From: Microcoleaceae cyanobacterium
Lineage (GTDB): Bacteria; Cyanobacteriota; Cyanobacteriia; Cyanobacteriales; Microcoleaceae
Length of the DNA stretch: 64,000 nt
NCBI GenBank assembly: GCA_051652765.1
Contig: JBOFUV010000035.1
Location: forward strand, 1-64,000
Direction of reading: 5' to 3'
Part shown: one piece after another, positions 1 through 64,000 of the stretch
How the letters are laid out: the number at the start of each line of letters is the position of its first letter
Numbering within the stretch: the first letter of the stretch is position 1
Notes under the pieces: generated by a model
What the model was told of the DNA's origin: nothing
What the model saw: the letters and a program-made list of their open reading frames with translations, nothing else
Database searches by the model: none
Made by a program: the position numbers and the translations under genes

Positions 1-2
1 TT

Positions 3-2972
3 GACACGGAGAGTGCAGCCATTATTAAGACGGTTAAAATCAACAGCAACCCTGGATTAGTCACTCCCAACATCTCAGGCAATACCCTCACCCTGGACTA
101 TCTGGAGAATCAGGTAGGAACGGCGGAGATTACCGTTGAAGCCTTTGCCAATGGCCGATCTGCCACTGACATATTTACCGTTACGGTTAATTCAATTAGT
201 GATCCACCCACCGGGATTAGCCTTGATGACAGCACGATCAACGAAAATCAACCCATTGACACAACAGTGGGCAGGTTCGTTACCACGGACGGTGATGCCG
301 ATGATACCCATACCTATCGTTTTGTTTCTGGGCCTCAAGATGGGGACAACGATACATTCACCATTGTTGGCAGGCAATTGAGAGCCCAAACTATCCTGGA
401 CTTTGAAACACAAGCAACCTACAACATTCGGGTGCAGACGGAGGACAGTCAAGGGCTAACCTTTGAGACTCCTTTGACGATTACGGTCAACAACCTACAG
501 GATGCTCTCAGTCTCTCCAGTCCGTTGGGGGAAATTGTGCTGAATGAAGATCCAGCCAACACCATCATTGACTTATCAGGAGTATTCATTGGAGCCGATC
601 CAGCCGCCGTTATCACTCAGGTCATCACCGCCAACAGCAATCCTGCATTGGTAAATGGCGTGATTTCTGGGGAGATTCTGACCTTGGCGGTTCAACCGGA
701 TCAAGCTGGAACAGCAGAACTCACCTTGGAAGCCACGACCAATGGTCAAACGATTTCGGACACCTTTACGGTTACCGTGAGTCCTACAGATGATCCTCCC
801 AGGGCTGTCAATCCCATTCCTGACATTGCTGTTAATGAAGATACTGTCAATACCACCCTGGATCTATCTGGGATCTTCGATGATATCGACAGTGATGAAA
901 TCATTACTAAAACGGTTCAGTCCAACAGTAACCCTCAATTGGTTAATGTCAGTTTGTCCGGTGAGACTCTCACCTTGGACTATCAAGATAATCAAACTGG
1001 CATAGCAGAAATTACAATCGAGGCCAGTTCCAACGGTCAGACCACAACAGAGAGCTTTACCATTACGGTCAATCCCGTTAACGATGCACCAACCTTTGTC
1101 AGCAATGCCCCAACTAGCGCTGTTCAAGACCAACTCTACACCTACACAATTGCGGCTCAGGATCTAGACTCAGGGGATACGCTGACGTTCACCAGTGTTA
1201 ACCTGCCATCAGCTTGGCTGACCCTAAGAGATAACCGAGATGGCACAGCCACCTTAGCCGGAACTCCGACCAGCGCAGAGGTTGAGAATCCTCAAATCAT
1301 TGAGCTACGGGTTCGGGATGCATCAGGAGCCACTGGCACTCAGAGCTTTATGATTAACGTTGACACCGAGAATCAATCTCCTGTTTTTGCTGGGGTTCCG
1401 GGGACAAGTGTTGATGAGGGCGGATCTTACAGTTTCGTTCCTACAGCCAGTGATCCTGATGGAGATGTGCTGAGCTTTAACATTCAGAATCGACCTAAGT
1501 GGGCCACCTTTAACTTTGCCACTGGTGAACTCAGCGGAAACCCCACGAGTGAGGATGTTGGAACCACAGAAAATGTTGTGATCAGCGTAAGTGACGGTGG
1601 GTCAGTCATTAACTTGCCCGCGTTTAGTTTGACGGTGAATGGGATCAACGATGCCCCCACTGATATTCTCCTCTCCCGAAACAGGATCAATGAGAATGAA
1701 AGCGGAGCCATTATTGGAGAACTCACAGTCATTGACGAGGACAGTGACAGCTTTAGCTACGATGTCAGTGACTCTCGGTTTGAGGTCGTGAATGATCGGC
1801 TTAAACTCAAAGCAGACGTTAGTTTAGACTATGAGACTGAACTAACAGTTGCTCTAACGATTGCGGCCACTGATTCAGGTTCTTTGAGCATTAGTGAACG
1901 CTTTACCCTGCTGGTTAACAATGTTGTTGATGTTGATCCAGAACCCACACCCACACCCACACCCACGCCAACCCCAACGCCCACACCCACGCCCACGCCC
2001 ATACCCACGCCAACCCCAACCCCAGTCATCCGACCCACCCAACCCTCTCCCAGCCCTCGGGGCTCCGATCCCACACCGGGTGAAGAGCCAGAGCCAGATA
2101 TTACGATTACATTGCCAACACCAACGTCTCAGCCCAACCCTCCTAATCTATCTAGTTCTCCTCAGGAAGGTTCTGATGAAAATGATATTCTGCAGGGAAC
2201 ACCAGAGAGTGATATTCTCAGTGGCCTCCAAGGAGATGATGAACTGTACGGTCTCTCAGCCAACGACAACCTGTTTGGCGGTGTCGGAAACGACTTAGTG
2301 AGTGGCAATCCCGGCAGCGATTTTGCTGATGGCGGAGGGGAAAATGACCAGATCTTCGGCGGCAAGGACAATGATACCCTGGTGGGCAACACCGGGGAGG
2401 ATGTTCAGTTTGGAGATATTGGTGAGGATCTACTGTTTGGGGGTGCAGATCGAGACCTACTCTACGGGAACCAAGACGATGACGAGCTGAATGGTGAAGC
2501 GAGTGCAGATGACCTGTTCGGGGGTCAAGGCAATGATTTAATCTTCGGTGGCGCTGGCGATGATCTCCTCTGGGGCGATCGCGGCAGCGATACCTTGAAT
2601 GGTGTAGATGCTGGCGGTTCCAATCCGGGTCGAGGCGAAGTTGACGCTCTGAACGGCGGAGAGAGTGAAACCGATCTGTTCGTCTTGGGGGATCAGAACC
2701 AACCTTACTACGATGATGGCAACGCATCTACCGTAGGTCAGGAAGACTACGCCTTAATTATGGACTTTAATTCTAATGAAGATTTAATTGTCCTAGCCGG
2801 AAACTCAAACCAGTATCTTCAAAATCCTCTCTCAATCAACGGAGTCAGTGGTACCGGGATCTATCGGGATAGCAACACGAACCAGTCCTTCGATGGTAAT
2901 GACGAACTCATTGCTCTGGTGAAGGATGTTACTTTAATCGGCTCAGAGAACGTTTTCAGGTACGCAGTCTAG
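3..2972 (+). CDS. Large secreted Ca2+-binding adhesin-like protein (cadherin/Ig-like repeats, PT linker, RTX nonapeptide repeats); 5' end lies outside the window
   Basis: The frame of ORF 267..2972 is open from base 3 (DTESAAIIKTVKINSNPGLV...). It has ~95-100 aa beta-repeats ending VNDAP/DDPP, cadherin-like LDFET/LDYETE motifs, a (PT)n linker, many GGxGxDxL repeats and a C-terminal DYALIMDF...ELIA segment typical of cyanobacterial T1SS substrates. Confidence 0.85.
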   Translation, partial: DTESAAIIKTVKINSNPGLVTPNISGNTLTLDYLENQVGTAEITVEAFANGRSATDIFTVTVNSISDPPTGISLDDSTINENQPIDTTVGRFVTTDGDADDTHTYRFVSGPQDGDNDTFTIVGRQLRAQTILDFETQATYNIRVQTEDSQGLTFETPLTITVNNLQDALSLSSPLGEIVLNEDPANTIIDLSGVFIGADPAAVITQVITANSNPALVNGVISGEILTLAVQPDQAGTAELTLEATTNGQTISDTFTVTVSPTDDPPRAVNPIPDIAVNEDTVNTTLDLSGIFDDIDSDEIITKTVQSNSNPQLVNVSLSGETLTLDYQDNQTGIAEITIEASSNGQTTTESFTITVNPVNDAPTFVSNAPTSAVQDQLYTYTIAAQDLDSGDTLTFTSVNLPSAWLTLRDNRDGTATLAGTPTSAEVENPQIIELRVRDASGATGTQSFMINVDTENQSPVFAGVPGTSVDEGGSYSFVPTASDPDGDVLSFNIQNRPKWATFNFATGELSGNPTSEDVGTTENVVISVSDGGSVINLPAFSLTVNGINDAPTDILLSRNRINENESGAIIGELTVIDEDSDSFSYDVSDSRFEVVNDRLKLKADVSLDYETELTVALTIAATDSGSLSISERFTLLVNNVVDVDPEPTPTPTPTPTPTPTPTPTPIPTPTPTPVIRPTQPSPSPRGSDPTPGEEPEPDITITLPTPTSQPNPPNLSSSPQEGSDENDILQGTPESDILSGLQGDDELYGLSANDNLFGGVGNDLVSGNPGSDFADGGGENDQIFGGKDNDTLVGNTGEDVQFGDIGEDLLFGGADRDLLYGNQDDDELNGEASADDLFGGQGNDLIFGGAGDDLLWGDRGSDTLNGVDAGGSNPGRGEVDALNGGESETDLFVLGDQNQPYYDDGNASTVGQEDYALIMDFNSNEDLIVLAGNSNQYLQNPLSINGVSGTGIYRDSNTNQSFDGNDELIALVKDVTLIGSENVFRYAV
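1941..2025 (+). repeat. Coding hexamer tandem repeat giving a Pro-Thr linker
   Basis: CCCACA/CCCACG/CCAACC units translate to EPTPTPTPTPTPTPTPTPTPIPTPTPTP. Confidence 0.9.
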
Positions 2973-3036
2973 CTGAAGTCCGGTTAACAAAAAACAAGAG
3001 TTAAGCTCTGGGTCTGAACTCAGGCTGCCACAGTAA

Positions 3037-3168
3037 CAGTTGATTGATATACATTCCTCAATGATTTGTGGGCAGGGGGGGTTTGGGGCATTGACCCTTG
3101 GGACGAACTCTCCAAACCCCTCTCTGGTTTTCTCGTGATTGATTGAGGATTGCTGTAGTGATCAACTG
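3037..3168. mobile_element. MITE-like nested inverted repeat element (degenerate)
   Basis: Outer arms CAGTTGAT..CATTCCTCAAT (3037-3062) and ATTGAGGATTGCTGTAGTGATCAACTG (3142-3168). Inner arms CAGGGGGGGTTTGG (3073-3086) and CCAAACCCCTCTCTG (3112-3126). The ends resemble the TATAGCAATCC...GGATTGCTATA class of cyanobacterial intergenic repeats. Confidence 0.5.
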
Positions 3169-3187
3169 CCAGTTCATAACATTGATC

Positions 3188-3224
3188 GTCCTGACTTGAG
3201 TTAAAGTCTAGCTGAAGTCAGGAC
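3188..3224. repeat. REP-like hairpin
   Basis: Perfect 10-bp stem GTCCTGACTT / AAGTCAGGAC. Confidence 0.5.
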
Positions 3225-3494
3225 TACGAGTAATTTTTGCATCCAAAAGTTCTGATGGAAGTCAGAGTTTAGGGATTCTCTTGGCGATCACCCGACCGAT
3301 CTCAAGGGATGCTGTTGCTGCTGGGGAAGGAGCATTACAACAGACTTCCCGGTTTATAATAGATGCCAGAGTGAACTGGTTTGATCGGGGGGCAAGACGG
3401 TTTTCTTTTTCTATTTTCTAGTCCCAAACTCTTTGCTTGAGGTTGATATTGGCCAAGTGCCACCGCTACTGATAAGCCCACAATTCCACCCCCA

Positions 3495-4547
3495 ATGACT
3501 GCAAAATCCTACGTTCCTTCTCCCTCTCGTTTAGCAATTACGTTAGGTGATCCGGCAGGAATCGGCCCTGAGGTCGTCCTCAAAGCCCTGGCTGACCCCA
3601 GCCTGACTCAAGCTTGTGAGATTACCCTGGTTGGTAACCGTTCTGTGCTGTCCCAAACTTACCATCATCTTCGGAAGCAGTCCTTGGTGTTGGCCGATCC
3701 AGAACAATTCTCCATCCTTGAGGTTGAACCGGAAATCTCTCTCAAGGTGCAGTTGGGAGAGGGAAACGCGACAACTGGGGCTGCCAGTTTTGCCTACCTA
3801 GACCAAGCGATCGCCCAGACTTTGGCCGGGAATTTTCAGGGAATCGTCACTGCTCCCATTGCTAAAACCCTCTGGAAAGCCGCAGGGCAAAACTACCCAG
3901 GACAAACAGAACTCCTGGCAGAACGGGCTGGAGTTGAACGGTTTGGGATGTTGTTTGTGGCGCGATCGCCCCACACTGATTGGATACTTCGAACCTTGTT
4001 AGCGACAACTCACATTCCTCTGGCTCAAGTCTCCGAGCAGTTAACTCCAGAACGGTTAACCCAAAAGTTAGAGCTACTGATCGCCTGTCTCAAACACGAC
4101 TTTGGTTTAACCCATCCTAGAATTGCTGTGGCGGGCTTGAATCCCCACAGCGGAGAGCAGGGACAATTGGGAACTGAGGAACGAGATCGGTTAATCCCTT
4201 GGCTGGAGCAGATGCGCGATCGCCATCCTCAGGTTCTGCTTGATGGCCCTGTTCCTGCGGATACTCTCTGGGTGAAGCCCGGTCAGGCTTGGTTTGGAAC
4301 AGCCACCAATGCCCACGATGCCTATTTTGCCCTGTACCATGATCAGGGTTTGATTCCTGTAAAGTTGATGGCGTTTGATCGAGCGGTGAATACAACCCTC
4401 GGTTTGCCCTTTGTGCGTACGTCTCCCGATCACGGCACGGCGTTTGACATTGCAAACCGGGGAATTGCTGATGCAAGGAGTATGACGGCAGCAATTCAGC
4501 TCGCGATTGATCTGATTCAAATGCGTCGGACTGAAGAGACGCCATGA
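3495..4547 (+). CDS. pdxA: 4-hydroxythreonine-4-phosphate dehydrogenase
   Basis: Motifs [51 protein letters not shown]. Confidence 0.97.
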
Positions 4548-4593
4548 AGTTCATACCCAACTTTCATCTCTCTGAAATGGCAGCGGTCATGCT

Positions 4594-5838
4594 TTAAGGT
4601 TTAGTTTTAAGGTCTGATTTTAAGGCTTGATCAGCAGACTTTAACAGGTTCTCAGCTTGATTTTCCCAACTAAATTGTTTTGCTGCTGCCAACGCTGCTG
4701 CCTTTGCCGAGGCAAGTTTTTCAGGATGGGTCAACAACTCGGTCAGGGCATCAGCTAGTGCGACTGGATCTTCACAGGGAATCATCCGACCGATGGTTGA
4801 AAATTGGGAGAAAATCTCTTGCTGACCTTGAGTATCCGTCGCAATCACCGCTAAGCCCGCCTGTAAATATTGAAACAACTTGTTGGTCACCGTTAAGTTG
4901 CGACTCAGAACTTCAGTTTGCTCCAAGGCTAAGCCAATATCGTGTTCAGCAATCCGAGACAATAACTCATGATTAGGAACAGTGGGGTGAATGAAAATGT
5001 GATCTCGCCACTCTGAGGAAACCTGATTTTCAATCCAGGTTCGAGTTGATTCTGGGCAGATTCCTCTCAAATGGATTTCAAGTGGTTTTTTTAAATAAGC
5101 TAATGCTTGGAATAAAGTTTCAAGTCCTCGTCCCGGCCCAACTTTTTGAGAAAACCAGTGTAAGGACGGCAAGCTTAAATTGTGTCGATCTTTATTTTTA
5201 CCATCAATTAATTCTCGCTCTGCCCAGGGAAAAGAGTTGTAAATTACAGTGGGTTTTGGAGCATGATAAGTGTTTGCTAAAGCTTCAGCAAGAGCGTGAG
5301 AAGTTGTCAAACAATAGGTACAGTTTTGAGTGAGAAACTGTTCCAGTATTTTCAACTGTTTGACAGGCCGAGTTGTCCTAGCAACAGGGAGTAAATCTTC
5401 TGAAAACCAATCTTCAAAATCCACCCCAACTCGGTAGCCTGCATTCAATAATTGCTTCCCTGCCCAAAGCCCAGTTTCAGAATGAACAATCGTTAAATCA
5501 GCTCGAGCTTGGCGAGCAACTTTCAACATAGCTGTTGCTCCGTAACCTAATAATCCAGGGGAAAATTTACCCCATTTTTGGTATATTACCTTAGCCAATC
5601 TTGATTCAAATCGAATTTTCCAGTTGTTAATTCGATGATTAGGTTGAAAGTCAAGAATAGGTTTGAACTGCCATTTTTTCTGAGGAATTAACAGGCGATC
5701 GCGCTCCACCAATTCAGGGTCAAACCAAAATCCCTGAACAGTAACTTCATGTCCGGCTGCCGCTAGAGCATCTGCTTCCTTTTGAGGGCGAGGCGCAGTA
5801 CACAAGTGAGCACCAATTAAAATTAGAATTTTAGCCAT
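4594..5838 (-). CDS. Glycosyltransferase, GT-B / family 4-like
   Basis: C-terminal NKLFQYLQAGLAVIATDT and FSWE motifs; lies in a glycosyltransferase operon. Confidence 0.85.
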   Translation of the reverse strand: MAKILILIGAHLCTAPRPQKEADALAAAGHEVTVQGFWFDPELVERDRLLIPQKKWQFKPILDFQPNHRINNWKIRFESRLAKVIYQKWGKFSPGLLGYGATAMLKVARQARADLTIVHSETGLWAGKQLLNAGYRVGVDFEDWFSEDLLPVARTTRPVKQLKILEQFLTQNCTYCLTTSHALAEALANTYHAPKPTVIYNSFPWAERELIDGKNKDRHNLSLPSLHWFSQKVGPGRGLETLFQALAYLKKPLEIHLRGICPESTRTWIENQVSSEWRDHIFIHPTVPNHELLSRIAEHDIGLALEQTEVLSRNLTVTNKLFQYLQAGLAVIATDTQGQQEIFSQFSTIGRMIPCEDPVALADALTELLTHPEKLASAKAAALAAAKQFSWENQAENLLKSADQALKSDLKTKP

Positions 5839-5869
5839 GAAAATTCAGTCCTAAGAATCAAGGTCTATT

Positions 5870-6883
5870 CTATATTTCCTTAAATCCTGAATGTTGTGCT
5901 TCTTGAACTTTTAGTGCAGTCTGCTGATCCAAAAAATTCCATAGATTTTGATTGGAAACTACTGACTTTAAAGCCTGCCAGAAAACCAGTGGTCTCTTTA
6001 AAGAAGTTGCTATAAAGAATGTCCAATCTTCTAAAATCGCGTATTTTAGTAAATATCTACATTCTGGGAAAATCAAAGCAGAAAAAAACAAAGTTCCCGT
6101 AGATTTTGCGGTCTTCGATCGAGCTTCTTTCCAGATCTCATACAATGTCTCTTCTGAAAAACGAACATTTTTAAAGAAGCTTCCAGCGAGTAAAACTTGA
6201 CTTTGAACATAGTGACAACGGTTCTTACTCGGGGAAGTATTTTTAGTGACAGCAAAATTTGCTAATCGTTCAGAAACAAACAGAATTGGATACTGAAACA
6301 TTCTCTCTCTTACTGCCTCTATATCAGTAGATAATGTTTCTTCAGGAACAACATAGTTATATTCAGATCGAACTAACATTGCTCCTTGTGAATGTAAGGC
6401 TCCTCGGATGTTATGAAGATTTGGCCAACCAAAAAGTTTGTAGCTATCTGAAATAATCGTCATCTCATCCCAGATATTTTTTCCCGTATCTGTCCAAGTT
6501 TGGTCATTTTCCTCTTTCCAAAGGCGCATATTGGCCCAGGCTACTGAAGCGGATGGATATCTTTCCAGGGCCTCAAGCATTTTTTCTAAAAATTCAGCTT
6601 CCCACCAGTTATCATCCTCCAATAAACTAACAAATGGTTCAGAAGCTGGTTGAAATATTAAGTTAAATGTTCGAGTTGCCCCCAGATTTTTTGCGTGGTT
6701 AACGACTGAAATTCTTGGATCAGCAATTTTTTCAACCAATTGCTGTGGAAAAAGATCTTGTGGATCATCATTATGTAATTCACAAACCCAATCTTTCATG
6801 GTTTGATCTAAAAGACTCTCTAAAGCACGTTTTAAAAGATGATTTCGTTGATAGGTACAGAGATAAATACGACAAATAGCCAT
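5870..6883 (-). CDS. Glycosyltransferase family 2
   Basis: N-terminal LCTYQR...ALESLL.Q, HNDD, NLG and LLEDDNWW (DxD-like) motifs. Confidence 0.85.
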   Translation of the reverse strand: MAICRIYLCTYQRNHLLKRALESLLDQTMKDWVCELHNDDPQDLFPQQLVEKIADPRISVVNHAKNLGATRTFNLIFQPASEPFVSLLEDDNWWEAEFLEKMLEALERYPSASVAWANMRLWKEENDQTWTDTGKNIWDEMTIISDSYKLFGWPNLHNIRGALHSQGAMLVRSEYNYVVPEETLSTDIEAVRERMFQYPILFVSERLANFAVTKNTSPSKNRCHYVQSQVLLAGSFFKNVRFSEETLYEIWKEARSKTAKSTGTLFFSALIFPECRYLLKYAILEDWTFFIATSLKRPLVFWQALKSVVSNQNLWNFLDQQTALKVQEAQHSGFKEI

Positions 6884-6969
6884 TCTTTAAATCCTCAATC
6901 GTTTTAATATTAAAAATCATTTAGTAGATCAATTCAAATCGAAATATTTTGAAAAAAACATGATATTTA

Positions 6970-7905
6970 CTAAATTATCTTTTGCAGCCTTTTTACAACC
7001 TTCCAACCAACTAAAGCAGAGAGAAGTTTTGATTTTGCCCCCAATTCGGGTGTCAGATTCGATCCACCTAATTCCTGAATTTTAGCTTGTGCTTTTTGTT
7101 GTAAATCAGGAACATCTGGGTAAACTTCGTAAATAAAACGTTGAAAGACTGTAGCACAAACGTGGCGCGTCCGAGCCGTATTTTCACTTGTTAATAAGTT
7201 ATTGGTTCCTTTTTCTAAGGATAAAAAAGCAGATTCCCAAGCAGAACGAGATTTTGAGCCGCTCAAACTACTAGAAATCCCAGATCTGTAGTAGGTTTTA
7301 GCACCCCAACAAAACTTTACTCCTTGACTGGCCAGTAGAATCCGGCTGAAATAATCAAAGTCATTAATGAGTGATAATCTTTCATCCCAAGGGCCTGCTT
7401 TCTCAGCAACCTTTCTAGGAATCAACCATGCTGCTCCATGCATCATCAAGTGATTTTCCCAGGCATGAATTAACCAATCAATTGAACTAAAGTCAGCCCA
7501 AAGGAGTTGAGGAATAAACAGAGCTTCTTGAGTTGATTGATAAAATCTTGCCCACTCCCCTGATGCTACAAATTCAGAGTCACCATCCTTTAAAAGCTGA
7601 ATTTGACGTTCAATTTTGTTGGGTTCTAGGAGATCATCTGCATCTAAATACTGAATAAAATCTCCTTGTGCTTCCTGTAAAGCTCGATTTTCAGATGCAC
7701 TTTGACCTTGATTTTCCTGATGAATAACTTTAACAACAGATGACTCAAAGTCCTTGGCAACAGCTAAACTTTTGTCTTTTGAGCCATCATCAACAACAAT
7801 AATCTCTATATTCTTCCAGGATTGTGTGAGTGCAGACGTTAAGGTCTCAGCGAGAAAACTTTCAGCGTTGTAACAGGGAATTAAGATGGAAACTAAGGGT
7901 TTCAT
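6970..7905 (-). CDS. Glycosyltransferase family 2
   Basis: VSILIPCYN, VVDDGSKD and YLDADD motifs. Confidence 0.93.
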   Translation of the reverse strand: MKPLVSILIPCYNAESFLAETLTSALTQSWKNIEIIVVDDGSKDKSLAVAKDFESSVVKVIHQENQGQSASENRALQEAQGDFIQYLDADDLLEPNKIERQIQLLKDGDSEFVASGEWARFYQSTQEALFIPQLLWADFSSIDWLIHAWENHLMMHGAAWLIPRKVAEKAGPWDERLSLINDFDYFSRILLASQGVKFCWGAKTYYRSGISSSLSGSKSRSAWESAFLSLEKGTNNLLTSENTARTRHVCATVFQRFIYEVYPDVPDLQQKAQAKIQELGGSNLTPELGAKSKLLSALVGWKVVKRLQKII

Positions 7906-7982
7906 GTCTAATTTACAGGTATTTTTAGGTTAACTTAAAGCCTGAATTTTTCTGAGAAGCATGACTTTTAGTAAGTGTAACT

Positions 7983-8951
7983 TTACAAATGACTTTTAAA
8001 AACATGTTTCCAGCCATAACGAAAATACCAAGGCTTTGAATCAGCTACATAATGGTGCAGAATTGCTCGAGGATTAATAACTTCCCCTTGATTCGGCATT
8101 ACAACATAGTCTTTTTCGGGCACAACTACACAAGATTGACCTGCCATTAACATTGCTGTTAATGCCTGTTCTTGGTAATAATGAGTTCCTTCCTTCTCAA
8201 TTAGAGTTCTACACCAAAATTCAAGCTGTTCCCAGTCAATTTCATCACTGTTTAAGCCGCAAATTCCAACATTCAAACGCTCAGGAATTTCGGCTTGTGC
8301 TAACGATTGCATTAGGAGATTTGAATATCCATAGGATGTTTCTACATCGACCATGTGGCATGGATACTGAGGAAATTTCAACCAATCAATAAGCTGAATA
8401 GGATTGTTAAAAAATAACATGTCCGAATCCAGCACTAACTTCCATCCCCTAGACCCAACATGAATGTCTGTAAGCTTTCGCATATTAGGGTAATGATCCC
8501 GGCGTTCTCTAAGGGAAGGGAATTTACACTCTGGCAGATGTTGCTCTATCTGTTCTTCGATCTCTTGGATTAAAAATACTTCTGCATTTGGGAAAATTCT
8601 TTTAATTTCTTGAACATAATGACTAGAAAGATTGCCATCATCGTAAATGACCGGACATAGATTAAGTCCAGATTGTTGAATCATTGAGTAAGCACAGAAA
8701 CAGGTTTGATACCAAAATTTTTTTCCAGTTAGGAAGTAGATTTTCAATAATGGTTCTGAACTTTCAATCTTAATGGGTTGTAGTTGATAAGCTGCTGTCT
8801 CCATCTGCTGACGGGCTTTTTCATCTCCAGCCCGTCGAATTGGATCTCGATGAATGTATTTTTGAATTAATCCTTTAGGAGTATAGTAAACCTGGTAAGC
8901 AATGACCCCTAAATTTAGAGATTTCGCGACTTTCTTTAATGATAGATTCAT
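7983..8951 (-). CDS. Putative GT-A fold glycosyltransferase (GT8-like)
   Basis: LVLDSDMLFF (DxD), LNVGI, EQALTAML and HHYVADSKPW motifs; operon context. Confidence 0.65.
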   Translation of the reverse strand: MNLSLKKVAKSLNLGVIAYQVYYTPKGLIQKYIHRDPIRRAGDEKARQQMETAAYQLQPIKIESSEPLLKIYFLTGKKFWYQTCFCAYSMIQQSGLNLCPVIYDDGNLSSHYVQEIKRIFPNAEVFLIQEIEEQIEQHLPECKFPSLRERRDHYPNMRKLTDIHVGSRGWKLVLDSDMLFFNNPIQLIDWLKFPQYPCHMVDVETSYGYSNLLMQSLAQAEIPERLNVGICGLNSDEIDWEQLEFWCRTLIEKEGTHYYQEQALTAMLMAGQSCVVVPEKDYVVMPNQGEVINPRAILHHYVADSKPWYFRYGWKHVFKSHL

Positions 8952-8969
8952 CTTTCTCCTTAAGCTAAT

Positions 8970-9986
8970 CTAGGCCAAACAACTCACTAGTTGACGTAGT
9001 TCTGTTTCATTAATTGTCCGGATTTTTGAATAACTAGGTCTTTGAAAATATCTCAGAACACGACCAGCATTTTCAACACCAATTGCTTTAGTTAAAAGTT
9101 GAAAGTTTTTGCCTCCTAATCTTGAATTGGACAGTTTAGGTGAGCTTTTCCAAACAGCGAGAATTTTACTTTCAAATATTGAGTTAAAATGATTAGGCAA
9201 TCTCCGCCAAGATATAAAGGCACACTCACCAATATATTGACGTGCTGTTAATGTTTTTTCGTTGTTGGGACAGTTTTTGATAAATTCCAACATTAGTGCT
9301 AAAGATGCGACTCCCAATCTTTCCCAATGTTGGGTAAATCTATCCTCATTATGTTGAGTGCCAACTGTATAGTGACCATTCACCTTAATCACTTTTGCTG
9401 GATAAATCGCCAAGTTATAATACATCCAAACATCTCCAACTGAATCAAAGATTCGATTTTGAGGAACTAAGGGATTTTCCAAATATTGCAGAATATAGGA
9501 ATGTCTATAAATCGGACTATGAGGCATTGGTTGAACTTTTAGATAAAATTCTGCCGCTTCTTTAACAGTAGGTAAAATCCCAGTTGACTGAAAAACTAGT
9601 GAGTCATAGGAGCCTGTTAGAGTAGTTACCGCATTATCTGTGTAAGAAATGTCAGCTCCTTGTTCTTGCATTTGACTCACTTGAGTTATTAGCTTATCTG
9701 GATGAACAAGATCGTCTGAATCCAAGAATAAGATGTACTCTCCAGTTGCCTGTTTTAAGCCTGTTTGTCTTGCTACAATTGATCCCTGATTATCTTGACG
9801 GATAAAGCGTATTGGTAAATGATTAAATTCTTCTAGTTGATTGTTTAAAGGAATTGTTGAACCATCATCAACTACCAAGATCTCAACTTTTAGGGATTGG
9901 ATTGCTCTAGCAACACTCTCTAAAGTGTACCTTAGCAAATCCACTCGATTGTAGGCAGGAATAACAACGGATAAATCTACAAGCAT
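8970..9986 (-). CDS. Glycosyltransferase family 2
   Basis: SVVIPAYN, VVDDGS and FLDSDD motifs. Confidence 0.92.
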   Translation of the reverse strand: MLVDLSVVIPAYNRVDLLRYTLESVARAIQSLKVEILVVDDGSTIPLNNQLEEFNHLPIRFIRQDNQGSIVARQTGLKQATGEYILFLDSDDLVHPDKLITQVSQMQEQGADISYTDNAVTTLTGSYDSLVFQSTGILPTVKEAAEFYLKVQPMPHSPIYRHSYILQYLENPLVPQNRIFDSVGDVWMYYNLAIYPAKVIKVNGHYTVGTQHNEDRFTQHWERLGVASLALMLEFIKNCPNNEKTLTARQYIGECAFISWRRLPNHFNSIFESKILAVWKSSPKLSNSRLGGKNFQLLTKAIGVENAGRVLRYFQRPSYSKIRTINETELRQLVSCLA

Positions 9987-10070
9987 TGCTATAAGTTCGC
10001 TTACTTCTAATTTCTTAAACAGAGTTTTTTTTCGATATCCGGAGAATTACAGGATAATCATCATAAAGAC

Positions 10071-11024
10071 TTAATCCTTCAGTTCTCCTAATCCTTCAAA
10101 CGCTCCACAGGCTCCCTGCCAGCGAATATAGGATTGTGCATCTCTCCAGGGTTGATAAGTCAAAAATGCCTTGATTTGCCTTGGTAAAACTGTCCAGCGA
10201 GCAACTTTCTGCCAAGGTCGAAGTCCATGAGCATCCAAAACTTGAACCCATGAGCGGGATATGGCTCGATTTAATCGGGCTAGATAATCTTTGGCTAAAC
10301 GACCCGAAGGAATTAAGTGAAGCAACTGAAGTTGAGGAAAATATCCAACTCCCCAACCTGCCCCCAGTAGAGTTAGAACAATGTCATTATCTTCGCCAGA
10401 GATGAGTTTTTTGCCTGTACGACCCAGGGCAAGTCTATTCTGACTTGAAACGACTTGTTGGGCATAGATTTCTGCTGCTGCTCGCCGTAAAACTAAACCT
10501 GCGCCAATTGGAGCAAATGCAGGATATTGCTTGGGTAAAGTGGATTGAGTCAGCGTATTTTCCCAAGAATAAACTTGGATTTCATCTCCAAAATCACGGA
10601 GTCCTAACAACCCACTAATTTCTGAAATCCAAGGTTCTGGTTTGATTTCATAATCTGGTATTGTCTTGCCACCAATTGCTCCTAATGTTGGATAGTTTTC
10701 AAAAATGTCAATCACATTTTTCAGGTAGTTACTATCAAAAACATTATCATCATCAGCAAAGACAAAGATCTCACCAACTGCTTCTTTAAACCCACACAAT
10801 CTCGCATTTGCTAGACCCAGCTTTTCTTCTCGAACACAACGAGCTGTTGGATGCCAATTTAAGTTCACTTCAGTAGAAAGAGACTTTTCACTAGCGTTAT
10901 CAACCACCAAAAGTTCCCAACTATCTTTAGATAATGTCTGGGATTTTAGTGCTTCCAAGACTCGATTGATATACTGAGGACGAGGGTTATGGGTACAGAT
11001 AATCACACTAATTATTTTCATCAT
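10071..11024 (-). CDS. Glycosyltransferase family 2
   Basis: SVIICTHN, VVDNAS, FADDDN and GED motifs. Confidence 0.92.
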   Translation of the reverse strand: MMKIISVIICTHNPRPQYINRVLEALKSQTLSKDSWELLVVDNASEKSLSTEVNLNWHPTARCVREEKLGLANARLCGFKEAVGEIFVFADDDNVFDSNYLKNVIDIFENYPTLGAIGGKTIPDYEIKPEPWISEISGLLGLRDFGDEIQVYSWENTLTQSTLPKQYPAFAPIGAGLVLRRAAAEIYAQQVVSSQNRLALGRTGKKLISGEDNDIVLTLLGAGWGVGYFPQLQLLHLIPSGRLAKDYLARLNRAISRSWVQVLDAHGLRPWQKVARWTVLPRQIKAFLTYQPWRDAQSYIRWQGACGAFEGLGELKD

Positions 11025-11049
11025 TGGTTCTTTTTGTTAGAGAAACTTC

Positions 11050-11739
11050 TTATCTACACCAAGTAATTCCAGACTTAGACACTTTGGCAGGTACTCCAAC
11101 AGCTAAACTATTAGCAGGTATGTCTTTTGTCACGACTGATCGAATACCTATAATACTATCTTTTCCAATAAAGACACCCTTCAAGATCTGAACATATTTT
11201 GCAATCCAAACATGATTATCTATATAGATATCTTTGCCTGGGTTAATACACTTCTCATCAGATAAGTTAATAATTGAATGCGAATCTCCTGTTCTAATAT
11301 CAATTCCATCAGCCAACATGCAGTCTTCACCTAGGTACACAGATGTCTTTGATTCTGCAATACCAATTTCGGCCTGTCTAATTGTTGTTCTTGAGCTAAT
11401 TACTATCTTTCCTTCTTCTTCATTAAACCAAAAACATCCACTTTCAATCCTGGTGTTTTTGCCAATCATTAATTGATGACGACTTCCTTTAATATTGATT
11501 TTCAGATTATTGATGTAAGCTCCTTCTTGAATAACTACAGTGTTTTTGTCTCCGGACACATCAAATACAGTATTTTTTATAATTGGCAATCCATTTTCAG
11601 AAGCAATTTTTATGATATTAAAATGACCATTAATTTTATATTTAACACCCTGTCTAAAGTAATAAAACCAAAGGAATTTGTCCTTTAAAAAATAGTTTTT
11701 ATTTAAAAAAACTAGAATGAACTGTTTCATTAACTGCAT
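11050..11739 (-). CDS. Hexapeptide-repeat (left-handed beta-helix) acyltransferase
   Basis: IGKNT / LGEDCM / IDNHVWI / IGKDSIIGIRSVVTKDIPANSLAVGVPAK. Confidence 0.9.
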   Translation of the reverse strand: MQLMKQFILVFLNKNYFLKDKFLWFYYFRQGVKYKINGHFNIIKIASENGLPIIKNTVFDVSGDKNTVVIQEGAYINNLKINIKGSRHQLMIGKNTRIESGCFWFNEEEGKIVISSRTTIRQAEIGIAESKTSVYLGEDCMLADGIDIRTGDSHSIINLSDEKCINPGKDIYIDNHVWIAKYVQILKGVFIGKDSIIGIRSVVTKDIPANSLAVGVPAKVSKSGITWCR

Positions 11740-11741
11740 TT

Positions 11742-13001
11742 TTAAGAAAGTTGATAATAGTTTTCAATTGTTTTCTTGGCCATTTGTTCTCGACTGAAAA
11801 GCTTCTCAGCCCGGTGACGACCTTGTTGACCCATCTGATACCGTAATTCAGCATCATTGGCGAGTTGCAGAATTTTTGTGGCTAAGTCCTGGGGGTTGTT
11901 GGGTTCAGCTAGGAATCCTGTTACTCCATCATCTATCACCTCTGGAATACCGCCCGCTTTGCAGCCAATCACGGGCTTTTCATAACTCATTGCTTCAACA
12001 TAGATTAAACCAAATGATTCATAGCGGGAGGGAGCTACAAAAATGTCACATTCTTTGTAGAGTTGATGCAGCGTTTCTAGATTAACAGCTCCAGCAAAAG
12101 AGACATTTTCATCAAACTTTTCCTGCCACTTTTCTTTGAAATTCCTTTGATAAGAATCATCTGGATCTTTCCCAACCAGAGTAAAGTAGATATTATTCCT
12201 TTGGTTCAAGACTGAGGGAATTGCTTCTAGTAAAATATCAGTGCCTTTTCGGTATTCAAAACGACCCACGTATAAAATATTGAGGCAACTTGAACTGCCT
12301 TGAGATTCAGCTAAAGTTATGTTTATCTGAGGAAGTTTAATCCCATGAGGAATAATCTCAAAGCGCTTTTGATTGATCCGAAAATCTTTGCAGACTTCGT
12401 CTCGGTGGGCTAGGGTATGGGTGACTAAATGATCGCTAAAATGAATCATCCAGCGTTCTAACCAAGCAATCCATGCAACTGCTTTTGAAGAAAACTCATA
12501 ATGATCTCTATTAATTTGTGCCAGAGTTGTAGCAACTCTTGTGAACACAGGTTTATGATTGACTTGAAACAAATAAGTCAAACAGAGAGAGTCATAACTT
12601 ATTGTTTCAATAACTTCTATTTGATGCTTTTTAACAATTTGATTCAGGATTTTCTGAGTATACAGAATTGCCCATAATTTTTTAATCAGTAAATGCTGTG
12701 CCCACTTCCCTTTAAAAAACTGCTCAACCCAGTTTGGAAGATCAACATGAATGGGATGGAGATACAGCTTGCCTGGAGTTCCTTCGGCATTATCAATTAA
12801 GATGTCGTCTTCAGTTAACTCTTGCTCAGTCGAAAACAAAATATGAACCTCGTGACCCAACTGAATTAATCCATGAGCAAGCTCATAAAAATGGTTAGCA
12901 ATTCCACTATTCACACAATTTTTAGTGGCATAATAGGGAGTAACAATGCAAATATTTAGAGTAGAAGTTTGTAAATTTTTACCAGTTGTCATTTTGTTCA
13001 T
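11742..13001 (-). CDS. Glycosyltransferase family 4
   Basis: YVGRFEYRKG and PSRYESFGLIYVEAM (E-X7-E) motifs. Confidence 0.93.
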   Translation of the reverse strand: MNKMTTGKNLQTSTLNICIVTPYYATKNCVNSGIANHFYELAHGLIQLGHEVHILFSTEQELTEDDILIDNAEGTPGKLYLHPIHVDLPNWVEQFFKGKWAQHLLIKKLWAILYTQKILNQIVKKHQIEVIETISYDSLCLTYLFQVNHKPVFTRVATTLAQINRDHYEFSSKAVAWIAWLERWMIHFSDHLVTHTLAHRDEVCKDFRINQKRFEIIPHGIKLPQINITLAESQGSSSCLNILYVGRFEYRKGTDILLEAIPSVLNQRNNIYFTLVGKDPDDSYQRNFKEKWQEKFDENVSFAGAVNLETLHQLYKECDIFVAPSRYESFGLIYVEAMSYEKPVIGCKAGGIPEVIDDGVTGFLAEPNNPQDLATKILQLANDAELRYQMGQQGRHRAEKLFSREQMAKKTIENYYQLS

Positions 13002-13872
13002 ATCCGAGTTGAACTAACAATGAGTCATACTTTTGCTTAAAAACCTGCTTGTGAATTTCTTCAAAGTGGTTTTTCCAGTCTCCAGCAACACCCTTACGAT
13101 TATGAGATTTTACGTCTTCTTGACCTGGTTTTCTTCCTCTTGCATACCGTGAGAAATCATGTTCATAGACAATGTTTAAAGCTTGCCAAGGATAGATTTT
13201 AGAGCTGAACGTAATAGTCTTTTTAAAAGATGGATTGAGGCGGTGAATCCCTCGATTTAAAGTTTCACCAAAGAGATAAGAGGAAAGAGATTTAACTGAA
13301 ACATATGGTGAATCATCAAGTAAGTTTAGAAATTGAAGAATGTCTAGAAACTTACTATAAGGATTGGCAATCATCTCTTCAAACTTCAGCTCAAGTATAT
13401 TAGGCAAGTTATAGTTCCAGTTGGCCATCTGCCCAAAGATATCTAGTTCTACTCCATCAACTTTCATGCTAGATAAATAATCCATCACGAGCAGTAAACC
13501 TTTTTCTTTGGAGAGCTGTTCTAGCTGTTTGCGGTAATCATTGAGTTCAGGCCAAGATTGAGTCGAGTGGCTATAACGATGGGAAAAATAAGCAGAGACA
13601 ATAATATCTCTGGGATCTCGAATCACATGAAATCCTTTCAGATGATCTAGAACAGGTTGTACGAAATTAATGTCTGCGTTAGTATAACAAATCAAATCAA
13701 ACTTATCTTTTTGGAAACATTGTTGTAAATCAAGATTAAATAGCTTTGGAGTGCTGGTGATTTTAACGTCGAGGTTAATTTGTTTACAAGCTTGATTAAC
13801 CAGAGTTTCGATCCAAGTTGAACCTGATTTGTGATGCCCAAAGTAAGCTAGTTTCATGGTGCTGTTCTTCAT
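12979..13872 (-). CDS. PAPS-dependent sulfotransferase
   Basis: 5'-PSB HKSGSTW, 3'-PB IRDPRDIIVSAYFS and C-terminal RKGVAGDWKNHF motifs. Confidence 0.9.
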   Translation of the reverse strand: MKNSTMKLAYFGHHKSGSTWIETLVNQACKQINLDVKITSTPKLFNLDLQQCFQKDKFDLICYTNADINFVQPVLDHLKGFHVIRDPRDIIVSAYFSHRYSHSTQSWPELNDYRKQLEQLSKEKGLLLVMDYLSSMKVDGVELDIFGQMANWNYNLPNILELKFEEMIANPYSKFLDILQFLNLLDDSPYVSVKSLSSYLFGETLNRGIHRLNPSFKKTITFSSKIYPWQALNIVYEHDFSRYARGRKPGQEDVKSHNRKGVAGDWKNHFEEIHKQVFKQKYDSLLVQLGYEQNDNW

Positions 13873-13920
13873 ATTTTCCTTTGATAAAACTTAATTGTAA
13901 AAATCAGAAAAACTTGGATT

Positions 13921-15066
13921 TTATTTTGACGAACTAGACTTGATAATCTCTTCGAGTTCGGCAGTGCTAACCTCAAAATTACTATCTCTATCTAATTCTT
14001 GAGCAGACCAATAATTGTAGTGATGCCCAAGTGACTTAGACAAATAATAATAATGGGGTAGAATATTTTTCATAGTATGTAATTCCAAAACATTAATTTG
14101 ATTAGAAAAAATTAAATTAGTTAGTCCTGCACCGTGGGTTCCAACAACAAACTCTGCATCATAAAAAAGGTCGATTTGGTCTTCAATTGCCATGGTTTCA
14201 AGATTATACTTTTGAAACCCATGTTTTTCCAACATACTAAATAATTCATCTTCGTTCAAGATACAACGTGAAGCATGTTCTGACTTTTTCGCCCTTGAGA
14301 TAAAGATACGATTTTTTCTTTCTCTAGGTCGCTCTGGCCCTACTCTTTTCATAAACCAATTTAAGTACTCTGATGGCAAAAATCCAGCAAACCTGCGACT
14401 TAGATAATTCAGAAAGATGAAACTCTCTATCGAGTAGACTTGATTTGAATCTACTATAGTTATGACTGCATTTTCAGGTAAGAGCCTTTTCAAAAAGAAA
14501 CTTTCTACTGGTGTTGGCTGAGAGTTACACAGAACTTTAATTTCACTCAGCTTTTGATAACTATCCTGATGAAGTAAATAGAGCCTGGGAAGATTATCAA
14601 TTAATGTATGATAATAATTGCTGCCATTAGCAAAAGTCCGAAATACAGTACAAAATCCTTTGATTTTTTCTGTATTACTAAAATATATTTTTTTTAAGTT
14701 AACTGAATTAACAAAGCTTTCTTTTGTTTCTATAGTACTGCTTGAATCTGAAATTACCTTTCTTGATCGAGTTAGTAAAATTTCAGTCTTAGGATAATAA
14801 ATGATTCCTGGCAAAATAACTGAATAAATAGATGGTGTAGTATAAATATCACGTCGCAAATGTTTAGCTGGTTCATAAAAAGACATTCCAGTTACTTCAG
14901 GAGTCTCAATTTGTTCAGGGGGAGATATGGATAAATCATCAAGGTTTCCCTGTAGTTTCTCTAGAGATGTAGTCCATACCAACTGAGAACGTGTATATTC
15001 TTTGATGCCATTAACTATCTGCTTTAATTCCACTTTGGTCTGACCCATCATAAAAATCTTCAACAC
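13921..15066 (-). CDS. Glycosyltransferase family 61 (DUF563-type); true start probably one of the ATGs a few codons downstream
   Basis: NYYHTLIDNLPRL, IFISR...R.ILNEDEL and QIDLF..AEFVVGTHGAGLTN motifs. Confidence 0.88.
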   Translation of the reverse strand: MLKIFMMGQTKVELKQIVNGIKEYTRSQLVWTTSLEKLQGNLDDLSISPPEQIETPEVTGMSFYEPAKHLRRDIYTTPSIYSVILPGIIYYPKTEILLTRSRKVISDSSSTIETKESFVNSVNLKKIYFSNTEKIKGFCTVFRTFANGSNYYHTLIDNLPRLYLLHQDSYQKLSEIKVLCNSQPTPVESFFLKRLLPENAVITIVDSNQVYSIESFIFLNYLSRRFAGFLPSEYLNWFMKRVGPERPRERKNRIFISRAKKSEHASRCILNEDELFSMLEKHGFQKYNLETMAIEDQIDLFYDAEFVVGTHGAGLTNLIFSNQINVLELHTMKNILPHYYYLSKSLGHHYNYWSAQELDRDSNFEVSTAELEEIIKSSSSK

Positions 15067-15289
15067 ATTAGGTGGTCATCTTTGCAACAGCCATGTCATC
15101 CTTATCTAAAAGTTCACAAGAATTGTGAAAAATCCGGAAAAAGTCATCAAGAAACTTTTTAAATCCTTTCTAAAGTGAAGAATTCTTGTAGATTTCATCA
15201 TTAATTTCAGAATCTTTTCAAATTCATAAACAGGAAATTACACACCGCATCCGGACAACTGTTGCTACGATCAATTTAATGCCTGCTGT

Positions 15290-16120
15290 ATGAGTACCTT
15301 TGTTATGACCTCGGCCCTGACTTCAATCTCCTCTACAACAGCAGTAGCTCAGCTTGAACAGCGCCGACAGATGGCTCTGGAAATTGCTACTCGCTGCCAA
15401 CAAGCCCTGAAGGATCAGTTTGGTGCAACAGAAGTCATCCTGTTCGGTTCCTTGCGGGGAGATAGCGTCTGGCACTGGCAGTCCGATATTGACATTGCCG
15501 TTGCTGGACTCTCCTGGGAAAACTGGTTAGAAGCCCAGGAGATCCTACAAAAGTTAGCACCAGAGGGGTTAAAAATTGACTTAGTTCAGTTGGAGACTGT
15601 TAGCCCTAGGGTTCGAACCCGAATTTTGCAGGAAACCCCCATGCCTCAAAACCTTTACCTGGCGCTTAAAGAACACCTTGAAGACGAATTAGTTGGATTA
15701 GAGGCAACGGTCACTGATGTCCAAGAGGCTTTACAGGCGGGGGCAACGCTGCCGGATAAGTTTATGACTCGAGTTCTGGCCAGCTATGTGACTGATTTTT
15801 ACAAACGGTGCGAACGAATGAGCCGTCGAGTGGCTGTCACTCTAGATGGCGTTTTACCCCAGGGAGACAATTGGCATGAAGCCCTTCTGCAACAAGTGGC
15901 TGAACCAACTGAGAACCGCCCCGTGCTCTGGAATCCAGCCTTACAATCTGACCTAGATCAGTATCGTAAATTTCGGCACATTGTCCATCATAAATACGGA
16001 GATCAACTGCGATCGCCCCAAGTTATCGCGTTAGCAGAAAATGCAGGTTCTGTCTTTGAGGACGTACAACGGGCGATTACCCAATTCAGCCAATGGCTCG
16101 TTCAACAAGTCCAGCATTGA
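15290..16120 (+). CDS. Fused minimal nucleotidyltransferase (MNT/MntA-like) + HEPN (HepT-like) RNase, copy 1
   Basis: LFGSLRGDSVWHWQSDID (GS-X10-DxD) in the N-half; FRHIVHHKY (R-X4-H-X-Y) in the C-half. Confidence 0.85.
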   Translation: MSTFVMTSALTSISSTTAVAQLEQRRQMALEIATRCQQALKDQFGATEVILFGSLRGDSVWHWQSDIDIAVAGLSWENWLEAQEILQKLAPEGLKIDLVQLETVSPRVRTRILQETPMPQNLYLALKEHLEDELVGLEATVTDVQEALQAGATLPDKFMTRVLASYVTDFYKRCERMSRRVAVTLDGVLPQGDNWHEALLQQVAEPTENRPVLWNPALQSDLDQYRKFRHIVHHKYGDQLRSPQVIALAENAGSVFEDVQRAITQFSQWLVQQVQH

Positions 16121-16957
16121 TTCTGATATTTTTGGATACCTTTGTTATGACCTCGGCCCTGACTTCAGTTTCCTCCACAACAGCAGTAGCTCAGCTTGAA
16201 CAGCGCCGACAGATGGCTCTGGAAATTGCTACTCGCTGCCAACAAACCCTGAAGGATCAGTTTGGTGCAACAGAAGTCATCCTGTTCGGTTCCCTGCGGG
16301 GAGATAGTGTCTGGCATGGGCAGTCCGATATTGACATTGCCGTTGCTGGACTCTCCTGGGAAAACTGGTTAGAAGCCCAAGAGATCCTACAAAAGTTAGC
16401 ACCAGAGGGGTTGAAAATTGATTTAGTTCAGTTGGAGACTGTTAGCCCTAGGGTTCGAACCCGAATTTTGCAGGAAAAACCCATGCCTCAAAACCTTTAC
16501 CTGGCGCTCAAAGAACACCTTGAAGATGAGTTGGTTGCACTGGAAAAAAATGCAACAGATATTAGAGCGGCCCTGGATCGGGCAGGAACCAACTTAGACG
16601 AGTACAATATTCGCGCCGTTGCTAGCTATGTGATTGATTTCTACAAACGGTGTGAACGGATTAGCCGTCGAGTGGCTGTCACATTGGATGAACAATTACC
16701 CCAGGGAGACAACTGGCATGAAGCCCTTCTGCAACAAGTGGCTGAACCAACTGAGAACCGCCCCGTGCTCTGGAGTCCAGCCTTACAATCTGACCTAGAT
16801 CAGTATCGTAAATTTCGGCACATTGTCCATCATAAATACGGAGATCAACTGCGATCGCCCCAAGTTGTCGCGTTAGCAGAGAATGCATGTTCTGTCTTTG
16901 AGGACGTACAACGGGCGATCACCCAATTCAGCCAATGGCTGGTACAACAAGTCCAGA
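15295..16957 (+). repeat. Direct tandem duplication, 842-bp period
   Basis: TACCTTTGTTATGACCTCGGCCCTGACTTCA occurs at 15295 and 16137. The copies are near-identical except for a central patch. Confidence 0.95.
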
Positions 16958-16962
16958 GCTGA
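16132..16962 (+). CDS. Fused MNT + HEPN protein, copy 2 (start TTG 16132 or ATG 16147)
   Basis: Same motifs as copy 1, offset by 842 bp. The ORF-track start at 16093 overlaps copy 1 and is unlikely. Confidence 0.85.
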   Translation: MDTFVMTSALTSVSSTTAVAQLEQRRQMALEIATRCQQTLKDQFGATEVILFGSLRGDSVWHGQSDIDIAVAGLSWENWLEAQEILQKLAPEGLKIDLVQLETVSPRVRTRILQEKPMPQNLYLALKEHLEDELVALEKNATDIRAALDRAGTNLDEYNIRAVASYVIDFYKRCERISRRVAVTLDEQLPQGDNWHEALLQQVAEPTENRPVLWSPALQSDLDQYRKFRHIVHHKYGDQLRSPQVVALAENACSVFEDVQRAITQFSQWLVQQVQS

Positions 16963-16994
16963 ACCGTTTGCTTAAGCTTCTAATTCCATAAGCT

Positions 16995-18806
16995 TTAAAC
17001 AGCGACTCCTTGAGTTTGCAAGTTCCAATAATTGGCATAGCGTCCCCGCTTTTGCATTAAAGTTCGGTGATTGCCAAACTCCATCAGTTGCCCTTGCTCC
17101 AAGACCAGGATTTGATCTGCCTCAACGATCGTAGACAGTCGATGGGCAATAACAATCACCGTGCGATCGCGCTGAAACTCCGCCAACGCCTGCTGAATCA
17201 ACTGTTCAGATTCGCTATCCAGAGCACTGGTGGCCTCATCCAGGATCAAAATCTCAGGCCGCTTCAGAATTGCTCGGGCGAGGGCTAACCGCTGCCGTTG
17301 TCCTCCAGACAAGCGATATCCCCGTTCTCCTACCGTCGTCTCATAGCCCTCGGGCAAATCCAGAATAAATCGATGGGCCTGGGATGCCTGAGAAGCTTTC
17401 ACCACCTGTTCAAAAGTTGCTTCCGGCGCACCGTAGCGCAAGTTCTCCAAGATGCTGGTATTGAAAATAAACGTATCCTGGCTGACGACCCCTACATGGT
17501 GCCGCCAACTAAATTGGTTATACTGTTGCAGGCTTTTGTTGTTGACCGTAATCTGTCCCGAAGTCGGTTGATATAGCCCAATTAGCAAATCCACAATTGA
17601 AGATTTGCCTGCCCCAGACTGTCCCACTAGAGCCGTGACCTGATTTTTAGGAATCTTGAAATTTAGATTTGCCAAGGCCAGAGTCTGGTCATTTGTGTAG
17701 GATAGGCTCACGGCCTCAAAGCAAATATCTGTTTGCAACGACTCAAACCGTTCACCTCCAACTAAAGCAAACTGCTTGTCATTGACCGCCAGGATACTAT
17801 CCAGTCGGTGAACGTTGGCACTGTTGTCTGCGAGTTGGCTAAATGCCCCAGAAACACCCCGAAAACGGACTGATAGTCGCTGCAACGCTAATAGAAAAGT
17901 GACCAACATCGGCAAGATTGTCTCCGGCGTATCAGTCATCACATAGGCTAGGGCTGCCAGGACGGCCAGGGATAGAATGGGCAAAATTTCCAGGATTAGC
18001 TCTGGTAGATAGATGATGCGGGCACGCTGCTGTAGGTTGGTTTGTACATTTCGGAGTAGCCCTCCAACTTCATTCGTTGCCTGCTTCTGAGTCCCAAAGG
18101 TATGCAACAATCGCAAGGCCTGAATGTTTTCAGTCATGTACTTAGAGAGTTCCACCTGAACAGAATTTAGCCTTGCTGCTGCCTGACGCAGACGGGGTAA
18201 CAACTGTTGCTGCACAACAACCATGACCATCGCCAGTACAATTGCGACTAGCGCTAATATCGGTGAAAGGTTAACTAAAATAGTGGCGTAAATAATACTA
18301 AATACAAAACTAACCACTAATCCATTCAAAATCTGAACCTGTCTGTCAACAGCATATGCAGCACTATTGGCAAAGTGCACTAAATCACCGACTTTGTAGT
18401 TGCTGGCGCAGGCAAAGCTAAAAGACATAATCTGCTCAAATACCTGACCCGTTACCTGGGGTTGGGCTCGAGCTGACAGATAGGCTGCACTCAATTTATT
18501 ACCATAGTTACATAGGGCTAACAGGGTCTGCATGACCACAGCAACTCCGAGCAATCCCAAAAACAGTGACTCAGGGGGTAGGGGAATCAGGGACAATAAC
18601 CGCTCCAAAACCGGAGGAAGTTGCCGATTTTGCCCCTCTGAAAGCAGAGAAATAGCCAAGTAAATAATCCCCAGGGTGCTTCCTTCTAGCAAGGCACTCA
18701 ATAAACTGGTCAGTAAGTTAATGGTGAGGAGAAACCGGTTGCGAGAGGCTGTGGCGATGATCAGGCGAGAAGCCGGAGCATTGAGGGTAGATTTCAGTTG
18801 TCGCAC
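16995..18806 (-). CDS. ABC exporter, fused permease + ATPase (MsbA/HepA-like polysaccharide-associated)
   Basis: N-terminal TM helices, Walker A GQSGAGKS, LSGGQ signature, Walker B ILILDE, AHRLST. Confidence 0.92.
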   Translation of the reverse strand: MRQLKSTLNAPASRLIIATASRNRFLLTINLLTSLLSALLEGSTLGIIYLAISLLSEGQNRQLPPVLERLLSLIPLPPESLFLGLLGVAVVMQTLLALCNYGNKLSAAYLSARAQPQVTGQVFEQIMSFSFACASNYKVGDLVHFANSAAYAVDRQVQILNGLVVSFVFSIIYATILVNLSPILALVAIVLAMVMVVVQQQLLPRLRQAAARLNSVQVELSKYMTENIQALRLLHTFGTQKQATNEVGGLLRNVQTNLQQRARIIYLPELILEILPILSLAVLAALAYVMTDTPETILPMLVTFLLALQRLSVRFRGVSGAFSQLADNSANVHRLDSILAVNDKQFALVGGERFESLQTDICFEAVSLSYTNDQTLALANLNFKIPKNQVTALVGQSGAGKSSIVDLLIGLYQPTSGQITVNNKSLQQYNQFSWRHHVGVVSQDTFIFNTSILENLRYGAPEATFEQVVKASQASQAHRFILDLPEGYETTVGERGYRLSGGQRQRLALARAILKRPEILILDEATSALDSESEQLIQQALAEFQRDRTVIVIAHRLSTIVEADQILVLEQGQLMEFGNHRTLMQKRGRYANYWNLQTQGVAV

Positions 18807-19004
18807 AGTGATTCAATCCTTGTTCTGTAAGGTATTTTGGCTTTGGTGAACCAGATTGCTAAATTTGACATTGCTCTCCCCAACACAGTTATCTTTCCTG
18901 TATCTTTCTTGGCTTCAGCCACAACAACATCAAAGTTGATCAAACACAACTTCTCCATGGGGCGATCGCGTTGTAACGTCATTCAGCAAAGTCATTCAGC
19001 AACG

Positions 19005-20255
19005 TTATTCAGTAGTTGGCTCAACCGGAATGGCTTGAAGTTCAGGTGAGTTTGGTGAGTTTGGTGAATTGGTTGCACTGAAAACAGGCTCACTTTTAGG
19101 TTGATTCTCTTCAACGCCCTGCTCAAACCTTGGGCTTGGGACTGAGTCCAAAGAATTTCCCCTTTGATTTGCTTCAGCTTGAGGTAACCTAAAGGTTGCT
19201 GATCGTGCTGGAGATGGGGCAGATTGAGTCCCTTTAATGTCATTCATCACATCTGAACTGGAATCATTGGACTCCACCAACTTTTTCAACAAGCTCGGCA
19301 TCGGTTTTGCCTCGTTTACCTCAATCGGGGTTACTGGAGCAACAGCAACTCTTGACGGTAAAGTCGTCTCATGAACCAAGTCAGGGATCGAAGACTGATT
19401 TGAATTACCTAGATCTGAAACAACTGGGTCTGGGATCGGGCTTGAGATTGGGCGCAATGAGCTCTGAGATTGAATCAGCTTGACTGCAGCATCCGCAGGG
19501 ATCGCAGGTGGCGCTGGCCAACTATTCTGACCGGCATCAGGTTTGATCAATTCGGACTTGGCCGTAGTCACCTCTTGGGGATCAACAATATATGCAGCCC
19601 CTTCTGACTGGGGCGATCGCTGAATTGGTTTATTATTGGCAATCACCACCTCAGGTTCCACAATATACTGGGCTGCAACCTCTTGAGTTTCAATTTGGGT
19701 TTCAAGCAGGGGAGGTGGGGCCGGAACAGTGGCGATCGCAACTTCTTCAGGGGTGTAGCGGATTGCAATCTCTAGAGGCTCAAACTCAATTGGTTCAAAA
19801 GATTCGGGTTCAGTGATGTCTGCAAACTCCAGATCATCCTCGGTATCAAAGTTGAGGTAATCGGGTAAAAATTTCCCTTGCTCTCCTAGTCGAGTGACTC
19901 TGGCGGCCACAGACTGCGGCATTTCAGGTAGACGCAGGGCGAGCAACGTTGATTTTGGGGAACTCAAAGGATTGGGCTGATCCTCTAAGCGACTCAGATC
20001 TAAGTCACTCAGATCTGAAGTCTGGGGCGCAGCACTCATTCCCTCTATCGGGAGAATTCCGGGAGGAGCAACAGGCTCTGATCCCCGCGCCTTTGCCATG
20101 AACTCAGCCAGCTTGGAGTGACTCTGATGAATGCCCTGGTCAACAGGCTGTTCGGGATTTGCCTGACTGAGTTGATCGCTGACGGCTATTCCAGTTATGG
20201 CACACCCTACAGCCGTGGCAACACAACTTAAGGCGGAACTATTGGCTAAACTCAT
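19005..20255 (-). CDS. Hypothetical Pro/Ser/Glu-rich protein with N-terminal hydrophobic segment
   Basis: 416-aa ORF filling the gap, divergent from wza; low complexity, NSP repeat near the C-terminus. Confidence 0.6.
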   Translation of the reverse strand: MSLANSSALSCVATAVGCAITGIAVSDQLSQANPEQPVDQGIHQSHSKLAEFMAKARGSEPVAPPGILPIEGMSAAPQTSDLSDLDLSRLEDQPNPLSSPKSTLLALRLPEMPQSVAARVTRLGEQGKFLPDYLNFDTEDDLEFADITEPESFEPIEFEPLEIAIRYTPEEVAIATVPAPPPLLETQIETQEVAAQYIVEPEVVIANNKPIQRSPQSEGAAYIVDPQEVTTAKSELIKPDAGQNSWPAPPAIPADAAVKLIQSQSSLRPISSPIPDPVVSDLGNSNQSSIPDLVHETTLPSRVAVAPVTPIEVNEAKPMPSLLKKLVESNDSSSDVMNDIKGTQSAPSPARSATFRLPQAEANQRGNSLDSVPSPRFEQGVEENQPKSEPVFSATNSPNSPNSPELQAIPVEPTTE

Positions 20256-20452
20256 ATTTTCTACTCATCATTGGGCAAGACTGACGCACAGCAACACCCG
20301 ACCGTACCGTTTTACTTTACGATTCCAGTCGAGGAAATCCGGAGAATTACGGGATCTCCCAGATGTCCTGATGCCCTTTCAAGGGTTTGAATAGTAAGGT
20401 AGGTGGCTTAATCTAGCCGTTCTTCTGTTCTTCAACCCACTCTTGCTCGTTC

Positions 20453-22921
20453 ATGCGTATCTCACTCCTCACGCTGTGTACTTTATTCACCTTCGGCTCT
20501 TGCACCCCATTCGCCACTGCAACAAGATTGGGTTCACTCCCGAATGCTCTGGAATCCAATCCAGAGATTTACGCAGCGCGATGGATTGTGCCTAGTTCCG
20601 ATCCCTTGCCCCCGGATGAAGCTGCTGTCTTGGCCCCCGCAAATACTTCTCAATTGGAGGAGCGGCAAACTGGCTCAGGATGGGCAGATCACTGGGCCCG
20701 GAGCTTCATTGAACCCTTAGTCGCCAAGGGAATTGTACCCGAATTTGCCGAAACCCTTGATCCAGAGCAACCGGTCACCCAAGGGCAATTTGGGACGATT
20801 TTGGAAAATGCCTTTGGGGTGAATCCCTTGGCAAAGTCACCCGATCCTGACCAAGAAGTTTTGCGGGTTGAAGCCTTATCGATTCTGGTGCAACTGCTCA
20901 ATCTCAAGGCACAGCAAGTTCAGCCCGAACAGCTCAATCGATATTTTACTGATGCAGCCAAGATTCCCAACTCCGAACTTAATGCGATCGCCGCTGCTGT
21001 TGAAAATCGCCTCGTGGTTAATTATCCCAATCGTCGGATTTTAAACCCCCAGAAAACTGCCACGGTTGCTGAGATTTCAGCCTTTGTTTACCAAGCCCTA
21101 GTGCAATCGGGACGAATGCCGAGTTTAGTCACAAGCTCTAGTTCGGCTTCAAATTCACCGGCCAACCCCCCTTCAAATCCAACCCAGGCCCAGACTCTTC
21201 CCCGAACCTCCTTGGCTAACCTTCCGGTGCCGCCCCCAACGCAACGCCCCAACTCTCCCCCACCCCAACGTCCCAACGCTACAGGCCGCCAAGCGACCAC
21301 CTTGGCGATCGAAATCGCAGATAATCAGGACTACACCCTGGGAAAAGGCGATCGCATTCAAATTACCCTGCCAACTTTTCCAGAACACAACGGCGAATAT
21401 TCGGTGCTGGTGAATGGTTTGATTAACTTACCTCTGTTAGGCAAAATCAGAGTCGATGGCATGACGTTGCAACAACTGGAGCGCACCCTAGAAGCTGGCT
21501 ATGCCCGCACCATGAAAAATCCGAGTGTGACCGTGAGCCTGTTGGCAACCAGTCCCGTCGATATTGCGGTGGCGGGGGAAGTCAGCCGACCTGGAGCCTA
21601 TGCCATTCCCGTTGACCCGAGTAAGTTTCCGACCGTCAGTCAAGCAATTCAACTCGCGGGCGGCATTAACCAATCGGCCAATGTCCGGGAAGTAGAAGTG
21701 AGGCGATCGCTGGGTTCTGGCCAGGAACAAACGATTTTGGTGAACCTTTGGGATTTATTTCAAAACGGGGAGTTGCGTCAAGATTTAGTCCTGCGAGATG
21801 GGGATCGGATTTTCATTCCCACCGTCAGCCAAACGGACTTGGTGGAATCTCCCCAATTGGTGGCCACGAATCTCTACAACCATGAAGAAAGACCTCTGAA
21901 AGTCGCTATTGTGGGAGAAGTGTTTCGACCGGGTTCTTACACCCTGGCCAGTGGCACTACAAGTGGTGTGTTGACCGTGACTCGGGCCATTCAAGAAGCT
22001 GGGGGCATTACCTCAACGGCCAACCTGCGAAATGTTCAGGTTCGGCGTTCCAGTCGAATGGGTTCAGAGGAAACCGTTAACCTGGATTTGTTTGCGCTGC
22101 TACAACAGGGCGACCTCCGCCAAGATTTAATCCTGGAAAATGGAGACACCATTGTGATTCCGACCTTGACCGATCTGGAAGGAGTTGATGCCTCGGCAAT
22201 CGTCAACAACAATCTCTATTCTCCAGAGTCCAAACCTGTCAAAGTGGCCATTGTGGGAGAAGTCTCTCGCCCTGGCCCCTACACGTTAACGGCGGACAGC
22301 AAGGCGGGGGGAATTTTGACCGTTACCCAAGCTATTCAGCAAGCTGGAGGGATTACATCGGTAGCCGATCTTCGCCAAATTCAAGTCAAACGACCTGGAA
22401 AGAATGGCGAGCAAGAGGTGATTAATGTGAATTTATTTGCTTTACTGCAACAGGGAGATTTGCGTCAAGATTTGATTCTAAAAGATGGGGATACGGTGAT
22501 TATTCCGACTGCCGAAAAACCAACTCCGGCTGAAATTAGTGAACTGGCTCGCAGCACTTTATCTCCCAGTACTATTCGGGTCAATGCCGTGGGGGAAATC
22601 CTGAGGCCGGGGGTCATTGAAGTGCCTCCTAATACTCCCTTGAGTCAGGCTGTTTTGGCGGCTGGAGGGTTTAACAATCGAGCCAATAAAGGTTCTGTTG
22701 AACTGATTCGATTGTCTCCAGATGGAACCGTAGAAAAGCGGGAAATTGAAGTGGACTTTGCCACTGGCATTGGTGAGGAAAATAACCCGACGCTTCGGAA
22801 CAACGATATTATTGTGGTTCGTCCTTCGGGATTGGCTGCGTTTGCCGATGATATCAGTCCAATTATGTCTATTTTTGCTCCGTTTACTACCATCTTTCAA
22901 TTTATTAATCGTCTGTTTTAA
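20453..22921 (+). CDS. wza: Polysaccharide export protein (Wza/OPX) with N-terminal SLH domains and multiple SLBB repeats
   Basis: SLH-like HWARSFIEPLVAKGIV and FTDAAKIP...LVVNYP; Poly_export YTLGKGDRIQI...GLINLPLLG; repeated V.GEV.RPG.Y...AIQ.AGG...DGD.I.IP units. Confidence 0.9.
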   Translation: MRISLLTLCTLFTFGSCTPFATATRLGSLPNALESNPEIYAARWIVPSSDPLPPDEAAVLAPANTSQLEERQTGSGWADHWARSFIEPLVAKGIVPEFAETLDPEQPVTQGQFGTILENAFGVNPLAKSPDPDQEVLRVEALSILVQLLNLKAQQVQPEQLNRYFTDAAKIPNSELNAIAAAVENRLVVNYPNRRILNPQKTATVAEISAFVYQALVQSGRMPSLVTSSSSASNSPANPPSNPTQAQTLPRTSLANLPVPPPTQRPNSPPPQRPNATGRQATTLAIEIADNQDYTLGKGDRIQITLPTFPEHNGEYSVLVNGLINLPLLGKIRVDGMTLQQLERTLEAGYARTMKNPSVTVSLLATSPVDIAVAGEVSRPGAYAIPVDPSKFPTVSQAIQLAGGINQSANVREVEVRRSLGSGQEQTILVNLWDLFQNGELRQDLVLRDGDRIFIPTVSQTDLVESPQLVATNLYNHEERPLKVAIVGEVFRPGSYTLASGTTSGVLTVTRAIQEAGGITSTANLRNVQVRRSSRMGSEETVNLDLFALLQQGDLRQDLILENGDTIVIPTLTDLEGVDASAIVNNNLYSPESKPVKVAIVGEVSRPGPYTLTADSKAGGILTVTQAIQQAGGITSVADLRQIQVKRPGKNGEQEVINVNLFALLQQGDLRQDLILKDGDTVIIPTAEKPTPAEISELARSTLSPSTIRVNAVGEILRPGVIEVPPNTPLSQAVLAAGGFNNRANKGSVELIRLSPDGTVEKREIEVDFATGIGEENNPTLRNNDIIVVRPSGLAAFADDISPIMSIFAPFTTIFQFINRLF

Positions 22922-22993
22922 TTGCCTATTTTAATTCAGGGTTAATTCAGGGTTATTCTGTTCATTTTTTATCTGAACTATAGGTTTATTGCC

Positions 22994-25168
22994 ATGGGAA
23001 CTTCTTCCAATTCCGATCAATTTTTTCCAGGTCAATCTTCCCGCTCTTTGCCGCCACTTCCACCTCAGTTGATGACTGGATTTGGAGGAGGTAAACCCGA
23101 CGATGGTGGGGGAATTCGTCAGTTTCTTGCTATCGTTCAACGGCGTGTTTTTTTAATTGTTAGCGTCGCCTTTGCCGTCTCTTCTGTGATGATTTGGCGT
23201 GCGTTGAATACCCCGGAGATGTATCAAGGGAGTTTCCAACTCTTAGTTGAGCCCGTGAAAAGCAGTGACAAGTTGGCGGGACTGACTGAAGATGGCAGCC
23301 GAACCCAAGAAACTGACTTAGACTATGATACCCAAATTCAGATTTTGACCAGTCCAGAGTTACTTTCAAAAATCTTTGATCAAGACCAAGAACGACGGCT
23401 ATTTCAAACAGGTAGACTGACAATCAATCGTAAAGGAGAAACCAAAATCCTGGAAATCCGCTATCAAGCGGGGGCTCAACCAACCGTTGAAGCCGTGTTA
23501 GATGAACTGGCTGTAGGTTACTTAATTTATTCTCAGCAGGAACAACAAACGAATCTTCGCCAGGGATTAGAATTTGTTGATGAACAATTGCCTCAATTAC
23601 TTGCACGGGTTAATACGTTGCAGACTCGCCTCGAACGGTTTCGGCAACAATACAACTTTATTGAACCCGATACTCAGGCCCAAAATTTGTCGGCCCAAGC
23701 CAATAATCTAGCGAGTGCTCGCCAAGACTTGGAAAAACAATTGGTAGAAGCAAAAGCTCGGTATTCGCTGCTACAAGAGGACGGCGGGGCTAGTGGATTG
23801 CTGTTGAGTTCCGAGAGTTATCAACAGTTAGTGGGGCAAATTCGTCAAATCGAGACTCAAATTGCCCTAGAGCAGAGTCGATATCGGACGAATAGTGATA
23901 TCGTTCAAAATCTCCTGACTCAACGCCAGAATTTATTGCCCCTTGCCCAACGAGAAGCCCAACAAGTCTTGGGAACAAATGCAGCTCAAATTTTCAATGA
24001 AATGCGCCTGTTGCAATTAAAACTTGATGGCATTAATCAGGCGGAGATTCAGGTCAGTCGTCAGCTTGAACAAATGCCTGCCATTGTCCGTCGGTATGCT
24101 GAATTGCAGCAAGAATTAAGTATTGCAACGAATAGCTTGAATCGATTTTTAGAGAAGCGTGAATCCCTCCAAATTAAAGGTGCAGAAACAGAGTTGCCTT
24201 GGCAAGTCTTATCGCCGCCTAGAGTTTCAGGAATCCCCACAAATCTTCCCCGCGAAATTCTGATGGGAATTTTGGCAGGATTGGCAGGTGGGGTTGGGGC
24301 AGCCCTGTTAGTCGAACGAATTGATGATGTGTTCTACACTGCAGGTGATATTAGAGAACAGGTTAAACTGCCTATTCTAGGAATAGTTCCAAACACCAAG
24401 AAACTGAAGGAATGGCATCAATTAATCGCAGTCTCTCAAGGGGATACAGAGAATTCTTTGGGTTCAGAGAATGCCCTAAATTCAGAATTGACTGAATCAA
24501 CAATTCCTTATATTTTAGGCTATAGTTTTTTGCCTTTTCTAGAAGCCTTCCGTACCCTGTCAACGAATATTGGGTTTCTGAGTTCTGACACACCGATTAA
24601 ATCTTTTGTGGTGAGTTCACCGGTGCAGAATGATGGCAAATCTACTATTGCTGTTCACTTAGCCCAGGCTGCTGCTGCCATGAACCGTAGAGTTTTGTTG
24701 GTTGATGCCAACCTGCGTTTACCGCAAATTCATACCCAATTTGGATTACCCAATGAAGCTGGATTGAGCAACTTAATTAATGCTGATTTGAACCCGAGTG
24801 ATGTCATTCAAAGCCTGCCTCGGTGGGAAAACTTATCCATCCTCACCTCAGGCCCAATTCCACCCGATCCAACCAAGTTTTTATCCTCAAATAAAATGCG
24901 GAATTTAATGGCGCAATTTCGCACTGAATTTGACTGGGTAATTTATGATACGCCATCCTGTGTAGATGTGATTGACAGTAGTATTATTACCCCGCAAACA
25001 GATGGTTTACTCTTGGTAACCCGGTTAAAAAAGACAGAAAAATCTCTCTTGAACCAAACGATAAACTCCCTAAACCTGTCTCGTCATCATGTCTTAGGTT
25101 TGGTGGTCAACTGTTCACAGGCCAACAAAAGTTTGTCAAACTATTACCCCGCTGCATCGAATCCATGA
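22994..25168 (+). CDS. wzc: Polysaccharide co-polymerase / tyrosine autokinase (Wzc/GumC family)
   Basis: Two TM helices flanking a coiled-coil periplasmic region, Walker A SSPVQNDGKST, LLVDANLR, IYDTP. Confidence 0.92.
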   Translation: MGTSSNSDQFFPGQSSRSLPPLPPQLMTGFGGGKPDDGGGIRQFLAIVQRRVFLIVSVAFAVSSVMIWRALNTPEMYQGSFQLLVEPVKSSDKLAGLTEDGSRTQETDLDYDTQIQILTSPELLSKIFDQDQERRLFQTGRLTINRKGETKILEIRYQAGAQPTVEAVLDELAVGYLIYSQQEQQTNLRQGLEFVDEQLPQLLARVNTLQTRLERFRQQYNFIEPDTQAQNLSAQANNLASARQDLEKQLVEAKARYSLLQEDGGASGLLLSSESYQQLVGQIRQIETQIALEQSRYRTNSDIVQNLLTQRQNLLPLAQREAQQVLGTNAAQIFNEMRLLQLKLDGINQAEIQVSRQLEQMPAIVRRYAELQQELSIATNSLNRFLEKRESLQIKGAETELPWQVLSPPRVSGIPTNLPREILMGILAGLAGGVGAALLVERIDDVFYTAGDIREQVKLPILGIVPNTKKLKEWHQLIAVSQGDTENSLGSENALNSELTESTIPYILGYSFLPFLEAFRTLSTNIGFLSSDTPIKSFVVSSPVQNDGKSTIAVHLAQAAAAMNRRVLLVDANLRLPQIHTQFGLPNEAGLSNLINADLNPSDVIQSLPRWENLSILTSGPIPPDPTKFLSSNKMRNLMAQFRTEFDWVIYDTPSCVDVIDSSIITPQTDGLLLVTRLKKTEKSLLNQTINSLNLSRHHVLGLVVNCSQANKSLSNYYPAASNP

Positions 25169-25228
25169 AGCCCCTCACGGGAATCACTTGCGATCACATC
25201 TGAACAAAAACGGCCATAACTGAGTGAC

Positions 25229-25257
25229 AGCAGCTTCATCTTAGACGTGAAGCCGCT
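25229..25257. terminator. Hairpin between convergent wzc and rbp
   Basis: AGCAGCTTCA / TGAAGCCGCT stem with one mismatch. Confidence 0.45.
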
Positions 25258-25302
25258 CTTCACTATCAAAATTCTGTGAGTTGACCTCAATTTGAGTTAA
25301 CT

Positions 25303-25614
25303 TCAATACGAGTCTCGAAAACCTCCTCGTGGCCGACTATTTCCGCGACCGCCACCGCTATCATTATTTTCCTCTCGAGGCTTAGCCTTATTGACCCGCA
25401 GACGACGGCCCATCCATTCTGCATCATTTAACGCTTCAATTGCAGTGTTCTCGTCCTCGTCAGTAGCCATCTCGACAAACCCAAAACCGCGAGAACGGCC
25501 TGTTTCGCGATCCGTTGGGATTGTTGCTCGCTTTACTGTTCCGTAATCTGCAAAAACAGTCGTAAGTTCTTCGGGGGTAACATTATAAGGCAGGTTACCA
25601 ACGTAAATCGACAT
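25303..25614 (-). CDS. rbp: RRM RNA-binding protein with Gly/Arg-rich tail (cyanobacterial Rbp family)
   Basis: RNP2 IYVGNL, RNP1 RGFGFVEM, LRVNKAKPRE. Confidence 0.95.
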   Translation of the reverse strand: MSIYVGNLPYNVTPEELTTVFADYGTVKRATIPTDRETGRSRGFGFVEMATDEDENTAIEALNDAEWMGRRLRVNKAKPREENNDSGGGRGNSRPRGGFRDSY

Positions 25615-25812
25615 GGAATGACTCCAATCCTACACTCAAATAATAAAACCCAGTTTTAGAAACATACTTGTCGATACAGAAGTCAAGAAAAACTTAACTA
25701 TCTTGTAGCTAAAACAGTGTAATGTAACCAAGCCTGAATTACGCCCGTATTTTATCATAAAACTCAAAATCAAAGTTAGAGTCTCTGACTAACGTTATCT
25801 AGCCCTAACGCA

Positions 25813-27102
25813 CTAATTAACAAATGAAAGGTCAGCCTTACCAAAGTTCACCGTCAAAGCAATGTTCAGGTTTTCTAAAACTTTGACCAACCATAAAACT
25901 CCATCCTGGGAGGAGGATTCATAGTGACTAAAAAGAATAGAGAATCGTTTCTCAAGGTAGGGTCTGGCCCTACGACAAATCAACACGAGCTTCAGCAACA
26001 AACTCACTGTAAACGTTGGACTGGTATTTCCAATCAGGTCAATAAATACAGAGTGACTCGGTTTTTGAGGGCTTTCAATCACCAAGAAATTTAAAATCTG
26101 GCTACAGGTTCGCAACAGTAAGAACTCGCTGTAGGGTTCATCATTACTATAGGGAATTGTATTGTGTAGTTGCTTGTAGAGTCTATTGCCAAATTGCCGT
26201 CTAGCGTAAGCCGAACTAAAGCTGCTGGGCAGTAGGTAGTCGTACAAGTCATCTTTGAATGCCTGAAATGTTTGGGCAGAACTGGTGTGAGTCACAAACC
26301 GTTTTGCCACATCCCGGTAGGTGCAATTTCCCTCAACTTTCCCAGCAAATTGTCTTAACGCCAGAACCAATTCACGATTCGTGAGTAAAGTTGGGTTATC
26401 AAGCGGAGACTTAATATTCTTGGCCGCTTCCATAGACACCCGAGCCACTTCTGCCCTCCGCCACTGATGTGCTGCATACCGAGACAAATCAAGCTCAAAC
26501 TTGCGCTGGTCATGGGCCTGAATTTGTTGAATCATCTGGCAATGTTCATAGGAACTGTCTTCATTGAGTAGGCAGTGCTGATATAGGTAGGGATAGCGAC
26601 GAATCAGTTTCCTCAGGGGTTGGGACTGGGATTGATGACCATAATAGCCTGGAGACTGACACAGCACTTCAGCAAAACGTTTCAGAGCGAGATATTGATC
26701 ACTGCGAGTAAAGGCTTGCACAAACTCAAGCAGTTGCTTTTGTCTCCGGGAGTTCAAGTGCAGACTGATAGAGTGAGTGTTAACTGCTTCAAAAAGCTGA
26801 ATCAACTGCTCAACAGCTTCCCGCCGATTTGGCGCTGAATGCCAACCATCAAGAAGGATGTAACAGCACCGATTTAAAATAAAAATAAAATCTTCTTCAG
26901 CCAGCTTGGAATTTAGGATTTTTTCCAGGGCTTGAGCAATTTGCCGATCAGAATACCCAGATCCTACAATAAACAGCAATTGAAACTGTTCAACAAGTTC
27001 ATCTGCACCCTTGAGACTGACCTGCTTTGTCCAATGATCATACAGGCGCTGCTCTTCAGGAGTAACTAATCGGTTGTATGAGTTCGCTAAGGGTTTCTTC
27101 AT
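25813..27102 (-). CDS. Hypothetical protein, resembling a conserved cyanobacterial family of unknown function
   Basis: 429-aa ORF with LNRCCYIL and LIRRYPYLY blocks; no catalytic motif recognised. Confidence 0.75.
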   Translation of the reverse strand: MKKPLANSYNRLVTPEEQRLYDHWTKQVSLKGADELVEQFQLLFIVGSGYSDRQIAQALEKILNSKLAEEDFIFILNRCCYILLDGWHSAPNRREAVEQLIQLFEAVNTHSISLHLNSRRQKQLLEFVQAFTRSDQYLALKRFAEVLCQSPGYYGHQSQSQPLRKLIRRYPYLYQHCLLNEDSSYEHCQMIQQIQAHDQRKFELDLSRYAAHQWRRAEVARVSMEAAKNIKSPLDNPTLLTNRELVLALRQFAGKVEGNCTYRDVAKRFVTHTSSAQTFQAFKDDLYDYLLPSSFSSAYARRQFGNRLYKQLHNTIPYSNDEPYSEFLLLRTCSQILNFLVIESPQKPSHSVFIDLIGNTSPTFTVSLLLKLVLICRRARPYLEKRFSILFSHYESSSQDGVLWLVKVLENLNIALTVNFGKADLSFVN

Positions 27103-27431
27103 CGGTTCTCGCCCATCTCATCCATTGGTCAATTGTTAAGTGTTGTATAAACTGAACGTAATCACCTAGGAGGCTAGTGACCCCCAATCAAATAAGCCAT
27201 AACTCTCATTGCCAGACCACTCTCACAATCAAAACAACCTCAATTCCCCTACACTCCTTATATATACATAACCTTTCAAGACTTATGCAACGGCACTGAT
27301 CCGAGAGACTCGCCGTTGAGTCCACCGACAACTCAGGAAAAAGTACATTATCCTCTATTATAAGAACTCCAACTTCAGGTTAACTACTTTTTAACCACCC
27401 TTAATCAGATTGCCAGGGAATCGTGATGCGT

Positions 27432-27475
27432 TTACGAAGTAATGTTACGAAGTAATCTTACAAAAAAAACATTAC
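27432..27475. repeat. 13-bp period repeat (TTACGAAGTAA) in the divergent promoter region
   Basis: TTACGAAGTAATG TTACGAAGTAATC TTACAAAAAAAAC ATTAC. Confidence 0.6.
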
Positions 27476-27655
27476 AGAGAAACCACTATAAAAACCTTCT
27501 CTTGTAACAGTTTAATCAGCACAATCTATAAACTTGAAGGCTTTGTGTCAGTTCCTAGATCAATCACCCCGTCATCACCCTATCGGAGAAAAGCACTATT
27601 GCATCAACCCTGTCTCTGCTTAAATAGTAAAATCTAGTTCACTTCGACTTATAAC

Positions 27656-29065
27656 ATGGCTAATCCTATCACACTTCTCCAACTTTCTACTCTTTTAAGA
27701 GTTCCTGATTTATACCTAGAAGATTCAATCTTAAACCATCCGATTCAGGGAGTTGTAACTGACACTCGTACCCTGAAACCGGGTGAAGTTTTTGTGGCAC
27801 TGCGAGGAGAACGATTTGATGGTCATAAATTTGTCGAGACGGCGATCGCCCAAGGTGCAATCTGTGCAGTAGTAGAATCTCAATTTGCCTCTACCCAGGT
27901 CGGTTTACCGCTTTTACCTGTAGAAAATACTCTGGTTGCTTACCAGAAAATTGCCCATAGATGGCGACAACAATTTTCAATTCCAGTTGTAGGGGTGACA
28001 GGTTCAGTGGGTAAGACCACCACCAAGGAATTAATTGCTGGAGTGTTAGCAACCCAAGGAAATATCCACAAAACCCAGGCCAATTATAACAACGAAATTG
28101 GTGTCCCCAAGACCTTATTACAACTGACATCAGACCATGACTACGCAGTCATTGAAATGGCGATGCGAGCGACTAGAGAGATTGCCGAACTTACCCAAAT
28201 TACAAATCCGACCATTGGCCTGATTACGAATGTTGGAACAGCTCATATTGAACGGCTAGGATCGGAAGCGGCGATCGCCCGAGCCAAGTGCGAATTGTTG
28301 GCTGAAATGTCATCCGACAGCATTGCTATTCTTAATGCAGATAATGCCCGTTTGATGGATACAGCGCCACAGTTTTGGTCAGGAGAAACCTTGACCTATG
28401 GCTTAGAAAATGGAGATTTGCGCGGGAAACTTTTAGATGCCCAAACGTTGCAGGTAGAAGGCGTGGACTTGCCCTTGCCCTTGCCCGGAACCCACAACGC
28501 CTTGAACTTTCTCGCGGCCTTAGCGGTTTTAAAAGTGCTCAAGGGTCAAGAGATGGCTCCTAAAGATCTATATGCCCCCCTAACCTCAGGAATTTCGATC
28601 CAGCTTCCCGAAGGTCGCGCCAAAAGATGGCAGTTGGCGAACGATATTGTGATTCTCGATGAAACCTACAATGCCAGTTTAGAATCAATGATTGCAGCCC
28701 TGAGGTTGCTCAAAGAAACCCCAGGTCAACGGCATATTGCTGTCCTGGGAACCATGAAAGAAATGGGAGACCACTCCCTCAGCCTTCATCAACAGGTTGG
28801 TCAAGCTGTCCAAGCCTTAAACTTGGATGCCTTATTCATTTTTGCCGAACCGGGGGAAGCAGAGGCCATGGCGCAGGGGGCAACTGGGGTACAGCGAGTT
28901 GAGATTGCTGAGACTAACGGCAGTCATGCCCATCAAGCTTTAGCAGAACAGCTACAGGAATTTATACGACCGGGCGATCGCATCTTGTTGAAAGCATCCC
29001 ACTCGGTTGAACTCAACCGCGTTGTAGATCAACTTCAAATGCAAAGAGATCACAGAAAGGACTAG
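27656..29065 (+). CDS. murF: UDP-N-acetylmuramoyl-tripeptide--D-Ala-D-Ala ligase
   Basis: FVALRGERFDGH, VTGSVGKTTTKE, NYNNEIGVP, DETYNAS and LLKASHS motifs. Confidence 0.97.
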   Translation: MANPITLLQLSTLLRVPDLYLEDSILNHPIQGVVTDTRTLKPGEVFVALRGERFDGHKFVETAIAQGAICAVVESQFASTQVGLPLLPVENTLVAYQKIAHRWRQQFSIPVVGVTGSVGKTTTKELIAGVLATQGNIHKTQANYNNEIGVPKTLLQLTSDHDYAVIEMAMRATREIAELTQITNPTIGLITNVGTAHIERLGSEAAIARAKCELLAEMSSDSIAILNADNARLMDTAPQFWSGETLTYGLENGDLRGKLLDAQTLQVEGVDLPLPLPGTHNALNFLAALAVLKVLKGQEMAPKDLYAPLTSGISIQLPEGRAKRWQLANDIVILDETYNASLESMIAALRLLKETPGQRHIAVLGTMKEMGDHSLSLHQQVGQAVQALNLDALFIFAEPGEAEAMAQGATGVQRVEIAETNGSHAHQALAEQLQEFIRPGDRILLKASHSVELNRVVDQLQMQRDHRKD

Positions 29066-29333
29066 CCAAAGTGATTGAGTTCAAGTCATCTCAACCCAAA
29101 TAAGGATAAAATGAGAAATCTACAGGTTTTCAATCTAACCTTGCATATTCAACCTGGCATATCCAACCTGGCATAGTTTGACCGAACCATATCTACTAGT
29201 CCGGCCTGGATTTAAGTTTTCCCTAAGCCTGACAGAAATCGGGAATGGCTGATGGCTTAAGTCTGTGTAGTTTGTCTTTCTATCTTCAACTCCCATGGTC
29301 TAATCTCTATCAGAACACTAGTTTGCAGCCGCA

Positions 29334-31718
29334 ATGAATCAATGCGTTGTTCTAAAGTTTGGGAATGGTAATTGTCAAGTGGGGTTTCCGAATGTCATTG
29401 CACAAGTGTGGGAACAAGAACAACACATCACGACCCCTATCCAGCTCACAGGCAGTTTACCCCCAGCTCCAGAATTAATAAAACTTTATGAACAATGGCG
29501 ATCGCTCTATCAGGCCGTCTATCAATACCGTCGATTTCGTCACAGAAGTACACCGGGAATTGAGCTGGAGCCTTCAGAGGAGCCTTCTGCTATTTCTGAT
29601 GCCGATTTGGAGCAGATTAACCAGGGACTCAAGCGGTGTCTAAATCAGTGGCTCGATTCGGGTTCCTTTGGCCGGATCGAACGCCAACTGAGGGCTCGGC
29701 TCACGCCAACGGAAGCCGTTCGGGTGATTTTGGAAACAGAAGATGCCCAACTGCGGCGCTTGCCTTGGCAGTTGTGGAATTTTTTTGTGGATTATCCTCA
29801 AGCGGAAGTTGCCCTCAGTGCCTTGGAATTCAATCGAATTCAGCCGATTCAACGCCCTCCCCGCAAAAAGGTAAGAATTCTGGCAATTTTGGGCAACAGT
29901 CAAGGCATTGAAGTTGACTATGACCGCAGGATACTCGAACAATTACCGAACGCTGATCCGGTGTTTTTGGTGGAGCCCGAACGCCATGAACTCGATCGAT
30001 GGCTATGGGACGAACAGGGTTGGGATATTCTGTTCTTTGCCGGTCATAGCTCCAGTAGCAGCCGCGCCGAAACCGGGTACATCGAGATTAACACTCACGA
30101 TCGCCTCTCCATTGATCAACTCCGAAATGCTCTAAAAAGCGCGATCGCCAACGGATTGCAACTGGCAATTTTCAATTCTTGTGATGGCTTAGGACTGGGA
30201 CGTTCCCTGGCAGACTTGCAAATTCCCCAACTGATTGTCATGCGGGAACCCGTGCCAGATCGAGTGGCCCAGGAGTTTCTCACCCATTGGTTGGCAGCTT
30301 TTTCTCGGGGCAAATCTTTTTACCAATCGGTTCGAGAAGCTCGGGAACGCCTACAGGGACTAGAAGGTGAATTTCCCTGTGCCAGTTGGCTCCCGGTGAT
30401 TTGTCAAAATCCAACGGCAGTCCCCCCCACCTGGGATACCCTCCGACGGGGAAAATCCGATCAAACCTTCCCCCGCATCAATTTTCGAGTTTTTAATTCT
30501 GCCCCTGTCTTGGGGGGACTGGTCACGGCTATCGTTTTAGGAATCCGTTTCCTGGGAGGACTGGAAACTCTAGAACTTAGGGCCTATGATCACTTAATGC
30601 GATCGCGTCCTGCAGAGAGCGCCGATCCTCGATTATTGATGATCACAGTCACCGGAAATGACGTTCAAGCCCAAGACCCCCAAGAGCGTCAGGGCAGTTC
30701 CCTGTCAAACGCCGCCTTCGATCAACTCTTAAAAAAACTAGTGCCCCTGGAACCAAGGGTGATTGCAATAGATATTTATCGAGAGATTCCAGTAGATTCT
30801 TCCTATCAGACTCTACTCCAGCAACTTCAAAGCAGCGATCGCCTGATCACCATGTGTAAAGTTGAGGACGATGCAAACAACCCCGGTACCCCTCCAACCA
30901 TAGAAATCCCCCAAGCCGATCACAGTAAGCGGATTGGGTTCAATGATGTGCTTCCAGACCCTGACAAAATTATTCGGCAGCACCTGCTCGGGATGAGTCT
31001 TCCAGAAACCTCCGCCTGTCGAGCGACTCACTCTTTGAGTTTGATCATCGCGATGCGTTATTTGGCTGATGACGACATTAGTCTCACCAATCAGGATGAT
31101 CAGCAATTGAGTCTAGGCTCTGTCACGATCAGAAATAGGAACCTGTTTGAGAGCAGCGCAGCAGGATATCATGGGCCGAAAGAATCGGTGGGCTACCAGA
31201 TCATGCTCAACTATCGCAATACTGCGGCAATTGCGCCCCAAATTACATTAACAGAAGCCCTTGAGGGCAATCGACTGACCCCTGAGCTGGTAAAAGATAA
31301 AATTATTCTGATTGGCACAACGGATCGAACCTTTCGCGACTTACATCAGACTCTGCTGGGACAGGAGGAGATTCCGGGAGTGATCGTTCACGCTCACCAA
31401 GTCAGTCAGTTGCTGAGTGCTGTCAAAGATGGGCGGCCTCTGATTTGGTGGTGGCCCACTTGGATAGAAGTGATTTGGATTGGGGTTTGGGCGGGAGTTG
31501 GGATCGGGATTGCTGGAAAATTCCAACTGGTATGGAAGGGTGGACTGCTCCTAGGGATCAGTTTCGTTGCTCTCTATAGTGGTTGCTATTTGGCCCTCTG
31601 GAAATTAGGGGGATGGTTGCCCCTCATGCCAGCAGCGATCGCCCTCCTCGCAACAAGTATTACAATTTGGATGCAGCCCCGATTCAAAGGAATAAAGCAA
31701 CCTGAGGGTCGGCATTAG
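29334..31718 (+). CDS. CHAT (caspase-like) domain + CHASE2 sensor membrane protein
   Basis: CHAT dyad FFAGHS / IFNSCDG, a TM segment, CHASE2 (LELRAYDHLMRSRP...IAIDIYRE...PGVIVHAH.VSQLLSAV) and three C-terminal TM helices. Confidence 0.9.
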   Translation: MNQCVVLKFGNGNCQVGFPNVIAQVWEQEQHITTPIQLTGSLPPAPELIKLYEQWRSLYQAVYQYRRFRHRSTPGIELEPSEEPSAISDADLEQINQGLKRCLNQWLDSGSFGRIERQLRARLTPTEAVRVILETEDAQLRRLPWQLWNFFVDYPQAEVALSALEFNRIQPIQRPPRKKVRILAILGNSQGIEVDYDRRILEQLPNADPVFLVEPERHELDRWLWDEQGWDILFFAGHSSSSSRAETGYIEINTHDRLSIDQLRNALKSAIANGLQLAIFNSCDGLGLGRSLADLQIPQLIVMREPVPDRVAQEFLTHWLAAFSRGKSFYQSVREARERLQGLEGEFPCASWLPVICQNPTAVPPTWDTLRRGKSDQTFPRINFRVFNSAPVLGGLVTAIVLGIRFLGGLETLELRAYDHLMRSRPAESADPRLLMITVTGNDVQAQDPQERQGSSLSNAAFDQLLKKLVPLEPRVIAIDIYREIPVDSSYQTLLQQLQSSDRLITMCKVEDDANNPGTPPTIEIPQADHSKRIGFNDVLPDPDKIIRQHLLGMSLPETSACRATHSLSLIIAMRYLADDDISLTNQDDQQLSLGSVTIRNRNLFESSAAGYHGPKESVGYQIMLNYRNTAAIAPQITLTEALEGNRLTPELVKDKIILIGTTDRTFRDLHQTLLGQEEIPGVIVHAHQVSQLLSAVKDGRPLIWWWPTWIEVIWIGVWAGVGIGIAGKFQLVWKGGLLLGISFVALYSGCYLALWKLGGWLPLMPAAIALLATSITIWMQPRFKGIKQPEGRH

Positions 31719-31793
31719 ATTTCTCATGAGAATCTGACAAAAGACTGTCTAAAATGGAGATAGGCAATACGTCGCTGTAAATATGCTGTAAAT

Positions 31794-32138
31794 ATGTCGA
31801 ATCAACGCTCTGGATTGTTTGTGACTGGACTGTTACTGGGATCAGCTATTGGAACTGTGGTGGGTCTATTAGTCGCCCCTCGTACCGGGAAAGAGACCCG
31901 ACGACTTCTGAAGAAATCTGCTGATGCGTTTCCAGAACTATCGGAAGACTTATCGACTACCTTTCAGATCCAGGCGGGTCGATTGTCCAAGTCCACTGCA
32001 CGAAACTGGGATGATACCCTAGTTCGGTTAAAAGAAGCGATCGCGGCTGGACTGGCGGCGAGTCAGCAACAAGTCCTGATTCAGACTGAGGCACCGCCTT
32101 TAGATACGGTTTCTCGATCGGACGATCAGTCTCCTTGA
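31794..32138 (+). CDS. YtxH-domain protein
   Basis: GLFVTGLLLGSAIGTVVGLLVAPRTGKETR. Confidence 0.88.
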   Translation: MSNQRSGLFVTGLLLGSAIGTVVGLLVAPRTGKETRRLLKKSADAFPELSEDLSTTFQIQAGRLSKSTARNWDDTLVRLKEAIAAGLAASQQQVLIQTEAPPLDTVSRSDDQSP

Positions 32139-32281
32139 AACGCATACCCCCCATCTGACTCCGACCCTTCAAATGAACCTGAGGCTTACTGTTTAAAAGC
32201 CTGGTTGATGACTCAGAAAGTCGCTATAGTGGTTGACAGTGGCATGATGTTGTTTACTCAATTGAAAACTGATTAGAGTTT

Positions 32282-32866
32282 GTGATTGATCCTCTGTTTT
32301 GGCTCGGCCTGTCCCTTCTCCTCGTTGCGGTCAGTCTGACTGCGGTACTGGTTGCTGTTTTACCTGCGGTTCAGGCAATTTCGCGGGCTGCTAGCAGCTT
32401 AGAGAAGTTGGCGGATACCTTGAGCCGGGAATTTCCCCCAACTTTGGAGGCGATTCGGATGACCGGCCTCGAAATTAGCGAACTCACGGATGATGTGAGT
32501 CAAGGGGTTCAGCAAGCTGGACAAGTGGTCAAGCAGGTTGATCGGAGTCTGGATGGGGCTCGCAAACAAGCTCAACGGGTTCAACATGCGACTGATAATC
32601 TATTCACGGGAATTCAGGTTGCCTGGAGAACCTTCACCCGCAAGTCACCTCCTACCCTCGCTGAGCGTCATTCCTTAGATCGTTTGCCTGGGGGCCAAGA
32701 ACCTATTTCAGCACCTCCTGTTCGAGAGCGATCGCTCAAGCGGATTGAGGACAAGGACTTTCAAGACCGTGGGAATCCAGAACTTTATGAAGACTCCCTC
32801 GGTAGACAGCCCTATTACTCGGATGCAGAGGCTGAAACTCCAGTTCAGCCTTGGGACAAAGACTAG
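32282..32866 (+). CDS. DUF948-family membrane-anchored protein
   Basis: IDPLFWLGLSLLLVAVSLTAVL...EFPPTLEAIRMTGLEI; adjacent to ytxH. Confidence 0.8.
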   Translation: MIDPLFWLGLSLLLVAVSLTAVLVAVLPAVQAISRAASSLEKLADTLSREFPPTLEAIRMTGLEISELTDDVSQGVQQAGQVVKQVDRSLDGARKQAQRVQHATDNLFTGIQVAWRTFTRKSPPTLAERHSLDRLPGGQEPISAPPVRERSLKRIEDKDFQDRGNPELYEDSLGRQPYYSDAEAETPVQPWDKD

Positions 32867-32904
32867 GGGTTTGTCTAGATCAGGTTTGTCTAGATCAATT
32901 CCGA

Positions 32905-33801
32905 TCAACTCAGGGAAAATCCTGAAGCGACGATCATTGTCCCAACACCTGAATCCGTGAAGATTTCTTGTAGGAGAGCATGAGGGACACGGCCATCAAT
33001 AATATGAGCCGCTCGAACCCCTTGAGCTAGACTGCGAACACAGCAGTTGACCTTGGGAATCATCCCGCCAGAAACAATCCCCTTTTCAATCAGACCTCTG
33101 GCTTCTTGAATGTCTAGCTTGGCAATTAAGGTCTCGGGGTTATGGTAGTCTTCCAAAATTCCAGCCGTATCAGTCAGTAGAATTAACTTTTCTGCTCCCA
33201 GAGCCGCAGCAATTTCCCCGGCAGCCGTATCGGCGTTAATATTGTAAGCCTGCCCTGCGTCATCCGCCGCCACGCTAGAAACGACTGGAATATAACCACT
33301 ATCCACCAGAGACACCAATAGCTTGGCATCCACACTAGTCACTTCCCCGACAAAGCCAATATCTGCCGCGCCTTGGGGACGGGCTTTAATCAAATTGGCA
33401 TCTTTGCCGCACAGACCAACAGCAGCACCACCGGCTTGATTAATTAAGGCAACAATTTCTTTATTCACCCGACCCACCAGCACCATTTCTACGACATCCA
33501 TTGTGGCGGCATCCGTAACCCGCAAACCATTTTTGAACTGAGACTCAATCCCTAGCTTTTCTAACCAAATATTAATCTCCGGCCCTCCTCCATGCACCAA
33601 TACCGGTCGAATCCCCACATAGGACAGCAACACAATGTCCCGCATCACCTGATCCTTGAGCGTACTTTCCTTCATGGCTGCTCCCCCATACTTCACAACA
33701 ATTGTCCGGTTGGCAAACTTCTGAATATAGGGGAGGGCTTCACTCAGAACTTGAGCACGGTTCAACTCATGATTCAGATCAAAGTCAGTATGCTTGAGCA
33801 T
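32905..33801 (-). CDS. argB: Acetylglutamate kinase
   Basis: [29 protein letters not shown] and GGMIPKV motifs. Confidence 0.98.
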
Positions 33802-33945
33802 AGTTCATGTTGAGATCTAATGTTCCGCTAATAGTAGCAATTTATCCTAAGTATTAAAATATTGAGATTGTTTGAGTGCTGCTGCCTCAACCGCTACTGA
33901 ATACTGAGATTAAATTTGACGCAAGCTTAAATTGGTTGCTCTGAA

Positions 33946-35430
33946 CTAAAGTAAACGACTCAAAAGAATGTAGACCAGTCGAAAAATTGCGGTTGCTGCC
34001 ACAGAGAGTAAAGCTGTAAAAATCGGAATTGCCAGATAGGGCATCGATCGGAAGTCACTGACAAACATCAAAGCAATTCCCAGGGAAATTCCAGCCAGAA
34101 TCCCTAGATCCAACCGTTCAATCCACCGTTGAGTTTGGGCAAAAATCAAACCTGCGATCGCCCCTAAACCCACCATTCCCAACAGCGGCAGGGCCGTTAC
34201 ACCCTTCAACCACAACCCGGCAATCAACAAACTCACCTCAAACCCAGTGAAGGCTGCTCCTCCTAGCCATTCCAGGGTCGAAAATTGCCGACGGACGGGA
34301 ACAGGGGAAGATGGCAAAGGCTGGGGTTGGGGAGGCGTTAAAGCTGACTGGGACTGAACGGGTGGTTGAGCTGATGATTGGGCGGGTAATTGGGATGGAG
34401 CGGGTTGGGGAGCAAGATTAACTGTTTGAGAAACTGGGGCGGGAGCAACGGAGATCGGAGGATTGAGGGCCTCAAGTACTTGTTCGGCAGACCCAAAGCG
34501 ATCGCTCGGTGTGGGGAGCAACATTCGATCGAGAACAGTTGCTAAATTCTCGGAGACTTGAGTCTGCTGTTGCCAATGCCAGCGATCGCTATAACTGTCG
34601 TACAACGTTTGGGGATCTTTTCCCGTCAGCAAGGTTACACAGGTGACTGCCAAGGCATACAAATCTGTCGAGGGGTACACACTTTGGCCGCGCATCTGTT
34701 CAGGCGGAGCAAATCCCATGGAATAGATCCCCGTTGACTTTTCCCCGATTCCAACCCCTTGAGTAATTTGTTTAACTGCACCAAAGTCAAGGAGATAGAG
34801 CCGACCATTGCGGTGGCGCATGATATTTGAGGGTTTGATGTCGCGGTGAATCACCTCTTGATCATGCACAAACTTGAGAACTTTGAGGATTTCCTGCAAG
34901 ACTTCCAGTGTCTCTGTTTCTGAGAATTGTCCCTTAGTTGCTAACTCTGCTTCTAAGTCCTGACCCTCGATGTATTCTTGAACCAGGTAAAAAAACTGCT
35001 GAGGCTGAGTTGACTGCCACTCCTGAGCTTGTAGGGGAAAATAGGCTAATAGGTTGGGAATTTGCGGATGTTGATCCCCTAGTCGATCGAGGACAAGGGC
35101 TTCCCGTTCAAATAAATTTTGTGCTAACTCAAGCTGTTTTGCACTTAAATCCCCCGCAGGTTGGAATTGTTTGACCACACATTTTCTTAACATCGGAGAT
35201 CGGCGATCGCTGGCGAGAAACGCTGCCCCAAATCCCCCTCGCCCCAATAATCGCTCTGGCAAATAGCGACCATCCAAAATCAACGGCATTCCGCAGGTCA
35301 TGCAAAACTTTTGTTGCACAGTTTTGAGAGTCGTTTGATCATCCAAGTCAGTGAAAAAGTTTTCTGGTCGAGGACAAGTGGGACGAGTACATAAAATCTT
35401 CATAGGTTTGGGCGATTGAGACCCCATCAA
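33946..35430 (-). CDS. Hanks-type Ser/Thr protein kinase with N-terminal 4-Cys motif and C-terminal TM helices
   Basis: CTRPTC...CMTCG, LGRGGFG, VVKQF, HRDIKPSN, DFG, APPEQ; Pro/Gln linker; hydrophobic C-terminus. Confidence 0.95.
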   Translation of the reverse strand: MMGSQSPKPMKILCTRPTCPRPENFFTDLDDQTTLKTVQQKFCMTCGMPLILDGRYLPERLLGRGGFGAAFLASDRRSPMLRKCVVKQFQPAGDLSAKQLELAQNLFEREALVLDRLGDQHPQIPNLLAYFPLQAQEWQSTQPQQFFYLVQEYIEGQDLEAELATKGQFSETETLEVLQEILKVLKFVHDQEVIHRDIKPSNIMRHRNGRLYLLDFGAVKQITQGVGIGEKSTGIYSMGFAPPEQMRGQSVYPSTDLYALAVTCVTLLTGKDPQTLYDSYSDRWHWQQQTQVSENLATVLDRMLLPTPSDRFGSAEQVLEALNPPISVAPAPVSQTVNLAPQPAPSQLPAQSSAQPPVQSQSALTPPQPQPLPSSPVPVRRQFSTLEWLGGAAFTGFEVSLLIAGLWLKGVTALPLLGMVGLGAIAGLIFAQTQRWIERLDLGILAGISLGIALMFVSDFRSMPYLAIPIFTALLSVAATAIFRLVYILLSRLL

Positions 35431-35661
35431 CGTTCAGGAGATCAAACCTTAGACGGTCGGAGACAAATTCTAAGACTAATATCTAAGACGTTCCAATAGA
35501 TAGCTTAGCTGGATTTGGGAGGTTCATGTATTTATAGCAGTCCCAAAGTGGGCTAATTACATCAATCCAGTTCAGTTAAGATGTTGTAAATCACAGCACG
35601 CCCAGGGCAAACATCCTTGCAGCGGTATTGTTCAGCAGCGGTACTGTTCAATAGAACTAGG

Positions 35662-36678
35662 TTATTCGACAGCGCCCGGGACATCTTCGGTCTCCAAATC
35701 AATTGTCGGATTGCTATCTGGGCTGGGTCGCAGCTCAATGGGATTGAGATGCCAGGGTTGAGTTGTAAACTGAGGCAGAATATCTTGAGAAAATGCTTCA
35801 GCCGCTTTGGATTGATAGCGATTAGAGTTCAAGATCACCGACAACATCCGTTTAACAACAACCCCGTCAATCCGAGCCCGATGCAGAGATCCGGCTTGTA
35901 ATTCCCGTTCAATTGCAGCAGTAGACACAAAAGCAACCCCCAGTCCTGCTTGCACCGTATTTTTGATCGCTTCAATCGAATTCAGTTCCATCTCAACTCG
36001 TAACCGTCGAGGATCGATGCCACAGCGAGTTAGCACTTGGTCAATCACCTTACGAATGGTAGATTGGGAATCCAGGGCAATGAATTCAAGTTTGTACAAG
36101 TCTTCCTTTTCAATCTTTTCTAACTTGGCAAACCGATGAAACACAGGCAAGATCAGAGCCAGTTCATCTTCGAGATAGGGGTAGATAGTCAGGGAATCCT
36201 GAAGTTCGGCGGGGACTTCTCCCCCAACAATGGCTAGATCGACTTGACCATTCGCCACACTCCAGGCGGTGCGACGGGTGGAGTGGACATGGAGTTGGAC
36301 TGCAACTTCCGGGTATTTCCGCCGAAATAGCCCAATCATACGCGGTAGCAAATAAGTTCCCGTTGTCTGAGAAGCGCCAACAATGAGAGTGCCACCCTGA
36401 AGATTTTGTAGGTCATCAATCGCCCGACAGGTTTCCTGGCAAAGACTGAGGATTTTTTCACCATAGTTTAAGAGCAGGTATCCTGCCTCAGTCAGTTTAG
36501 CTCGACGGCCTCCTCGATCAAACAACGGCACGTTTAACTGTTTTTCGAGGTTTTGTACTTGCAAGCTAATGGCGGGCTGGGAAACGTATAGACTGTCTGC
36601 GGCTCGCTTGAAGCTTCCTTCAGCCGCGATCGCCTTCAGAATCCGTAACTGATCTAACGTAAATGGAACATCTGACAT
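35662..36678 (-). CDS. rbcR: LysR-type regulator RbcR/Ycf30
   Basis: [36 protein letters not shown] and [13 protein letters not shown] are characteristic of Ycf30/RbcR. Confidence 0.88.
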
Positions 36679-36867
36679 GGTAGGTTAAGGCCGAATTTTA
36701 AATGGTACCCGCACACTATTCACACCATTTTTTATAGCGATTTTAAATTCCTTCCGTCGGGCATAGGGCTAAATCTCACTAGGCTAGAGAAACAACGTAA
36801 CGATGCGAGGAAGAATGAGAGACAATAAATCAGGACTAAATTCTCTCAGCATACTGTAGGACGATTC

Positions 36868-37620
36868 TTGTTGGAGTTAACTTTATTATCAATTGCAGTG
36901 GTCAGAATATCTGCTCAAGGGTTTCTAGATAGTCATTACGTTATCTTAGCGTTGCTCCTTGGTTTTGCAGTTGCTCATAGTGGGCTGGCTGCACTGCGGC
37001 CCTGGGCAGAAACCAAAATTGGGGCGCGACTTTATCGAGTACTGTTTGCCTTGGTGAGTTTACCGCTAGCGACTATTTTAGTTATTTACTTCTTTAACCA
37101 TCGGTACGATGGAATTCAGCTCTGGAATGTGCAGGGAGTTCTGGGGGTTCAGCCTTTAGTTTGGGGTTTGTCGGCGGTTTCATTTCTGTTTCTGTATCCG
37201 TCAACGTTTAACCTACTGGAAATTGCCGCCGTGACAAAACCTCAGGTTCATCTGCATGAAACGGGGATTATTCGAATTACTCGCCATCCCCAAATGGTAG
37301 GACAGGTGATTTGGTGTATTGCTCATACCTTGTGGCTAGGAACAAGCTTTACCCTGGTAACTTCCTTGGGACTGGTGCTGCATCATGGATTTGGGGTCTG
37401 GCATGGCGATCGCCGTCTGCAGGCTCGATATGGAGAAGCCTTTGAAAAGCTGCAAGGGCGTACCTCAATCATGCCCTTTTTGGCAATCCTTCAGGGCCGA
37501 CAGACCTTGGAAATGAAAGAGTTTTTTCGTTGGGCTTACCTGGGAGTTGCTGTTTTCATCATCCTGCTTTGGCAAGCTCATCCGATTTTAATTCGTGCCA
37601 TAAGTAGCATTGACTGGTAG
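36868..37620 (+). CDS. NnrU-family membrane protein, probable 15-cis-zeta-carotene isomerase (Z-ISO)
   Basis: HSGLAALRP, TFNLLEIAAV.KP and TGIIRITRHPQMVGQ motifs; sits between rbcR and trxC. Start codon uncertain. Confidence 0.85.
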   Translation: MLELTLLSIAVVRISAQGFLDSHYVILALLLGFAVAHSGLAALRPWAETKIGARLYRVLFALVSLPLATILVIYFFNHRYDGIQLWNVQGVLGVQPLVWGLSAVSFLFLYPSTFNLLEIAAVTKPQVHLHETGIIRITRHPQMVGQVIWCIAHTLWLGTSFTLVTSLGLVLHHGFGVWHGDRRLQARYGEAFEKLQGRTSIMPFLAILQGRQTLEMKEFFRWAYLGVAVFIILLWQAHPILIRAISSIDW

Positions 37621-37673
37621 CATAAGTTCAGGGCTAATTTATAACAACTTTTGTTAATAAACGATAAGGGATC

Positions 37674-38057
37674 ATGGAGTTATCAATCGGTGAAGAACAG
37701 TTTTCCCACCAAGTGTTATGGTCTTCTACCCCAGTTTTAGTCCATTTTTGGGCTCCCTGGTGTGGATTATGTCGATTCATTGTGCCTCAGTTGCGTCAGT
37801 TTCAGACTCAGTGGCAAGGGCAGGTCAAGGTTGTGGGCGTGAATGCTGACCAAAGTTTAAAACTTGCCAGTACTTATCGGCTTAAGACCCTACCGACTCT
37901 AATTTTGTTTCATGAGAGTCAAGTTTTGTATCGATTGGAACAGTTTCACGGACGAGAGGATCTCCGCCGAACTTTGGATCAATTCATGCAAGACTCTATT
38001 GGAAATGCTTCAGCTCTGGAGTTGCAATCTCAAGCGTATTTGACCCTAGAAGCATAG
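37674..38057 (+). CDS. trxC: Atypical thioredoxin (TrxC type, WCGLC active site)
   Basis: VLVHFWAPWCGLC; position downstream of the NnrU/Z-ISO gene. Confidence 0.85.
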   Translation: MELSIGEEQFSHQVLWSSTPVLVHFWAPWCGLCRFIVPQLRQFQTQWQGQVKVVGVNADQSLKLASTYRLKTLPTLILFHESQVLYRLEQFHGREDLRRTLDQFMQDSIGNASALELQSQAYLTLEA

Positions 38058-38113
38058 ATATCATCGGGCCAAAGCAATATTCGTCTGCTGTCCTTCCTTT
38101 TTATAAGTTGTCA

Positions 38114-38138
38114 GAGTCCCTCTGAATAAGAGGGATTT
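38114..38138. terminator. Hairpin between convergent trxC and kinase genes
   Basis: GAGTCCCTCT-GAATA-AGAGGGATTT. Confidence 0.5.
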
Positions 38139-38185
38139 GAGGGAATCAAATTTTACTGGATTGTCGATTTAGAAACCCGTTGTGC

Positions 38186-41032
38186 TCAGTCTTGGGCAAC
38201 TGCAATTTTTTCTAAACAGGACTCAAGTAGCCTCCGAATTTTTTTGATCTGAAAATCATGAGCTAGATTTTGCATATCTTGAATGAAGAGTAGTGAGTCT
38301 TGATCAGAAGGCGTAAGTTCGCTGAGAGCCTTTTCTAAACTAACAATATGACCCCGCTTCACTAGATCGAGTAATGTTTCGAGTTGCTCCTTTGAAAAGT
38401 AAGCGGTTCGGGCTGGGGTTTCTATTAATCGTTTTGCAGAATATCTATCGTTCTGTTTTGCTGATCTGATCTGATCAGGTGGTTCAACTCGAATCCAATC
38501 TAATCGTAAATGCTGTTGCAGGCAAGCAAAAAGTTCATCAACCTGAATGGGCTTGGAAAGGAATGCATCGGCTCCAGCAACAAAGCACTTCTGCTGTTCA
38601 GCGTCAAAAACTCGACCGGATAAAACAGCGATTTTGATATTTTTCAGTAAGGGAGACTGGCGCATTTTGCGGATCATTTCCAACCCATTTAGCAGTGGCA
38701 TTGTAATATTTGTAATGACTAAATCAGGTTGAATTTGAGTCGCCATGTCCAAACCTTCCTGACCATTGGTGACTTCAACACAGAGGAATCCAATGGGTTT
38801 AAGTAAGTCAATGATCACGGATCGGTTCTCAGGCTGATCATCGACAATCAAAATTTTAGGTATGCTTCCTTTGATCCCAACAATTTCCCTTGAAGTCACC
38901 TGAAATTTTTTATTTTGCTGCCGTTCTAGAGAAACTTCTAGACATAAGTCAAACCAAAATCGGCTGCCTTTTCCAGCATGACTTTCGACATTTAGATCAC
39001 TATTCATTAACTGTACAATTTTACGGCTAATGGCTAATCCTAACCCTGTTCCTTCAGACTTTCTCTGAACATCGCCAACCTGTTCAAACGGCAAGAAGAT
39101 TTTTTCGAGTTGTGCAGGTGTCATCCCAACTCCAGTATCTTCCACTTGGAATCGGATTCTCGCCACTGGATGCTCGGATTGGATGGCTAGAGCTTGTGTT
39201 ACAGAAGTATTGAGCAAAGTTGCTGGATGAGTTAAGACAGAATCTACCGGTTCATCTTCTAGCAGTTCTACTTTGAACGTAACGGTTCCATGATCCGTAA
39301 ACTTGGTGGCATTGCCGAGTAAGTTGATCAATACTTGCCGAAGCCGCTTTTCATCACTACCTATTCCTAAAGGCAAATTAGGATTGGCATCATAAATAAA
39401 ATCAATTCCTTTTTCATCAGCTCGAATTCGGCAAATTTCAACAACCCCTAGAAGAAAAGAGGAGAGATGAAAACTACTCAGCTCTAATTCCAGTTTATGA
39501 GCTTCAATTTTGGATAAATCGAGGAGGTCATTGATTAAGTTTAATAAATGGGAACCACACTGATAGATAATATTGACCCCATCTTTTTCTGAGACGAGTA
39601 ATGTTTGCGATCGCTGCAGGATTTGAGCGTATCCTAAAATCCCATTTAGGGGAGTTCGCAATTCATGACTCATGTTGGCAAGAAACTCACTTTTGGCCTG
39701 ATTTGCAACATCCGCAGCAATCCTAGCCTGTTCTAATTCCTGAGTTCGTTTTTGTACTTTGACCTCTAAAGTTTGGGAGTAATCTTTTAACTGGGCATTG
39801 GCTTGAATTAATTCCCACTGATGACGGGAATTGGTTGCCAAAATTGTAGAGCTGGTCAGGGCCGCCAAGGGAGAAATGACAGGAATCCACCACCCGTGCA
39901 AAAAAGCAACGTACCCGCAGGCCATCACAATACTTCCAGTCAACAAGAAGTTAAGCACCAACCCGGCAAAAAAGAGTCGCATCCCTGCCTGGGTTGTGCG
40001 AGGCAGTACCCAACTGAGGCTCGCCCCTGCCAATGCACCCGTGAGAATCCAGAGCCCCTTAGCCCACCAGGGCCAGGGTCTGAGCACACTACGTCCATCC
40101 AAAGCCGCACTCAACATCTGGCTAGCAACGTTGGCATGAACGACAATACCAGCCATTGTGTCAGAGGCGGTAGTTTTGTTATCAGAGTAAGGGGTTTCAA
40201 AGAAGTCATTGGTACTTTCAGCCGTTGAGCCGATCAAGACAATCCGATTCTGAACTTGTTCAAGAGAGAGCCGACCCGCAAGCACATCGATGATCGAAAC
40301 GGTTTCAAACTGCTGTTGGGAGCCATGATAGTTCAATAAAATCTGATATCCCCCCAAGTGAGCTTGTTCATGACCAAAATCACCAGACCGCAGAGGAACA
40401 AAAACAGCTTTCCCGAGGCGATAGGATTTTTGACTGGGATCGATCTCCTCTAGGGTGATTCCTGCCGCTTGAAGATAAATCAGGCTAAGCCGAACCCCCA
40501 GGGTGGGGATGATTGCTCCAGTACCATCTCCAGCCGTAATCAGGCTGCGGCGAACTTTGCCATCAGCATCTAGCAGTACATCCGATAGAGCCACTTGATC
40601 CCGTTGAGCCAGCATCGGATTGGGAGAGATCCGATTCCCAACAGCTTTCTGGATTCCAATTAAATTAGGAGTGGACTGGATGACCTCAAGCCATTCCTCA
40701 TGTCCGGGTTCAACGGGTAAGTTCCGGTAGATATCCAAACCAATCGCTCTGGGCTGATAGGTCTCCAACCGACGAACCACCTCGGCAATCAAGCCATCAC
40801 TCAGGGGCCATGTTCCCAGGGTGTTGATATCAGTATCGTCAATGGTGACAATTAGAATGCGACGTTCAATCGATCCTGCTGGCCGTAACCGAAAAAATAA
40901 ATCTAAAGTAGCCCACTCTAAAAGTTGAAATAGACCAACTGATGATCCTAGGATGACAAACGCAGCAACACTAGAAGAGATCGTGAATACAAAACGCCAC
41001 CGTCTGACCCATTGGTTGATGGAGATCCACAT
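38186..41032 (-). CDS. CHASE2-domain hybrid histidine kinase with C-terminal receiver-like domain
   Basis: CHASE2 + 3 TM, H-box [15 protein letters not shown]-box [21 protein letters not shown]; receiver ILIVDD...[11 protein letters not shown]...FLSKP. Confidence 0.93.
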
Positions 41033-41144
41033 GTAAGCCTCAATTTAACAAAGAGATTGAATGAGGAAAATTGAGGTAACTCTTCAAACAGGTTTTACAA
41101 ACGCTTTTGCTGCCCAAGGTCATCTAGCCCAGATTTATCGAGGG

Positions 41145-41858
41145 TTAATTAAGCACAGGTTGGCTGGCTAATGTTCCTAACCCAACCGAAGTCAGCTCTG
41201 TCTGCCATGCACGAACAACAGTTGGATCGTTAGGTTGAGCCTGTTTCAACTGAGCTAAAGATGCCATCATATCGTACCACAAGCCTGCCTGACCCAGGGC
41301 AGAAGCCTGTTCTAGAGACGGAGAAGCAGTCCAAGTCGGGTTTGTTGTCTCTCGGCGCTGAACCCATCCAGTAATGGTCGGGCTATCGGGCTCAAGCTGA
41401 CTTCCACAAATCAGGGCCAAAGACCACATATACTTCTTCCCAATTTCCAGAGGAGGAGCTTCCTGAGGAAATCTAATCTTGGCGACCCCCGCATGGGGAA
41501 CTGCAAACTGGGCTTGATAATAATGGTTGCCGTTCTCATCTTGCAAGCTAAAAAACACCTGCTTTACCGAAGACTGAGGAATGTAAACCAAGATGGCTGG
41601 GTGAGTCGCAACGGTCAACCCTATTTGAGTTGTGGGCAGCAAAGGAATAGCCGAGGGACTTCCTGCCGCATCAGAAAAGCAGGGATTATCTGTGCGGGTT
41701 CCTCCCCCTTTAGAGGTAATCGGAGCCTCATCACCGGGAGGCTGGAACATTTGAGCAAACCCTGGCTTGCCTGAAAAAGCGCTTACTCCTAGTCCTATTG
41801 CCAAGAAAGACAGGAAAAAATTCTGATTTGAAAAGAACTTGCTCATTGTACTCAGCAC
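41145..41858 (-). CDS. DUF928-family exported protein
   Basis: Signal peptide, PPGDEAPITSKGGGTR, GLTVATHPAILVYIP, LEIGKKYMWSLALIC, GWVQR and AGLWYD motifs. Confidence 0.88.
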   Translation of the reverse strand: MLSTMSKFFSNQNFFLSFLAIGLGVSAFSGKPGFAQMFQPPGDEAPITSKGGGTRTDNPCFSDAAGSPSAIPLLPTTQIGLTVATHPAILVYIPQSSVKQVFFSLQDENGNHYYQAQFAVPHAGVAKIRFPQEAPPLEIGKKYMWSLALICGSQLEPDSPTITGWVQRRETTNPTWTASPSLEQASALGQAGLWYDMMASLAQLKQAQPNDPTVVRAWQTELTSVGLGTLASQPVLN

Positions 41859-42319
41859 CCTATGATTTTTGAGACTTTTGTGGCTAATACTTGTGATTTA
41901 ACCTATAGTTTATTCGAGAAAATACGGAAGTGGTGTAAAGCTTTGGAAAATTTATTGCCAATGTTGTTAAAGCTTCTGTAAACCGTGATTTTACAAATAA
42001 AAATTGACTGAAAGACTCCCATAATCAGAAAACGTAGAAGATAGAAATGAGATGAATCCAGTGCATGACTCTACAGATTCACAATGCACATATCCTTGTA
42101 TCTCTTGTCGGAGAGGTGGCGCTAATGCAGGTCAGTTGCCTAGATTAGTATACATATTGTTTGAACAAATTTGATAAGACTCCTAGGCTTAGAGACAACA
42201 AAATATTGACCCTAGAATTTCACAATTAAACAGAATATTATCGCCTTACCCTACTTCTATTTAGATCAATTGTTAATCAATCATTTTTTCTCAAGGCAGA
42301 GGTATTTTGCAGTGAATTT

Positions 42320-44998
42320 CTACAACCAATTCCCGACTAAAACAAAGGGAGCCCAATACACAGGATGGCTATATTCTCCTCCGTTCAGCAATCCCAACTG
42401 AGCTTGGCGAAGCGCCTCTGCCTTCGTTATTCCCGGTTGACCCAGTTGCTTGTAGAACTCAACCATGAGTTTTGTTGTAGAATCGTCCCAAACAGCCCAA
42501 AGACTGGCAATGGTGCTCCGTGCCCCTGAACGGATTGCTATTCCTGCTAATCCTAAAGCAGCCCGTCGATCTCCCTGGGCAGTCTGACAAGCGCTCAACA
42601 CCAACAGGTCAACGGGGGTTTGATTGCCTGTTGATCGAGAACGCAACAGGGCATCAAAATCTTTAACATTGATTTTGCCGTCCCAGGTGAGGATAAAGGT
42701 CTTCTCTGCTACGCTGCTGAACTGACCATGGGTTGCCAAATGTAGGATGCGGGCTGGAGAAGTTTCGAGGGTCTCCTCTAGATTGGCAGTGGTAAAGGCT
42801 TGATTGAGAATGACTTGAGCCGGAACTTCGGCAGCAATCTGTTGCAGTTCTTGCTCAACCCCCGGTAGAGGTAAAAATCCCTGACGCGCTTCACTCAACC
42901 CTGCCGTAATCGCTTCATCCTTTGTTAATTCAGTCGGACGAGATTCAAGCAGTTGCAGACCTGGACTGAGGGCAACCCCATACTGCTCTAACAAATATTG
43001 TTGACCATCGTGTAGGGCCGCCATAGGGAGATTTCTTAACTCACTGTCAAGTACAAAAACCAGGGTTTTGACGTGAGATTGGACTAGGTCTGCTTGAACT
43101 GGACGGATTAACCAGTTATAGGCTTGTTGATAGAGTTTTAACCGTTGGTCTGGGCTGTAGGCTGGATGTAAAGATTGGCGCATTTTGCTCAAAATCGGAA
43201 TCAGCGTGTCTTGAGAGACAGAACTGGCATGGTGTTGCAAAGGCTTTCCCGGCAACGCCACAATCACTTCTAAGCGATCTGGCAGAATGATGGGATAAAT
43301 CACGGCTGCTGCCGGATCAACTTCATCAATCCGAGCAGGCTTCGCCTCCAAACAAGCCTCGCGGAAAAAGTTATCGAGTTCTGCAAGTTGTAACGCTTCA
43401 ATCACCGCTTGGGCTTGATTCAAATTGGCCTGAACACTCACAACCAAGCCCGATGTTTCCTGGAACGACGTTTCCTCAAGCAACACAGAGACAAACTCTC
43501 GATAAACGGGTTCAATGGTCTCAGTAAAGGAAAATTGAACGTCGGGGCTAACGGCAACAAGGTCATTGCGAAGGCCCTGTAGGGTCTCGAAAGCAACTTG
43601 ATAAGCTGCGATCGCCCCCTCTAGATCGCCTTTCTGTTTGAGCAATCGACCGAGTTGCCAGGATGCCTGGGCGGTTACTTCAGCGGCATTAGTAGCTTGA
43701 GCAAGCTGAAGAGCTTGTTCGGTCAGGGGTAAGGCTGCAGAAAATCGCCAGGTTTGTTCGTAGAGTTGGCCTAGTTGTGTCAGGACAGTTGCCTCGGCTT
43801 GGACATCCCCTAACGCTCTGGCTTGCTGAAGCGCCTGAGATAACGTATGGTCAGCAACAGACTCGGCCTCCCTCCGATCTTGGATGGGGCTCGAAGTGAT
43901 GCCATTCATGAGACTCTCTGCAAAGTTAACAGCCTTATAAATAGAGGTGCGACTGGGCGGTAATGCAGCTAGACCGGCGGCAATGCTTTGCACTAAGGAG
44001 GTTAGGTTGGGTTGCTGTTCTGGCTGGCCTTCAATCCCAGGGGGCTTAGCCTGCAACCGCAGTTGGTTCAATTGTATAGTTAGCTTTAGCTCTGCAGTGG
44101 GGGCGATCGCCGCTGCCTGTTGATAGTAGTCTAGGGCTTGTTCAGGGTGTTGTTGATCTTTGGCTAGATTTCCCAGGTTTAATAGAATTTCTGCTCGTTC
44201 TGAAGGGGCATTCAGGGTTTGAGCAACGGTTAAACTGCGGTGTAGAACCTGTTCAGCCTCTGCCAGATCTCCCAAAAGTTGTAAGGTCACGCCTAAACTC
44301 TGCAACCCTTTGACCTTGAGCAAAGAATCTTGCTGAGTTTGCAGGTCAGCTTGGATCACGGTCAATAGTTTACGGGAACGACGATAGAGTCCCAGAGCCC
44401 TCAGGGCTTGAGCCTGATTAATTTGGCTACCCAAAGTTCCAACTTTGTCTTCTGCCTGACGATAGGCTTGTTCTGCTTGTTCCCAGGATTCTAACGCTTC
44501 TGAGGTTTTACCTTGGGCCCGATAAAGCTGTCCTTGGGTGGTTAGGGCCTGGGCCAACAGGTTAATCTCGCCTCGATATTGGGGCTGATTCAAAATCCCT
44601 AAACTTTTTGTCATTACAGTCTCAGCAGCGTTCCACTCTCCCAAGGCTTGATGAACCAGGGACAAATAGCTCCAGGCCCAAGCCTGACCCACGGCATCTC
44701 CTTCACGCTCAAACGCTTGAATGGCCTGCTGCCAAGCTACTTTTGCCTCAGAAAGCCGTCCGGCAGTATAGAGTTGGCGGCCTTGTTCCAAGAGTTGTGT
44801 TGCAGTCTGAGTCTGAGTCTGAGTTGCAGTGGCGACAGTCTGGACTGCTGGAGATGCTGAGGGAACGGTAGCGTCTCCAGGAGCAGTTGTTATCACCCAC
44901 AAAAGAGTCACAACACTCAACGCAATTCCCCAGCAACCTCGCCTGAATGAGTGTTTAGCCCGTCTCATAGAGTGTTGGATATAGAAGGTCGGATACAC
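42320..44998 (-). CDS. Exported TPR-repeat + CHAT (caspase-like cysteine protease) protein; likely start ATG 44968
   Basis: Signal-peptide-like N-terminus, TPR helices, LQLAELDNFFREAC, catalytic HLATHGQFS / VLSACQTA, C-terminal HPVYWAPFVLVGNWL. Confidence 0.93.
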   Translation of the reverse strand: MYPTFYIQHSMRRAKHSFRRGCWGIALSVVTLLWVITTAPGDATVPSASPAVQTVATATQTQTQTATQLLEQGRQLYTAGRLSEAKVAWQQAIQAFEREGDAVGQAWAWSYLSLVHQALGEWNAAETVMTKSLGILNQPQYRGEINLLAQALTTQGQLYRAQGKTSEALESWEQAEQAYRQAEDKVGTLGSQINQAQALRALGLYRRSRKLLTVIQADLQTQQDSLLKVKGLQSLGVTLQLLGDLAEAEQVLHRSLTVAQTLNAPSERAEILLNLGNLAKDQQHPEQALDYYQQAAAIAPTAELKLTIQLNQLRLQAKPPGIEGQPEQQPNLTSLVQSIAAGLAALPPSRTSIYKAVNFAESLMNGITSSPIQDRREAESVADHTLSQALQQARALGDVQAEATVLTQLGQLYEQTWRFSAALPLTEQALQLAQATNAAEVTAQASWQLGRLLKQKGDLEGAIAAYQVAFETLQGLRNDLVAVSPDVQFSFTETIEPVYREFVSVLLEETSFQETSGLVVSVQANLNQAQAVIEALQLAELDNFFREACLEAKPARIDEVDPAAAVIYPIILPDRLEVIVALPGKPLQHHASSVSQDTLIPILSKMRQSLHPAYSPDQRLKLYQQAYNWLIRPVQADLVQSHVKTLVFVLDSELRNLPMAALHDGQQYLLEQYGVALSPGLQLLESRPTELTKDEAITAGLSEARQGFLPLPGVEQELQQIAAEVPAQVILNQAFTTANLEETLETSPARILHLATHGQFSSVAEKTFILTWDGKINVKDFDALLRSRSTGNQTPVDLLVLSACQTAQGDRRAALGLAGIAIRSGARSTIASLWAVWDDSTTKLMVEFYKQLGQPGITKAEALRQAQLGLLNGGEYSHPVYWAPFVLVGNWL

Positions 44999-45023
44999 TG
45001 TTGAATCAACTGTTGGATCTGAA

Positions 45024-48000
45024 TCATGGATGATAACAATACAGCGGTTGTAGGATAGGAGTGCGGGGGTTGGTTTGATTGGGAAGGTGAGCCACCAGCT
45101 CTAGATTTCCCTGTTTGTTAACAATCCAAGCTTGAGCCTCAACGGCTACGGCTTGAACCAATGTACTCGCAATCTTACCCCTTGCTGCATCCGATGTCTC
45201 AGCTTGTTCAACCTGAGCAGGTTGTGCGTCCCGCAAATCCGTCCGCAAGTCTGACCAAACGACTTCTCCCCCAAGGGTTTGGCGAGGGTCTTCGGGTAAT
45301 CCTCCTCGTCCCGTGACGACGAAGGTGTTTTGTTGCTCAGAGGCGCAGCCCGTTACCACTAGTTGAGAAACATCGGTCACTTGTTCGGGGAGTTGAGTGG
45401 TAGCAACCTGACGATTTGTGTCTGGATTGGAAACATTAACGACCCCATCTACTCCAAATTGGGAGCTGGCTGTGATTTCACTGCCATCAACCAAGAAAAT
45501 TCCCTGGGTAGAAATGGTGATATTTCCCCCAGGACCCAGCACTGCATTCGCTCGGATATCGCTATTGCCTTGGGCAACCACAAAATCACTGTTAATTCTG
45601 ACATCGCCTCCCCCGCCCGTGCTGTCTGACACGCTAGTACTGACTAAGCTGTTATTGTTCAGGCCGAGGAAATCAGTGGTTAAGTTGATATCGCCGCCTC
45701 CAGATTCCATCGATGTGGCAGTTACTTCCCCTTGGTTCATCTGGATTGTGCGAGCGCTGATGTTAATATTGCCTGCTTCACCTAAACCCTGGCTATTGGT
45801 TGAAACTTGACCGTTGTTCGTCAGGTTCAAGCTGCTGTTAATCTCCAGACCAACGCTTCCCCCTGCTCCTGTTGAACCTATACGAGCTTCACTTAATACA
45901 CCACCTCCACCGTCAAGATTTGCAGTATTCGCAAAAATGGTGATATTCCCAGCTCTGCCAGAGCTTTCAGTGTTTGTATTGACGACACCACCATTAACTA
46001 GATTCAGAGTATTGGTGTTGAGGGTAATTTGGCCACCTTGCCCAGAGGACTGGGAGTCTGTGCCGCTAAAGATCCCACTCGCTGTTGCTGGACTTGATCC
46101 GTCAATGGTAATCGTGTTGGCGTTGACAATAGCATTTCCAGCATCACCGACTCCAAGGGTACTTGTACTTAGAATCCCTCCGTTGATTAAGTTCAGAATG
46201 TTGGTGGCTAAGTTCAGGTTTCCCCCGGCGCCAGTTGCAGAGGCTAGGGATTCACTCAGAATGCGACTTGACTGGTCAACCCTTGTAGAAGTCGTATTGA
46301 TGTATAGGTTTCCGGCATTCCCTGAGGACGCTGTACTGGTGCTGAGCAGCCCGCCGCTCAATAGGTTTAACGTCAGAGCATTGAGGTTAATATTTCCACT
46401 ATTTCCTGTCGCTCCAACTAGGGATTCGCTCAGAACCCGCCCTCCCGTGTTCACATTTACAGAATTAGCGTTGAGGTCAATCAGCCCTGCACTTCCCGAT
46501 GCCAAGGTACTGGTGCTGAGGGATGCACCAGAATCAACCGTTAGATTACTGGTTCTCAACATAACATTGCCACCCTTTCCCGAGCCACGAGTTTCGGCTG
46601 AAATTTGGCTGTTGGTAGTGGCGATCGCCCCATCCCGAATGTTTAGGGTGATGTTGCCGCCCCCGCCGTTAAAGGTTGTGGCGGTAATGCTACTCGGATT
46701 GTTGCGGTCAGTGGTTCCCAAAAGGACTGTATTCGCCTGAATAGTAACACTCCCAGCTTGCCCTTCTCCGGGAGGACGACTGGTATCCAGGCTAGGAAAG
46801 TTACTCGCGTTGATTGTGGCTCCATCCTGAATCGATAACTGATTAGCATTCACAGTAATCGTGCCACCATTTCCAGTGCTTTCAATCGCATTGGAGAATA
46901 GACCACTGCGGCCAAACTCTGAACTGCCCCTGAGGTCAACTTGAGCTGCGCGAACAGTTAAGTCTCCTCCCTGGCCCGTACTTGCTGTTCCTACCCCAAT
47001 CTGTCCCCCATCCCGGACGCTCAGTTGACCTGCATTCAGTGTTAAGTTTCCTCCATTCCCCGTAGTCGCGCCAGACTCTACGGTTGTCAGTAAAGCACTC
47101 CCTCCCCGTTGTCCCACCCCAATAACCTCAATGATGGCGGCATCAATGGTCAAATTTCCCGCATCTCCATTTCCCAAAGTAAGAGCTGTAGCTTGGGCTC
47201 CATCCGCTGCTCGGAAGCGAATCGCTTCGATTGTGACATTGCCCCCTTGGCCAGTCGCTCCAGGCAGAACATTAGAGAATAGACCGCTTTGAACTCCACC
47301 ACTAGGAGAAGTTCCCAAAAGTTCTACATCAGTTGCTTGAACAGTCAAATTGCCCCCGTTTCCTGACCCTAATGTTCCCGTAAAGACCAGTGCTCCTCCA
47401 GAGATTGAGAGGCGATCAGCCTGAATCTGCACATCTCCACCTTGACCCAATGCAAGAGTAGAAGTCGATATTCCACTGGAACCTAGCCCAGCAGTTCCGC
47501 CACTGATATTGATCTCTCCAGCCCGAATAGAGATATTGCCTGCATCTCCAGAACCAAATGTGTCGCCCTGTAACCGACCTCCCCCAGCAAGAATTAAACT
47601 TCCTGTGTCAATCTGAATGTTTCCACCTTGTCCTATGGCTCCAGGATCAACATTCGTAGATAGCAAGCTAGGAAACGTAACGGTCGGAGTTGTTCCTGCC
47701 ACTGCAAACACCTCAGATGCCTTGATATTAATATCTCCACCCGTAGTAGTTCCCAGAGTATTTGCTAAAACGGCAGAGCCACCACTGACGACAACTTGTC
47801 TGCCCTGAATTTGAACTCTGCCGCCGCCATTGCCGCTGGTATCGATTGAGGCTGTGTCAGAGAGGAGAATATCTTGAAAGGTTTGCACTCCCGCATAATT
47901 AAATGACCACCCTGAATCTGTATCTGCAGGAACTAAACTGACAGTGCCGCTGCTAACACTGCCCAGAACAACCTGTCCATCTTCAGCCGTCAAGTTTCCT

Positions 48001-48692
48001 CCTGGTAAAAGGATGTTACCTCCAACCAAAGCCAGGGTCTGACCGGGCGGAACTTGCAAACCAAGAGGTCGATCGTCTCGAACAATTGTTCCGACATCAA
48101 AGTTAAAGGTCAGATTGTTCCCAGGCCCCTGAACGGTAATGTCACCCGGAATTGCCCCATATTGCAAGCCAATCGGAATATTAACACTCAGTAACGGAGA
48201 AGCCTGAGGATTGATCGCGCTAAATTCAAGGCCGTCAGCAAACTGCATCTCCTCGGCAGTGCTGCCAACAAAAGATCCCCCAATTTGCAAAGCTGCATTG
48301 GGGCCAAAGATAATTCCATTGGGATTGAGTAAAAACAGATTGGCTGTACCGTTAGCACGAATCAAACCATCAATACTTGAAACTGAGCCTCCGGTAACTC
48401 GACTGATGATATTAGCAATTGAACCCGCATTATTAAAAAAAGCAGTTGTTCCAGTGGGGACGGAAAACTGCTCAAAACTATGGAATAAATTACTGCCTGC
48501 AGTCGTACCGCCTACAATCTCGTTGAGGCTACCACTAGGAACAATGACCGAATGATTCGGTAGGGTGGAGTCAGGAACGATTTGAGCAATAGCAGGGCTG
48601 ACCCAGAAGTAACTACTCAGGATCAAAACCCTCACATTGCTGATTTGCAAGACGTTCCGTAGGAACAATTGGAAGTTAACCCTAGAAGTCAT
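45024..48692 (-). CDS. Filamentous haemagglutinin-like TpsA exoprotein
   Basis: Signal peptide ..PAIAQIVPD, TPS domain NLFHSFEQFS...NIISRVTGG...LLNPNGIIFG, Gly/Asn/Thr beta-helix repeats, C-terminal C..TFVVTGRGGLP...EAQAW segment. Confidence 0.93.
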   Translation of the reverse strand: MTSRVNFQLFLRNVLQISNVRVLILSSYFWVSPAIAQIVPDSTLPNHSVIVPSGSLNEIVGGTTAGSNLFHSFEQFSVPTGTTAFFNNAGSIANIISRVTGGSVSSIDGLIRANGTANLFLLNPNGIIFGPNAALQIGGSFVGSTAEEMQFADGLEFSAINPQASPLLSVNIPIGLQYGAIPGDITVQGPGNNLTFNFDVGTIVRDDRPLGLQVPPGQTLALVGGNILLPGGNLTAEDGQVVLGSVSSGTVSLVPADTDSGWSFNYAGVQTFQDILLSDTASIDTSGNGGGRVQIQGRQVVVSGGSAVLANTLGTTTGGDINIKASEVFAVAGTTPTVTFPSLLSTNVDPGAIGQGGNIQIDTGSLILAGGGRLQGDTFGSGDAGNISIRAGEINISGGTAGLGSSGISTSTLALGQGGDVQIQADRLSISGGALVFTGTLGSGNGGNLTVQATDVELLGTSPSGGVQSGLFSNVLPGATGQGGNVTIEAIRFRAADGAQATALTLGNGDAGNLTIDAAIIEVIGVGQRGGSALLTTVESGATTGNGGNLTLNAGQLSVRDGGQIGVGTASTGQGGDLTVRAAQVDLRGSSEFGRSGLFSNAIESTGNGGTITVNANQLSIQDGATINASNFPSLDTSRPPGEGQAGSVTIQANTVLLGTTDRNNPSSITATTFNGGGGNITLNIRDGAIATTNSQISAETRGSGKGGNVMLRTSNLTVDSGASLSTSTLASGSAGLIDLNANSVNVNTGGRVLSESLVGATGNSGNINLNALTLNLLSGGLLSTSTASSGNAGNLYINTTSTRVDQSSRILSESLASATGAGGNLNLATNILNLINGGILSTSTLGVGDAGNAIVNANTITIDGSSPATASGIFSGTDSQSSGQGGQITLNTNTLNLVNGGVVNTNTESSGRAGNITIFANTANLDGGGGVLSEARIGSTGAGGSVGLEINSSLNLTNNGQVSTNSQGLGEAGNINISARTIQMNQGEVTATSMESGGGDINLTTDFLGLNNNSLVSTSVSDSTGGGGDVRINSDFVVAQGNSDIRANAVLGPGGNITISTQGIFLVDGSEITASSQFGVDGVVNVSNPDTNRQVATTQLPEQVTDVSQLVVTGCASEQQNTFVVTGRGGLPEDPRQTLGGEVVWSDLRTDLRDAQPAQVEQAETSDAARGKIASTLVQAVAVEAQAWIVNKQGNLELVAHLPNQTNPRTPILQPLYCYHP

Positions 48693-48792
48693 CTCAGATG
48701 AATCCTTCCTGGAAAAAAGGGATAGAAGAGCGGGAGTATCGTTAGACTGATACTACCTCAACTTTCCTAAATTGTCCCCCTTGTCCCCCTGC

Positions 48793-49083
48793 TTAGGAGT
48801 CTGCACGCCAAGGGCCACCACCGCTACAACCAGGCATCCAGGGAAATAGCAAGCAGAGATTGGCCATGGTATCACTGTCTTCAACCATAGACTTCGCAGT
48901 GTCAGAGGTCGTTTGATCGGCTTCTAGGGAAGTTGGATTTAGGGCTGCTGCCTGAATTGAAACTGAACCGACGACAACTACAAGTCCCATCAGGGTTCTA
49001 GAAGCTGCTTGGGTGAATTGCTTGAATGTTGTTTGAGATTGCATAGAGTTCATTCGAGAAATGCCTTGTTTGGTAATCATCAT
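48793..49083 (-). CDS. Small secreted peptide carrying a CLLFPWMPGC motif; mini-paralog of the adjacent metalloprotease (start may be 49053)
   Basis: Hydrophobic signal-like LMGLVVVVGSVSIQA. Its C-terminal 12 codons match the neighbour at 11/12 residues, with six synonymous codon differences. Confidence 0.8.
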   Translation of the reverse strand: MMITKQGISRMNSMQSQTTFKQFTQAASRTLMGLVVVVGSVSIQAAALNPTSLEADQTTSDTAKSMVEDSDTMANLCLLFPWMPGCSGGGPWRADS

Positions 49084-49276
49084 AACTGTGCTAAATCTTT
49101 GTTTGACTGAAGCAACTTTGACGAGGGTTGAAAAATCAAACTGAACCTTTACTACTATTAGTATAACTCGTATTTGATCAATTTATGCCATTATTTTATA
49201 TTTTTTTGTATGCATAAGATAGTTTTTAATGCCATCGAGAATTTACTGATTATCAAACTAGTTTAGATTTTTTGTC

Positions 49277-49292
49277 TCCGTAAATTTACAGA
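49277..49292. promoter_or_regulatory. Palindromic site TCCGTA-AATT-TACAGA upstream of the small peptide gene
   Basis: One mismatch to TCCGTA-N4-TACGGA; related sites occur in other promoters of the window. Confidence 0.5.
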
Positions 49293-49513
49293 ATGCTGTT
49301 TAAGTTATCGCATCTTCCGACCTCAAATTATGCCAGTTCTATATTTGTGATCTCCCAATCTGTGATCTCCCAATCCGAGATGCTCTGGCTTGAAATAGGG
49401 TGAAGAAAATAGGTAGAGCGTTATATTTCCTCTAGTGAGTTTGAGGCTTTGAGCAGTTGAGTCAAAGGGTTCCGATTGAGAGTTCCGGTCTAAAGCTCCA
49501 GCTTAAAACAGTC

Positions 49514-51001
49514 CTAGTGGTTCCGAGAGCGCTTTCCTCCAGCAATTAAACTCAAAGCCCCAAATCCGAGTAATCCCACTACAATTGTCGGCTCAGGCAC
49601 TTTCTCGGGTTCCGTAACTAGAATCACTTCCTGAGCTAATAGATTCGCTTGCAGCAACTCTTGCCAACCACCAGTACTACCACTACATCCAGGTCTCCAG
49701 GGGAACAGTAGACAGTGGTTGTAGACTTCGCTGTCTTGCACCATTGCTTCGACTCGATCGTCAACGCCGTTACCATTGGTGTCAATCGTTTCAACCATAG
49801 CTTCAGCGGCCTGCTGTTCAGCTTGGGCAAAGAGAGTAACCAGGTCATAGGCCATCTCACCCGCACTAATCCCATCTCGCATTCTCTGGGTAGTATTCCA
49901 ACCAATCACGTCAAATGCCACCAGATCAAGGGCCGTAATACTACGGGTCATGCCATAGCCAATGGCTGGGTCCATGACTCCAATGGTTTTGTTAGTGCCC
50001 AAATATTCCTGCTGTTTCCAGTGACTGGCCTGATAGCCATCGGCATCTTCCCCTTTGCCTGTGGAGAATTCAGCGACCCGACATTGGCTCGGGGCAAGAG
50101 AAACTCCCTGGCAACTGCTAAATGAACTGTAGGCTTGCAGACCATCTGTGGCAACGGCTTGAGTGCCATTAATTGAAAGAAACTTGGCTTCACCGTTGGT
50201 GGTCAGATCAGCGACTCCTTCCTCTAAACTCGTTTCAGAGTAGCGGAACAAGTCTAGAGTTTGGGCAGATTTTTCCTGGCCTGAATTGCTGGCAAAATCA
50301 TCAACAGAGCTGACAAAACCCAGTTGGTGACCGATTTCATGGAGAGCAACACTGAGGAAATCAATTTCGTCACCCCCAGGGCTATGGAAGAAGTCATAGC
50401 TCCAGTTAAAGTTCTGATTCATGCCAATGTAGCCATCAAACCCACTGGCATTTGCATCGATCAAACCTAATGCCTTGGCGTTGGCGTAGGTCATATTGAG
50501 TTCGCTAGAAGATGTTTCAGCGTCATCCTCTTCACCCTCATCTGACAAGAAATGATAGCTCTCGTCGTCGGTGCTCATGTTTGCGTGAGCAGTTCGATCT
50601 CGACCAGAAGTAATATCTGAATTGAGCGCCGAATCGAAATCTTGGAAGTTAACTCCAGTTAGCATTGCCGGTAGCGAACCACCCAACACGTTTTCCGGGA
50701 GTAACTCATCACCCACTAAGTCAATATAAAGATTGACGGTGACTTCATCAACGAGATAGTCTTCCCAGATGGCGCTAGCCAATTCAAAAGCGACTTTCTG
50801 TTCATCCGTAACGCCTGTGCTGTAGGTCGCTTGGATATCTAATGCCTGAGCCGGGACTGAACCCAGGGCAACGACCATCCACCCTAGAAGGGCTTTCGGA
50901 GCAACCCGTGCCAGGTACTGAATCAGTCCTTGGGCTTGAGTAGAGGGGTTGCACCCAGATTGACAATAGATCTTACTATTCATTGTTGCTATTTGAGTCA
51001 A
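49514..51001 (-). CDS. Secreted zinc metalloprotease with PEP-CTERM anchor (NF038122-like family)
   Basis: Signal peptide ..GSVPAQA, ANAKALGL, VALHEIGHQLGFVS (HEXXH), LDLFRYS, QASHW, FDVIGW; C-terminal VPEPT + TM + KRSRNH. Confidence 0.88.
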   Translation of the reverse strand: MTQIATMNSKIYCQSGCNPSTQAQGLIQYLARVAPKALLGWMVVALGSVPAQALDIQATYSTGVTDEQKVAFELASAIWEDYLVDEVTVNLYIDLVGDELLPENVLGGSLPAMLTGVNFQDFDSALNSDITSGRDRTAHANMSTDDESYHFLSDEGEEDDAETSSSELNMTYANAKALGLIDANASGFDGYIGMNQNFNWSYDFFHSPGGDEIDFLSVALHEIGHQLGFVSSVDDFASNSGQEKSAQTLDLFRYSETSLEEGVADLTTNGEAKFLSINGTQAVATDGLQAYSSFSSCQGVSLAPSQCRVAEFSTGKGEDADGYQASHWKQQEYLGTNKTIGVMDPAIGYGMTRSITALDLVAFDVIGWNTTQRMRDGISAGEMAYDLVTLFAQAEQQAAEAMVETIDTNGNGVDDRVEAMVQDSEVYNHCLLFPWRPGCSGSTGGWQELLQANLLAQEVILVTEPEKVPEPTIVVGLLGFGALSLIAGGKRSRNH

Positions 51002-51315
51002 TAAAGCCTACAGAGACATCGTGAAAGAGTCCTGTAGAAGAGATAATTTCAAAGAAAGTTCACATCTGATTGAGGGTTTTAGCGGTTGCCAATCATTCTA
51101 AGAGTAGTGCTAAAAAAAACTGGGTAGCATCTAACTTTAGACGATTAGCTCTGTCTGACAGAATATCTAGCTGAGAAATAATTCTAGAGATCGAGGGTTA
51201 TGACACAAAAGACAGGATTGCATTGTTGCTTATCTCCTTAGAATAAGTCAAATAAATCCAAGTTGGGTATAGTTTTTGTAAAGCATGTGTAAAAATTCTG
51301 TAAAATCCCTGATCT

Positions 51316-51331
51316 TCAGTAGGATTACGGA
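51316..51331. promoter_or_regulatory. Palindromic site TCAGTA-GGAT-TACGGA upstream of the metalloprotease gene
   Basis: One mismatch to TCCGTA-N4-TACGGA. Confidence 0.5.
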
Positions 51332-51420
51332 GATAAAAGGGCGGGTTCAGCTTAGATAATCGATCAATTTTTCACGGGTTATTCACAATTAATCTAGTCT
51401 TCTAACTTATCTTGCAACTC

Positions 51421-51519
51421 GTCACAAAGTATTCACAAGTCATCTACAAAATATTCATATAACATTCACAAAATGGTCACAAAACGGTCACAAAACGTGT
51501 AGAAAATGTTCATGAGCTT
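51421..51519. repeat. Nine degenerate 11-bp direct repeats (consensus about TTCACAAAATG)
   Basis: gtcacaaagta ttcacaagtca tctacaaaata ttcatataaca ttcacaaaatg gtcacaaaacg gtcacaaaacg tgtagaaaatg ttcatgagctt. Confidence 0.75.
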
Positions 51520-51551
51520 GGTCATCTGTGTAGAATTCGGGCTTTAAGTCG

Positions 51552-54089
51552 TCAATTCTTAGTTAATTTTTGCTGGAGAAACCTCGTTGCAGCGTCTTGA
51601 GGTAAAGGCTTGGAGAAGAAATATCCCTGTCCATATTCACAGCTTAATGCTTTCAAGGTTTGTTTCTGGGCTGCTGTTTCTATGCCTTCTGCGACAACAG
51701 ATATGCCCAGATTATGGGCTAGAATCACAATTGCTTTGACAATTTCTTTACTAACTTGGACTTCTTCCATACGGTTAACAAAAGAACGGTCAATTTTTAA
51801 GGTGTCGATGGGAAAGCAATACAGATAACTTAGGGAAGAATAGCCAATCCCAAAGTCATCTAAGCTGAGTTGCACCCCGAGGGATTTTAAGCGATTGAGA
51901 ATAGCGATCGCCTCTTCCACATCTGTCATAATTGCACTTTCTGTAATTTCCAGCTTGACACAAGCGCAGTCCACCTGACTTTCCACCAAGATAGTTTCAA
52001 AGTGTTCTACCAGATCAGGCTGATCAAATTGATGACTAGATAGGTTAATGCTCATGACCAGTGGCATCGGGAAAGCAAACTGTTGATTCCAGGCTTGAAT
52101 TTGACAACAGGCTTCCCGCAAAATCCAATGCCCCAAAGGAATAATTAACCCAGTTTCCTCTGCTATTGAGATGAATTGATCCGGCATAATCAAGCCATTT
52201 TGAGGAGAATACCATCGGATAAGGGCTTCAAACCCAATAATTCTCTCGGTCTGAAGACATAAAATCGGTTGGTAATAGAGTTGAAACTCCTGATTTTTAA
52301 TCGCTTGACGCAAGTTGGTTTCAGTTTCCAATCGCTGTTTGGCCTGCAACCCCATCCGTTTAGCAAACACTTGATGTTGAGCTTTGCCGAGAACTTTGGC
52401 ATGATACATGGCTGTTTGAGCATCCTGTAAAGGATCTTCAGCCTGGATCAAGTCTTCAAATTGATTGTAGGCAATGCCAATGCTCACCGTTGAGTAAATG
52501 TCGTGCCCACTAATCTGAAAAGGTTGAGTCAACTGCTTTTGAATGTGGTCGGCCATCTCTTTAGCCTCCCCAAACTGTTTGAGCGCAGGCAGCAAGATTG
52601 CAAATTCATCTCCACCCACCCGAGCCAACCGTGCATCAGGGCGCAAACAACTCTTGAGGCGACGACTGGCGGCGATCAGTAACCGATCCCCAATAGGATG
52701 CCCCAAGCCCTGATTAATCATCCGAAATCGATCTAAATCGAGAAATAAAATCGCAAACAGGGGGGGCTGAGGTTGACGAATATAACCCAGTTGCCCCAAG
52801 TGTTGGATAAATAAACGACGATTGGGCAACCCGGTTAACGCATCGTAGAAAATATTGTGCAGGGATTTGTAGGCGAGAACAATAGTCATGGCTGTTAATA
52901 AACCCAAGGCAGGAGCCACGAAAGGAATCCATCCTGCCTGACAAAAGGTCACAAAACAGATTATCCAAAGCCCAGTAAAAGCGGCGATCGCCCCAATTCC
53001 CAACCCAAGCGGATGGTGCAACCGCCACACTAGCAACCCCCCGATCAAAGACCATAGCCACAGCCACAGGACTTCAACCCACTCCTCCCAAAACCAGAAA
53101 AGAGGCCGATCATCCAGAACCACACCCAGAATTTGACTCACCATCTGAGCATGAATCAGAACCCCTGGCATCTGATGATTCTCTGTTTTCGTGGCGCTGA
53201 ATGGGGTGGGGAAGAGATCTCTAAGGCTAGGGGCTGTTGTTCCAATTAAAACCACTCTGTCTCGAACCTGGGCTGAATCAACTCGACCTTGGAGAACATC
53301 AGTCAAAGTGACTCGTTCAGCAATCGTTTCCGAGGGATAATTGATTAGACTTTGCCATCCCCGAGCTTCTGACGGAGGGAGTTGATATCCACCAGAAGTT
53401 TCTGTCAGCCGAGGAAAGACCGTTTCTCCAATTTGTAACTCATCCCGGTGCACCTGAAACTTAAGACTTTGATCAGAAAGATAGCGTAAACTCAGTCGAA
53501 GGGAGAAAGAGTAGAGTTTTTCTGAGTTGGATTCGGCATATAGTAAACTGCGTCGAATCGTATTGTCAGTATCGCTAATCAGATCACTAAAGCCAACTCG
53601 CTCTGGAGGGATATTAGCGGGAGGAGGAACGATTCCGTGAAGCGTGATCGCGACGATATTATCTGCTTTCAATACCTGGGATAGCTGTTCGCTACCCGGA
53701 GGTTGGGGTACGTCGCGATAGATATCTAAACCAATGACTTTGGGTTGATATTTGTTCAGATTTTCAAGGGTCTGAGCAATCACTTGATCGGATAGAGGCC
53801 AATGACCCTGCTGTCGAATGTCTTGTTCAGTAATTTCAACAATTAGGATGCGAGGATCAATGGTTTGATTTGCTTTCAAACGAATCATTTGATCAAAAGA
53901 AGCAAGCTCTAAACTTTGAAATTCCCTTGTGAATTTTATAGCAGTTAAAAATCCTGTTGCCAACAGACTGGCGAAAATTATAGTCGTAATATGAAGAGAT
54001 GAAGATCGATATGAAAGCTTTTTTTTGACCTTTTTGTTGCTAGAGGTTAACAATAGGGAACGAGTTTTTTGTAAAAGCTTCACAAACAT
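51552..54089 (-). CDS. CHASE2-GGDEF-EAL c-di-GMP signalling membrane protein
   Basis: CHASE2 (IGLDIYRD, MPGVLIHAQMVSQIL) + 3 TM; DALTGLPNR, LARVGGDEF, FEALIRW and LDDFGIGYSSL are all intact. Confidence 0.95.
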   Translation of the reverse strand: MFVKLLQKTRSLLLTSSNKKVKKKLSYRSSSLHITTIIFASLLATGFLTAIKFTREFQSLELASFDQMIRLKANQTIDPRILIVEITEQDIRQQGHWPLSDQVIAQTLENLNKYQPKVIGLDIYRDVPQPPGSEQLSQVLKADNIVAITLHGIVPPPANIPPERVGFSDLISDTDNTIRRSLLYAESNSEKLYSFSLRLSLRYLSDQSLKFQVHRDELQIGETVFPRLTETSGGYQLPPSEARGWQSLINYPSETIAERVTLTDVLQGRVDSAQVRDRVVLIGTTAPSLRDLFPTPFSATKTENHQMPGVLIHAQMVSQILGVVLDDRPLFWFWEEWVEVLWLWLWSLIGGLLVWRLHHPLGLGIGAIAAFTGLWIICFVTFCQAGWIPFVAPALGLLTAMTIVLAYKSLHNIFYDALTGLPNRRLFIQHLGQLGYIRQPQPPLFAILFLDLDRFRMINQGLGHPIGDRLLIAASRRLKSCLRPDARLARVGGDEFAILLPALKQFGEAKEMADHIQKQLTQPFQISGHDIYSTVSIGIAYNQFEDLIQAEDPLQDAQTAMYHAKVLGKAQHQVFAKRMGLQAKQRLETETNLRQAIKNQEFQLYYQPILCLQTERIIGFEALIRWYSPQNGLIMPDQFISIAEETGLIIPLGHWILREACCQIQAWNQQFAFPMPLVMSINLSSHQFDQPDLVEHFETILVESQVDCACVKLEITESAIMTDVEEAIAILNRLKSLGVQLSLDDFGIGYSSLSYLYCFPIDTLKIDRSFVNRMEEVQVSKEIVKAIVILAHNLGISVVAEGIETAAQKQTLKALSCEYGQGYFFSKPLPQDAATRFLQQKLTKN

Positions 54090-54136
54090 TTGAGGTTATT
54101 AAAGGTTTTGTAAAAATTACTAGCTTTTGATAACAA

Positions 54137-54152
54137 TCCGTGAATTTACCGA
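54137..54152. promoter_or_regulatory. Palindromic site TCCGTG-AATT-TACCGA in the divergent promoter
   Basis: Two mismatches to TCCGTA-N4-TACGGA. Confidence 0.45.
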
Positions 54153-54231
54153 GCTTGATTCTCTAGTTTAATCTCTAGAATAAGTGAAGTGCAAAACCGC
54201 GATTTACACCAGGGCTGATTAAGAGCTTGCT

Positions 54232-54459
54232 ATGTTATTTGAAACCACACCCCGTAAAGCACTCATTTTAGTTTGCTTTGCCTCGCTCCTGAATGGTCTC
54301 ATTTCCATCTACCCACAATTGGCTTCGGCTAATAGTTCAAGTCCTAGTAGTGCTACGGGCTTGCCTGGACGTCGGGAATCTGGTGGAACAAGAGTTAAAA
54401 CAACTTCTGCTATTTTAGCGGAGCACCGATTGGCTCTTGAGCAAACCGTTCTTCCCTAA
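54232..54459 (+). CDS. Small secreted peptide with GLPGRRESGGTR motif resembling the DUF928 N-terminal motif
   Basis: ATG start, hydrophobic h-region, ASA cleavage site, Ser-rich linker, then PGRRxxGGTR; lies directly upstream of the TpsB gene. Confidence 0.7.
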   Translation: MLFETTPRKALILVCFASLLNGLISIYPQLASANSSSPSSATGLPGRRESGGTRVKTTSAILAEHRLALEQTVLP

Positions 54460-54651
54460 GCTTAACATCACCAAGATGTAGCTTCATCAGCGCCCTTCTC
54501 GATGTGAGAATCTCAGTTTCTCCTAAAATTTGTCAGATTCTCCAACGTTGGGGAAGCTCTATAAATCTGCAAAAAGAGGGAACATCAGGTGAGTTTATGG
54601 AGAAAACTCCTATAATGTCTTTCCAGTGATTTTTATTACTAGGGCACAGAG

Positions 54652-56505
54652 ATGATCTTGGCAAACTGGAAATTTTACCTGCCCTGGCATCTAGCCTTGC
54701 AGAAATTGACAGGAACATTTAACCTGACTTCTCTGGGCATTATTGCTCCTGCGCTTCTTGTTGTTCCCGGCCAATCCATTTCACTGCCTTTAGTTAAAGA
54801 CATTTTAGTTAAAGATCGGGTTGAAAATAGTTTGGTTAAAGCCAATCTCCTGTCTGATCTCCTGTTAGAATCTCAGCCTGAACAATCCGTTCAGCTTGCG
54901 CCCCAGCCTCCCTCTCTCTCTCCTCTGCCGGAAATTGAACCTTCCCTGCCACCTCCTCCACCTGAACCGTTGATTCAACCTCAGTCTTCGCCTCAACCCC
55001 AGCAAATTCCGGGAACTATTCCACAAACAACAGTTGTCCAGAAATTTGAGGTGATTGGCAGTACCGTTTTCAGTCCAGATGACTTTGCTGCGATTACCCA
55101 ACCCTTCACCAATCGCCCCATTTCTTTACTGGATCTGTATCAGGTTCGATCTGCGATCACTCAACTTTACGTGGAACAGGGCTATATCAACTCTGGGGCA
55201 TTCATTCCCCCCCAAGAACTGACCCAGGGCCTGGTTAGAATTCAAGTCATTGAAGGCGGTTTAGAAGCCATTAACGTTTCTGGGACTCGGCGATTGCGGC
55301 CCAGTTATATTCGGAGTCGTTTAGCTTTAGCAACCACTCAGCCGCTTAACGTTAGCCGCTTGTTGGAAGCCCTACAACTCCTCCAACTTGATCCCTTGAT
55401 TGAAACTATCTCCAGTGAACTCTCTGCCAGCCCCCGTCAAGGCTTGAGTATTTTGGATATTACTGTTGTGGAAGCAGATTCCTTTGAATTTAGGCTCTTT
55501 GCAGACAATCAACGAACCCCTAGCGTGGGTAGCTTTCGGCGGGGTGTGGGCTTCACCGAGGCGAATTTACTGGGGTTTGGGGACAGTCTTAGCTTTGACT
55601 ATGGGAATACCGATGGCAGTAATAGCTTTGATTTGAATTATACAGTTCCATTCAATGCCCGCAACGGCACCCTCAGTGCCAGCGTAGGTCTTGGCCCTAG
55701 TGAGGTGATTTCTCGCCCGTTCAATGAACTGGACATCACATCGGACTCGCGCTACTACGAACTCACCCTGCGCCAGCCGATGATTCAAAGACCCACTCAA
55801 GAATTTACGGTGGGGTTGACCGGATCTCATCAATCCAGTGAAACTGAACTTTTAGATACCCCGTTTCCCATTGCTGCAGGTGCTGATGATCAGGGACGCA
55901 CCAAAGTGTCCGCGATTCGATTCTTTCAGGAGTGGGTCAATCGGGATTCTCAGTCGGTTCTGGCTTTACGATCGCAATTCAGTCTTGGTATTGGTGCGTT
56001 TGACGCAACGATTAACGATGGAGACATCCCCGATAGTCGCTTTTTTACCTGGCGATTGCAGGGACAATGGGTACGCCTATTGGCCGAAGACACCCTGTTC
56101 CTCCTGCGGGGGGATCTACAACTGGCCAGTGAACCGTTGTTGGCCCTAGAACAGTTTCGACTTGGGGGATTAGATAGTGTCCGAGGATATCCCCGAGATA
56201 CGTTGTTGATTGATAATGGCGTGTTTGTGTCAGCAGAAGTCCGGTTGCCGATCGCGCGGATTCCAGAGTGGGACGCTATTCTTCATCTCACTCCTTTTGT
56301 TGAATATGGTCAAGGCTGGAATGATTCTGGACTTGATCCTGAGCCGGATGAGTTGGGCTCTGTGGGTCTCGGGATACAGTGGCAACAGGGCGATAGTCTG
56401 AGTATTCGAGCTGGCATCGGAATTCCCTGGAATAGTATTGATTCTCCTGATAGAAGTTGGCTCGAAGATCGAATTTATTTTTCAGTGATTTTTACCCCGT
56501 TTTAG
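54652..56505 (+). CDS. ShlB/FhaC/HecB-family TpsB outer-membrane transporter
   Basis: POTRA (FEVIGSTVF...ITQLYVEQGYINSGAFIP...IEG), barrel with SVRGYP (VRGY loop 6), C-terminal Phe. Start codon uncertain. Confidence 0.93.
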   Translation: MILANWKFYLPWHLALQKLTGTFNLTSLGIIAPALLVVPGQSISLPLVKDILVKDRVENSLVKANLLSDLLLESQPEQSVQLAPQPPSLSPLPEIEPSLPPPPPEPLIQPQSSPQPQQIPGTIPQTTVVQKFEVIGSTVFSPDDFAAITQPFTNRPISLLDLYQVRSAITQLYVEQGYINSGAFIPPQELTQGLVRIQVIEGGLEAINVSGTRRLRPSYIRSRLALATTQPLNVSRLLEALQLLQLDPLIETISSELSASPRQGLSILDITVVEADSFEFRLFADNQRTPSVGSFRRGVGFTEANLLGFGDSLSFDYGNTDGSNSFDLNYTVPFNARNGTLSASVGLGPSEVISRPFNELDITSDSRYYELTLRQPMIQRPTQEFTVGLTGSHQSSETELLDTPFPIAAGADDQGRTKVSAIRFFQEWVNRDSQSVLALRSQFSLGIGAFDATINDGDIPDSRFFTWRLQGQWVRLLAEDTLFLLRGDLQLASEPLLALEQFRLGGLDSVRGYPRDTLLIDNGVFVSAEVRLPIARIPEWDAILHLTPFVEYGQGWNDSGLDPEPDELGSVGLGIQWQQGDSLSIRAGIGIPWNSIDSPDRSWLEDRIYFSVIFTPF

Positions 56506-56527
56506 CAACCCACATGGATTTGGCATC

Positions 56528-56575
56528 ATAAAATTAACAATTAATAAAATTAACAATTAATAAAATTAAAAACTA
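56528..56575. repeat. AT-rich 16-bp tandem repeat x3
   Basis: ATAAAATTAACAATTA ATAAAATTAACAATTA ATAAAATTAAAAACTA. Confidence 0.8.
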
Positions 56576-56595
56576 TTAAAATCTTGCCAATAAAA

Positions 56596-56644
56596 TATCG
56601 CTGACTGCCAACTCTAAAGAAAGAAGCTGAGCAGATCAGCGATA
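56596..56644. terminator. Stem-loop between convergent genes
   Basis: TATCGCTGA-CTGC ... GCAG-A-TCAGCGATA. Confidence 0.45.
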
Positions 56645-56695
56645 ATATCAACCTTCATCCGCAACTAGATAACAAAAGGCTTTTACAAAAACGAC

Positions 56696-58378
56696 CTACT
56701 TCTTCAATCCAGCGAAGAAATCTCGCAACTGTTCAGAGGCAACATCTCGTCCACCGAGACCATAAGAAATCGCAATCGCAACGGCGATCGCCCCCAACAG
56801 CAAACCAAAGGCCAAATTAACAATGTCAGGAGCAACTTGCATTTGTTCCAGGGCCATGGCACCGACAAACACAATAATTGCAACCCGGGCCGCTTGGGCC
56901 AGAAATCTGGGTGAGCCAGTATTTAAGATCAATCTGTAGGCGAGATTAGCACAATAAAGCCCCACCGCAAAAACGATCACGCCAACTAGAACGTGACCTG
57001 CGATGTTGAGTACCCGTTCCAACAGAACTGTCAGGGAACCTAAGCCCAAGATATCAGTCGCTGTCACAACGGCAAACAGCATAACGCCTACAGTAGCAAT
57101 CAACCCCACAATCTCTGATGGAGTTCGAGCCATCTTTTGCTGATCCTGCAAGACGGTCTCAGCTCGAGATCCAAGTGGAGTTGGCTCCGCAAATTGATCT
57201 CTAATCTGTTCCCTAACGGTCGGTTCCGGTGCCTGAATAGACTCCAATCCCAGCCAACGCAATAGATTATTAAAACCTAAGCTAGTCAGAAGGCTCGTCA
57301 CTAAATCGCCAACAAATCGGGCAATAAAGTAGGCGACAAACAGAATCACAATGGCTGCAAAAATCTGCGGAATGATGTTGAAAATGCTATTCAACATCGT
57401 AATTGCAGGTTGAGAAATGGCCTGAATCTTCAGCCGCTCAAGGGCAGCGATCGCAATTGGAATCAAAATCAGAACAAAAACAACGGTTCCAATCAGGGAA
57501 GAAAAAGTTTGACCCCCAGCGACCCCACCAGAAAATCCAAATCGACGACCAAACTGATCAATTCCTGTAGCGGCCAAGAGATTCGTGACAATCCGACGAA
57601 CAACCTGAGCAATAATCCAACCTGCACCTGCAATCAAGATCGCAGCAAAGATATTCGGCAGAATGGCCAGAATCCGATTCACCATATCCTGAACAGGAGC
57701 CAACAAGCCATCCAGACTCAGCGTGCTCAGGATAACGGGCAGAAACAGGAGAAAGACAAACCAGTAAAGCGTATTCGCTAGGGTTGTACTTAGAGACGTG
57801 GACTGCTGCTGACCAACCGTAGTACCCGTAACCTGTTGGTTCAGCTTCTCATCGAGTCGAAATGAACCCAACAAACGTAGAACTAAAGATCGAGCAATTG
57901 TTGCTAGCACCCAAGCCAAGCCGAGTAGCAAGGCTGCCCCTAAAAGATTGGGCAAGAAACCCGTAACCTCATTCACCAAGGTGGTGAGCGGAGTGGCTGC
58001 GCCCCCAAACTGAAGTCTCTCCAGGAACCCAATAATGGCAAGAAGAAAGATAATCCAAAAAACCGCAGTTCCAATCCAGTTTTCGACAGGAATGTCTTCC
58101 CCACCATCGCTGCGACCACTGATCCAAGAAGCAATACGATTGTCAAAATCAGTCTTTTTCAGCAGGTTTCGAGTCAAAGATTGAGCAAATAGCGCAACCA
58201 ACCAGCCAATAAATAAAAGCGTGACCGCTAGAACAATGTCCCAAATCCGGGCCGTATTGATCCCCCCAATTGCACGGGTTGTGTCTTGAACTATATCCAC
58301 TTGGGCCAAGTTTAGGTGAGATAAAGTCAATATTCTCACTCCAACTATCTGTGGAATTTCGTACCAGATTTCATTCAT
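56696..58378 (-). CDS. TM-helix-repeat membrane protein (CmpX / small mechanosensitive channel-like)
   Basis: Repeated (F/I)LPN(L/I)xxA.L.L..GW..A units and C-terminal IVNLAFGLLLGAIAVAIAISYGLGGRD. Confidence 0.85.
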   Translation of the reverse strand: MNEIWYEIPQIVGVRILTLSHLNLAQVDIVQDTTRAIGGINTARIWDIVLAVTLLFIGWLVALFAQSLTRNLLKKTDFDNRIASWISGRSDGGEDIPVENWIGTAVFWIIFLLAIIGFLERLQFGGAATPLTTLVNEVTGFLPNLLGAALLLGLAWVLATIARSLVLRLLGSFRLDEKLNQQVTGTTVGQQQSTSLSTTLANTLYWFVFLLFLPVILSTLSLDGLLAPVQDMVNRILAILPNIFAAILIAGAGWIIAQVVRRIVTNLLAATGIDQFGRRFGFSGGVAGGQTFSSLIGTVVFVLILIPIAIAALERLKIQAISQPAITMLNSIFNIIPQIFAAIVILFVAYFIARFVGDLVTSLLTSLGFNNLLRWLGLESIQAPEPTVREQIRDQFAEPTPLGSRAETVLQDQQKMARTPSEIVGLIATVGVMLFAVVTATDILGLGSLTVLLERVLNIAGHVLVGVIVFAVGLYCANLAYRLILNTGSPRFLAQAARVAIIVFVGAMALEQMQVAPDIVNLAFGLLLGAIAVAIAISYGLGGRDVASEQLRDFFAGLKK

Positions 58379-58707
58379 AGTTTTCTTGGGTTAGTCATGA
58401 AGTCTAGAATGAGCAGAAGGCAAATCCTTCGCTTTTAGCTTGAGGCAGAAAAGTACAGGATTTCCGTGTTGTGCTTGAGGTCTCTAGAATACAAGTGACC
58501 TCACTTGACTCAGCATCAAGAGAGCTAGTCTCTCAACTCAGACAGACTGTAAAATATCCTTTCAAGTCTGGCGAAACCTCAAGCAGTATTAGAAAATAAC
58601 GGATAGGAGAACAGAATCCTCCAGAATACTTACTCTTTCAAGACCCCTAAACATCTAGCGATGTCTAGACGGCTCTACTTGTAACAATCTGCCTATAGCT
58701 TGAAGGA

Positions 58708-59157
58708 ATGATGCCATCTCGTCAAGTCTTTAAACAATCGATTCAGATCCGCTCTACTGCAACAATTGTGGAACAGTGTATTACGGAACGGGATTTGATG
58801 CATCAATGGCTGAATCCTGCCCTCAAATGTGACCCGGTGGGAGACTGGAATACGGAGGTTGGGAGCCGTTTTCGGTTCATTGTACAAGTCCCCCTGCTAC
58901 AACCCGCCCTTGATTGTATCGTTGTGGAGCGAGAACCGGGCTTAATTGTCTGGGGATTTGATGGTTTTTTTAAAGGGTGCGATCGCTGGGAATGTCAGCC
59001 GGAAGGATCAGGAACCTTGTTGGTCAATCAGTTTGAGTTTGAAATTCCCAATCCTCTCATTAAATTTGGGTTCAATCAATTTGCGGCCTCTTGGACAAAA
59101 ATAGACATGGAAGCTCAGCTTCGTCGCCTCAAGCAGGTGGCTGAAAGACCACGTTAG
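58708..59157 (+). CDS. SRPBCC / polyketide-cyclase-like protein
   Basis: QSIQI...VEQCIT...MHQWLNP...VVEREPGLIVWGFDGFFKG.DRW...QLRRLKQVAE. Confidence 0.8.
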   Translation: MMPSRQVFKQSIQIRSTATIVEQCITERDLMHQWLNPALKCDPVGDWNTEVGSRFRFIVQVPLLQPALDCIVVEREPGLIVWGFDGFFKGCDRWECQPEGSGTLLVNQFEFEIPNPLIKFGFNQFAASWTKIDMEAQLRRLKQVAERPR

Positions 59158-59435
59158 TGAGGTATTGCAAGTTAAAGCCGATCGGGTGAAACCCAACATT
59201 CTCAAGGGCTTAGTCCCAGGATCTGAGAAAATTGTCAACAGTTTCCAGCAGCACACTGCATTGTTGAATGCTCTCAAGAGCTTAGTCTTAAGGGCTTAGA
59301 AAGAGTGGAACCTATGCCCCACTCCTCCCGCCCAATACGAGTCTCAATTGTTACAACACACTACACTCGATCAGAAATAGCTACAGAGTGTCTGTCCTAT
59401 TGCCAACTCGTGTTTCCAACTTGTTTCCAACTTGC

Positions 59436-60089
59436 CTATTTCTCACAAATAACCCGTTGAACTTCAGGTTGGGCCTTGAGAAAATCAATGGCTTTTGCAC
59501 CTAGGGCGACAATATCTTCATAAAGATTGATTAAGCTATCCACATCGACGCTGATCACATCTAGCCCCTGATAGCCTAAAATCAGCTCCAAAATAGTCAG
59601 GGTACCATCTCGAGTTACACCTCGAATAGACTGCAGCACACTGTCTATTACCTTGTCAATCTCGCTCCCAGACTTGATGAACAAGCTAACGGCTCCCACT
59701 GCAAGTCGCCCATAGCTGGAGTCTAGTAGCGTATCTACAACATCAGCAGGCACGTTGACACTAAAGTTTAAAGCCTTCCGAAAATCCGAAACTTGCTGTT
59801 CGGTTAAGCTAGCCAATACAAAGAGCGATCGCAGTTGATTGGACTGTTCCCCTGTTTCAGCGAAAGATTGTAAATCTGTAAAAGCGATGGCAATACTTGC
59901 AGGCCCATACCTGAGCTGAAGCTCTTCAATGGCAGGAGCCGGACGAGCCGTTAGAATGATCCAACTTGCTGTCAAGCTCAGAACCATTGCCAACCCCAAA
60001 GAAATGTATCTTGAGATGCGCCCCGTAAACAGAGCAAAGGGATTCTGAAGCTTTTGTAACCAGCGTCCCATTGAATGTTTCATATTCAT
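59436..60089 (-). CDS. Exported DUF1400-domain protein (alpha/beta-hydrolase-associated domain, no catalytic domain)
   Basis: Signal peptide, then AIEELQLRYGPASIAIAFTDLQSFAETGE...LTILELI. Confidence 0.7.
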   Translation of the reverse strand: MNMKHSMGRWLQKLQNPFALFTGRISRYISLGLAMVLSLTASWIILTARPAPAIEELQLRYGPASIAIAFTDLQSFAETGEQSNQLRSLFVLASLTEQQVSDFRKALNFSVNVPADVVDTLLDSSYGRLAVGAVSLFIKSGSEIDKVIDSVLQSIRGVTRDGTLTILELILGYQGLDVISVDVDSLINLYEDIVALGAKAIDFLKAQPEVQRVICEK

Positions 60090-60204
60090 TCCTCACAACG
60101 TTTAGGAGTAAATGATAAAGTGACTCAGTCGTCTTTATCATACTTCTAGTTAGTCTATTAGAAATGTGCTAAAGTTCCACATCAAAAAAGCAATGAGTTG
60201 AACC

Positions 60205-61029
60205 CTAGATCCCTTGATCAATTCGGTCAAGAAGTTGCTGAATGACTTGCCTGTCGGAAGCCAAGGGTAGATTTTCTAGATACCGGTTCAAATCTTGTCG
60301 GGCTTCTGTCCAACGCTCAAGTTGATAGTAAAGCAAGCCGCGATCACGCTGCTCTGAGAAGGCATCGGGAAATAAGAGCAAAATGCGTTCAACAACGGTC
60401 AGCGCTTGGCTCAACCGGCTCTGATTGACATAAATGATCTTGAGATTGGTCAACATCCGAGCTAGAAACTGGTGAGGGCTGATCGGCTCCAAGAACTCAG
60501 GTCGCAATTTCACCGGTTGACCCTGAATCTGAGATAAACGAGCTTCACAATCATCTGGAAATAAAATTTCCCCTTGATTAAAAGCATCAACATAAATTCC
60601 AGCACTTTCAAAATCGGGTCGAATCAAAAAATGTCCCGGCATTCTGATCCCCACCATGGGGAAATCAATCCGCTTGGCAATTTCTAGATACACCAGGGAT
60701 AAGGTAATTGGAATTCCTGTGCGTCGGTCAATCACTTGGTTCAGATAACTATTATCCGCGTCGTAATAGTTTTCCCGGTTGCCCAAAAATTTTAAGTCTT
60801 CAAAGAGGTAACGATTAATCGTCTGTAGCACCCGCAAGGGATAGCGAACCTCTGGTAATTGTGCTTGGATCTCAGTCGCCATGGTATCTAGAGCGTTGAG
60901 ATAGTCTGCTGGATTGAGATTAGGAAATTCTTCTTGGGCAATGTACAGTGCTGCTTTTGCCAGACTAATTTGTGAATCCGGTTGACGAATCTCTTGATAA
61001 AACTGCTGCCGTGCAATTGGAAAATCCAT
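60205..61029 (-). CDS. SirB1-family transglutaminase-like + TPR protein
   Basis: GNRENYYDADNSYLNQVIDRRTGIPITLSLVY, MPGHFLIR, RMLTNLK and RDRGLLYYQL motifs. Confidence 0.9.
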   Translation of the reverse strand: MDFPIARQQFYQEIRQPDSQISLAKAALYIAQEEFPNLNPADYLNALDTMATEIQAQLPEVRYPLRVLQTINRYLFEDLKFLGNRENYYDADNSYLNQVIDRRTGIPITLSLVYLEIAKRIDFPMVGIRMPGHFLIRPDFESAGIYVDAFNQGEILFPDDCEARLSQIQGQPVKLRPEFLEPISPHQFLARMLTNLKIIYVNQSRLSQALTVVERILLLFPDAFSEQRDRGLLYYQLERWTEARQDLNRYLENLPLASDRQVIQQLLDRIDQGI

Positions 61030-61074
61030 GGGAAGGAAACTAAAGTCTAAAGTTAAAGCTTAAAGTTAACTCCA

Positions 61075-62274
61075 TTAACTCACTCCATCAACGGACTGAA
61101 TCAGCTTCCGCTCAATCTGGGCGATCGCGCTCATGACTCCAGTTTCAGGGTTATCTAAAATCGAGGCTTTGAATTGTTCTAGATAGTCTGCGATCATTTC
61201 TCGGAGGATGGGTTTTTCCAGGGTTGTGGTGTGGTGAGTATCCCAAAAGTCCCACAGCAAAATTCCCACCCCAATCGTGCAGTCGAGTAATCCTGCCGCT
61301 AGTTTTCCCGTTAAACTGGCCCCGGTTTTCAGGGCAATTTTAGATCCAACTTTGCCCCCTAGTTTGGCCGCCATATTGCTCCCCACTTTTAACATAAGCG
61401 GGGCAACCAAAGGTTTTACGGCGAAGTAAGCACTGCCACCGACCAAAACTTTGAGGGATAAATTTGAAATATTCCCCTCAGCATCCCGAATACTAATCGC
61501 AATATCGTTTAAGTATCGATCCCAATCGGCAGGGGCAATCCGATAAGTCATGGGAATTGCATTCAGGCTGGCAGTGAGTTCACTCAGGTATTGCTGAACG
61601 GTGGATTGGGTCAGTCGTTCCAATTTCAGTTGGGCCGTTTGAGGCCGCAGCACTCGTTTCGCAAATTCAGTTTGAAAATCTTGAGTCAGGGCTTCTGCAA
61701 CTCGTTCGGACGGGTCGGGCAAATCTGGATTGATGACGTTAGCCGCTCCAGAGGAGAGTTGAACAAAAACACTCTTCAGTTCGATTGCTTTCTGATTGAC
61801 GTAACTGAAATACCAGTCTAGAAAACTGTGATCAACCCGATCCATGAGTTCATCGATCCAGAGATCAAGCTGCTCTGAGGCATAGTGTTCTGCGGAATCA
61901 TGGGCCATTGTCAGGGACTGGGCGATCGCGGCATCAACCGTTGTCCAATCCATAACGGGTTGAGTCACAACGGTTTGTACTGAGCTTGAATTTGATTTTG
62001 ACGGGGCTGAAGAGAACGCTTGATGAATAAAGATCTGGCCAACAAGGGGAATAATCACAACCAAAGCGACCACGGCCCAAACCATCGGAGCAATGGCACG
62101 AACTAACTGACCCCAAGCTCGGATGCGATCCGTTTTTTCGGCATAATTGCTGGCCACAGATCGGTCTGGAGGGCTTTGAGAGTCCTGAACAGAAGGGACT
62201 GAGTCCGAAGGATAGGATGGGGAGGTTGGCTGAGAATCAGAATTCACGCAAGAAACCTGAGGAAAGCAAAGCAA
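61075..62274 (-). CDS. Hypothetical membrane protein
   Basis: 399-aa ORF with an N-terminal TM helix, FLDWYFSY block and C-terminal Gly/Ala/Lys-rich hydrophobic segment. Start uncertain. Confidence 0.75.
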   Translation of the reverse strand: MLCFPQVSCVNSDSQPTSPSYPSDSVPSVQDSQSPPDRSVASNYAEKTDRIRAWGQLVRAIAPMVWAVVALVVIIPLVGQIFIHQAFSSAPSKSNSSSVQTVVTQPVMDWTTVDAAIAQSLTMAHDSAEHYASEQLDLWIDELMDRVDHSFLDWYFSYVNQKAIELKSVFVQLSSGAANVINPDLPDPSERVAEALTQDFQTEFAKRVLRPQTAQLKLERLTQSTVQQYLSELTASLNAIPMTYRIAPADWDRYLNDIAISIRDAEGNISNLSLKVLVGGSAYFAVKPLVAPLMLKVGSNMAAKLGGKVGSKIALKTGASLTGKLAAGLLDCTIGVGILLWDFWDTHHTTTLEKPILREMIADYLEQFKASILDNPETGVMSAIAQIERKLIQSVDGVS

Positions 62275-62438
62275 GGATTGGATCTATTCTAACGAAGTTA
62301 GCAATAACGTTGAATCCCGTTTATGGCCATCGAGAATGATGGATGAGCAAATAACTTGTGAGCCGGGGTTTGGATGCACACCCTCCAAACCCCATTTTGG
62401 TTTTCTCGCCACACCCCGATCTCCATTCCTCCATTTCC

Positions 62439-63716
62439 CTACAATCGCTTACGGGCAAACTGCAACAACTGTTGAGCCTCGTTGTAAACGGTTGTGCCCG
62501 GTTTAATGGTTTCCAATTGATTGATGATTTCTCGCAATTGACGATTAAATTCTCCAGGGTTGAATGCGCCAGGATTGTTATAGTCATTGCTGTTTAACCG
62601 TTGGAGATTGGCGATCGCATCTTTGGCTTCTCGGAGAGCAGTTTCAGCTTCTTTTTCTAACTGCATTCTCAAGTTTACCTTCCCTAAATTGTCCTGATAT
62701 TCTGCCAGTTTTTGTTGGGCTTCTAAGTATGCCGGATTGTCTTCAGAAACTTGTTGTAAGCGCTGAATAGCCTCTTCCCATAAGGTTGCGACTTGCTCCC
62801 ACTGAGGAACAGGATGAGGAGGATTTTGAGACCCTTGAGCCGCCTTAAATGCAAACTGTTTGGCAGCTTCAATCAGATTATTCCCGCTTTGACGCTGAGA
62901 AATTCCACCTGTTAAATTGGCAAAGTCTCGTTCGTTGGTTGCCAACTTTTGTTCAGCAAGTTTTCCTGCCAAAGTTTCTTCAGGCACTTGGGATAACTGA
63001 TCCATTGCGGTTTGCCAGTTGGCGATCGCTTGCTGCTTTGATGGGATATCTTGAGCGAGTTGATATTGTTCCTTGGCCGCCCCCAATCTTTGTTCTGCCT
63101 GATCTAACTGAGTTTGAGCATTGTGTTCTTGAAAGACTTTGGCCTCCAATCTAGCAATTTCTTTTCGGGCCTGCTCAAATTCATCAAGGGTGAAATCCCA
63201 CTCACACCACCCCCACTGGCAGTAGGGCGAGGGTTCATAGCTTAGGAACCAAACGGGTAAACCCTCTAAAGCGGATTGAGCAAGCTGAACTTTTTCTGCC
63301 CCTAAATTAATATCCATTGGTGAAGTTGCTTGATTGATAAGTTGCTCCGATTGTTCGGTATATTGGATAGCTTCACGATAGCTTTGATCCATTTTAATGT
63401 AGCTGGGTAGTAACATCATCGGTGCAACTTTTGAGATAGGTTTACGCACCATAGGATAGGGTAAATTTGCCACCCAGACTAACCCAGCACTAAGGGGAAT
63501 TCCCAATAGCACAGTTGCAGCAATGAACTTAGCAAAAAAATATCGTTTCTGTTTAGATTTTCTTGGATTTGTCTGGGAGCTTGTCGTGGACTGAGCAGAG
63601 GACTGAGTATGGGATTGAGTTCCATATTGTTGTTCAATCTCTTGCTCTAATGCAGCAAGCTTGGCCTGGATCGGATCACTATTTGAATGTCCTTGATTGC
63701 TGGATGAATTAGCCAT
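62439..63716 (-). CDS. Hypothetical membrane-anchored alpha-helical repeat protein
   Basis: One TM helix, NLPYPMVR.P motif, then repeats of W..AI..L..V......Y..AQ.KL..Y. Confidence 0.75.
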   Translation of the reverse strand: MANSSSNQGHSNSDPIQAKLAALEQEIEQQYGTQSHTQSSAQSTTSSQTNPRKSKQKRYFFAKFIAATVLLGIPLSAGLVWVANLPYPMVRKPISKVAPMMLLPSYIKMDQSYREAIQYTEQSEQLINQATSPMDINLGAEKVQLAQSALEGLPVWFLSYEPSPYCQWGWCEWDFTLDEFEQARKEIARLEAKVFQEHNAQTQLDQAEQRLGAAKEQYQLAQDIPSKQQAIANWQTAMDQLSQVPEETLAGKLAEQKLATNERDFANLTGGISQRQSGNNLIEAAKQFAFKAAQGSQNPPHPVPQWEQVATLWEEAIQRLQQVSEDNPAYLEAQQKLAEYQDNLGKVNLRMQLEKEAETALREAKDAIANLQRLNSNDYNNPGAFNPGEFNRQLREIINQLETIKPGTTVYNEAQQLLQFARKRL

Positions 63717-64000
63717 TACAAACGCTCCTGGCTCGCGATACTCTTAAGGTTTAACGAGGGTTTTAATTGCCTCAGTTTGAATTATCCAATACCTTTCTAG
63801 ATGTAAACATCCCCTGTTCAGGCTAATTCACCTCCCCTGAATGGATCATGGGAGTTCGACTGATTTCTATAAAGTTTCTATAAAGTTTCTATCTAACCCG
63901 TAGCAAGTCTTTTGAGCATCAACCGGACAAAGCAAAGATTAACCTTGGCTGTGGCATGGTCGAGGGTTCTCTCAAATCTTCAGTTGATACAAAATAGCGT

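Follow-up and report, generated by a model that had tools for sequence, protein, structure and literature searches.

A short arginine-ended motif defines what, judged by sequence, is an unnamed cyanobacterial family that extends across the class. Its member here is a 75-amino-acid (aa) open reading frame (ORF) within the 64,000-nucleotide stretch of DNA that we analyzed (the window). The motif has the consensus GxPGRRxGGGTR, 12 residues ending in GG[T/S]R, and is a conserved unit that occurs with a DUF928 body, without one, or on one that is barely recognizable, and that is sometimes the end of the protein. This ORF and the motif family are the new result; the core of TpsA, CHAT, DUF928, and CHASE2 genes is already widely recurrent. 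At a probability of about 0.5, we read the motif as a ligand of CHASE2 that would be freed from DUF928 proteins by an exported CHAT protease. The motif is very probably a functional exported unit and probably binds CHASE2, and the odds are even that its active form is a free C-terminal arginine produced by CHAT. We consider it doubtful that the state of a TpsA filament, passing through TpsB, would switch CHAT on.

The nine ORFs at 38186..56505 were confirmed as real, in the order and on the strands given by the initial annotation: seven co-oriented genes on the minus strand face away from the 75-aa gene and TpsB on the plus strand. The domains named exceed the curated cut-offs of Pfam and NCBIfam models, and the features are as follows.

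38186..41032, minus strand: CHASE2 hybrid histidine kinase (CHASE2-HisKA-HATPase-REC), 948 aa (Pfam, motifs)
41145..41858, minus strand: DUF928 protein, 237 aa, with hydrophobic N-terminus, tail PITSKGGGTR, Cys, and DUF928 body (Pfam, E 1e-50)
42320..44998, minus strand: TPR-CHAT caspase-like protease, 892 aa, with hydrophobic N-terminus, His757, Cys804, and conserved Asp838 (Pfam, motifs, fold)
45024..48692, minus strand: TpsA exoprotein, 1222 aa, with TPS domain and C-terminal Cys...TGRGGLP region (domain models, motifs)
48793..49083, minus strand: 96-aa ORF (about 86 aa if the third Met is the start), with hydrophobic N-terminus and a copy of the metalloprotease cassette (CLLFPWxPGCSG) (comparison)
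49514..51001, minus strand: NF038122-family zinc metalloprotease, 495 aa, with a hypervariable cassette ahead of a PEP-CTERM-like tail (NCBIfam, cassette survey)
51552..54089, minus strand: CHASE2-GGDEF-EAL receptor, 845 aa, with CHASE2 at residues 55-332 (window 53094-53927) and intact catalytic motifs (Pfam, motifs)
54232..54459, plus strand: 75-aa body-less DUF928-tail peptide, with signal-like N-terminus, GLPGRRESGGTR (to 54393), and a 21-aa unconserved tail (comparison)
54652..56505, plus strand: TpsB outer-membrane translocator (POTRA_2, ShlB), 617 aa (Pfam)

E-values were 2e-75 and 2e-65 for CHASE2, 7e-61 for CHAT, 3e-67 for TPS, 3e-27 for ShlB, and 7e-72 for NF038122. The TPS-domain exoprotein and the POTRA/ShlB translocator identify a two-partner secretion (type Vb) pair, whose genes are divergent and 6 kb apart. 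All nine N-termini carry a hydrophobic stretch (mean hydropathy, 1.7 to 2.4), from which we infer that the products are exported. The recurrence of TpsA/CHAT/DUF928/CHASE2 neighborhoods in cyanobacteria, claimed in the initial annotation, held far outside this genome. Its treatment of the whole block as one system did not: intergenic gaps of 430 to 550 bp divide the seven minus-strand genes into approximately four groups, the cluster is broken differently in each of the two same-genus genomes, and the block (18 kb) is a merger specific to the lineage rather than a single unit. A scan for promoters and terminators was at chance level (20 versus 23.9; 15 versus 18.5).

The 75-aa ORF corresponds to a DUF928 protein minus its body, consisting of a signal-like N-terminus (a hydrophobic stretch plus an AxA-like site) and GLPGRRESGGTR. 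The Pfam DUF928 model (PF06051) has no match in it, the similarity being confined to the N-terminal tail of DUF928 proteins, which lies outside that model; the DUF928 gene at 41145-41858 scores 172.5 bits (cut-off, 26), and the tail motif is found in 127/145 DUF928 proteins. The ORF is kept at the same position in both same-genus genomes; in these and in genome G045, short orthologs adjoin the CHASE2-GGDEF-EAL gene, and in other genomes the divergent slot is taken by full-length DUF928 proteins that share this tail. Between the window and genome G001, the 12-codon core has 10 synonymous changes in 11.5 sites and 2 nonsynonymous changes in 24.5, while directly downstream of it 18 of 22.7 are changed. 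By conservation, the 75-aa and 96-aa ORFs are both genes, having orthologs in synteny that differ at synonymous sites. PatX was tried as an identity for the 75-aa ORF and rejected, as the ORF has no RG(S/T)GR pentapeptide; none of 145 DUF928 N-termini was positive. Another CHASE2-GGDEF gene of this genome is followed after 260 bp by a second peptide, which ends GDTGSR-stop; genome G002 has a counterpart in a similar position. This GSR-stop class has three members among 61 relatives (E 0.05 or better), and a search of 401 genomes returned no further convincing member.

Among 150 class-wide matches listed, at least 25 are frames of 130 aa or less. The motif is present in 68/69 short database proteins, 4 of which end at it, and 8/9 genome matches to the motif plus a stop codon are ORFs with a hydrophobic N-terminus ending GGGTR. 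Conservation in the family stops at the arginine, where 8 genomic copies also terminate, a boundary that is partly by construction because the search profile extends one residue beyond Arg. The GGTR motif, which the initial annotation had placed in the CHAT substrate, is the conserved core and also exists as a stand-alone peptide of predicted exported type; that natural versions end exactly at Arg goes beyond that annotation. The natural series runs from full DUF928 through diverged body and absent body to a stop directly after Arg, and it reduces the candidate ligand to 12 residues.

We found the motif in 155/370 CHASE2-positive and 0/31 CHASE2-negative genomes, and in 13/19 and 0/22, respectively, within a family of small genomes (f29) in which all 13 motif genomes have a CHAT match and the CHASE2-negative kin have 2/10, both partial; these counts depend on kinship and genome size. 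CHAT, a GGTR-tail protein, and a CHASE2 cyclase occur together in 7/8 fetched loci of this family, where the tail is nearly invariant and 0/7 bodies match Pfam DUF928. In such streamlined genomes, the motif is, by this pattern, gained and lost jointly with CHAT and CHASE2. Counting against the ligand reading, no module gene was present in the fetched flanks (up to approximately 6 kb per side) for 20/24 peptides of the class sample, just 1 of 8 motif-stop genes has a CHASE2 gene nearby, and DUF928 and the peptide are both absent within 5 kb at 45/80 related CHASE2 loci.

CHASE2 itself is found in 370/401 sampled cyanobacterial genomes, with 11 copies in this one, and a CHAT-CHASE2 fusion is encoded at window positions 29334-31718. 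With a confident CHASE2 model, Foldseek found no solved structure down to its E 0.001 limit and the best VIA Z was 4.8, PDB sequence searches with CHASE2 or DUF928 returned nothing useful, and a locus scan with a single CHASE2-domain sequence gave no confirmed match. The receiver of the hybrid kinase has Asn, as in both same-genus orthologs, at what we take to be the canonical phosphoacceptor Asp position, which makes the phosphorelay output of the initial annotation doubtful in simple form. In Pseudomonas, the LapD/LapG system with CdrA/CdrB likewise combines a TPS adhesin, a cysteine protease in the periplasm, and a membrane protein with GGDEF and EAL domains. Its LapD, which is catalytically degenerate, passes signals from the inside outward, and the LapG protease is transglutaminase-like. 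Here, by contrast, the GGDEF, EAL, and DDFG motifs are intact, the LapD model scores 136.7 bits against a cut-off of 1020, and the protease belongs to clan CD.

That assignment follows from a CHAT domain downstream of TPR repeats, with the His757/Cys804 dyad intact as initially annotated. Fold searches with CHAT matched Csx29, DdvA (E 2e-6), and separase; a PDB sequence search gave only TPRs and a weak SAVED-CHAT match (E 0.04). An Asp is kept 34 residues past the Cys in 87/91 domains (here Asp838), and separase cuts after Arg via an Asp 41 residues beyond its Cys (PMC10317155; Cys number from the PDB title). Asp838, a candidate equivalent of the separase Asp, lies in a low-confidence part of the CHAT model, and the searches gave no residue-level alignment to separase. 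Cleavage specificity varies among TPR-CHAT proteases, with craspases cleaving on the C-terminal side of Met or Leu (PMC11506125); the portion of a bioRxiv SAVED-CHAT preprint consulted gave no cleavage residue. TpsA carries a conserved G-R/K-GG-L/I-P site in 68/105 that could be a CHAT substrate.

Like the predicted exported protease here, DdvA of Myxococcus xanthus is a periplasmic TPR-CHAT protein with a His-Cys dyad and a proposed envelope-signal gate, but it is a membrane-bound anti-sigma factor proposed to cut itself, whereas CHAT here is separate, lies beside TpsA, and has c-di-GMP, cyclic-nucleotide, or kinase outputs (PMC11506125). In EACC2-caspase-CHASE2, a caspase-like domain and CHASE2 are likewise found in one cyanobacterial system, with the protease fused N-terminally to the receptor rather than separate with its own hydrophobic N-terminus (PMC8195603). 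The CHASE2 cyclases CyaD1/CyaD2/CyaK of Sinorhizobium meliloti respond with NsrA, an outer-membrane beta-barrel protein, to a protein-type signal that it relays; the available part of that account names no direct CHASE2 ligand, DUF928, CHAT, or peptide gene (PMC13001267). Dgc2 of Leptolyngbya boryana is, as here, a cyanobacterial CHASE2-GGDEF receptor, which controls motility and biofilm; its ligand is stated as unknown, and the available text describes no partner gene and does not contain DUF928 (PMC10581220).

Under our main reading, the predicted exported CHAT would cut DUF928 after Arg and expose the motif, and the body-less copies would supply a protease-independent or separately transcribed input. 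Differing tails would address differing receptors: the divergently encoded CHASE2-GGDEF-EAL, with its c-di-GMP output, would respond to the 75-aa peptide, and the hybrid kinase to the tail of DUF928. The metalloprotease and the 96-aa cassette copy would form an accessory layer. More tentatively, CHASE2 may in general be a receptor for GG[T/S]R-COOH peptides, which a filament-coupled exported CHAT would cut from DUF928 pro-proteins alongside unannotated ready-made agonists and uncleavable antagonists; upstream residues would form a receptor address code for c-di-GMP, cyclic-nucleotide, and kinase outputs, from 1.7-Mb streamlined to large multi-receptor genomes. If the main reading is true, exported caspase-like proteases gain a substrate and DUF928 gains a role. 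The candidate 12-mer ligand is open to synthesis and to assay, either on a purified domain or in a strain whose motility serves as the readout. Two further observations sit less easily with the main reading. Arg is followed by G/D/N/S/T in 118/127 DUF928 proteins but mostly by a bulky residue in short forms (Trp in 36/68), a poor fit with one protease cutting both. Covariation of tail and receptor (partial r 0.34 over 74 pairs) is no stronger than that of the best 2 among 16 control windows taken from the body.

These same observations bear on a different, rather unlikely explanation, in which the motif targets CHAT as the substrate or docking strand of DUF928, the released body is read by CHASE2, and the peptides lacking a body serve as decoys or, in the manner of securin, as inhibitors controlling the protease threshold. 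The partial r with the receptor is indeed higher for the DUF928 body (0.75) than for the tail (0.34), the short forms have those bulky residues past Arg, the motif co-occurs with both CHAT and CHASE2, and securin inhibits separase as a pseudosubstrate (PMC10317155). However, copies stopping at Arg resemble a product and not a substrate, the tail persists where the body diverges past Pfam detection, and the peptide adjoins CHASE2-GGDEF-EAL in each of the genus's three genomes, even in G001, where TpsA-CHAT is on another contig. Still less probable is that no processing takes place: intact DUF928 or peptide would bind CHASE2 via its tail as an accessory partner, while CHAT would act downstream to cut and release TpsA, as LapG does on CdrA. 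Proximity favors this, as the CHAT gene lies 25 bp from the TpsA gene and is fused to it in several small genomes; so do the G-R/K-GG-L/I-P site kept by TpsA and the 64/68 short forms that extend past Arg. It leaves unexplained why conservation ends at Arg and why Cys lies within 10 residues past it in 121/127 DUF928 proteins, and the outputs in CHAT loci are mostly kinases or adenylate/guanylate cyclases, not LapD-like proteins.

The remaining explanations concern the short peptides and their origin. It is improbable that they are PatX-like, that is, exported, matured, and re-imported onto a cytoplasmic regulator such as HetR, with no tie to CHASE2. In the ESM Atlas, the clusters closest to them are PatX at 0.86, short of the 0.9 taken as the threshold for a lead, and PatX/PatP of Nostoc PCC 7120 shares the layout of signal peptide, spacer, and Arg/Gly motif, in a small Sec-exported precursor with an Arg-ended motif and maturation by an extracytosolic peptidase, all predicted here (PMC12756182). 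The PatX motif is HRGTGR rather than GxPGRRxGGGTR, and its target is cytoplasmic HetR, whereas the genetic partners here are CHASE2, DUF928, and CHAT (PMC12756182). RG[S/T]GR is absent from the peptide and from 145/145 DUF928 proteins, PatX-like ORFs occur elsewhere in this genome, and the motif tracks CHASE2 presence in f29. Least credible of all is that the small ORFs are what is left of decaying DUF928 and metalloprotease genes. Broken DUF928 genes do exist (L219, L224, and L225), but synonymous saturation goes with amino acid conservation, 28/29 inspected short frames have no body remnant, and synteny is kept in several lineages.

The initial annotation had paired the 75-aa and 96-aa peptides as equivalent dedicated parts and counted the metalloprotease as a system component. 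Both peptides stood as genes, but not as equivalents: the first belongs to a class-wide family, and the second, which is unrelated to DUF928 and copies the variable cassette of the neighboring metalloprotease, was found only in two genomes of one genus. The metalloprotease (242.8 bits against NF038122, cut-off 80; HEIGH zinc motif; C-terminal VPEP plus hydrophobic tail) is accessory, being present in 6/80 CHAT-anchored loci. A protein database search with the 96-aa peptide found itself alone, and a search of 401 genomes found its own protease cassette and six weak matches (E 0.02 to 0.04). Screening of 56 metalloprotease cassettes gave no other stand-alone copy, the known pair in G002 being absent from the top rows of that screen. 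The one protease fetched from genome G046 has no cassette. At locus L068, a similar peptide ending CSPWPDC lies upstream of TpsA.

The arginine-terminated motif of this cluster, a 12-residue stretch ending in GG[T/S]R that stands alone in the 75-aa ORF or as a tail ahead of the DUF928 body, is well supported as functionally important. The genes most often referred to here are the following.

38186-41032, minus strand: 948-aa CHASE2 hybrid kinase
51552-54089, minus strand: 845-aa CHASE2-GGDEF-EAL receptor
54232-54459, plus strand: 75-aa ORF carrying the motif

The 75-aa ORF has a signal-like N-terminus, followed by GLPGRRESGGTR and 21 more residues, and when its mature part is aligned locally to the source genome's ORFs of at least 100 aa, a DUF928 protein scores best. 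A comparable tail precedes the Pfam domain in 127 of 145 DUF928 proteins, 121 of which have a Cys within 10 residues past it. Searching 61 relatives with the 75-aa ORF matched 8 genomes, including the source genome. The slot between the CHASE2-GGDEF-EAL gene and TpsB holds a short ORF in both same-genus genomes (59 aa in G001, 75 aa in G002), and an 88-aa short ORF lies behind a CHASE2-GGDEF-EAL receptor in G045; three of the 8 genomes matched through full DUF928 proteins, two of which are encoded divergently to a CHASE2 gene, and the remaining match was noise. Compared with G001, 10 of 11.5 synonymous sites in the 12-codon core have changed and 2 of 24.5 nonsynonymous ones; in the ten codons past it, 18 of 22.7 nonsynonymous sites have. 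In a set of 30 short forms, the core has a pN/pS of 0.19, against 0.79 for the part upstream of it and 0.86 for the part downstream; the low core value is partly circular because these forms were chosen by their motif.

A profile that combined 7 short forms with the N-termini of 4 DUF928 proteins had matches in 155 of the 401 genomes sampled from the class, with at least 25 frames of 130 aa or less among the 150 matches listed (there were 135 further matches). We fetched 24 short-frame matches besides the window's own, all of them signal-like ORFs with the motif, and two intermediate ones, both broken DUF928 genes. Of these 24, two share the window's arrangement, divergent to a CHASE2-GGDEF-EAL gene, and two lie beside TpsA; the fetched flanks of 20 hold no module gene. 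A remnant of the DUF928 body was seen in one of 29 distinct short forms, and neither the nine short forms scanned nor the window's 75-aa ORF had a significant match in Pfam or NCBIfam. The protein database yielded 69 matching proteins of 21 to 121 aa, 68 with the motif, 3 resembling DUF928 fragments and 4 terminating at GGGTR. A subfamily of 76-aa GGTR peptides (L201-L205, L207, L209, L210, L215, L221, L222) carries a conserved extension, W..P....SAMAFASR..LP, and mostly adjoins an FAD/NAD oxidoreductase gene, away from any module gene. Elsewhere, a DUF928 protein (L069:12566-13531) repeats the tail TDTTGGGIRG at least four times in tandem, like a multicopy precursor.

Motif and CHASE2 tend to be absent together across the same 401 genomes. 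CHASE2 is present in 370, and the motif is found in none of the 31 CHASE2-negative genomes (11 of them deduced from gaps in the list of genome handles), with all 155 motif-positive genomes outside that set. Within a small-genome family (f29), 13 of 19 CHASE2-positive genomes have the motif versus 0 of 22 CHASE2-negative ones (Fisher p ~1e-6, for kin that are not independent). A CHAT match is present in each of the 13 and, overall, in 24 of 25 motif-positive genomes tested; CHASE2-negative kin have one in 2 of 10, both partial. Of eight fetched loci of this family, seven hold CHAT, a tail protein and a CHASE2 cyclase together, six hold TpsB, and in three CHAT is fused to TpsA. The tail protein, of 200 to 240 aa, has an FP(G/T)x(R)xGGGTRGEC-type tail and a body with no Pfam DUF928 match in 7 of 7 and faint DUF928 links (2 of 127 at E <1e-3). 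At L326 (G190) and L328 (G155), genomes of 1.7 and 1.9 Mb keep the set of a CHASE2 cyclase, CHAT, the tail protein and TpsB, in each case next to a further protease gene of serralysin-like or calpain-like type.

Some copies also stop naturally at the arginine. A DNA scan that required a TAA or TAG stop right after the motif returned nine genome matches, eight of which are ORFs of 44 to 85 aa with a hydrophobic N-terminus and GGGTR as last residues, labelled as seven cyanobacteria and one unclassified bacterium; one of these ORFs stands divergent to a locus holding CHASE2 and DUF928. The ninth, verrucomicrobial, is without a signal and looks like chance, and the single metagenome match duplicates a genome match.

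The nine ORFs had been given coordinates, strands and domains by the initial annotation, and these stood up, the domains scoring above curated cut-offs; its intact CHAT dyad was likewise confirmed as His757/Cys804, both invariant in alignments. The C-terminal 452 CHAT residues, modelled at a pLDDT of 70 with low values near the Cys loop, matched the folds of Csx29 (E 3e-10), DdvA (2e-6) and separase (1e-4). Separase cleaves after Arg by way of an Asp (human Asp2070; PMC10317155), and craspases cleave after Met or Leu (PMC11506125). The Asp of an LWxVxD motif, 34 residues past the Cys, is conserved in 87 of 91 CHAT domains and may be the equivalent of the separase Asp. In the reading we favour, CHAT would free the arginine-terminated motif, which would act as a ligand of CHASE2; we give this about even odds (roughly 0.5).

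Several results speak against this reading. Among the 80 CHASE2 loci nearest the 845-aa receptor, DUF928 is present in 34 and a true short form in one; the other 45 lack both within 5 kb. Across 74 DUF928-CHASE2 pairs, RR-type tails occur in 22 of 29 in one receptor clade versus 1 of 45 elsewhere; the partial correlation with the receptor is 0.34 for the tail, a value that 2 of the 16 windows taken from the body also reach; for the DUF928 body it is 0.75. In 118 of 127 DUF928 proteins the Arg precedes a small or polar residue; in 36 of 68 short forms it precedes Trp, and many of these belong to a single subfamily marked by a conserved extension of 38 residues. TpsA holds a candidate site of its own.

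On the output side, GGDEF, EAL and DDFG are all intact in the 845-aa receptor. The receiver of the 948-aa kinase (window ~38700), like those of both same-genus orthologs, has Asn at the site normally occupied by the phosphoacceptor Asp; Asp was scored in 11 of 21 receivers of related kinases, 9 being left unparsed. Judged by hydrophobic N-termini alone, the cluster proteins are probably exported.

The 18-kb cluster is a merger of blocks. Its seven co-oriented genes are split by gaps of 461, 430 and 550 bp; the DUF928 and kinase pair sits on a separate contig in G002, and in G001 a TpsA-CHAT-DUF928-kinase block lies behind unrelated genes, separate from a TpsB-peptide-receptor-protease block. 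The predicted recurrence beyond the source genome was borne out for the core, which is widespread: the best 80 of 556 confirmed CHAT-anchored loci contain DUF928 in 63, CHASE2 in 53, TpsA in 47, the metalloprotease in 6 and TpsB in 4 (39, 32, 31, 5 and 3 in the 43 of these loci of at least 20 kb). The source genome has 11 CHASE2 genes and 10 DUF928 matches. A CHAT-CHASE2 fusion without an output domain lies 6.5 kb from the cluster (29334-31718, plus strand), with a similar gene at G000:C97:8036-10843, and window ~6000-15000, at 33-41% GC versus ~47%, suggests an acquired island.

The 96-aa ORF aligns with the protease next to it over that protein's residues 414-447, scoring 98; the highest score in 2000 shuffles was 54, and the next ORF reached 51. 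The common stretch has changed at 7.5 of 8 synonymous sites (saturated) and 1.5 of 28 nonsynonymous sites, and the likeness is thus kept at the protein level. Both genes are present in G002, where both read CILFPW; the source genome's pair reads CLLFPW. Beyond G002, no other homolog appeared in the protein database, the 401 genomes or a metalloprotease cassette screen. NF038122 proteases carry hypervariable versions of this cassette, and TpsA is part of the locus for 41 of 76 of them. The 96-aa ORF may be, at somewhat less than even odds, a decoy or self-identity copy of a cassette that the protease would present or shed. Directly upstream of another TpsA, a 63-aa signal-like ORF ending CSPWPDC (L068:5336-5527, plus strand) recalls it; upstream of TpsA in L031, a 70-aa ORF has a double-glycine-type leader and a Gly/Ser-rich core starting KWG that resembles some metalloprotease cassettes.

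The system would work much as precursor-peptide signalling does, with maturation outside the cytoplasm, and is outside any described family that we found. Its nearest cyanobacterial analogue is PatX (PMC12756182); the system does not qualify as a PatX member, having no RG(S/T)GR pentapeptide, or as a LapD system, its GGDEF and EAL being intact. In the literature covered, DUF928, alone or with CHASE2, came up in PMC5587647, which describes a neighbourhood only, and one relevant survey covers CHASE2 with CHAT. Nothing in the literature covered joins CHASE2, CHAT, two-partner secretion and caspase, although supplements could list such genes, and titles and abstract openings, mostly of nonsubscription literature, contain no description of the module or peptide.

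A second peptide class occurs in the source genome, where a 71-aa signal-like ORF (G000:C3:31022-31237; L226:3523-3738) ends PGRGGEGDTGSR-stop, its final letters being GDTGSR, and lies directly behind a CHASE2-GGDEF gene, at a distance of 260 bp. A weak match in G002 (E 0.04) ends GGGESGAGSR-stop behind a GGDEF gene, and another such ORF, in G005, ends SNGGGR-stop with no receptor within 3 kb. Two more small ORFs, at G000:C100:9915-10352 (L227), following a gene with a helix-turn-helix-like end, and at G000:C115:62879-63052, combine hydrophobic stretches with an RRPGGSR or EGGSR motif. Three small ORFs of the same genome that are PatX-like candidates (G000:C49:19501-19773, C28:51178-51339, C61:41024-41236) combine hydrophobic N-termini with RG[S/T]GR.

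Follow-up and report, generated by a model that had tools for sequence, protein, structure and literature searches.

Why would a cyanobacterium of the Microcoleaceae encode a Cys loop twice over, once in the tail of a predicted membrane-anchored metalloprotease and once in a 96-residue protein beside it? The question arises in a 64,000-nucleotide stretch of contig JBOFUV010000035.1 (hereafter the window), in which both open reading frames and both loops lie where the original prediction had placed them:

48793-49083, minus strand: the small gene, encoding 96 residues that comprise a leader, a spacer, an acidic helix, the Cys loop and a Gly-Trp end
48949-48993, minus strand: hydrophobic core of the small protein's leader, with its predicted signal-peptidase site (from hydropathy and alignment to the protease leader)
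48865-48888, minus strand: acidic helix of the small protein, counterpart of the protease's conserved pre-cassette helix
48826-48855, minus strand: free Cys loop, C-x8-C, with a predicted disulfide
48808-48822, minus strand: Gly linker and Trp closing the small-protein cassette, matching the family's Trp-Gln boundary
49514-51001, minus strand: NF038122 metalloprotease, probably starting at 50983, whose leader and metzincin-type domain are followed by a helical tail that carries the cassette and by a PEP-CTERM-like anchor
49661-49759, minus strand: tethered cassette, with helix-Tyr at 49721-49759, the Cys loop at 49685-49714 and Gly linker-Trp-Gln at 49661-49681
49514-49600, minus strand: VPEP motif, transmembrane stretch and basic tail (PEP-CTERM-like)

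The small gene had been described as a mini-paralogue that keeps only the signal peptide and the loop of its neighbour. Leader and loop are indeed kept, but not they alone: the loop is still preceded by the acidic helix and followed by the Gly linker and Trp. By BLASTP, only leader and tail align with the protease – as separate matches, with 14/40 identical residues (E 5e-4) and 25/70 (E 2e-10), respectively – while the catalytic domain is absent; the local alignment score is 103, against a maximum of 59 in 1000 shuffles of the protease. The 'MNS' that precedes both leaders, earlier cited as a further likeness, lies beyond the stretch over which the leaders align and has no bearing on the comparison. 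The duplicate is old, since the best DNA-level match between the two genes is merely 74% over 46 nt. Over the 12 codons quoted for the loop region, the six synonymous differences and one amino-acid change were confirmed, and the loop codons of the two genes are at synonymous saturation in both species that carry the pair; recent gene conversion between the loops was ruled out on that ground.

The loss of both protease domain and anchor is borne out, as the small protein matches no Pfam or NCBIfam family in a family scan and has no anchor. Its leader has a 12-residue mean hydropathy of 2.4, and the hydrophobic core ranges from 2.0 to 3.2 (by hydropathy only) across the three small proteins of genomes G000, G001 and G002. 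Residues 68-79 form a helix in a low-confidence model (pLDDT 48), and Ala replaces the family's Tyr just after the acidic helix. Because the G002 ortholog, in the alignment, begins level with residue ~16-19, translation may really start at Met11 or Met14. A promoter/terminator scan returned 7 and 1 sites, respectively, against 5.2 and 2.7 expected.

The neighbour is a member of NF038122 (metallo_LGF), a family with a leishmanolysin/MMP-like metzincin fold, and its catalysis is predicted. It scores 242.8 bits against the family model (cut-off 80), which spans the catalytic domain only, so that the cassette tail and the mini-gene fall outside it and the small protein is not a member. It carries HExxH (50315-50341), SHW (50018-50026) and a Met-turn-like motif (49967-49978) – HExxH, the distal His and the Met-turn being invariant in 30/30 aligned rows – and its structural model compares with leishmanolysin at Z 12.4 (rmsd 5.0, 208 aligned). 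Foldseek returned no match at E up to 0.001. Against TIGR02595 it reaches 13.3 bits, below the cut-off of 16, with PEP motif, transmembrane helix and basic tail all visible; the relative P0004 passes at 16.5 bits, and two TIGR03763 matches over cut-off represent cyanoexosortase A in G000. P0003 and P0004 are themselves other Cys-loop proteases.

The free form has a narrow range: the small gene was found in 3/3 genomes of the genus (G000, G001 and G002) and in 0/141 other genomes of the family. The G002 ortholog is syntenic, adjoins the protease gene as in G000, and has 37/77 aligned residues identical. Between these two genomes dN is 0.52 and dS 2.26 for the small gene (0.34 and 2.56 for the protease), giving a dN/dS of ~0.23 with synonymous sites near saturation and the frame intact in three species. 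This cross-species check, which the original prediction had proposed, upholds its view of a selected, conserved gene rather than a decayed duplicate. In G001, where the protease tail is unassembled, the small gene has been relocated and is unlinked, distant from any receptor gene, and cut down to leader, acidic spacer, loop and terminal Trp, with the helix lost. The three small proteins agree in seven of the ten residues of the loop (C, F, P, W, P, G and C) and in the closing Trp. Position 7 of the loop is free to vary, with M, R, W, I and L all occurring. That the same loop is encoded both tethered and free proved true of two species, with position 2 tracking the genome (Leu/Leu in G000, Ile/Ile in G002; two pairs only). 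The Tyr present in 30/30 aligned proteases is missing from all three free forms, which makes identical processing less likely. Two relatives, P0122 and P0123, are called as proteins in public records.

Beyond the genus, the search for a free form came back empty next to 49 further long-tailed members of the family (genome loci), in 25 metagenome loci and in 20 additional genomes probed with tail queries, 6 of which gave no match of any kind. A metagenome scan with the small-protein alignment confirmed 0/180 stretches, and atlas searches gave matches under 0.9 or none; a 23-cassette tail profile run against 1681 short candidates returned nothing at E up to 1, though it missed gene fragments too and was therefore powerless. 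An order-level match in G753 turned out to be an unrelated ORF. The free form, found in this genus only, is thus not a general part of the system, and the loop is no widespread motif, being one of many cores that can fill the same slot. As far as sequence comparison can tell, the small gene derives from the protease gene, is confined to the genus and is under purifying selection.

The slot itself – helix-Tyr, core, Trp-Gln – is seen in most of the closest NF038122 relatives. A loose version of the pattern fits 92/112 scorable homologs (120 listed, a few rows being misassigned), and in the same set the cores show enrichment of G (2.9x), R (4.1x), W (5x) and C (14x). Besides the Cys loop there are Arg-rich, Trp-rich and acidic cores, which are found one at a time, in tandem (11 units in L063, the highest count, and 10 in L071) or at the natural C-terminus, and four anchorless proteases end at the closing Trp or one residue later, like the G001 small protein. 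Short-tailed members of the family lack the slot.

What fills the slot tends to follow the genome. In a census of cores by catalytic domain, covering 10 genomes chosen for having cassette proteases, median core similarity was 0.48 for 17 same-genome pairs (35-60% domain identity) and 0.20 for 267 cross-genome pairs (permutation p 2e-4), the pairs being non-independent and the same-genome ones slightly closer in domain identity (0.48 vs 0.44). Paralogs ~50% identical within a genome often share a core that is missing from their orthologs in other genomes: the single core of G816 reappears exactly in the tandem arrays of paralogs 49-50% identical, and G819 has its own core variant in both clades, although the cross-genome orthologs are 73% and 78% identical. 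One genome does not equal one tag, as G806, G808, G814 and G815 have two or three core types each. This hypervariable, genome-tracking slot is an undescribed feature of the NF038122 family, even if its role should lie in sheath binding or protease tuning; no description of the cassette turned up in the open literature searched. Such family-wide behaviour lends indirect support to the identity tag or ligand among the roles first suggested for the loop.

The genes around the pair include candidate partners for such a tag:

45024-48692, minus strand: TpsA-type protein with TPS secretion domain, starting 100 bp after the small gene; candidate reader
42320-44998, minus strand: TPR-CHAT protease whose N-terminus is hydrophobic and which has His/Cys motifs; it could be a reader or a relay
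41145-41858, minus strand: DUF928 protein
38186-41032, minus strand: CHASE2 hybrid histidine kinase, absent from the G002 locus; candidate output
51552-54089, minus strand: CHASE2-GGDEF-EAL receptor; candidate output
54232-54459, plus strand: second mini-gene, with a leader and the Arg/Gly N-terminal motif of DUF928 proteins (54364-54393)
54652-56505, plus strand: TpsB (ShlB/FhaC-type) outer-membrane transporter

The CHASE2-GGDEF-EAL gene lies upstream of the protease in G000, in G002 and at one G001 copy. The commonest downstream neighbour of long-tailed proteases is a TPS gene, which directly follows 15/32 long-tailed and 0/10 short-tailed cyanobacterial proteases; the other 17/32 long-tailed ones have none just downstream, and the short-tailed L005 has one upstream. 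The second mini-gene is conserved in G000, G001 and G002, the other family hits sitting in frames of 247-352 aa. Clusters of TpsA, CHAT, DUF928 and CHASE2 genes are abundant, G000 having at least 11 CHASE2, 9 TPS, 15 CHAT and 8 DUF928 matches. In the literature searched such clusters are barely described, with DUF928 named in one paper and NF038122 in none.

Taken with these neighbours, the cassette could well be a lineage-specific secreted peptide signal, made tethered and free, for the adjoining TpsA/TPR-CHAT/DUF928/CHASE2 system, a reading supported by leader and cassette homology, purifying selection, synteny, the hypervariable slot and the sharing of cores within genomes, and also by the TPS genes that follow long-tailed proteases and by the second mini-gene. 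Against it speak the want of a free form outside the genus in the loci and genomes searched, the Tyr missing from the free forms, the genomes with several cores, the long-tailed proteases that no TPS gene follows, the G001 copy far from receptor genes and the variability of loop position 7. The small gene would have arisen by duplication and internal deletion, possibly twice. Both products would be exported via Sec, and their two Cys would close into a loop; the protease, anchored by its PEP-CTERM-like tail, would either display its core or excise it, with cuts close to the Tyr and behind the Trp. As the same tag without an anchor, the free form would spread further or be made in larger amount, and its want of the Tyr may mean different cutting or an antagonist role. 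The signal would reach the CHASE2 receptors through a reader particular to each genome, TpsA being the first candidate and TPR-CHAT and DUF928 the next, with changed c-di-GMP and kinase output and, plausibly, effects on gliding, bundling or biofilm.

Several known systems combine parts of this scheme. Closest in outline is PapR/NprB/PlcR of the Bacillus cereus group (RRNPP), with the NprR-NprX pherotypes, which has a small precursor with a putative Sec signal, maturation by a metalloprotease, a C-terminal core and group-specific variants (PMC4147580), all traits predicted or proposed here. The last may have their counterpart in the genome-linked cores seen here, although some genomes hold several. 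Unlike in that system, the protease tail here holds the core itself, the core is a predicted disulfide loop and the host is a diderm cyanobacterium; nor was an adjacent cytoplasmic TPR regulator (of the Rap, Rgg, NprR, PlcR or PrgX kind) found, the TPR-CHAT protein having no HTH match, so that the candidate readers are envelope proteins. In filamentous cyanobacteria, PatS, PatX and HetN likewise carry one short motif in a small exported precursor and in a larger protein, PatX being exported and cut by a peptidase (PatP), according to PMC7761841 and PMC12756182. There, however, the motif is conserved and its target HetR cytoplasmic, whereas the slot here is hypervariable and the RG(S/T)GR pentapeptide is absent from all three small proteins. 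CHASE2 receptors driven by a protein-type signal through an outer-membrane protein, as proposed here, are found in Sinorhizobium meliloti, where NsrA conveys such a signal to the CHASE2 cyclases CyaD1, CyaD2 and CyaK (PMC13001267). The signal there is a plant ribosomal protein, whereas the one proposed here would be encoded by the organism itself, and NsrA's place would be taken by TpsA/TpsB, TPR-CHAT and DUF928.

Tandem arrays find their parallel elsewhere. Yeast alpha-factor-type fungal precursors are secreted and contain near-identical cores separated by spacers, the layout also seen in the present arrays, which differ in being fused to a protease domain and in that their cleavage is predicted.

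Among the alternatives, the cassette might be a surface-binding or sorting tag rather than a signal, which we consider rather unlikely. Arg/aromatic cores would then bind the organism's own sheath polysaccharide, the membrane surface or a shared export machine, leaving the free form as a small peptide of the matrix or as a competitor. A composition rich in G, R and W, such as the cores have, suits glycan or membrane binding; a genome-specific sheath would explain the concerted change of paralogs, tandem copies would give avidity, and in anchorless proteases that end at the core it could be the sole tether. PEP-CTERM proteins are tied to exopolysaccharide systems (PMC1569441), and an EPS cluster (Wza, Wzc, sulfotransferase) occupies 4594-25168 of the window, yet over 20 kb away. 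Poly-basic, strongly acidic and Pro/Trp disulfide cores in a single slot are, moreover, more varied than would be expected of one substrate class, and neither the link to TPS genes nor the second mini-gene is explained.

It is also unlikely that the cassette serves as a bait or latency loop of its own protease and the free form as a co-encoded inhibitor or decoy. The modelled core does form a flexible loop on the catalytic domain (pLDDT under 50, between two predicted helices), the small gene adjoins the protease in G000 and G002, a free form without the Tyr could be a poorly cleaved mimic, and in a weak fold-search row the metzincin karilysin has an aromatic-Pro tetrapeptide as its bound ligand (4IN9, E 0.03). 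One copy would be enough for autoinhibition, however, and arrays run to 5-11; cores follow the genome more than the catalytic domain, short-tailed members lack the slot altogether, and in G001 the gene is unlinked and without the helix. A complex prediction for the mature small protein, the tail-less catalytic domain and Zn, at a score of 0.02 (mark 0.32), speaks neither for nor against this reading. In a comparison aimed at known inhibitors of the Bowman-Birk or potempin kind, no PDB sequence matched at E up to 10, and the model of the small protein (pLDDT 48) is too poor for a fold search.

Very improbable is the idea that the small protein is a RiPP-like precursor which the protease beside it processes into a bioactive cyclic peptide with antimicrobial or anti-grazer action. 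Leader, core and follower, hypervariable cores and multi-core arrays do recall cyanobactin-type precursors, but no maturase (radical SAM, YcaO, lanthipeptide, ATP-grasp, P450 or subtilisin-type) turned up among the 43 window ORFs scanned, five of which had no family at 1e-5, and the neighbours are receptors, not immunity or export genes. Scarcely credible, despite its narrow range, is an ORF that is a non-functional remnant of partial duplication, given the frame intact in three species at near-saturated synonymous sites, the dN/dS, the invariant loop residues and the relatives called as proteins.

Carried singly or in tandem, and often the same within a genome, the tags are likely an undescribed self-identity signal with a putative receptor, so far as sequence patterns can indicate. 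In the broadest and more tentative form of this reading, cyanobacterial NF038122 proteases may be self-loading pheromone carriers with a lineage-specific tail peptide, read by a TpsA/TPR-CHAT/DUF928/CHASE2 cascade; equally tentatively, that peptide would be displayed or cut out, and encoded singly, in tandem or as a free mini-gene. In filamentous cyanobacteria, motility and biofilm are under the control of CHASE2 receptors, for which no ligand is known there (PMC10581220). If the proposal is true, filamentous cyanobacteria would have a kin-recognition or quorum system, and CHASE2 signalling in cyanobacteria its first class of self-made ligand. Peptide-based self-recognition in mat- and colony-forming cyanobacteria would then become directly testable, with candidate peptides that are short, makeable and – because different species carry different cores – provided with built-in specificity controls.

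On the minus strand, an NF038122 metalloprotease gene and the 96-residue mini-paralogue beside it stand in the order CHASE2-GGDEF-EAL, protease, small gene, TpsA, TPR-CHAT, DUF928 and CHASE2 hybrid kinase, with TpsB and a 75-residue ORF on the plus strand. Both genes and their Cys loops lie where the original prediction had placed them:

Small gene, protease and Cys loops in the window
48793-49083, minus strand: small ORF, 96 aa
48826-48855, minus strand: Cys loop of the small ORF
49514-51001, minus strand: NF038122 protease
49685-49714, minus strand: Cys loop of the protease

The protease, whose closest proteins are labelled as coming from Oscillatoriales cyanobacteria, scores 242.8 bits against NF038122 (cut-off 80) and closes with a PEP-CTERM-like tail scoring just below cut-off; cyanoexosortase A matches are present in its own genome. 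It models as a metzincin (leishmanolysin Z 12.4, rmsd 5.0, 208 aligned), and Foldseek gave no match at E up to 0.001. A third CHASE2 protein in the window (29334-31718, plus strand) is fused to a CHAT-like domain. An EPS cluster (4594-25168) holds many glycosyltransferases, a sulfotransferase, an ABC transporter and Wza- and Wzc-like genes, into which a tandem pair of ORFs, each joining a nucleotidyltransferase to a HepT-like domain, is inserted at 15290-16962 (plus strand); four ORFs in or adjoining it (7983-8951, 19005-20255, 25813-27102) lack a Pfam match at 1e-5 or are unexplained.

Small protein and protease are homologous: their alignment score is 103, against a maximum of 59 across 1000 shuffles, and leaders (E 5e-4) and tails (E 2e-10) align separately, as had been claimed for the leaders. 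DNA identity reaches only 74% across 46 nt, and twelve codons across the loop show the six synonymous differences and one amino-acid change that had been noted. The small protein had been described as signal peptide and loop only; it keeps both, but also an acidic helix ahead of the loop and, behind it, a Gly linker and Trp.

The small gene is real, and its reading as a selected gene rather than a decayed duplicate holds: one of the other two genomes of the genus (G002) has an orthologue between protease and TpsA, identical at 37 of 77 aligned residues, with dN 0.52 and dS 2.26 (protease: 0.34 and 2.56) – a dN/dS of about 0.23 that is rough because dS is near saturation. The cluster at that locus (L030 18458-19100) stops after TPR-CHAT, with DUF928 and the CHASE2 kinase absent. 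At the second loop position the window's genome has Leu in its two genes and G002 has Ile in its two, despite saturated synonymous sites (two pairs only). The copy in the remaining genome, G001, is an 87-residue protein at an unrelated site, pared down to leader, acidic spacer, loop and terminal Trp; its leader scores 57 and 53 against G001's own protease leaders and 21 against the window's small protein, which suggests from sequence that it had a separate, second origin. In G001, both protease copies are cut off at an identical residue where contigs C67 and C68 end (L014, L009), likely a collapsed repeat, and their catalytic and tail parts are missing from the assembly.

The free form is narrowly distributed, occurring in three of three genus genomes and 3 of 144 family genomes; 401 order genomes yielded the own genome and one chance match only, and a protein collection the same three small proteins (from 70 candidates). 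The loop pattern matched the own genome alone among 401 phylum genomes. The loop is encoded both tethered and free, as proposed, in the window's genome and G002, but no small-ORF loop was found outside the genus. No free cognate form was seen beside 49 other long-tailed members, in 25 metagenome loci or in 20 further genomes (six without any match), where the short frames came from truncation at contig ends or from a split gene.

In the proteases, the loop occupies a variable slot. In 30 aligned homologues (selected from 120 listed) this has on one side a conserved helix, whose last residue is an invariant Tyr, and on the other Trp-Gln. Of the 120, 112 could be scored and 8 could not; 92 of the 112 fit a loose slot pattern, a few rows being misassigned. 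The cores, in which G, R, W and C are over-represented, include Arg-rich sequences, Trp/Gly repeats, acidic Cys loops and poly-Lys, and the window's Cys loop type accounts for 5 of 92 extracted cassettes (P0001-P0005). In the structural model the core is predicted as a low-confidence loop (425-437) flanked by two helices. Members with short tails, among them nearly all those from outside the cyanobacteria, pass from domain to anchor with no slot. Cores also occur in tandem, 11 being counted in L063 and 10 in L071, and in four anchorless proteases the closing Trp is the last or penultimate residue:

Anchorless proteases ending at the cassette Trp
L055, 5009-6382
L062, 3998-5533
L062, 5911-7056
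L127, 3732-5144

The cores of these four are acidic, three with their own Cys pair. Array-bearing NF038122 proteins of 1200-2200 aa (L063, L064, L068, L071, L076, L114 and the G816/G819 loci L268-L285) have at least 5-11 cores each, and in several of them RTX-like Gly/Asp repeats come next; about ten NF038122 members occur in G819. At L004, L079 and L089, other cyanobacteria have NF038122 genes that are interrupted by an in-frame stop or split between frames.

A census by catalytic domain in 10 genomes chosen for cassette proteases recovered 37 proteases, after matches had been dropped if their locus was not retrieved or if they did not satisfy the motif criterion. A single core was located in 25 of the 37; 11 have array-type tails and one is truncated. 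Among pairs at 35-60% domain identity, median core similarity is 0.48 within genomes (n=17) versus 0.20 across them (n=267; permutation p 2e-4, pairs not being independent and mean domain identity being 0.48 versus 0.44). The single core of G816 is found again, unchanged, in the arrays of paralogues 49-50% identical, and G819 has its own core variant in both clades, the orthologues of the two genomes being 73% and 78% identical. Two or three core types coexist in G806, G808, G814 and G815, which argues against a one-genome-one-tag rule.

A TPS gene lies downstream of 15 of 32 long-tailed but none of 10 short-tailed cyanobacterial proteases (p 0.007, kin not being independent); the first count, 15/30 and 0/8, changed when L051 was refiled, four minus-strand loci were added (one with only 999 bp of downstream sequence) and broken L004 was excluded. 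Upstream of the short-tailed protease L005 lies a divergent TPS gene. The 75-residue ORF is a second mini-gene, made up of a leader and the N-terminal Arg/Gly motif of DUF928 proteins, and is kept beside TpsB and a CHASE2 gene in three of three genus genomes:

Second mini-gene
Window, 54232-54459, plus strand
L030, 6511-6771, minus strand
L032, 3267-3446, minus strand

The other matches across 61 family genomes lie in frames of 247-352 aa. A similar short ORF occurs at L068 3001-3165 (plus strand), and Arg-type protease cores resemble the motif.

Tandem arrays, natural Trp ends, concerted change in old paralogues and free forms together argue for a module that functions independently of the protein carrying it and responds to something particular to the genome. 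Judged from sequence, there is a little under an even chance that the cassette is an extracellular peptide signal specific to the lineage, carried in tethered form by the protease and supplied free by the mini-gene, with the TpsA/TPR-CHAT/DUF928/CHASE2 system as its reader; that the cyanobacterial proteases are self-loading carriers of such a peptide, with that system as reading cascade, is a more tentative proposal. Two results count against the signal reading: the searches beyond the genus described above gave no free cognate form, and the three free forms have another residue in place of the invariant Tyr. A genome-specific sheath or sorting machine, to which the cassette would answer, would account for much of the same four features and is an unlikely but serious alternative. 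Somewhat less probable is a bait or inhibitor for the protease: this fits the adjacency of the two genes and the loss of the cassette Tyr in all three free forms (Ala, Ala and Thr, each preceded by a hydrophobic residue), but not the core arrays. A RiPP is very unlikely, the 43 ORFs scanned in the window including no RiPP enzymes, and a non-functional remnant, at odds with selection on the small gene, is the least likely of all.

Alpha-factor (for the tandem cores), cyanobactin (for the RiPP alternative) and Bowman-Birk (for the inhibitor alternative) offer comparisons. PapR/NprB (PMC4147580) and PatS/PatX/HetN with PatP (PMC7761841, PMC12756182) work in the way proposed here, but their defining features are absent: no RRNPP regulator is adjacent, and the three small proteins lack RG(S/T)GR. 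Two further papers state that ligands of cyanobacterial CHASE2 are unknown (PMC10581220) and that in S. meliloti an outer-membrane protein conveys a protein signal to CHASE2 cyclases (PMC13001267). The accessible parts of PMC5587647, PMC8195603 and PMC1569441 do not describe the cassette, and the open-access literature searched yielded no account of it. The small gene is a real, selected and narrowly distributed mini-gene, and it reveals a previously undescribed, hypervariable peptide module of this cyanobacterial protease subfamily.
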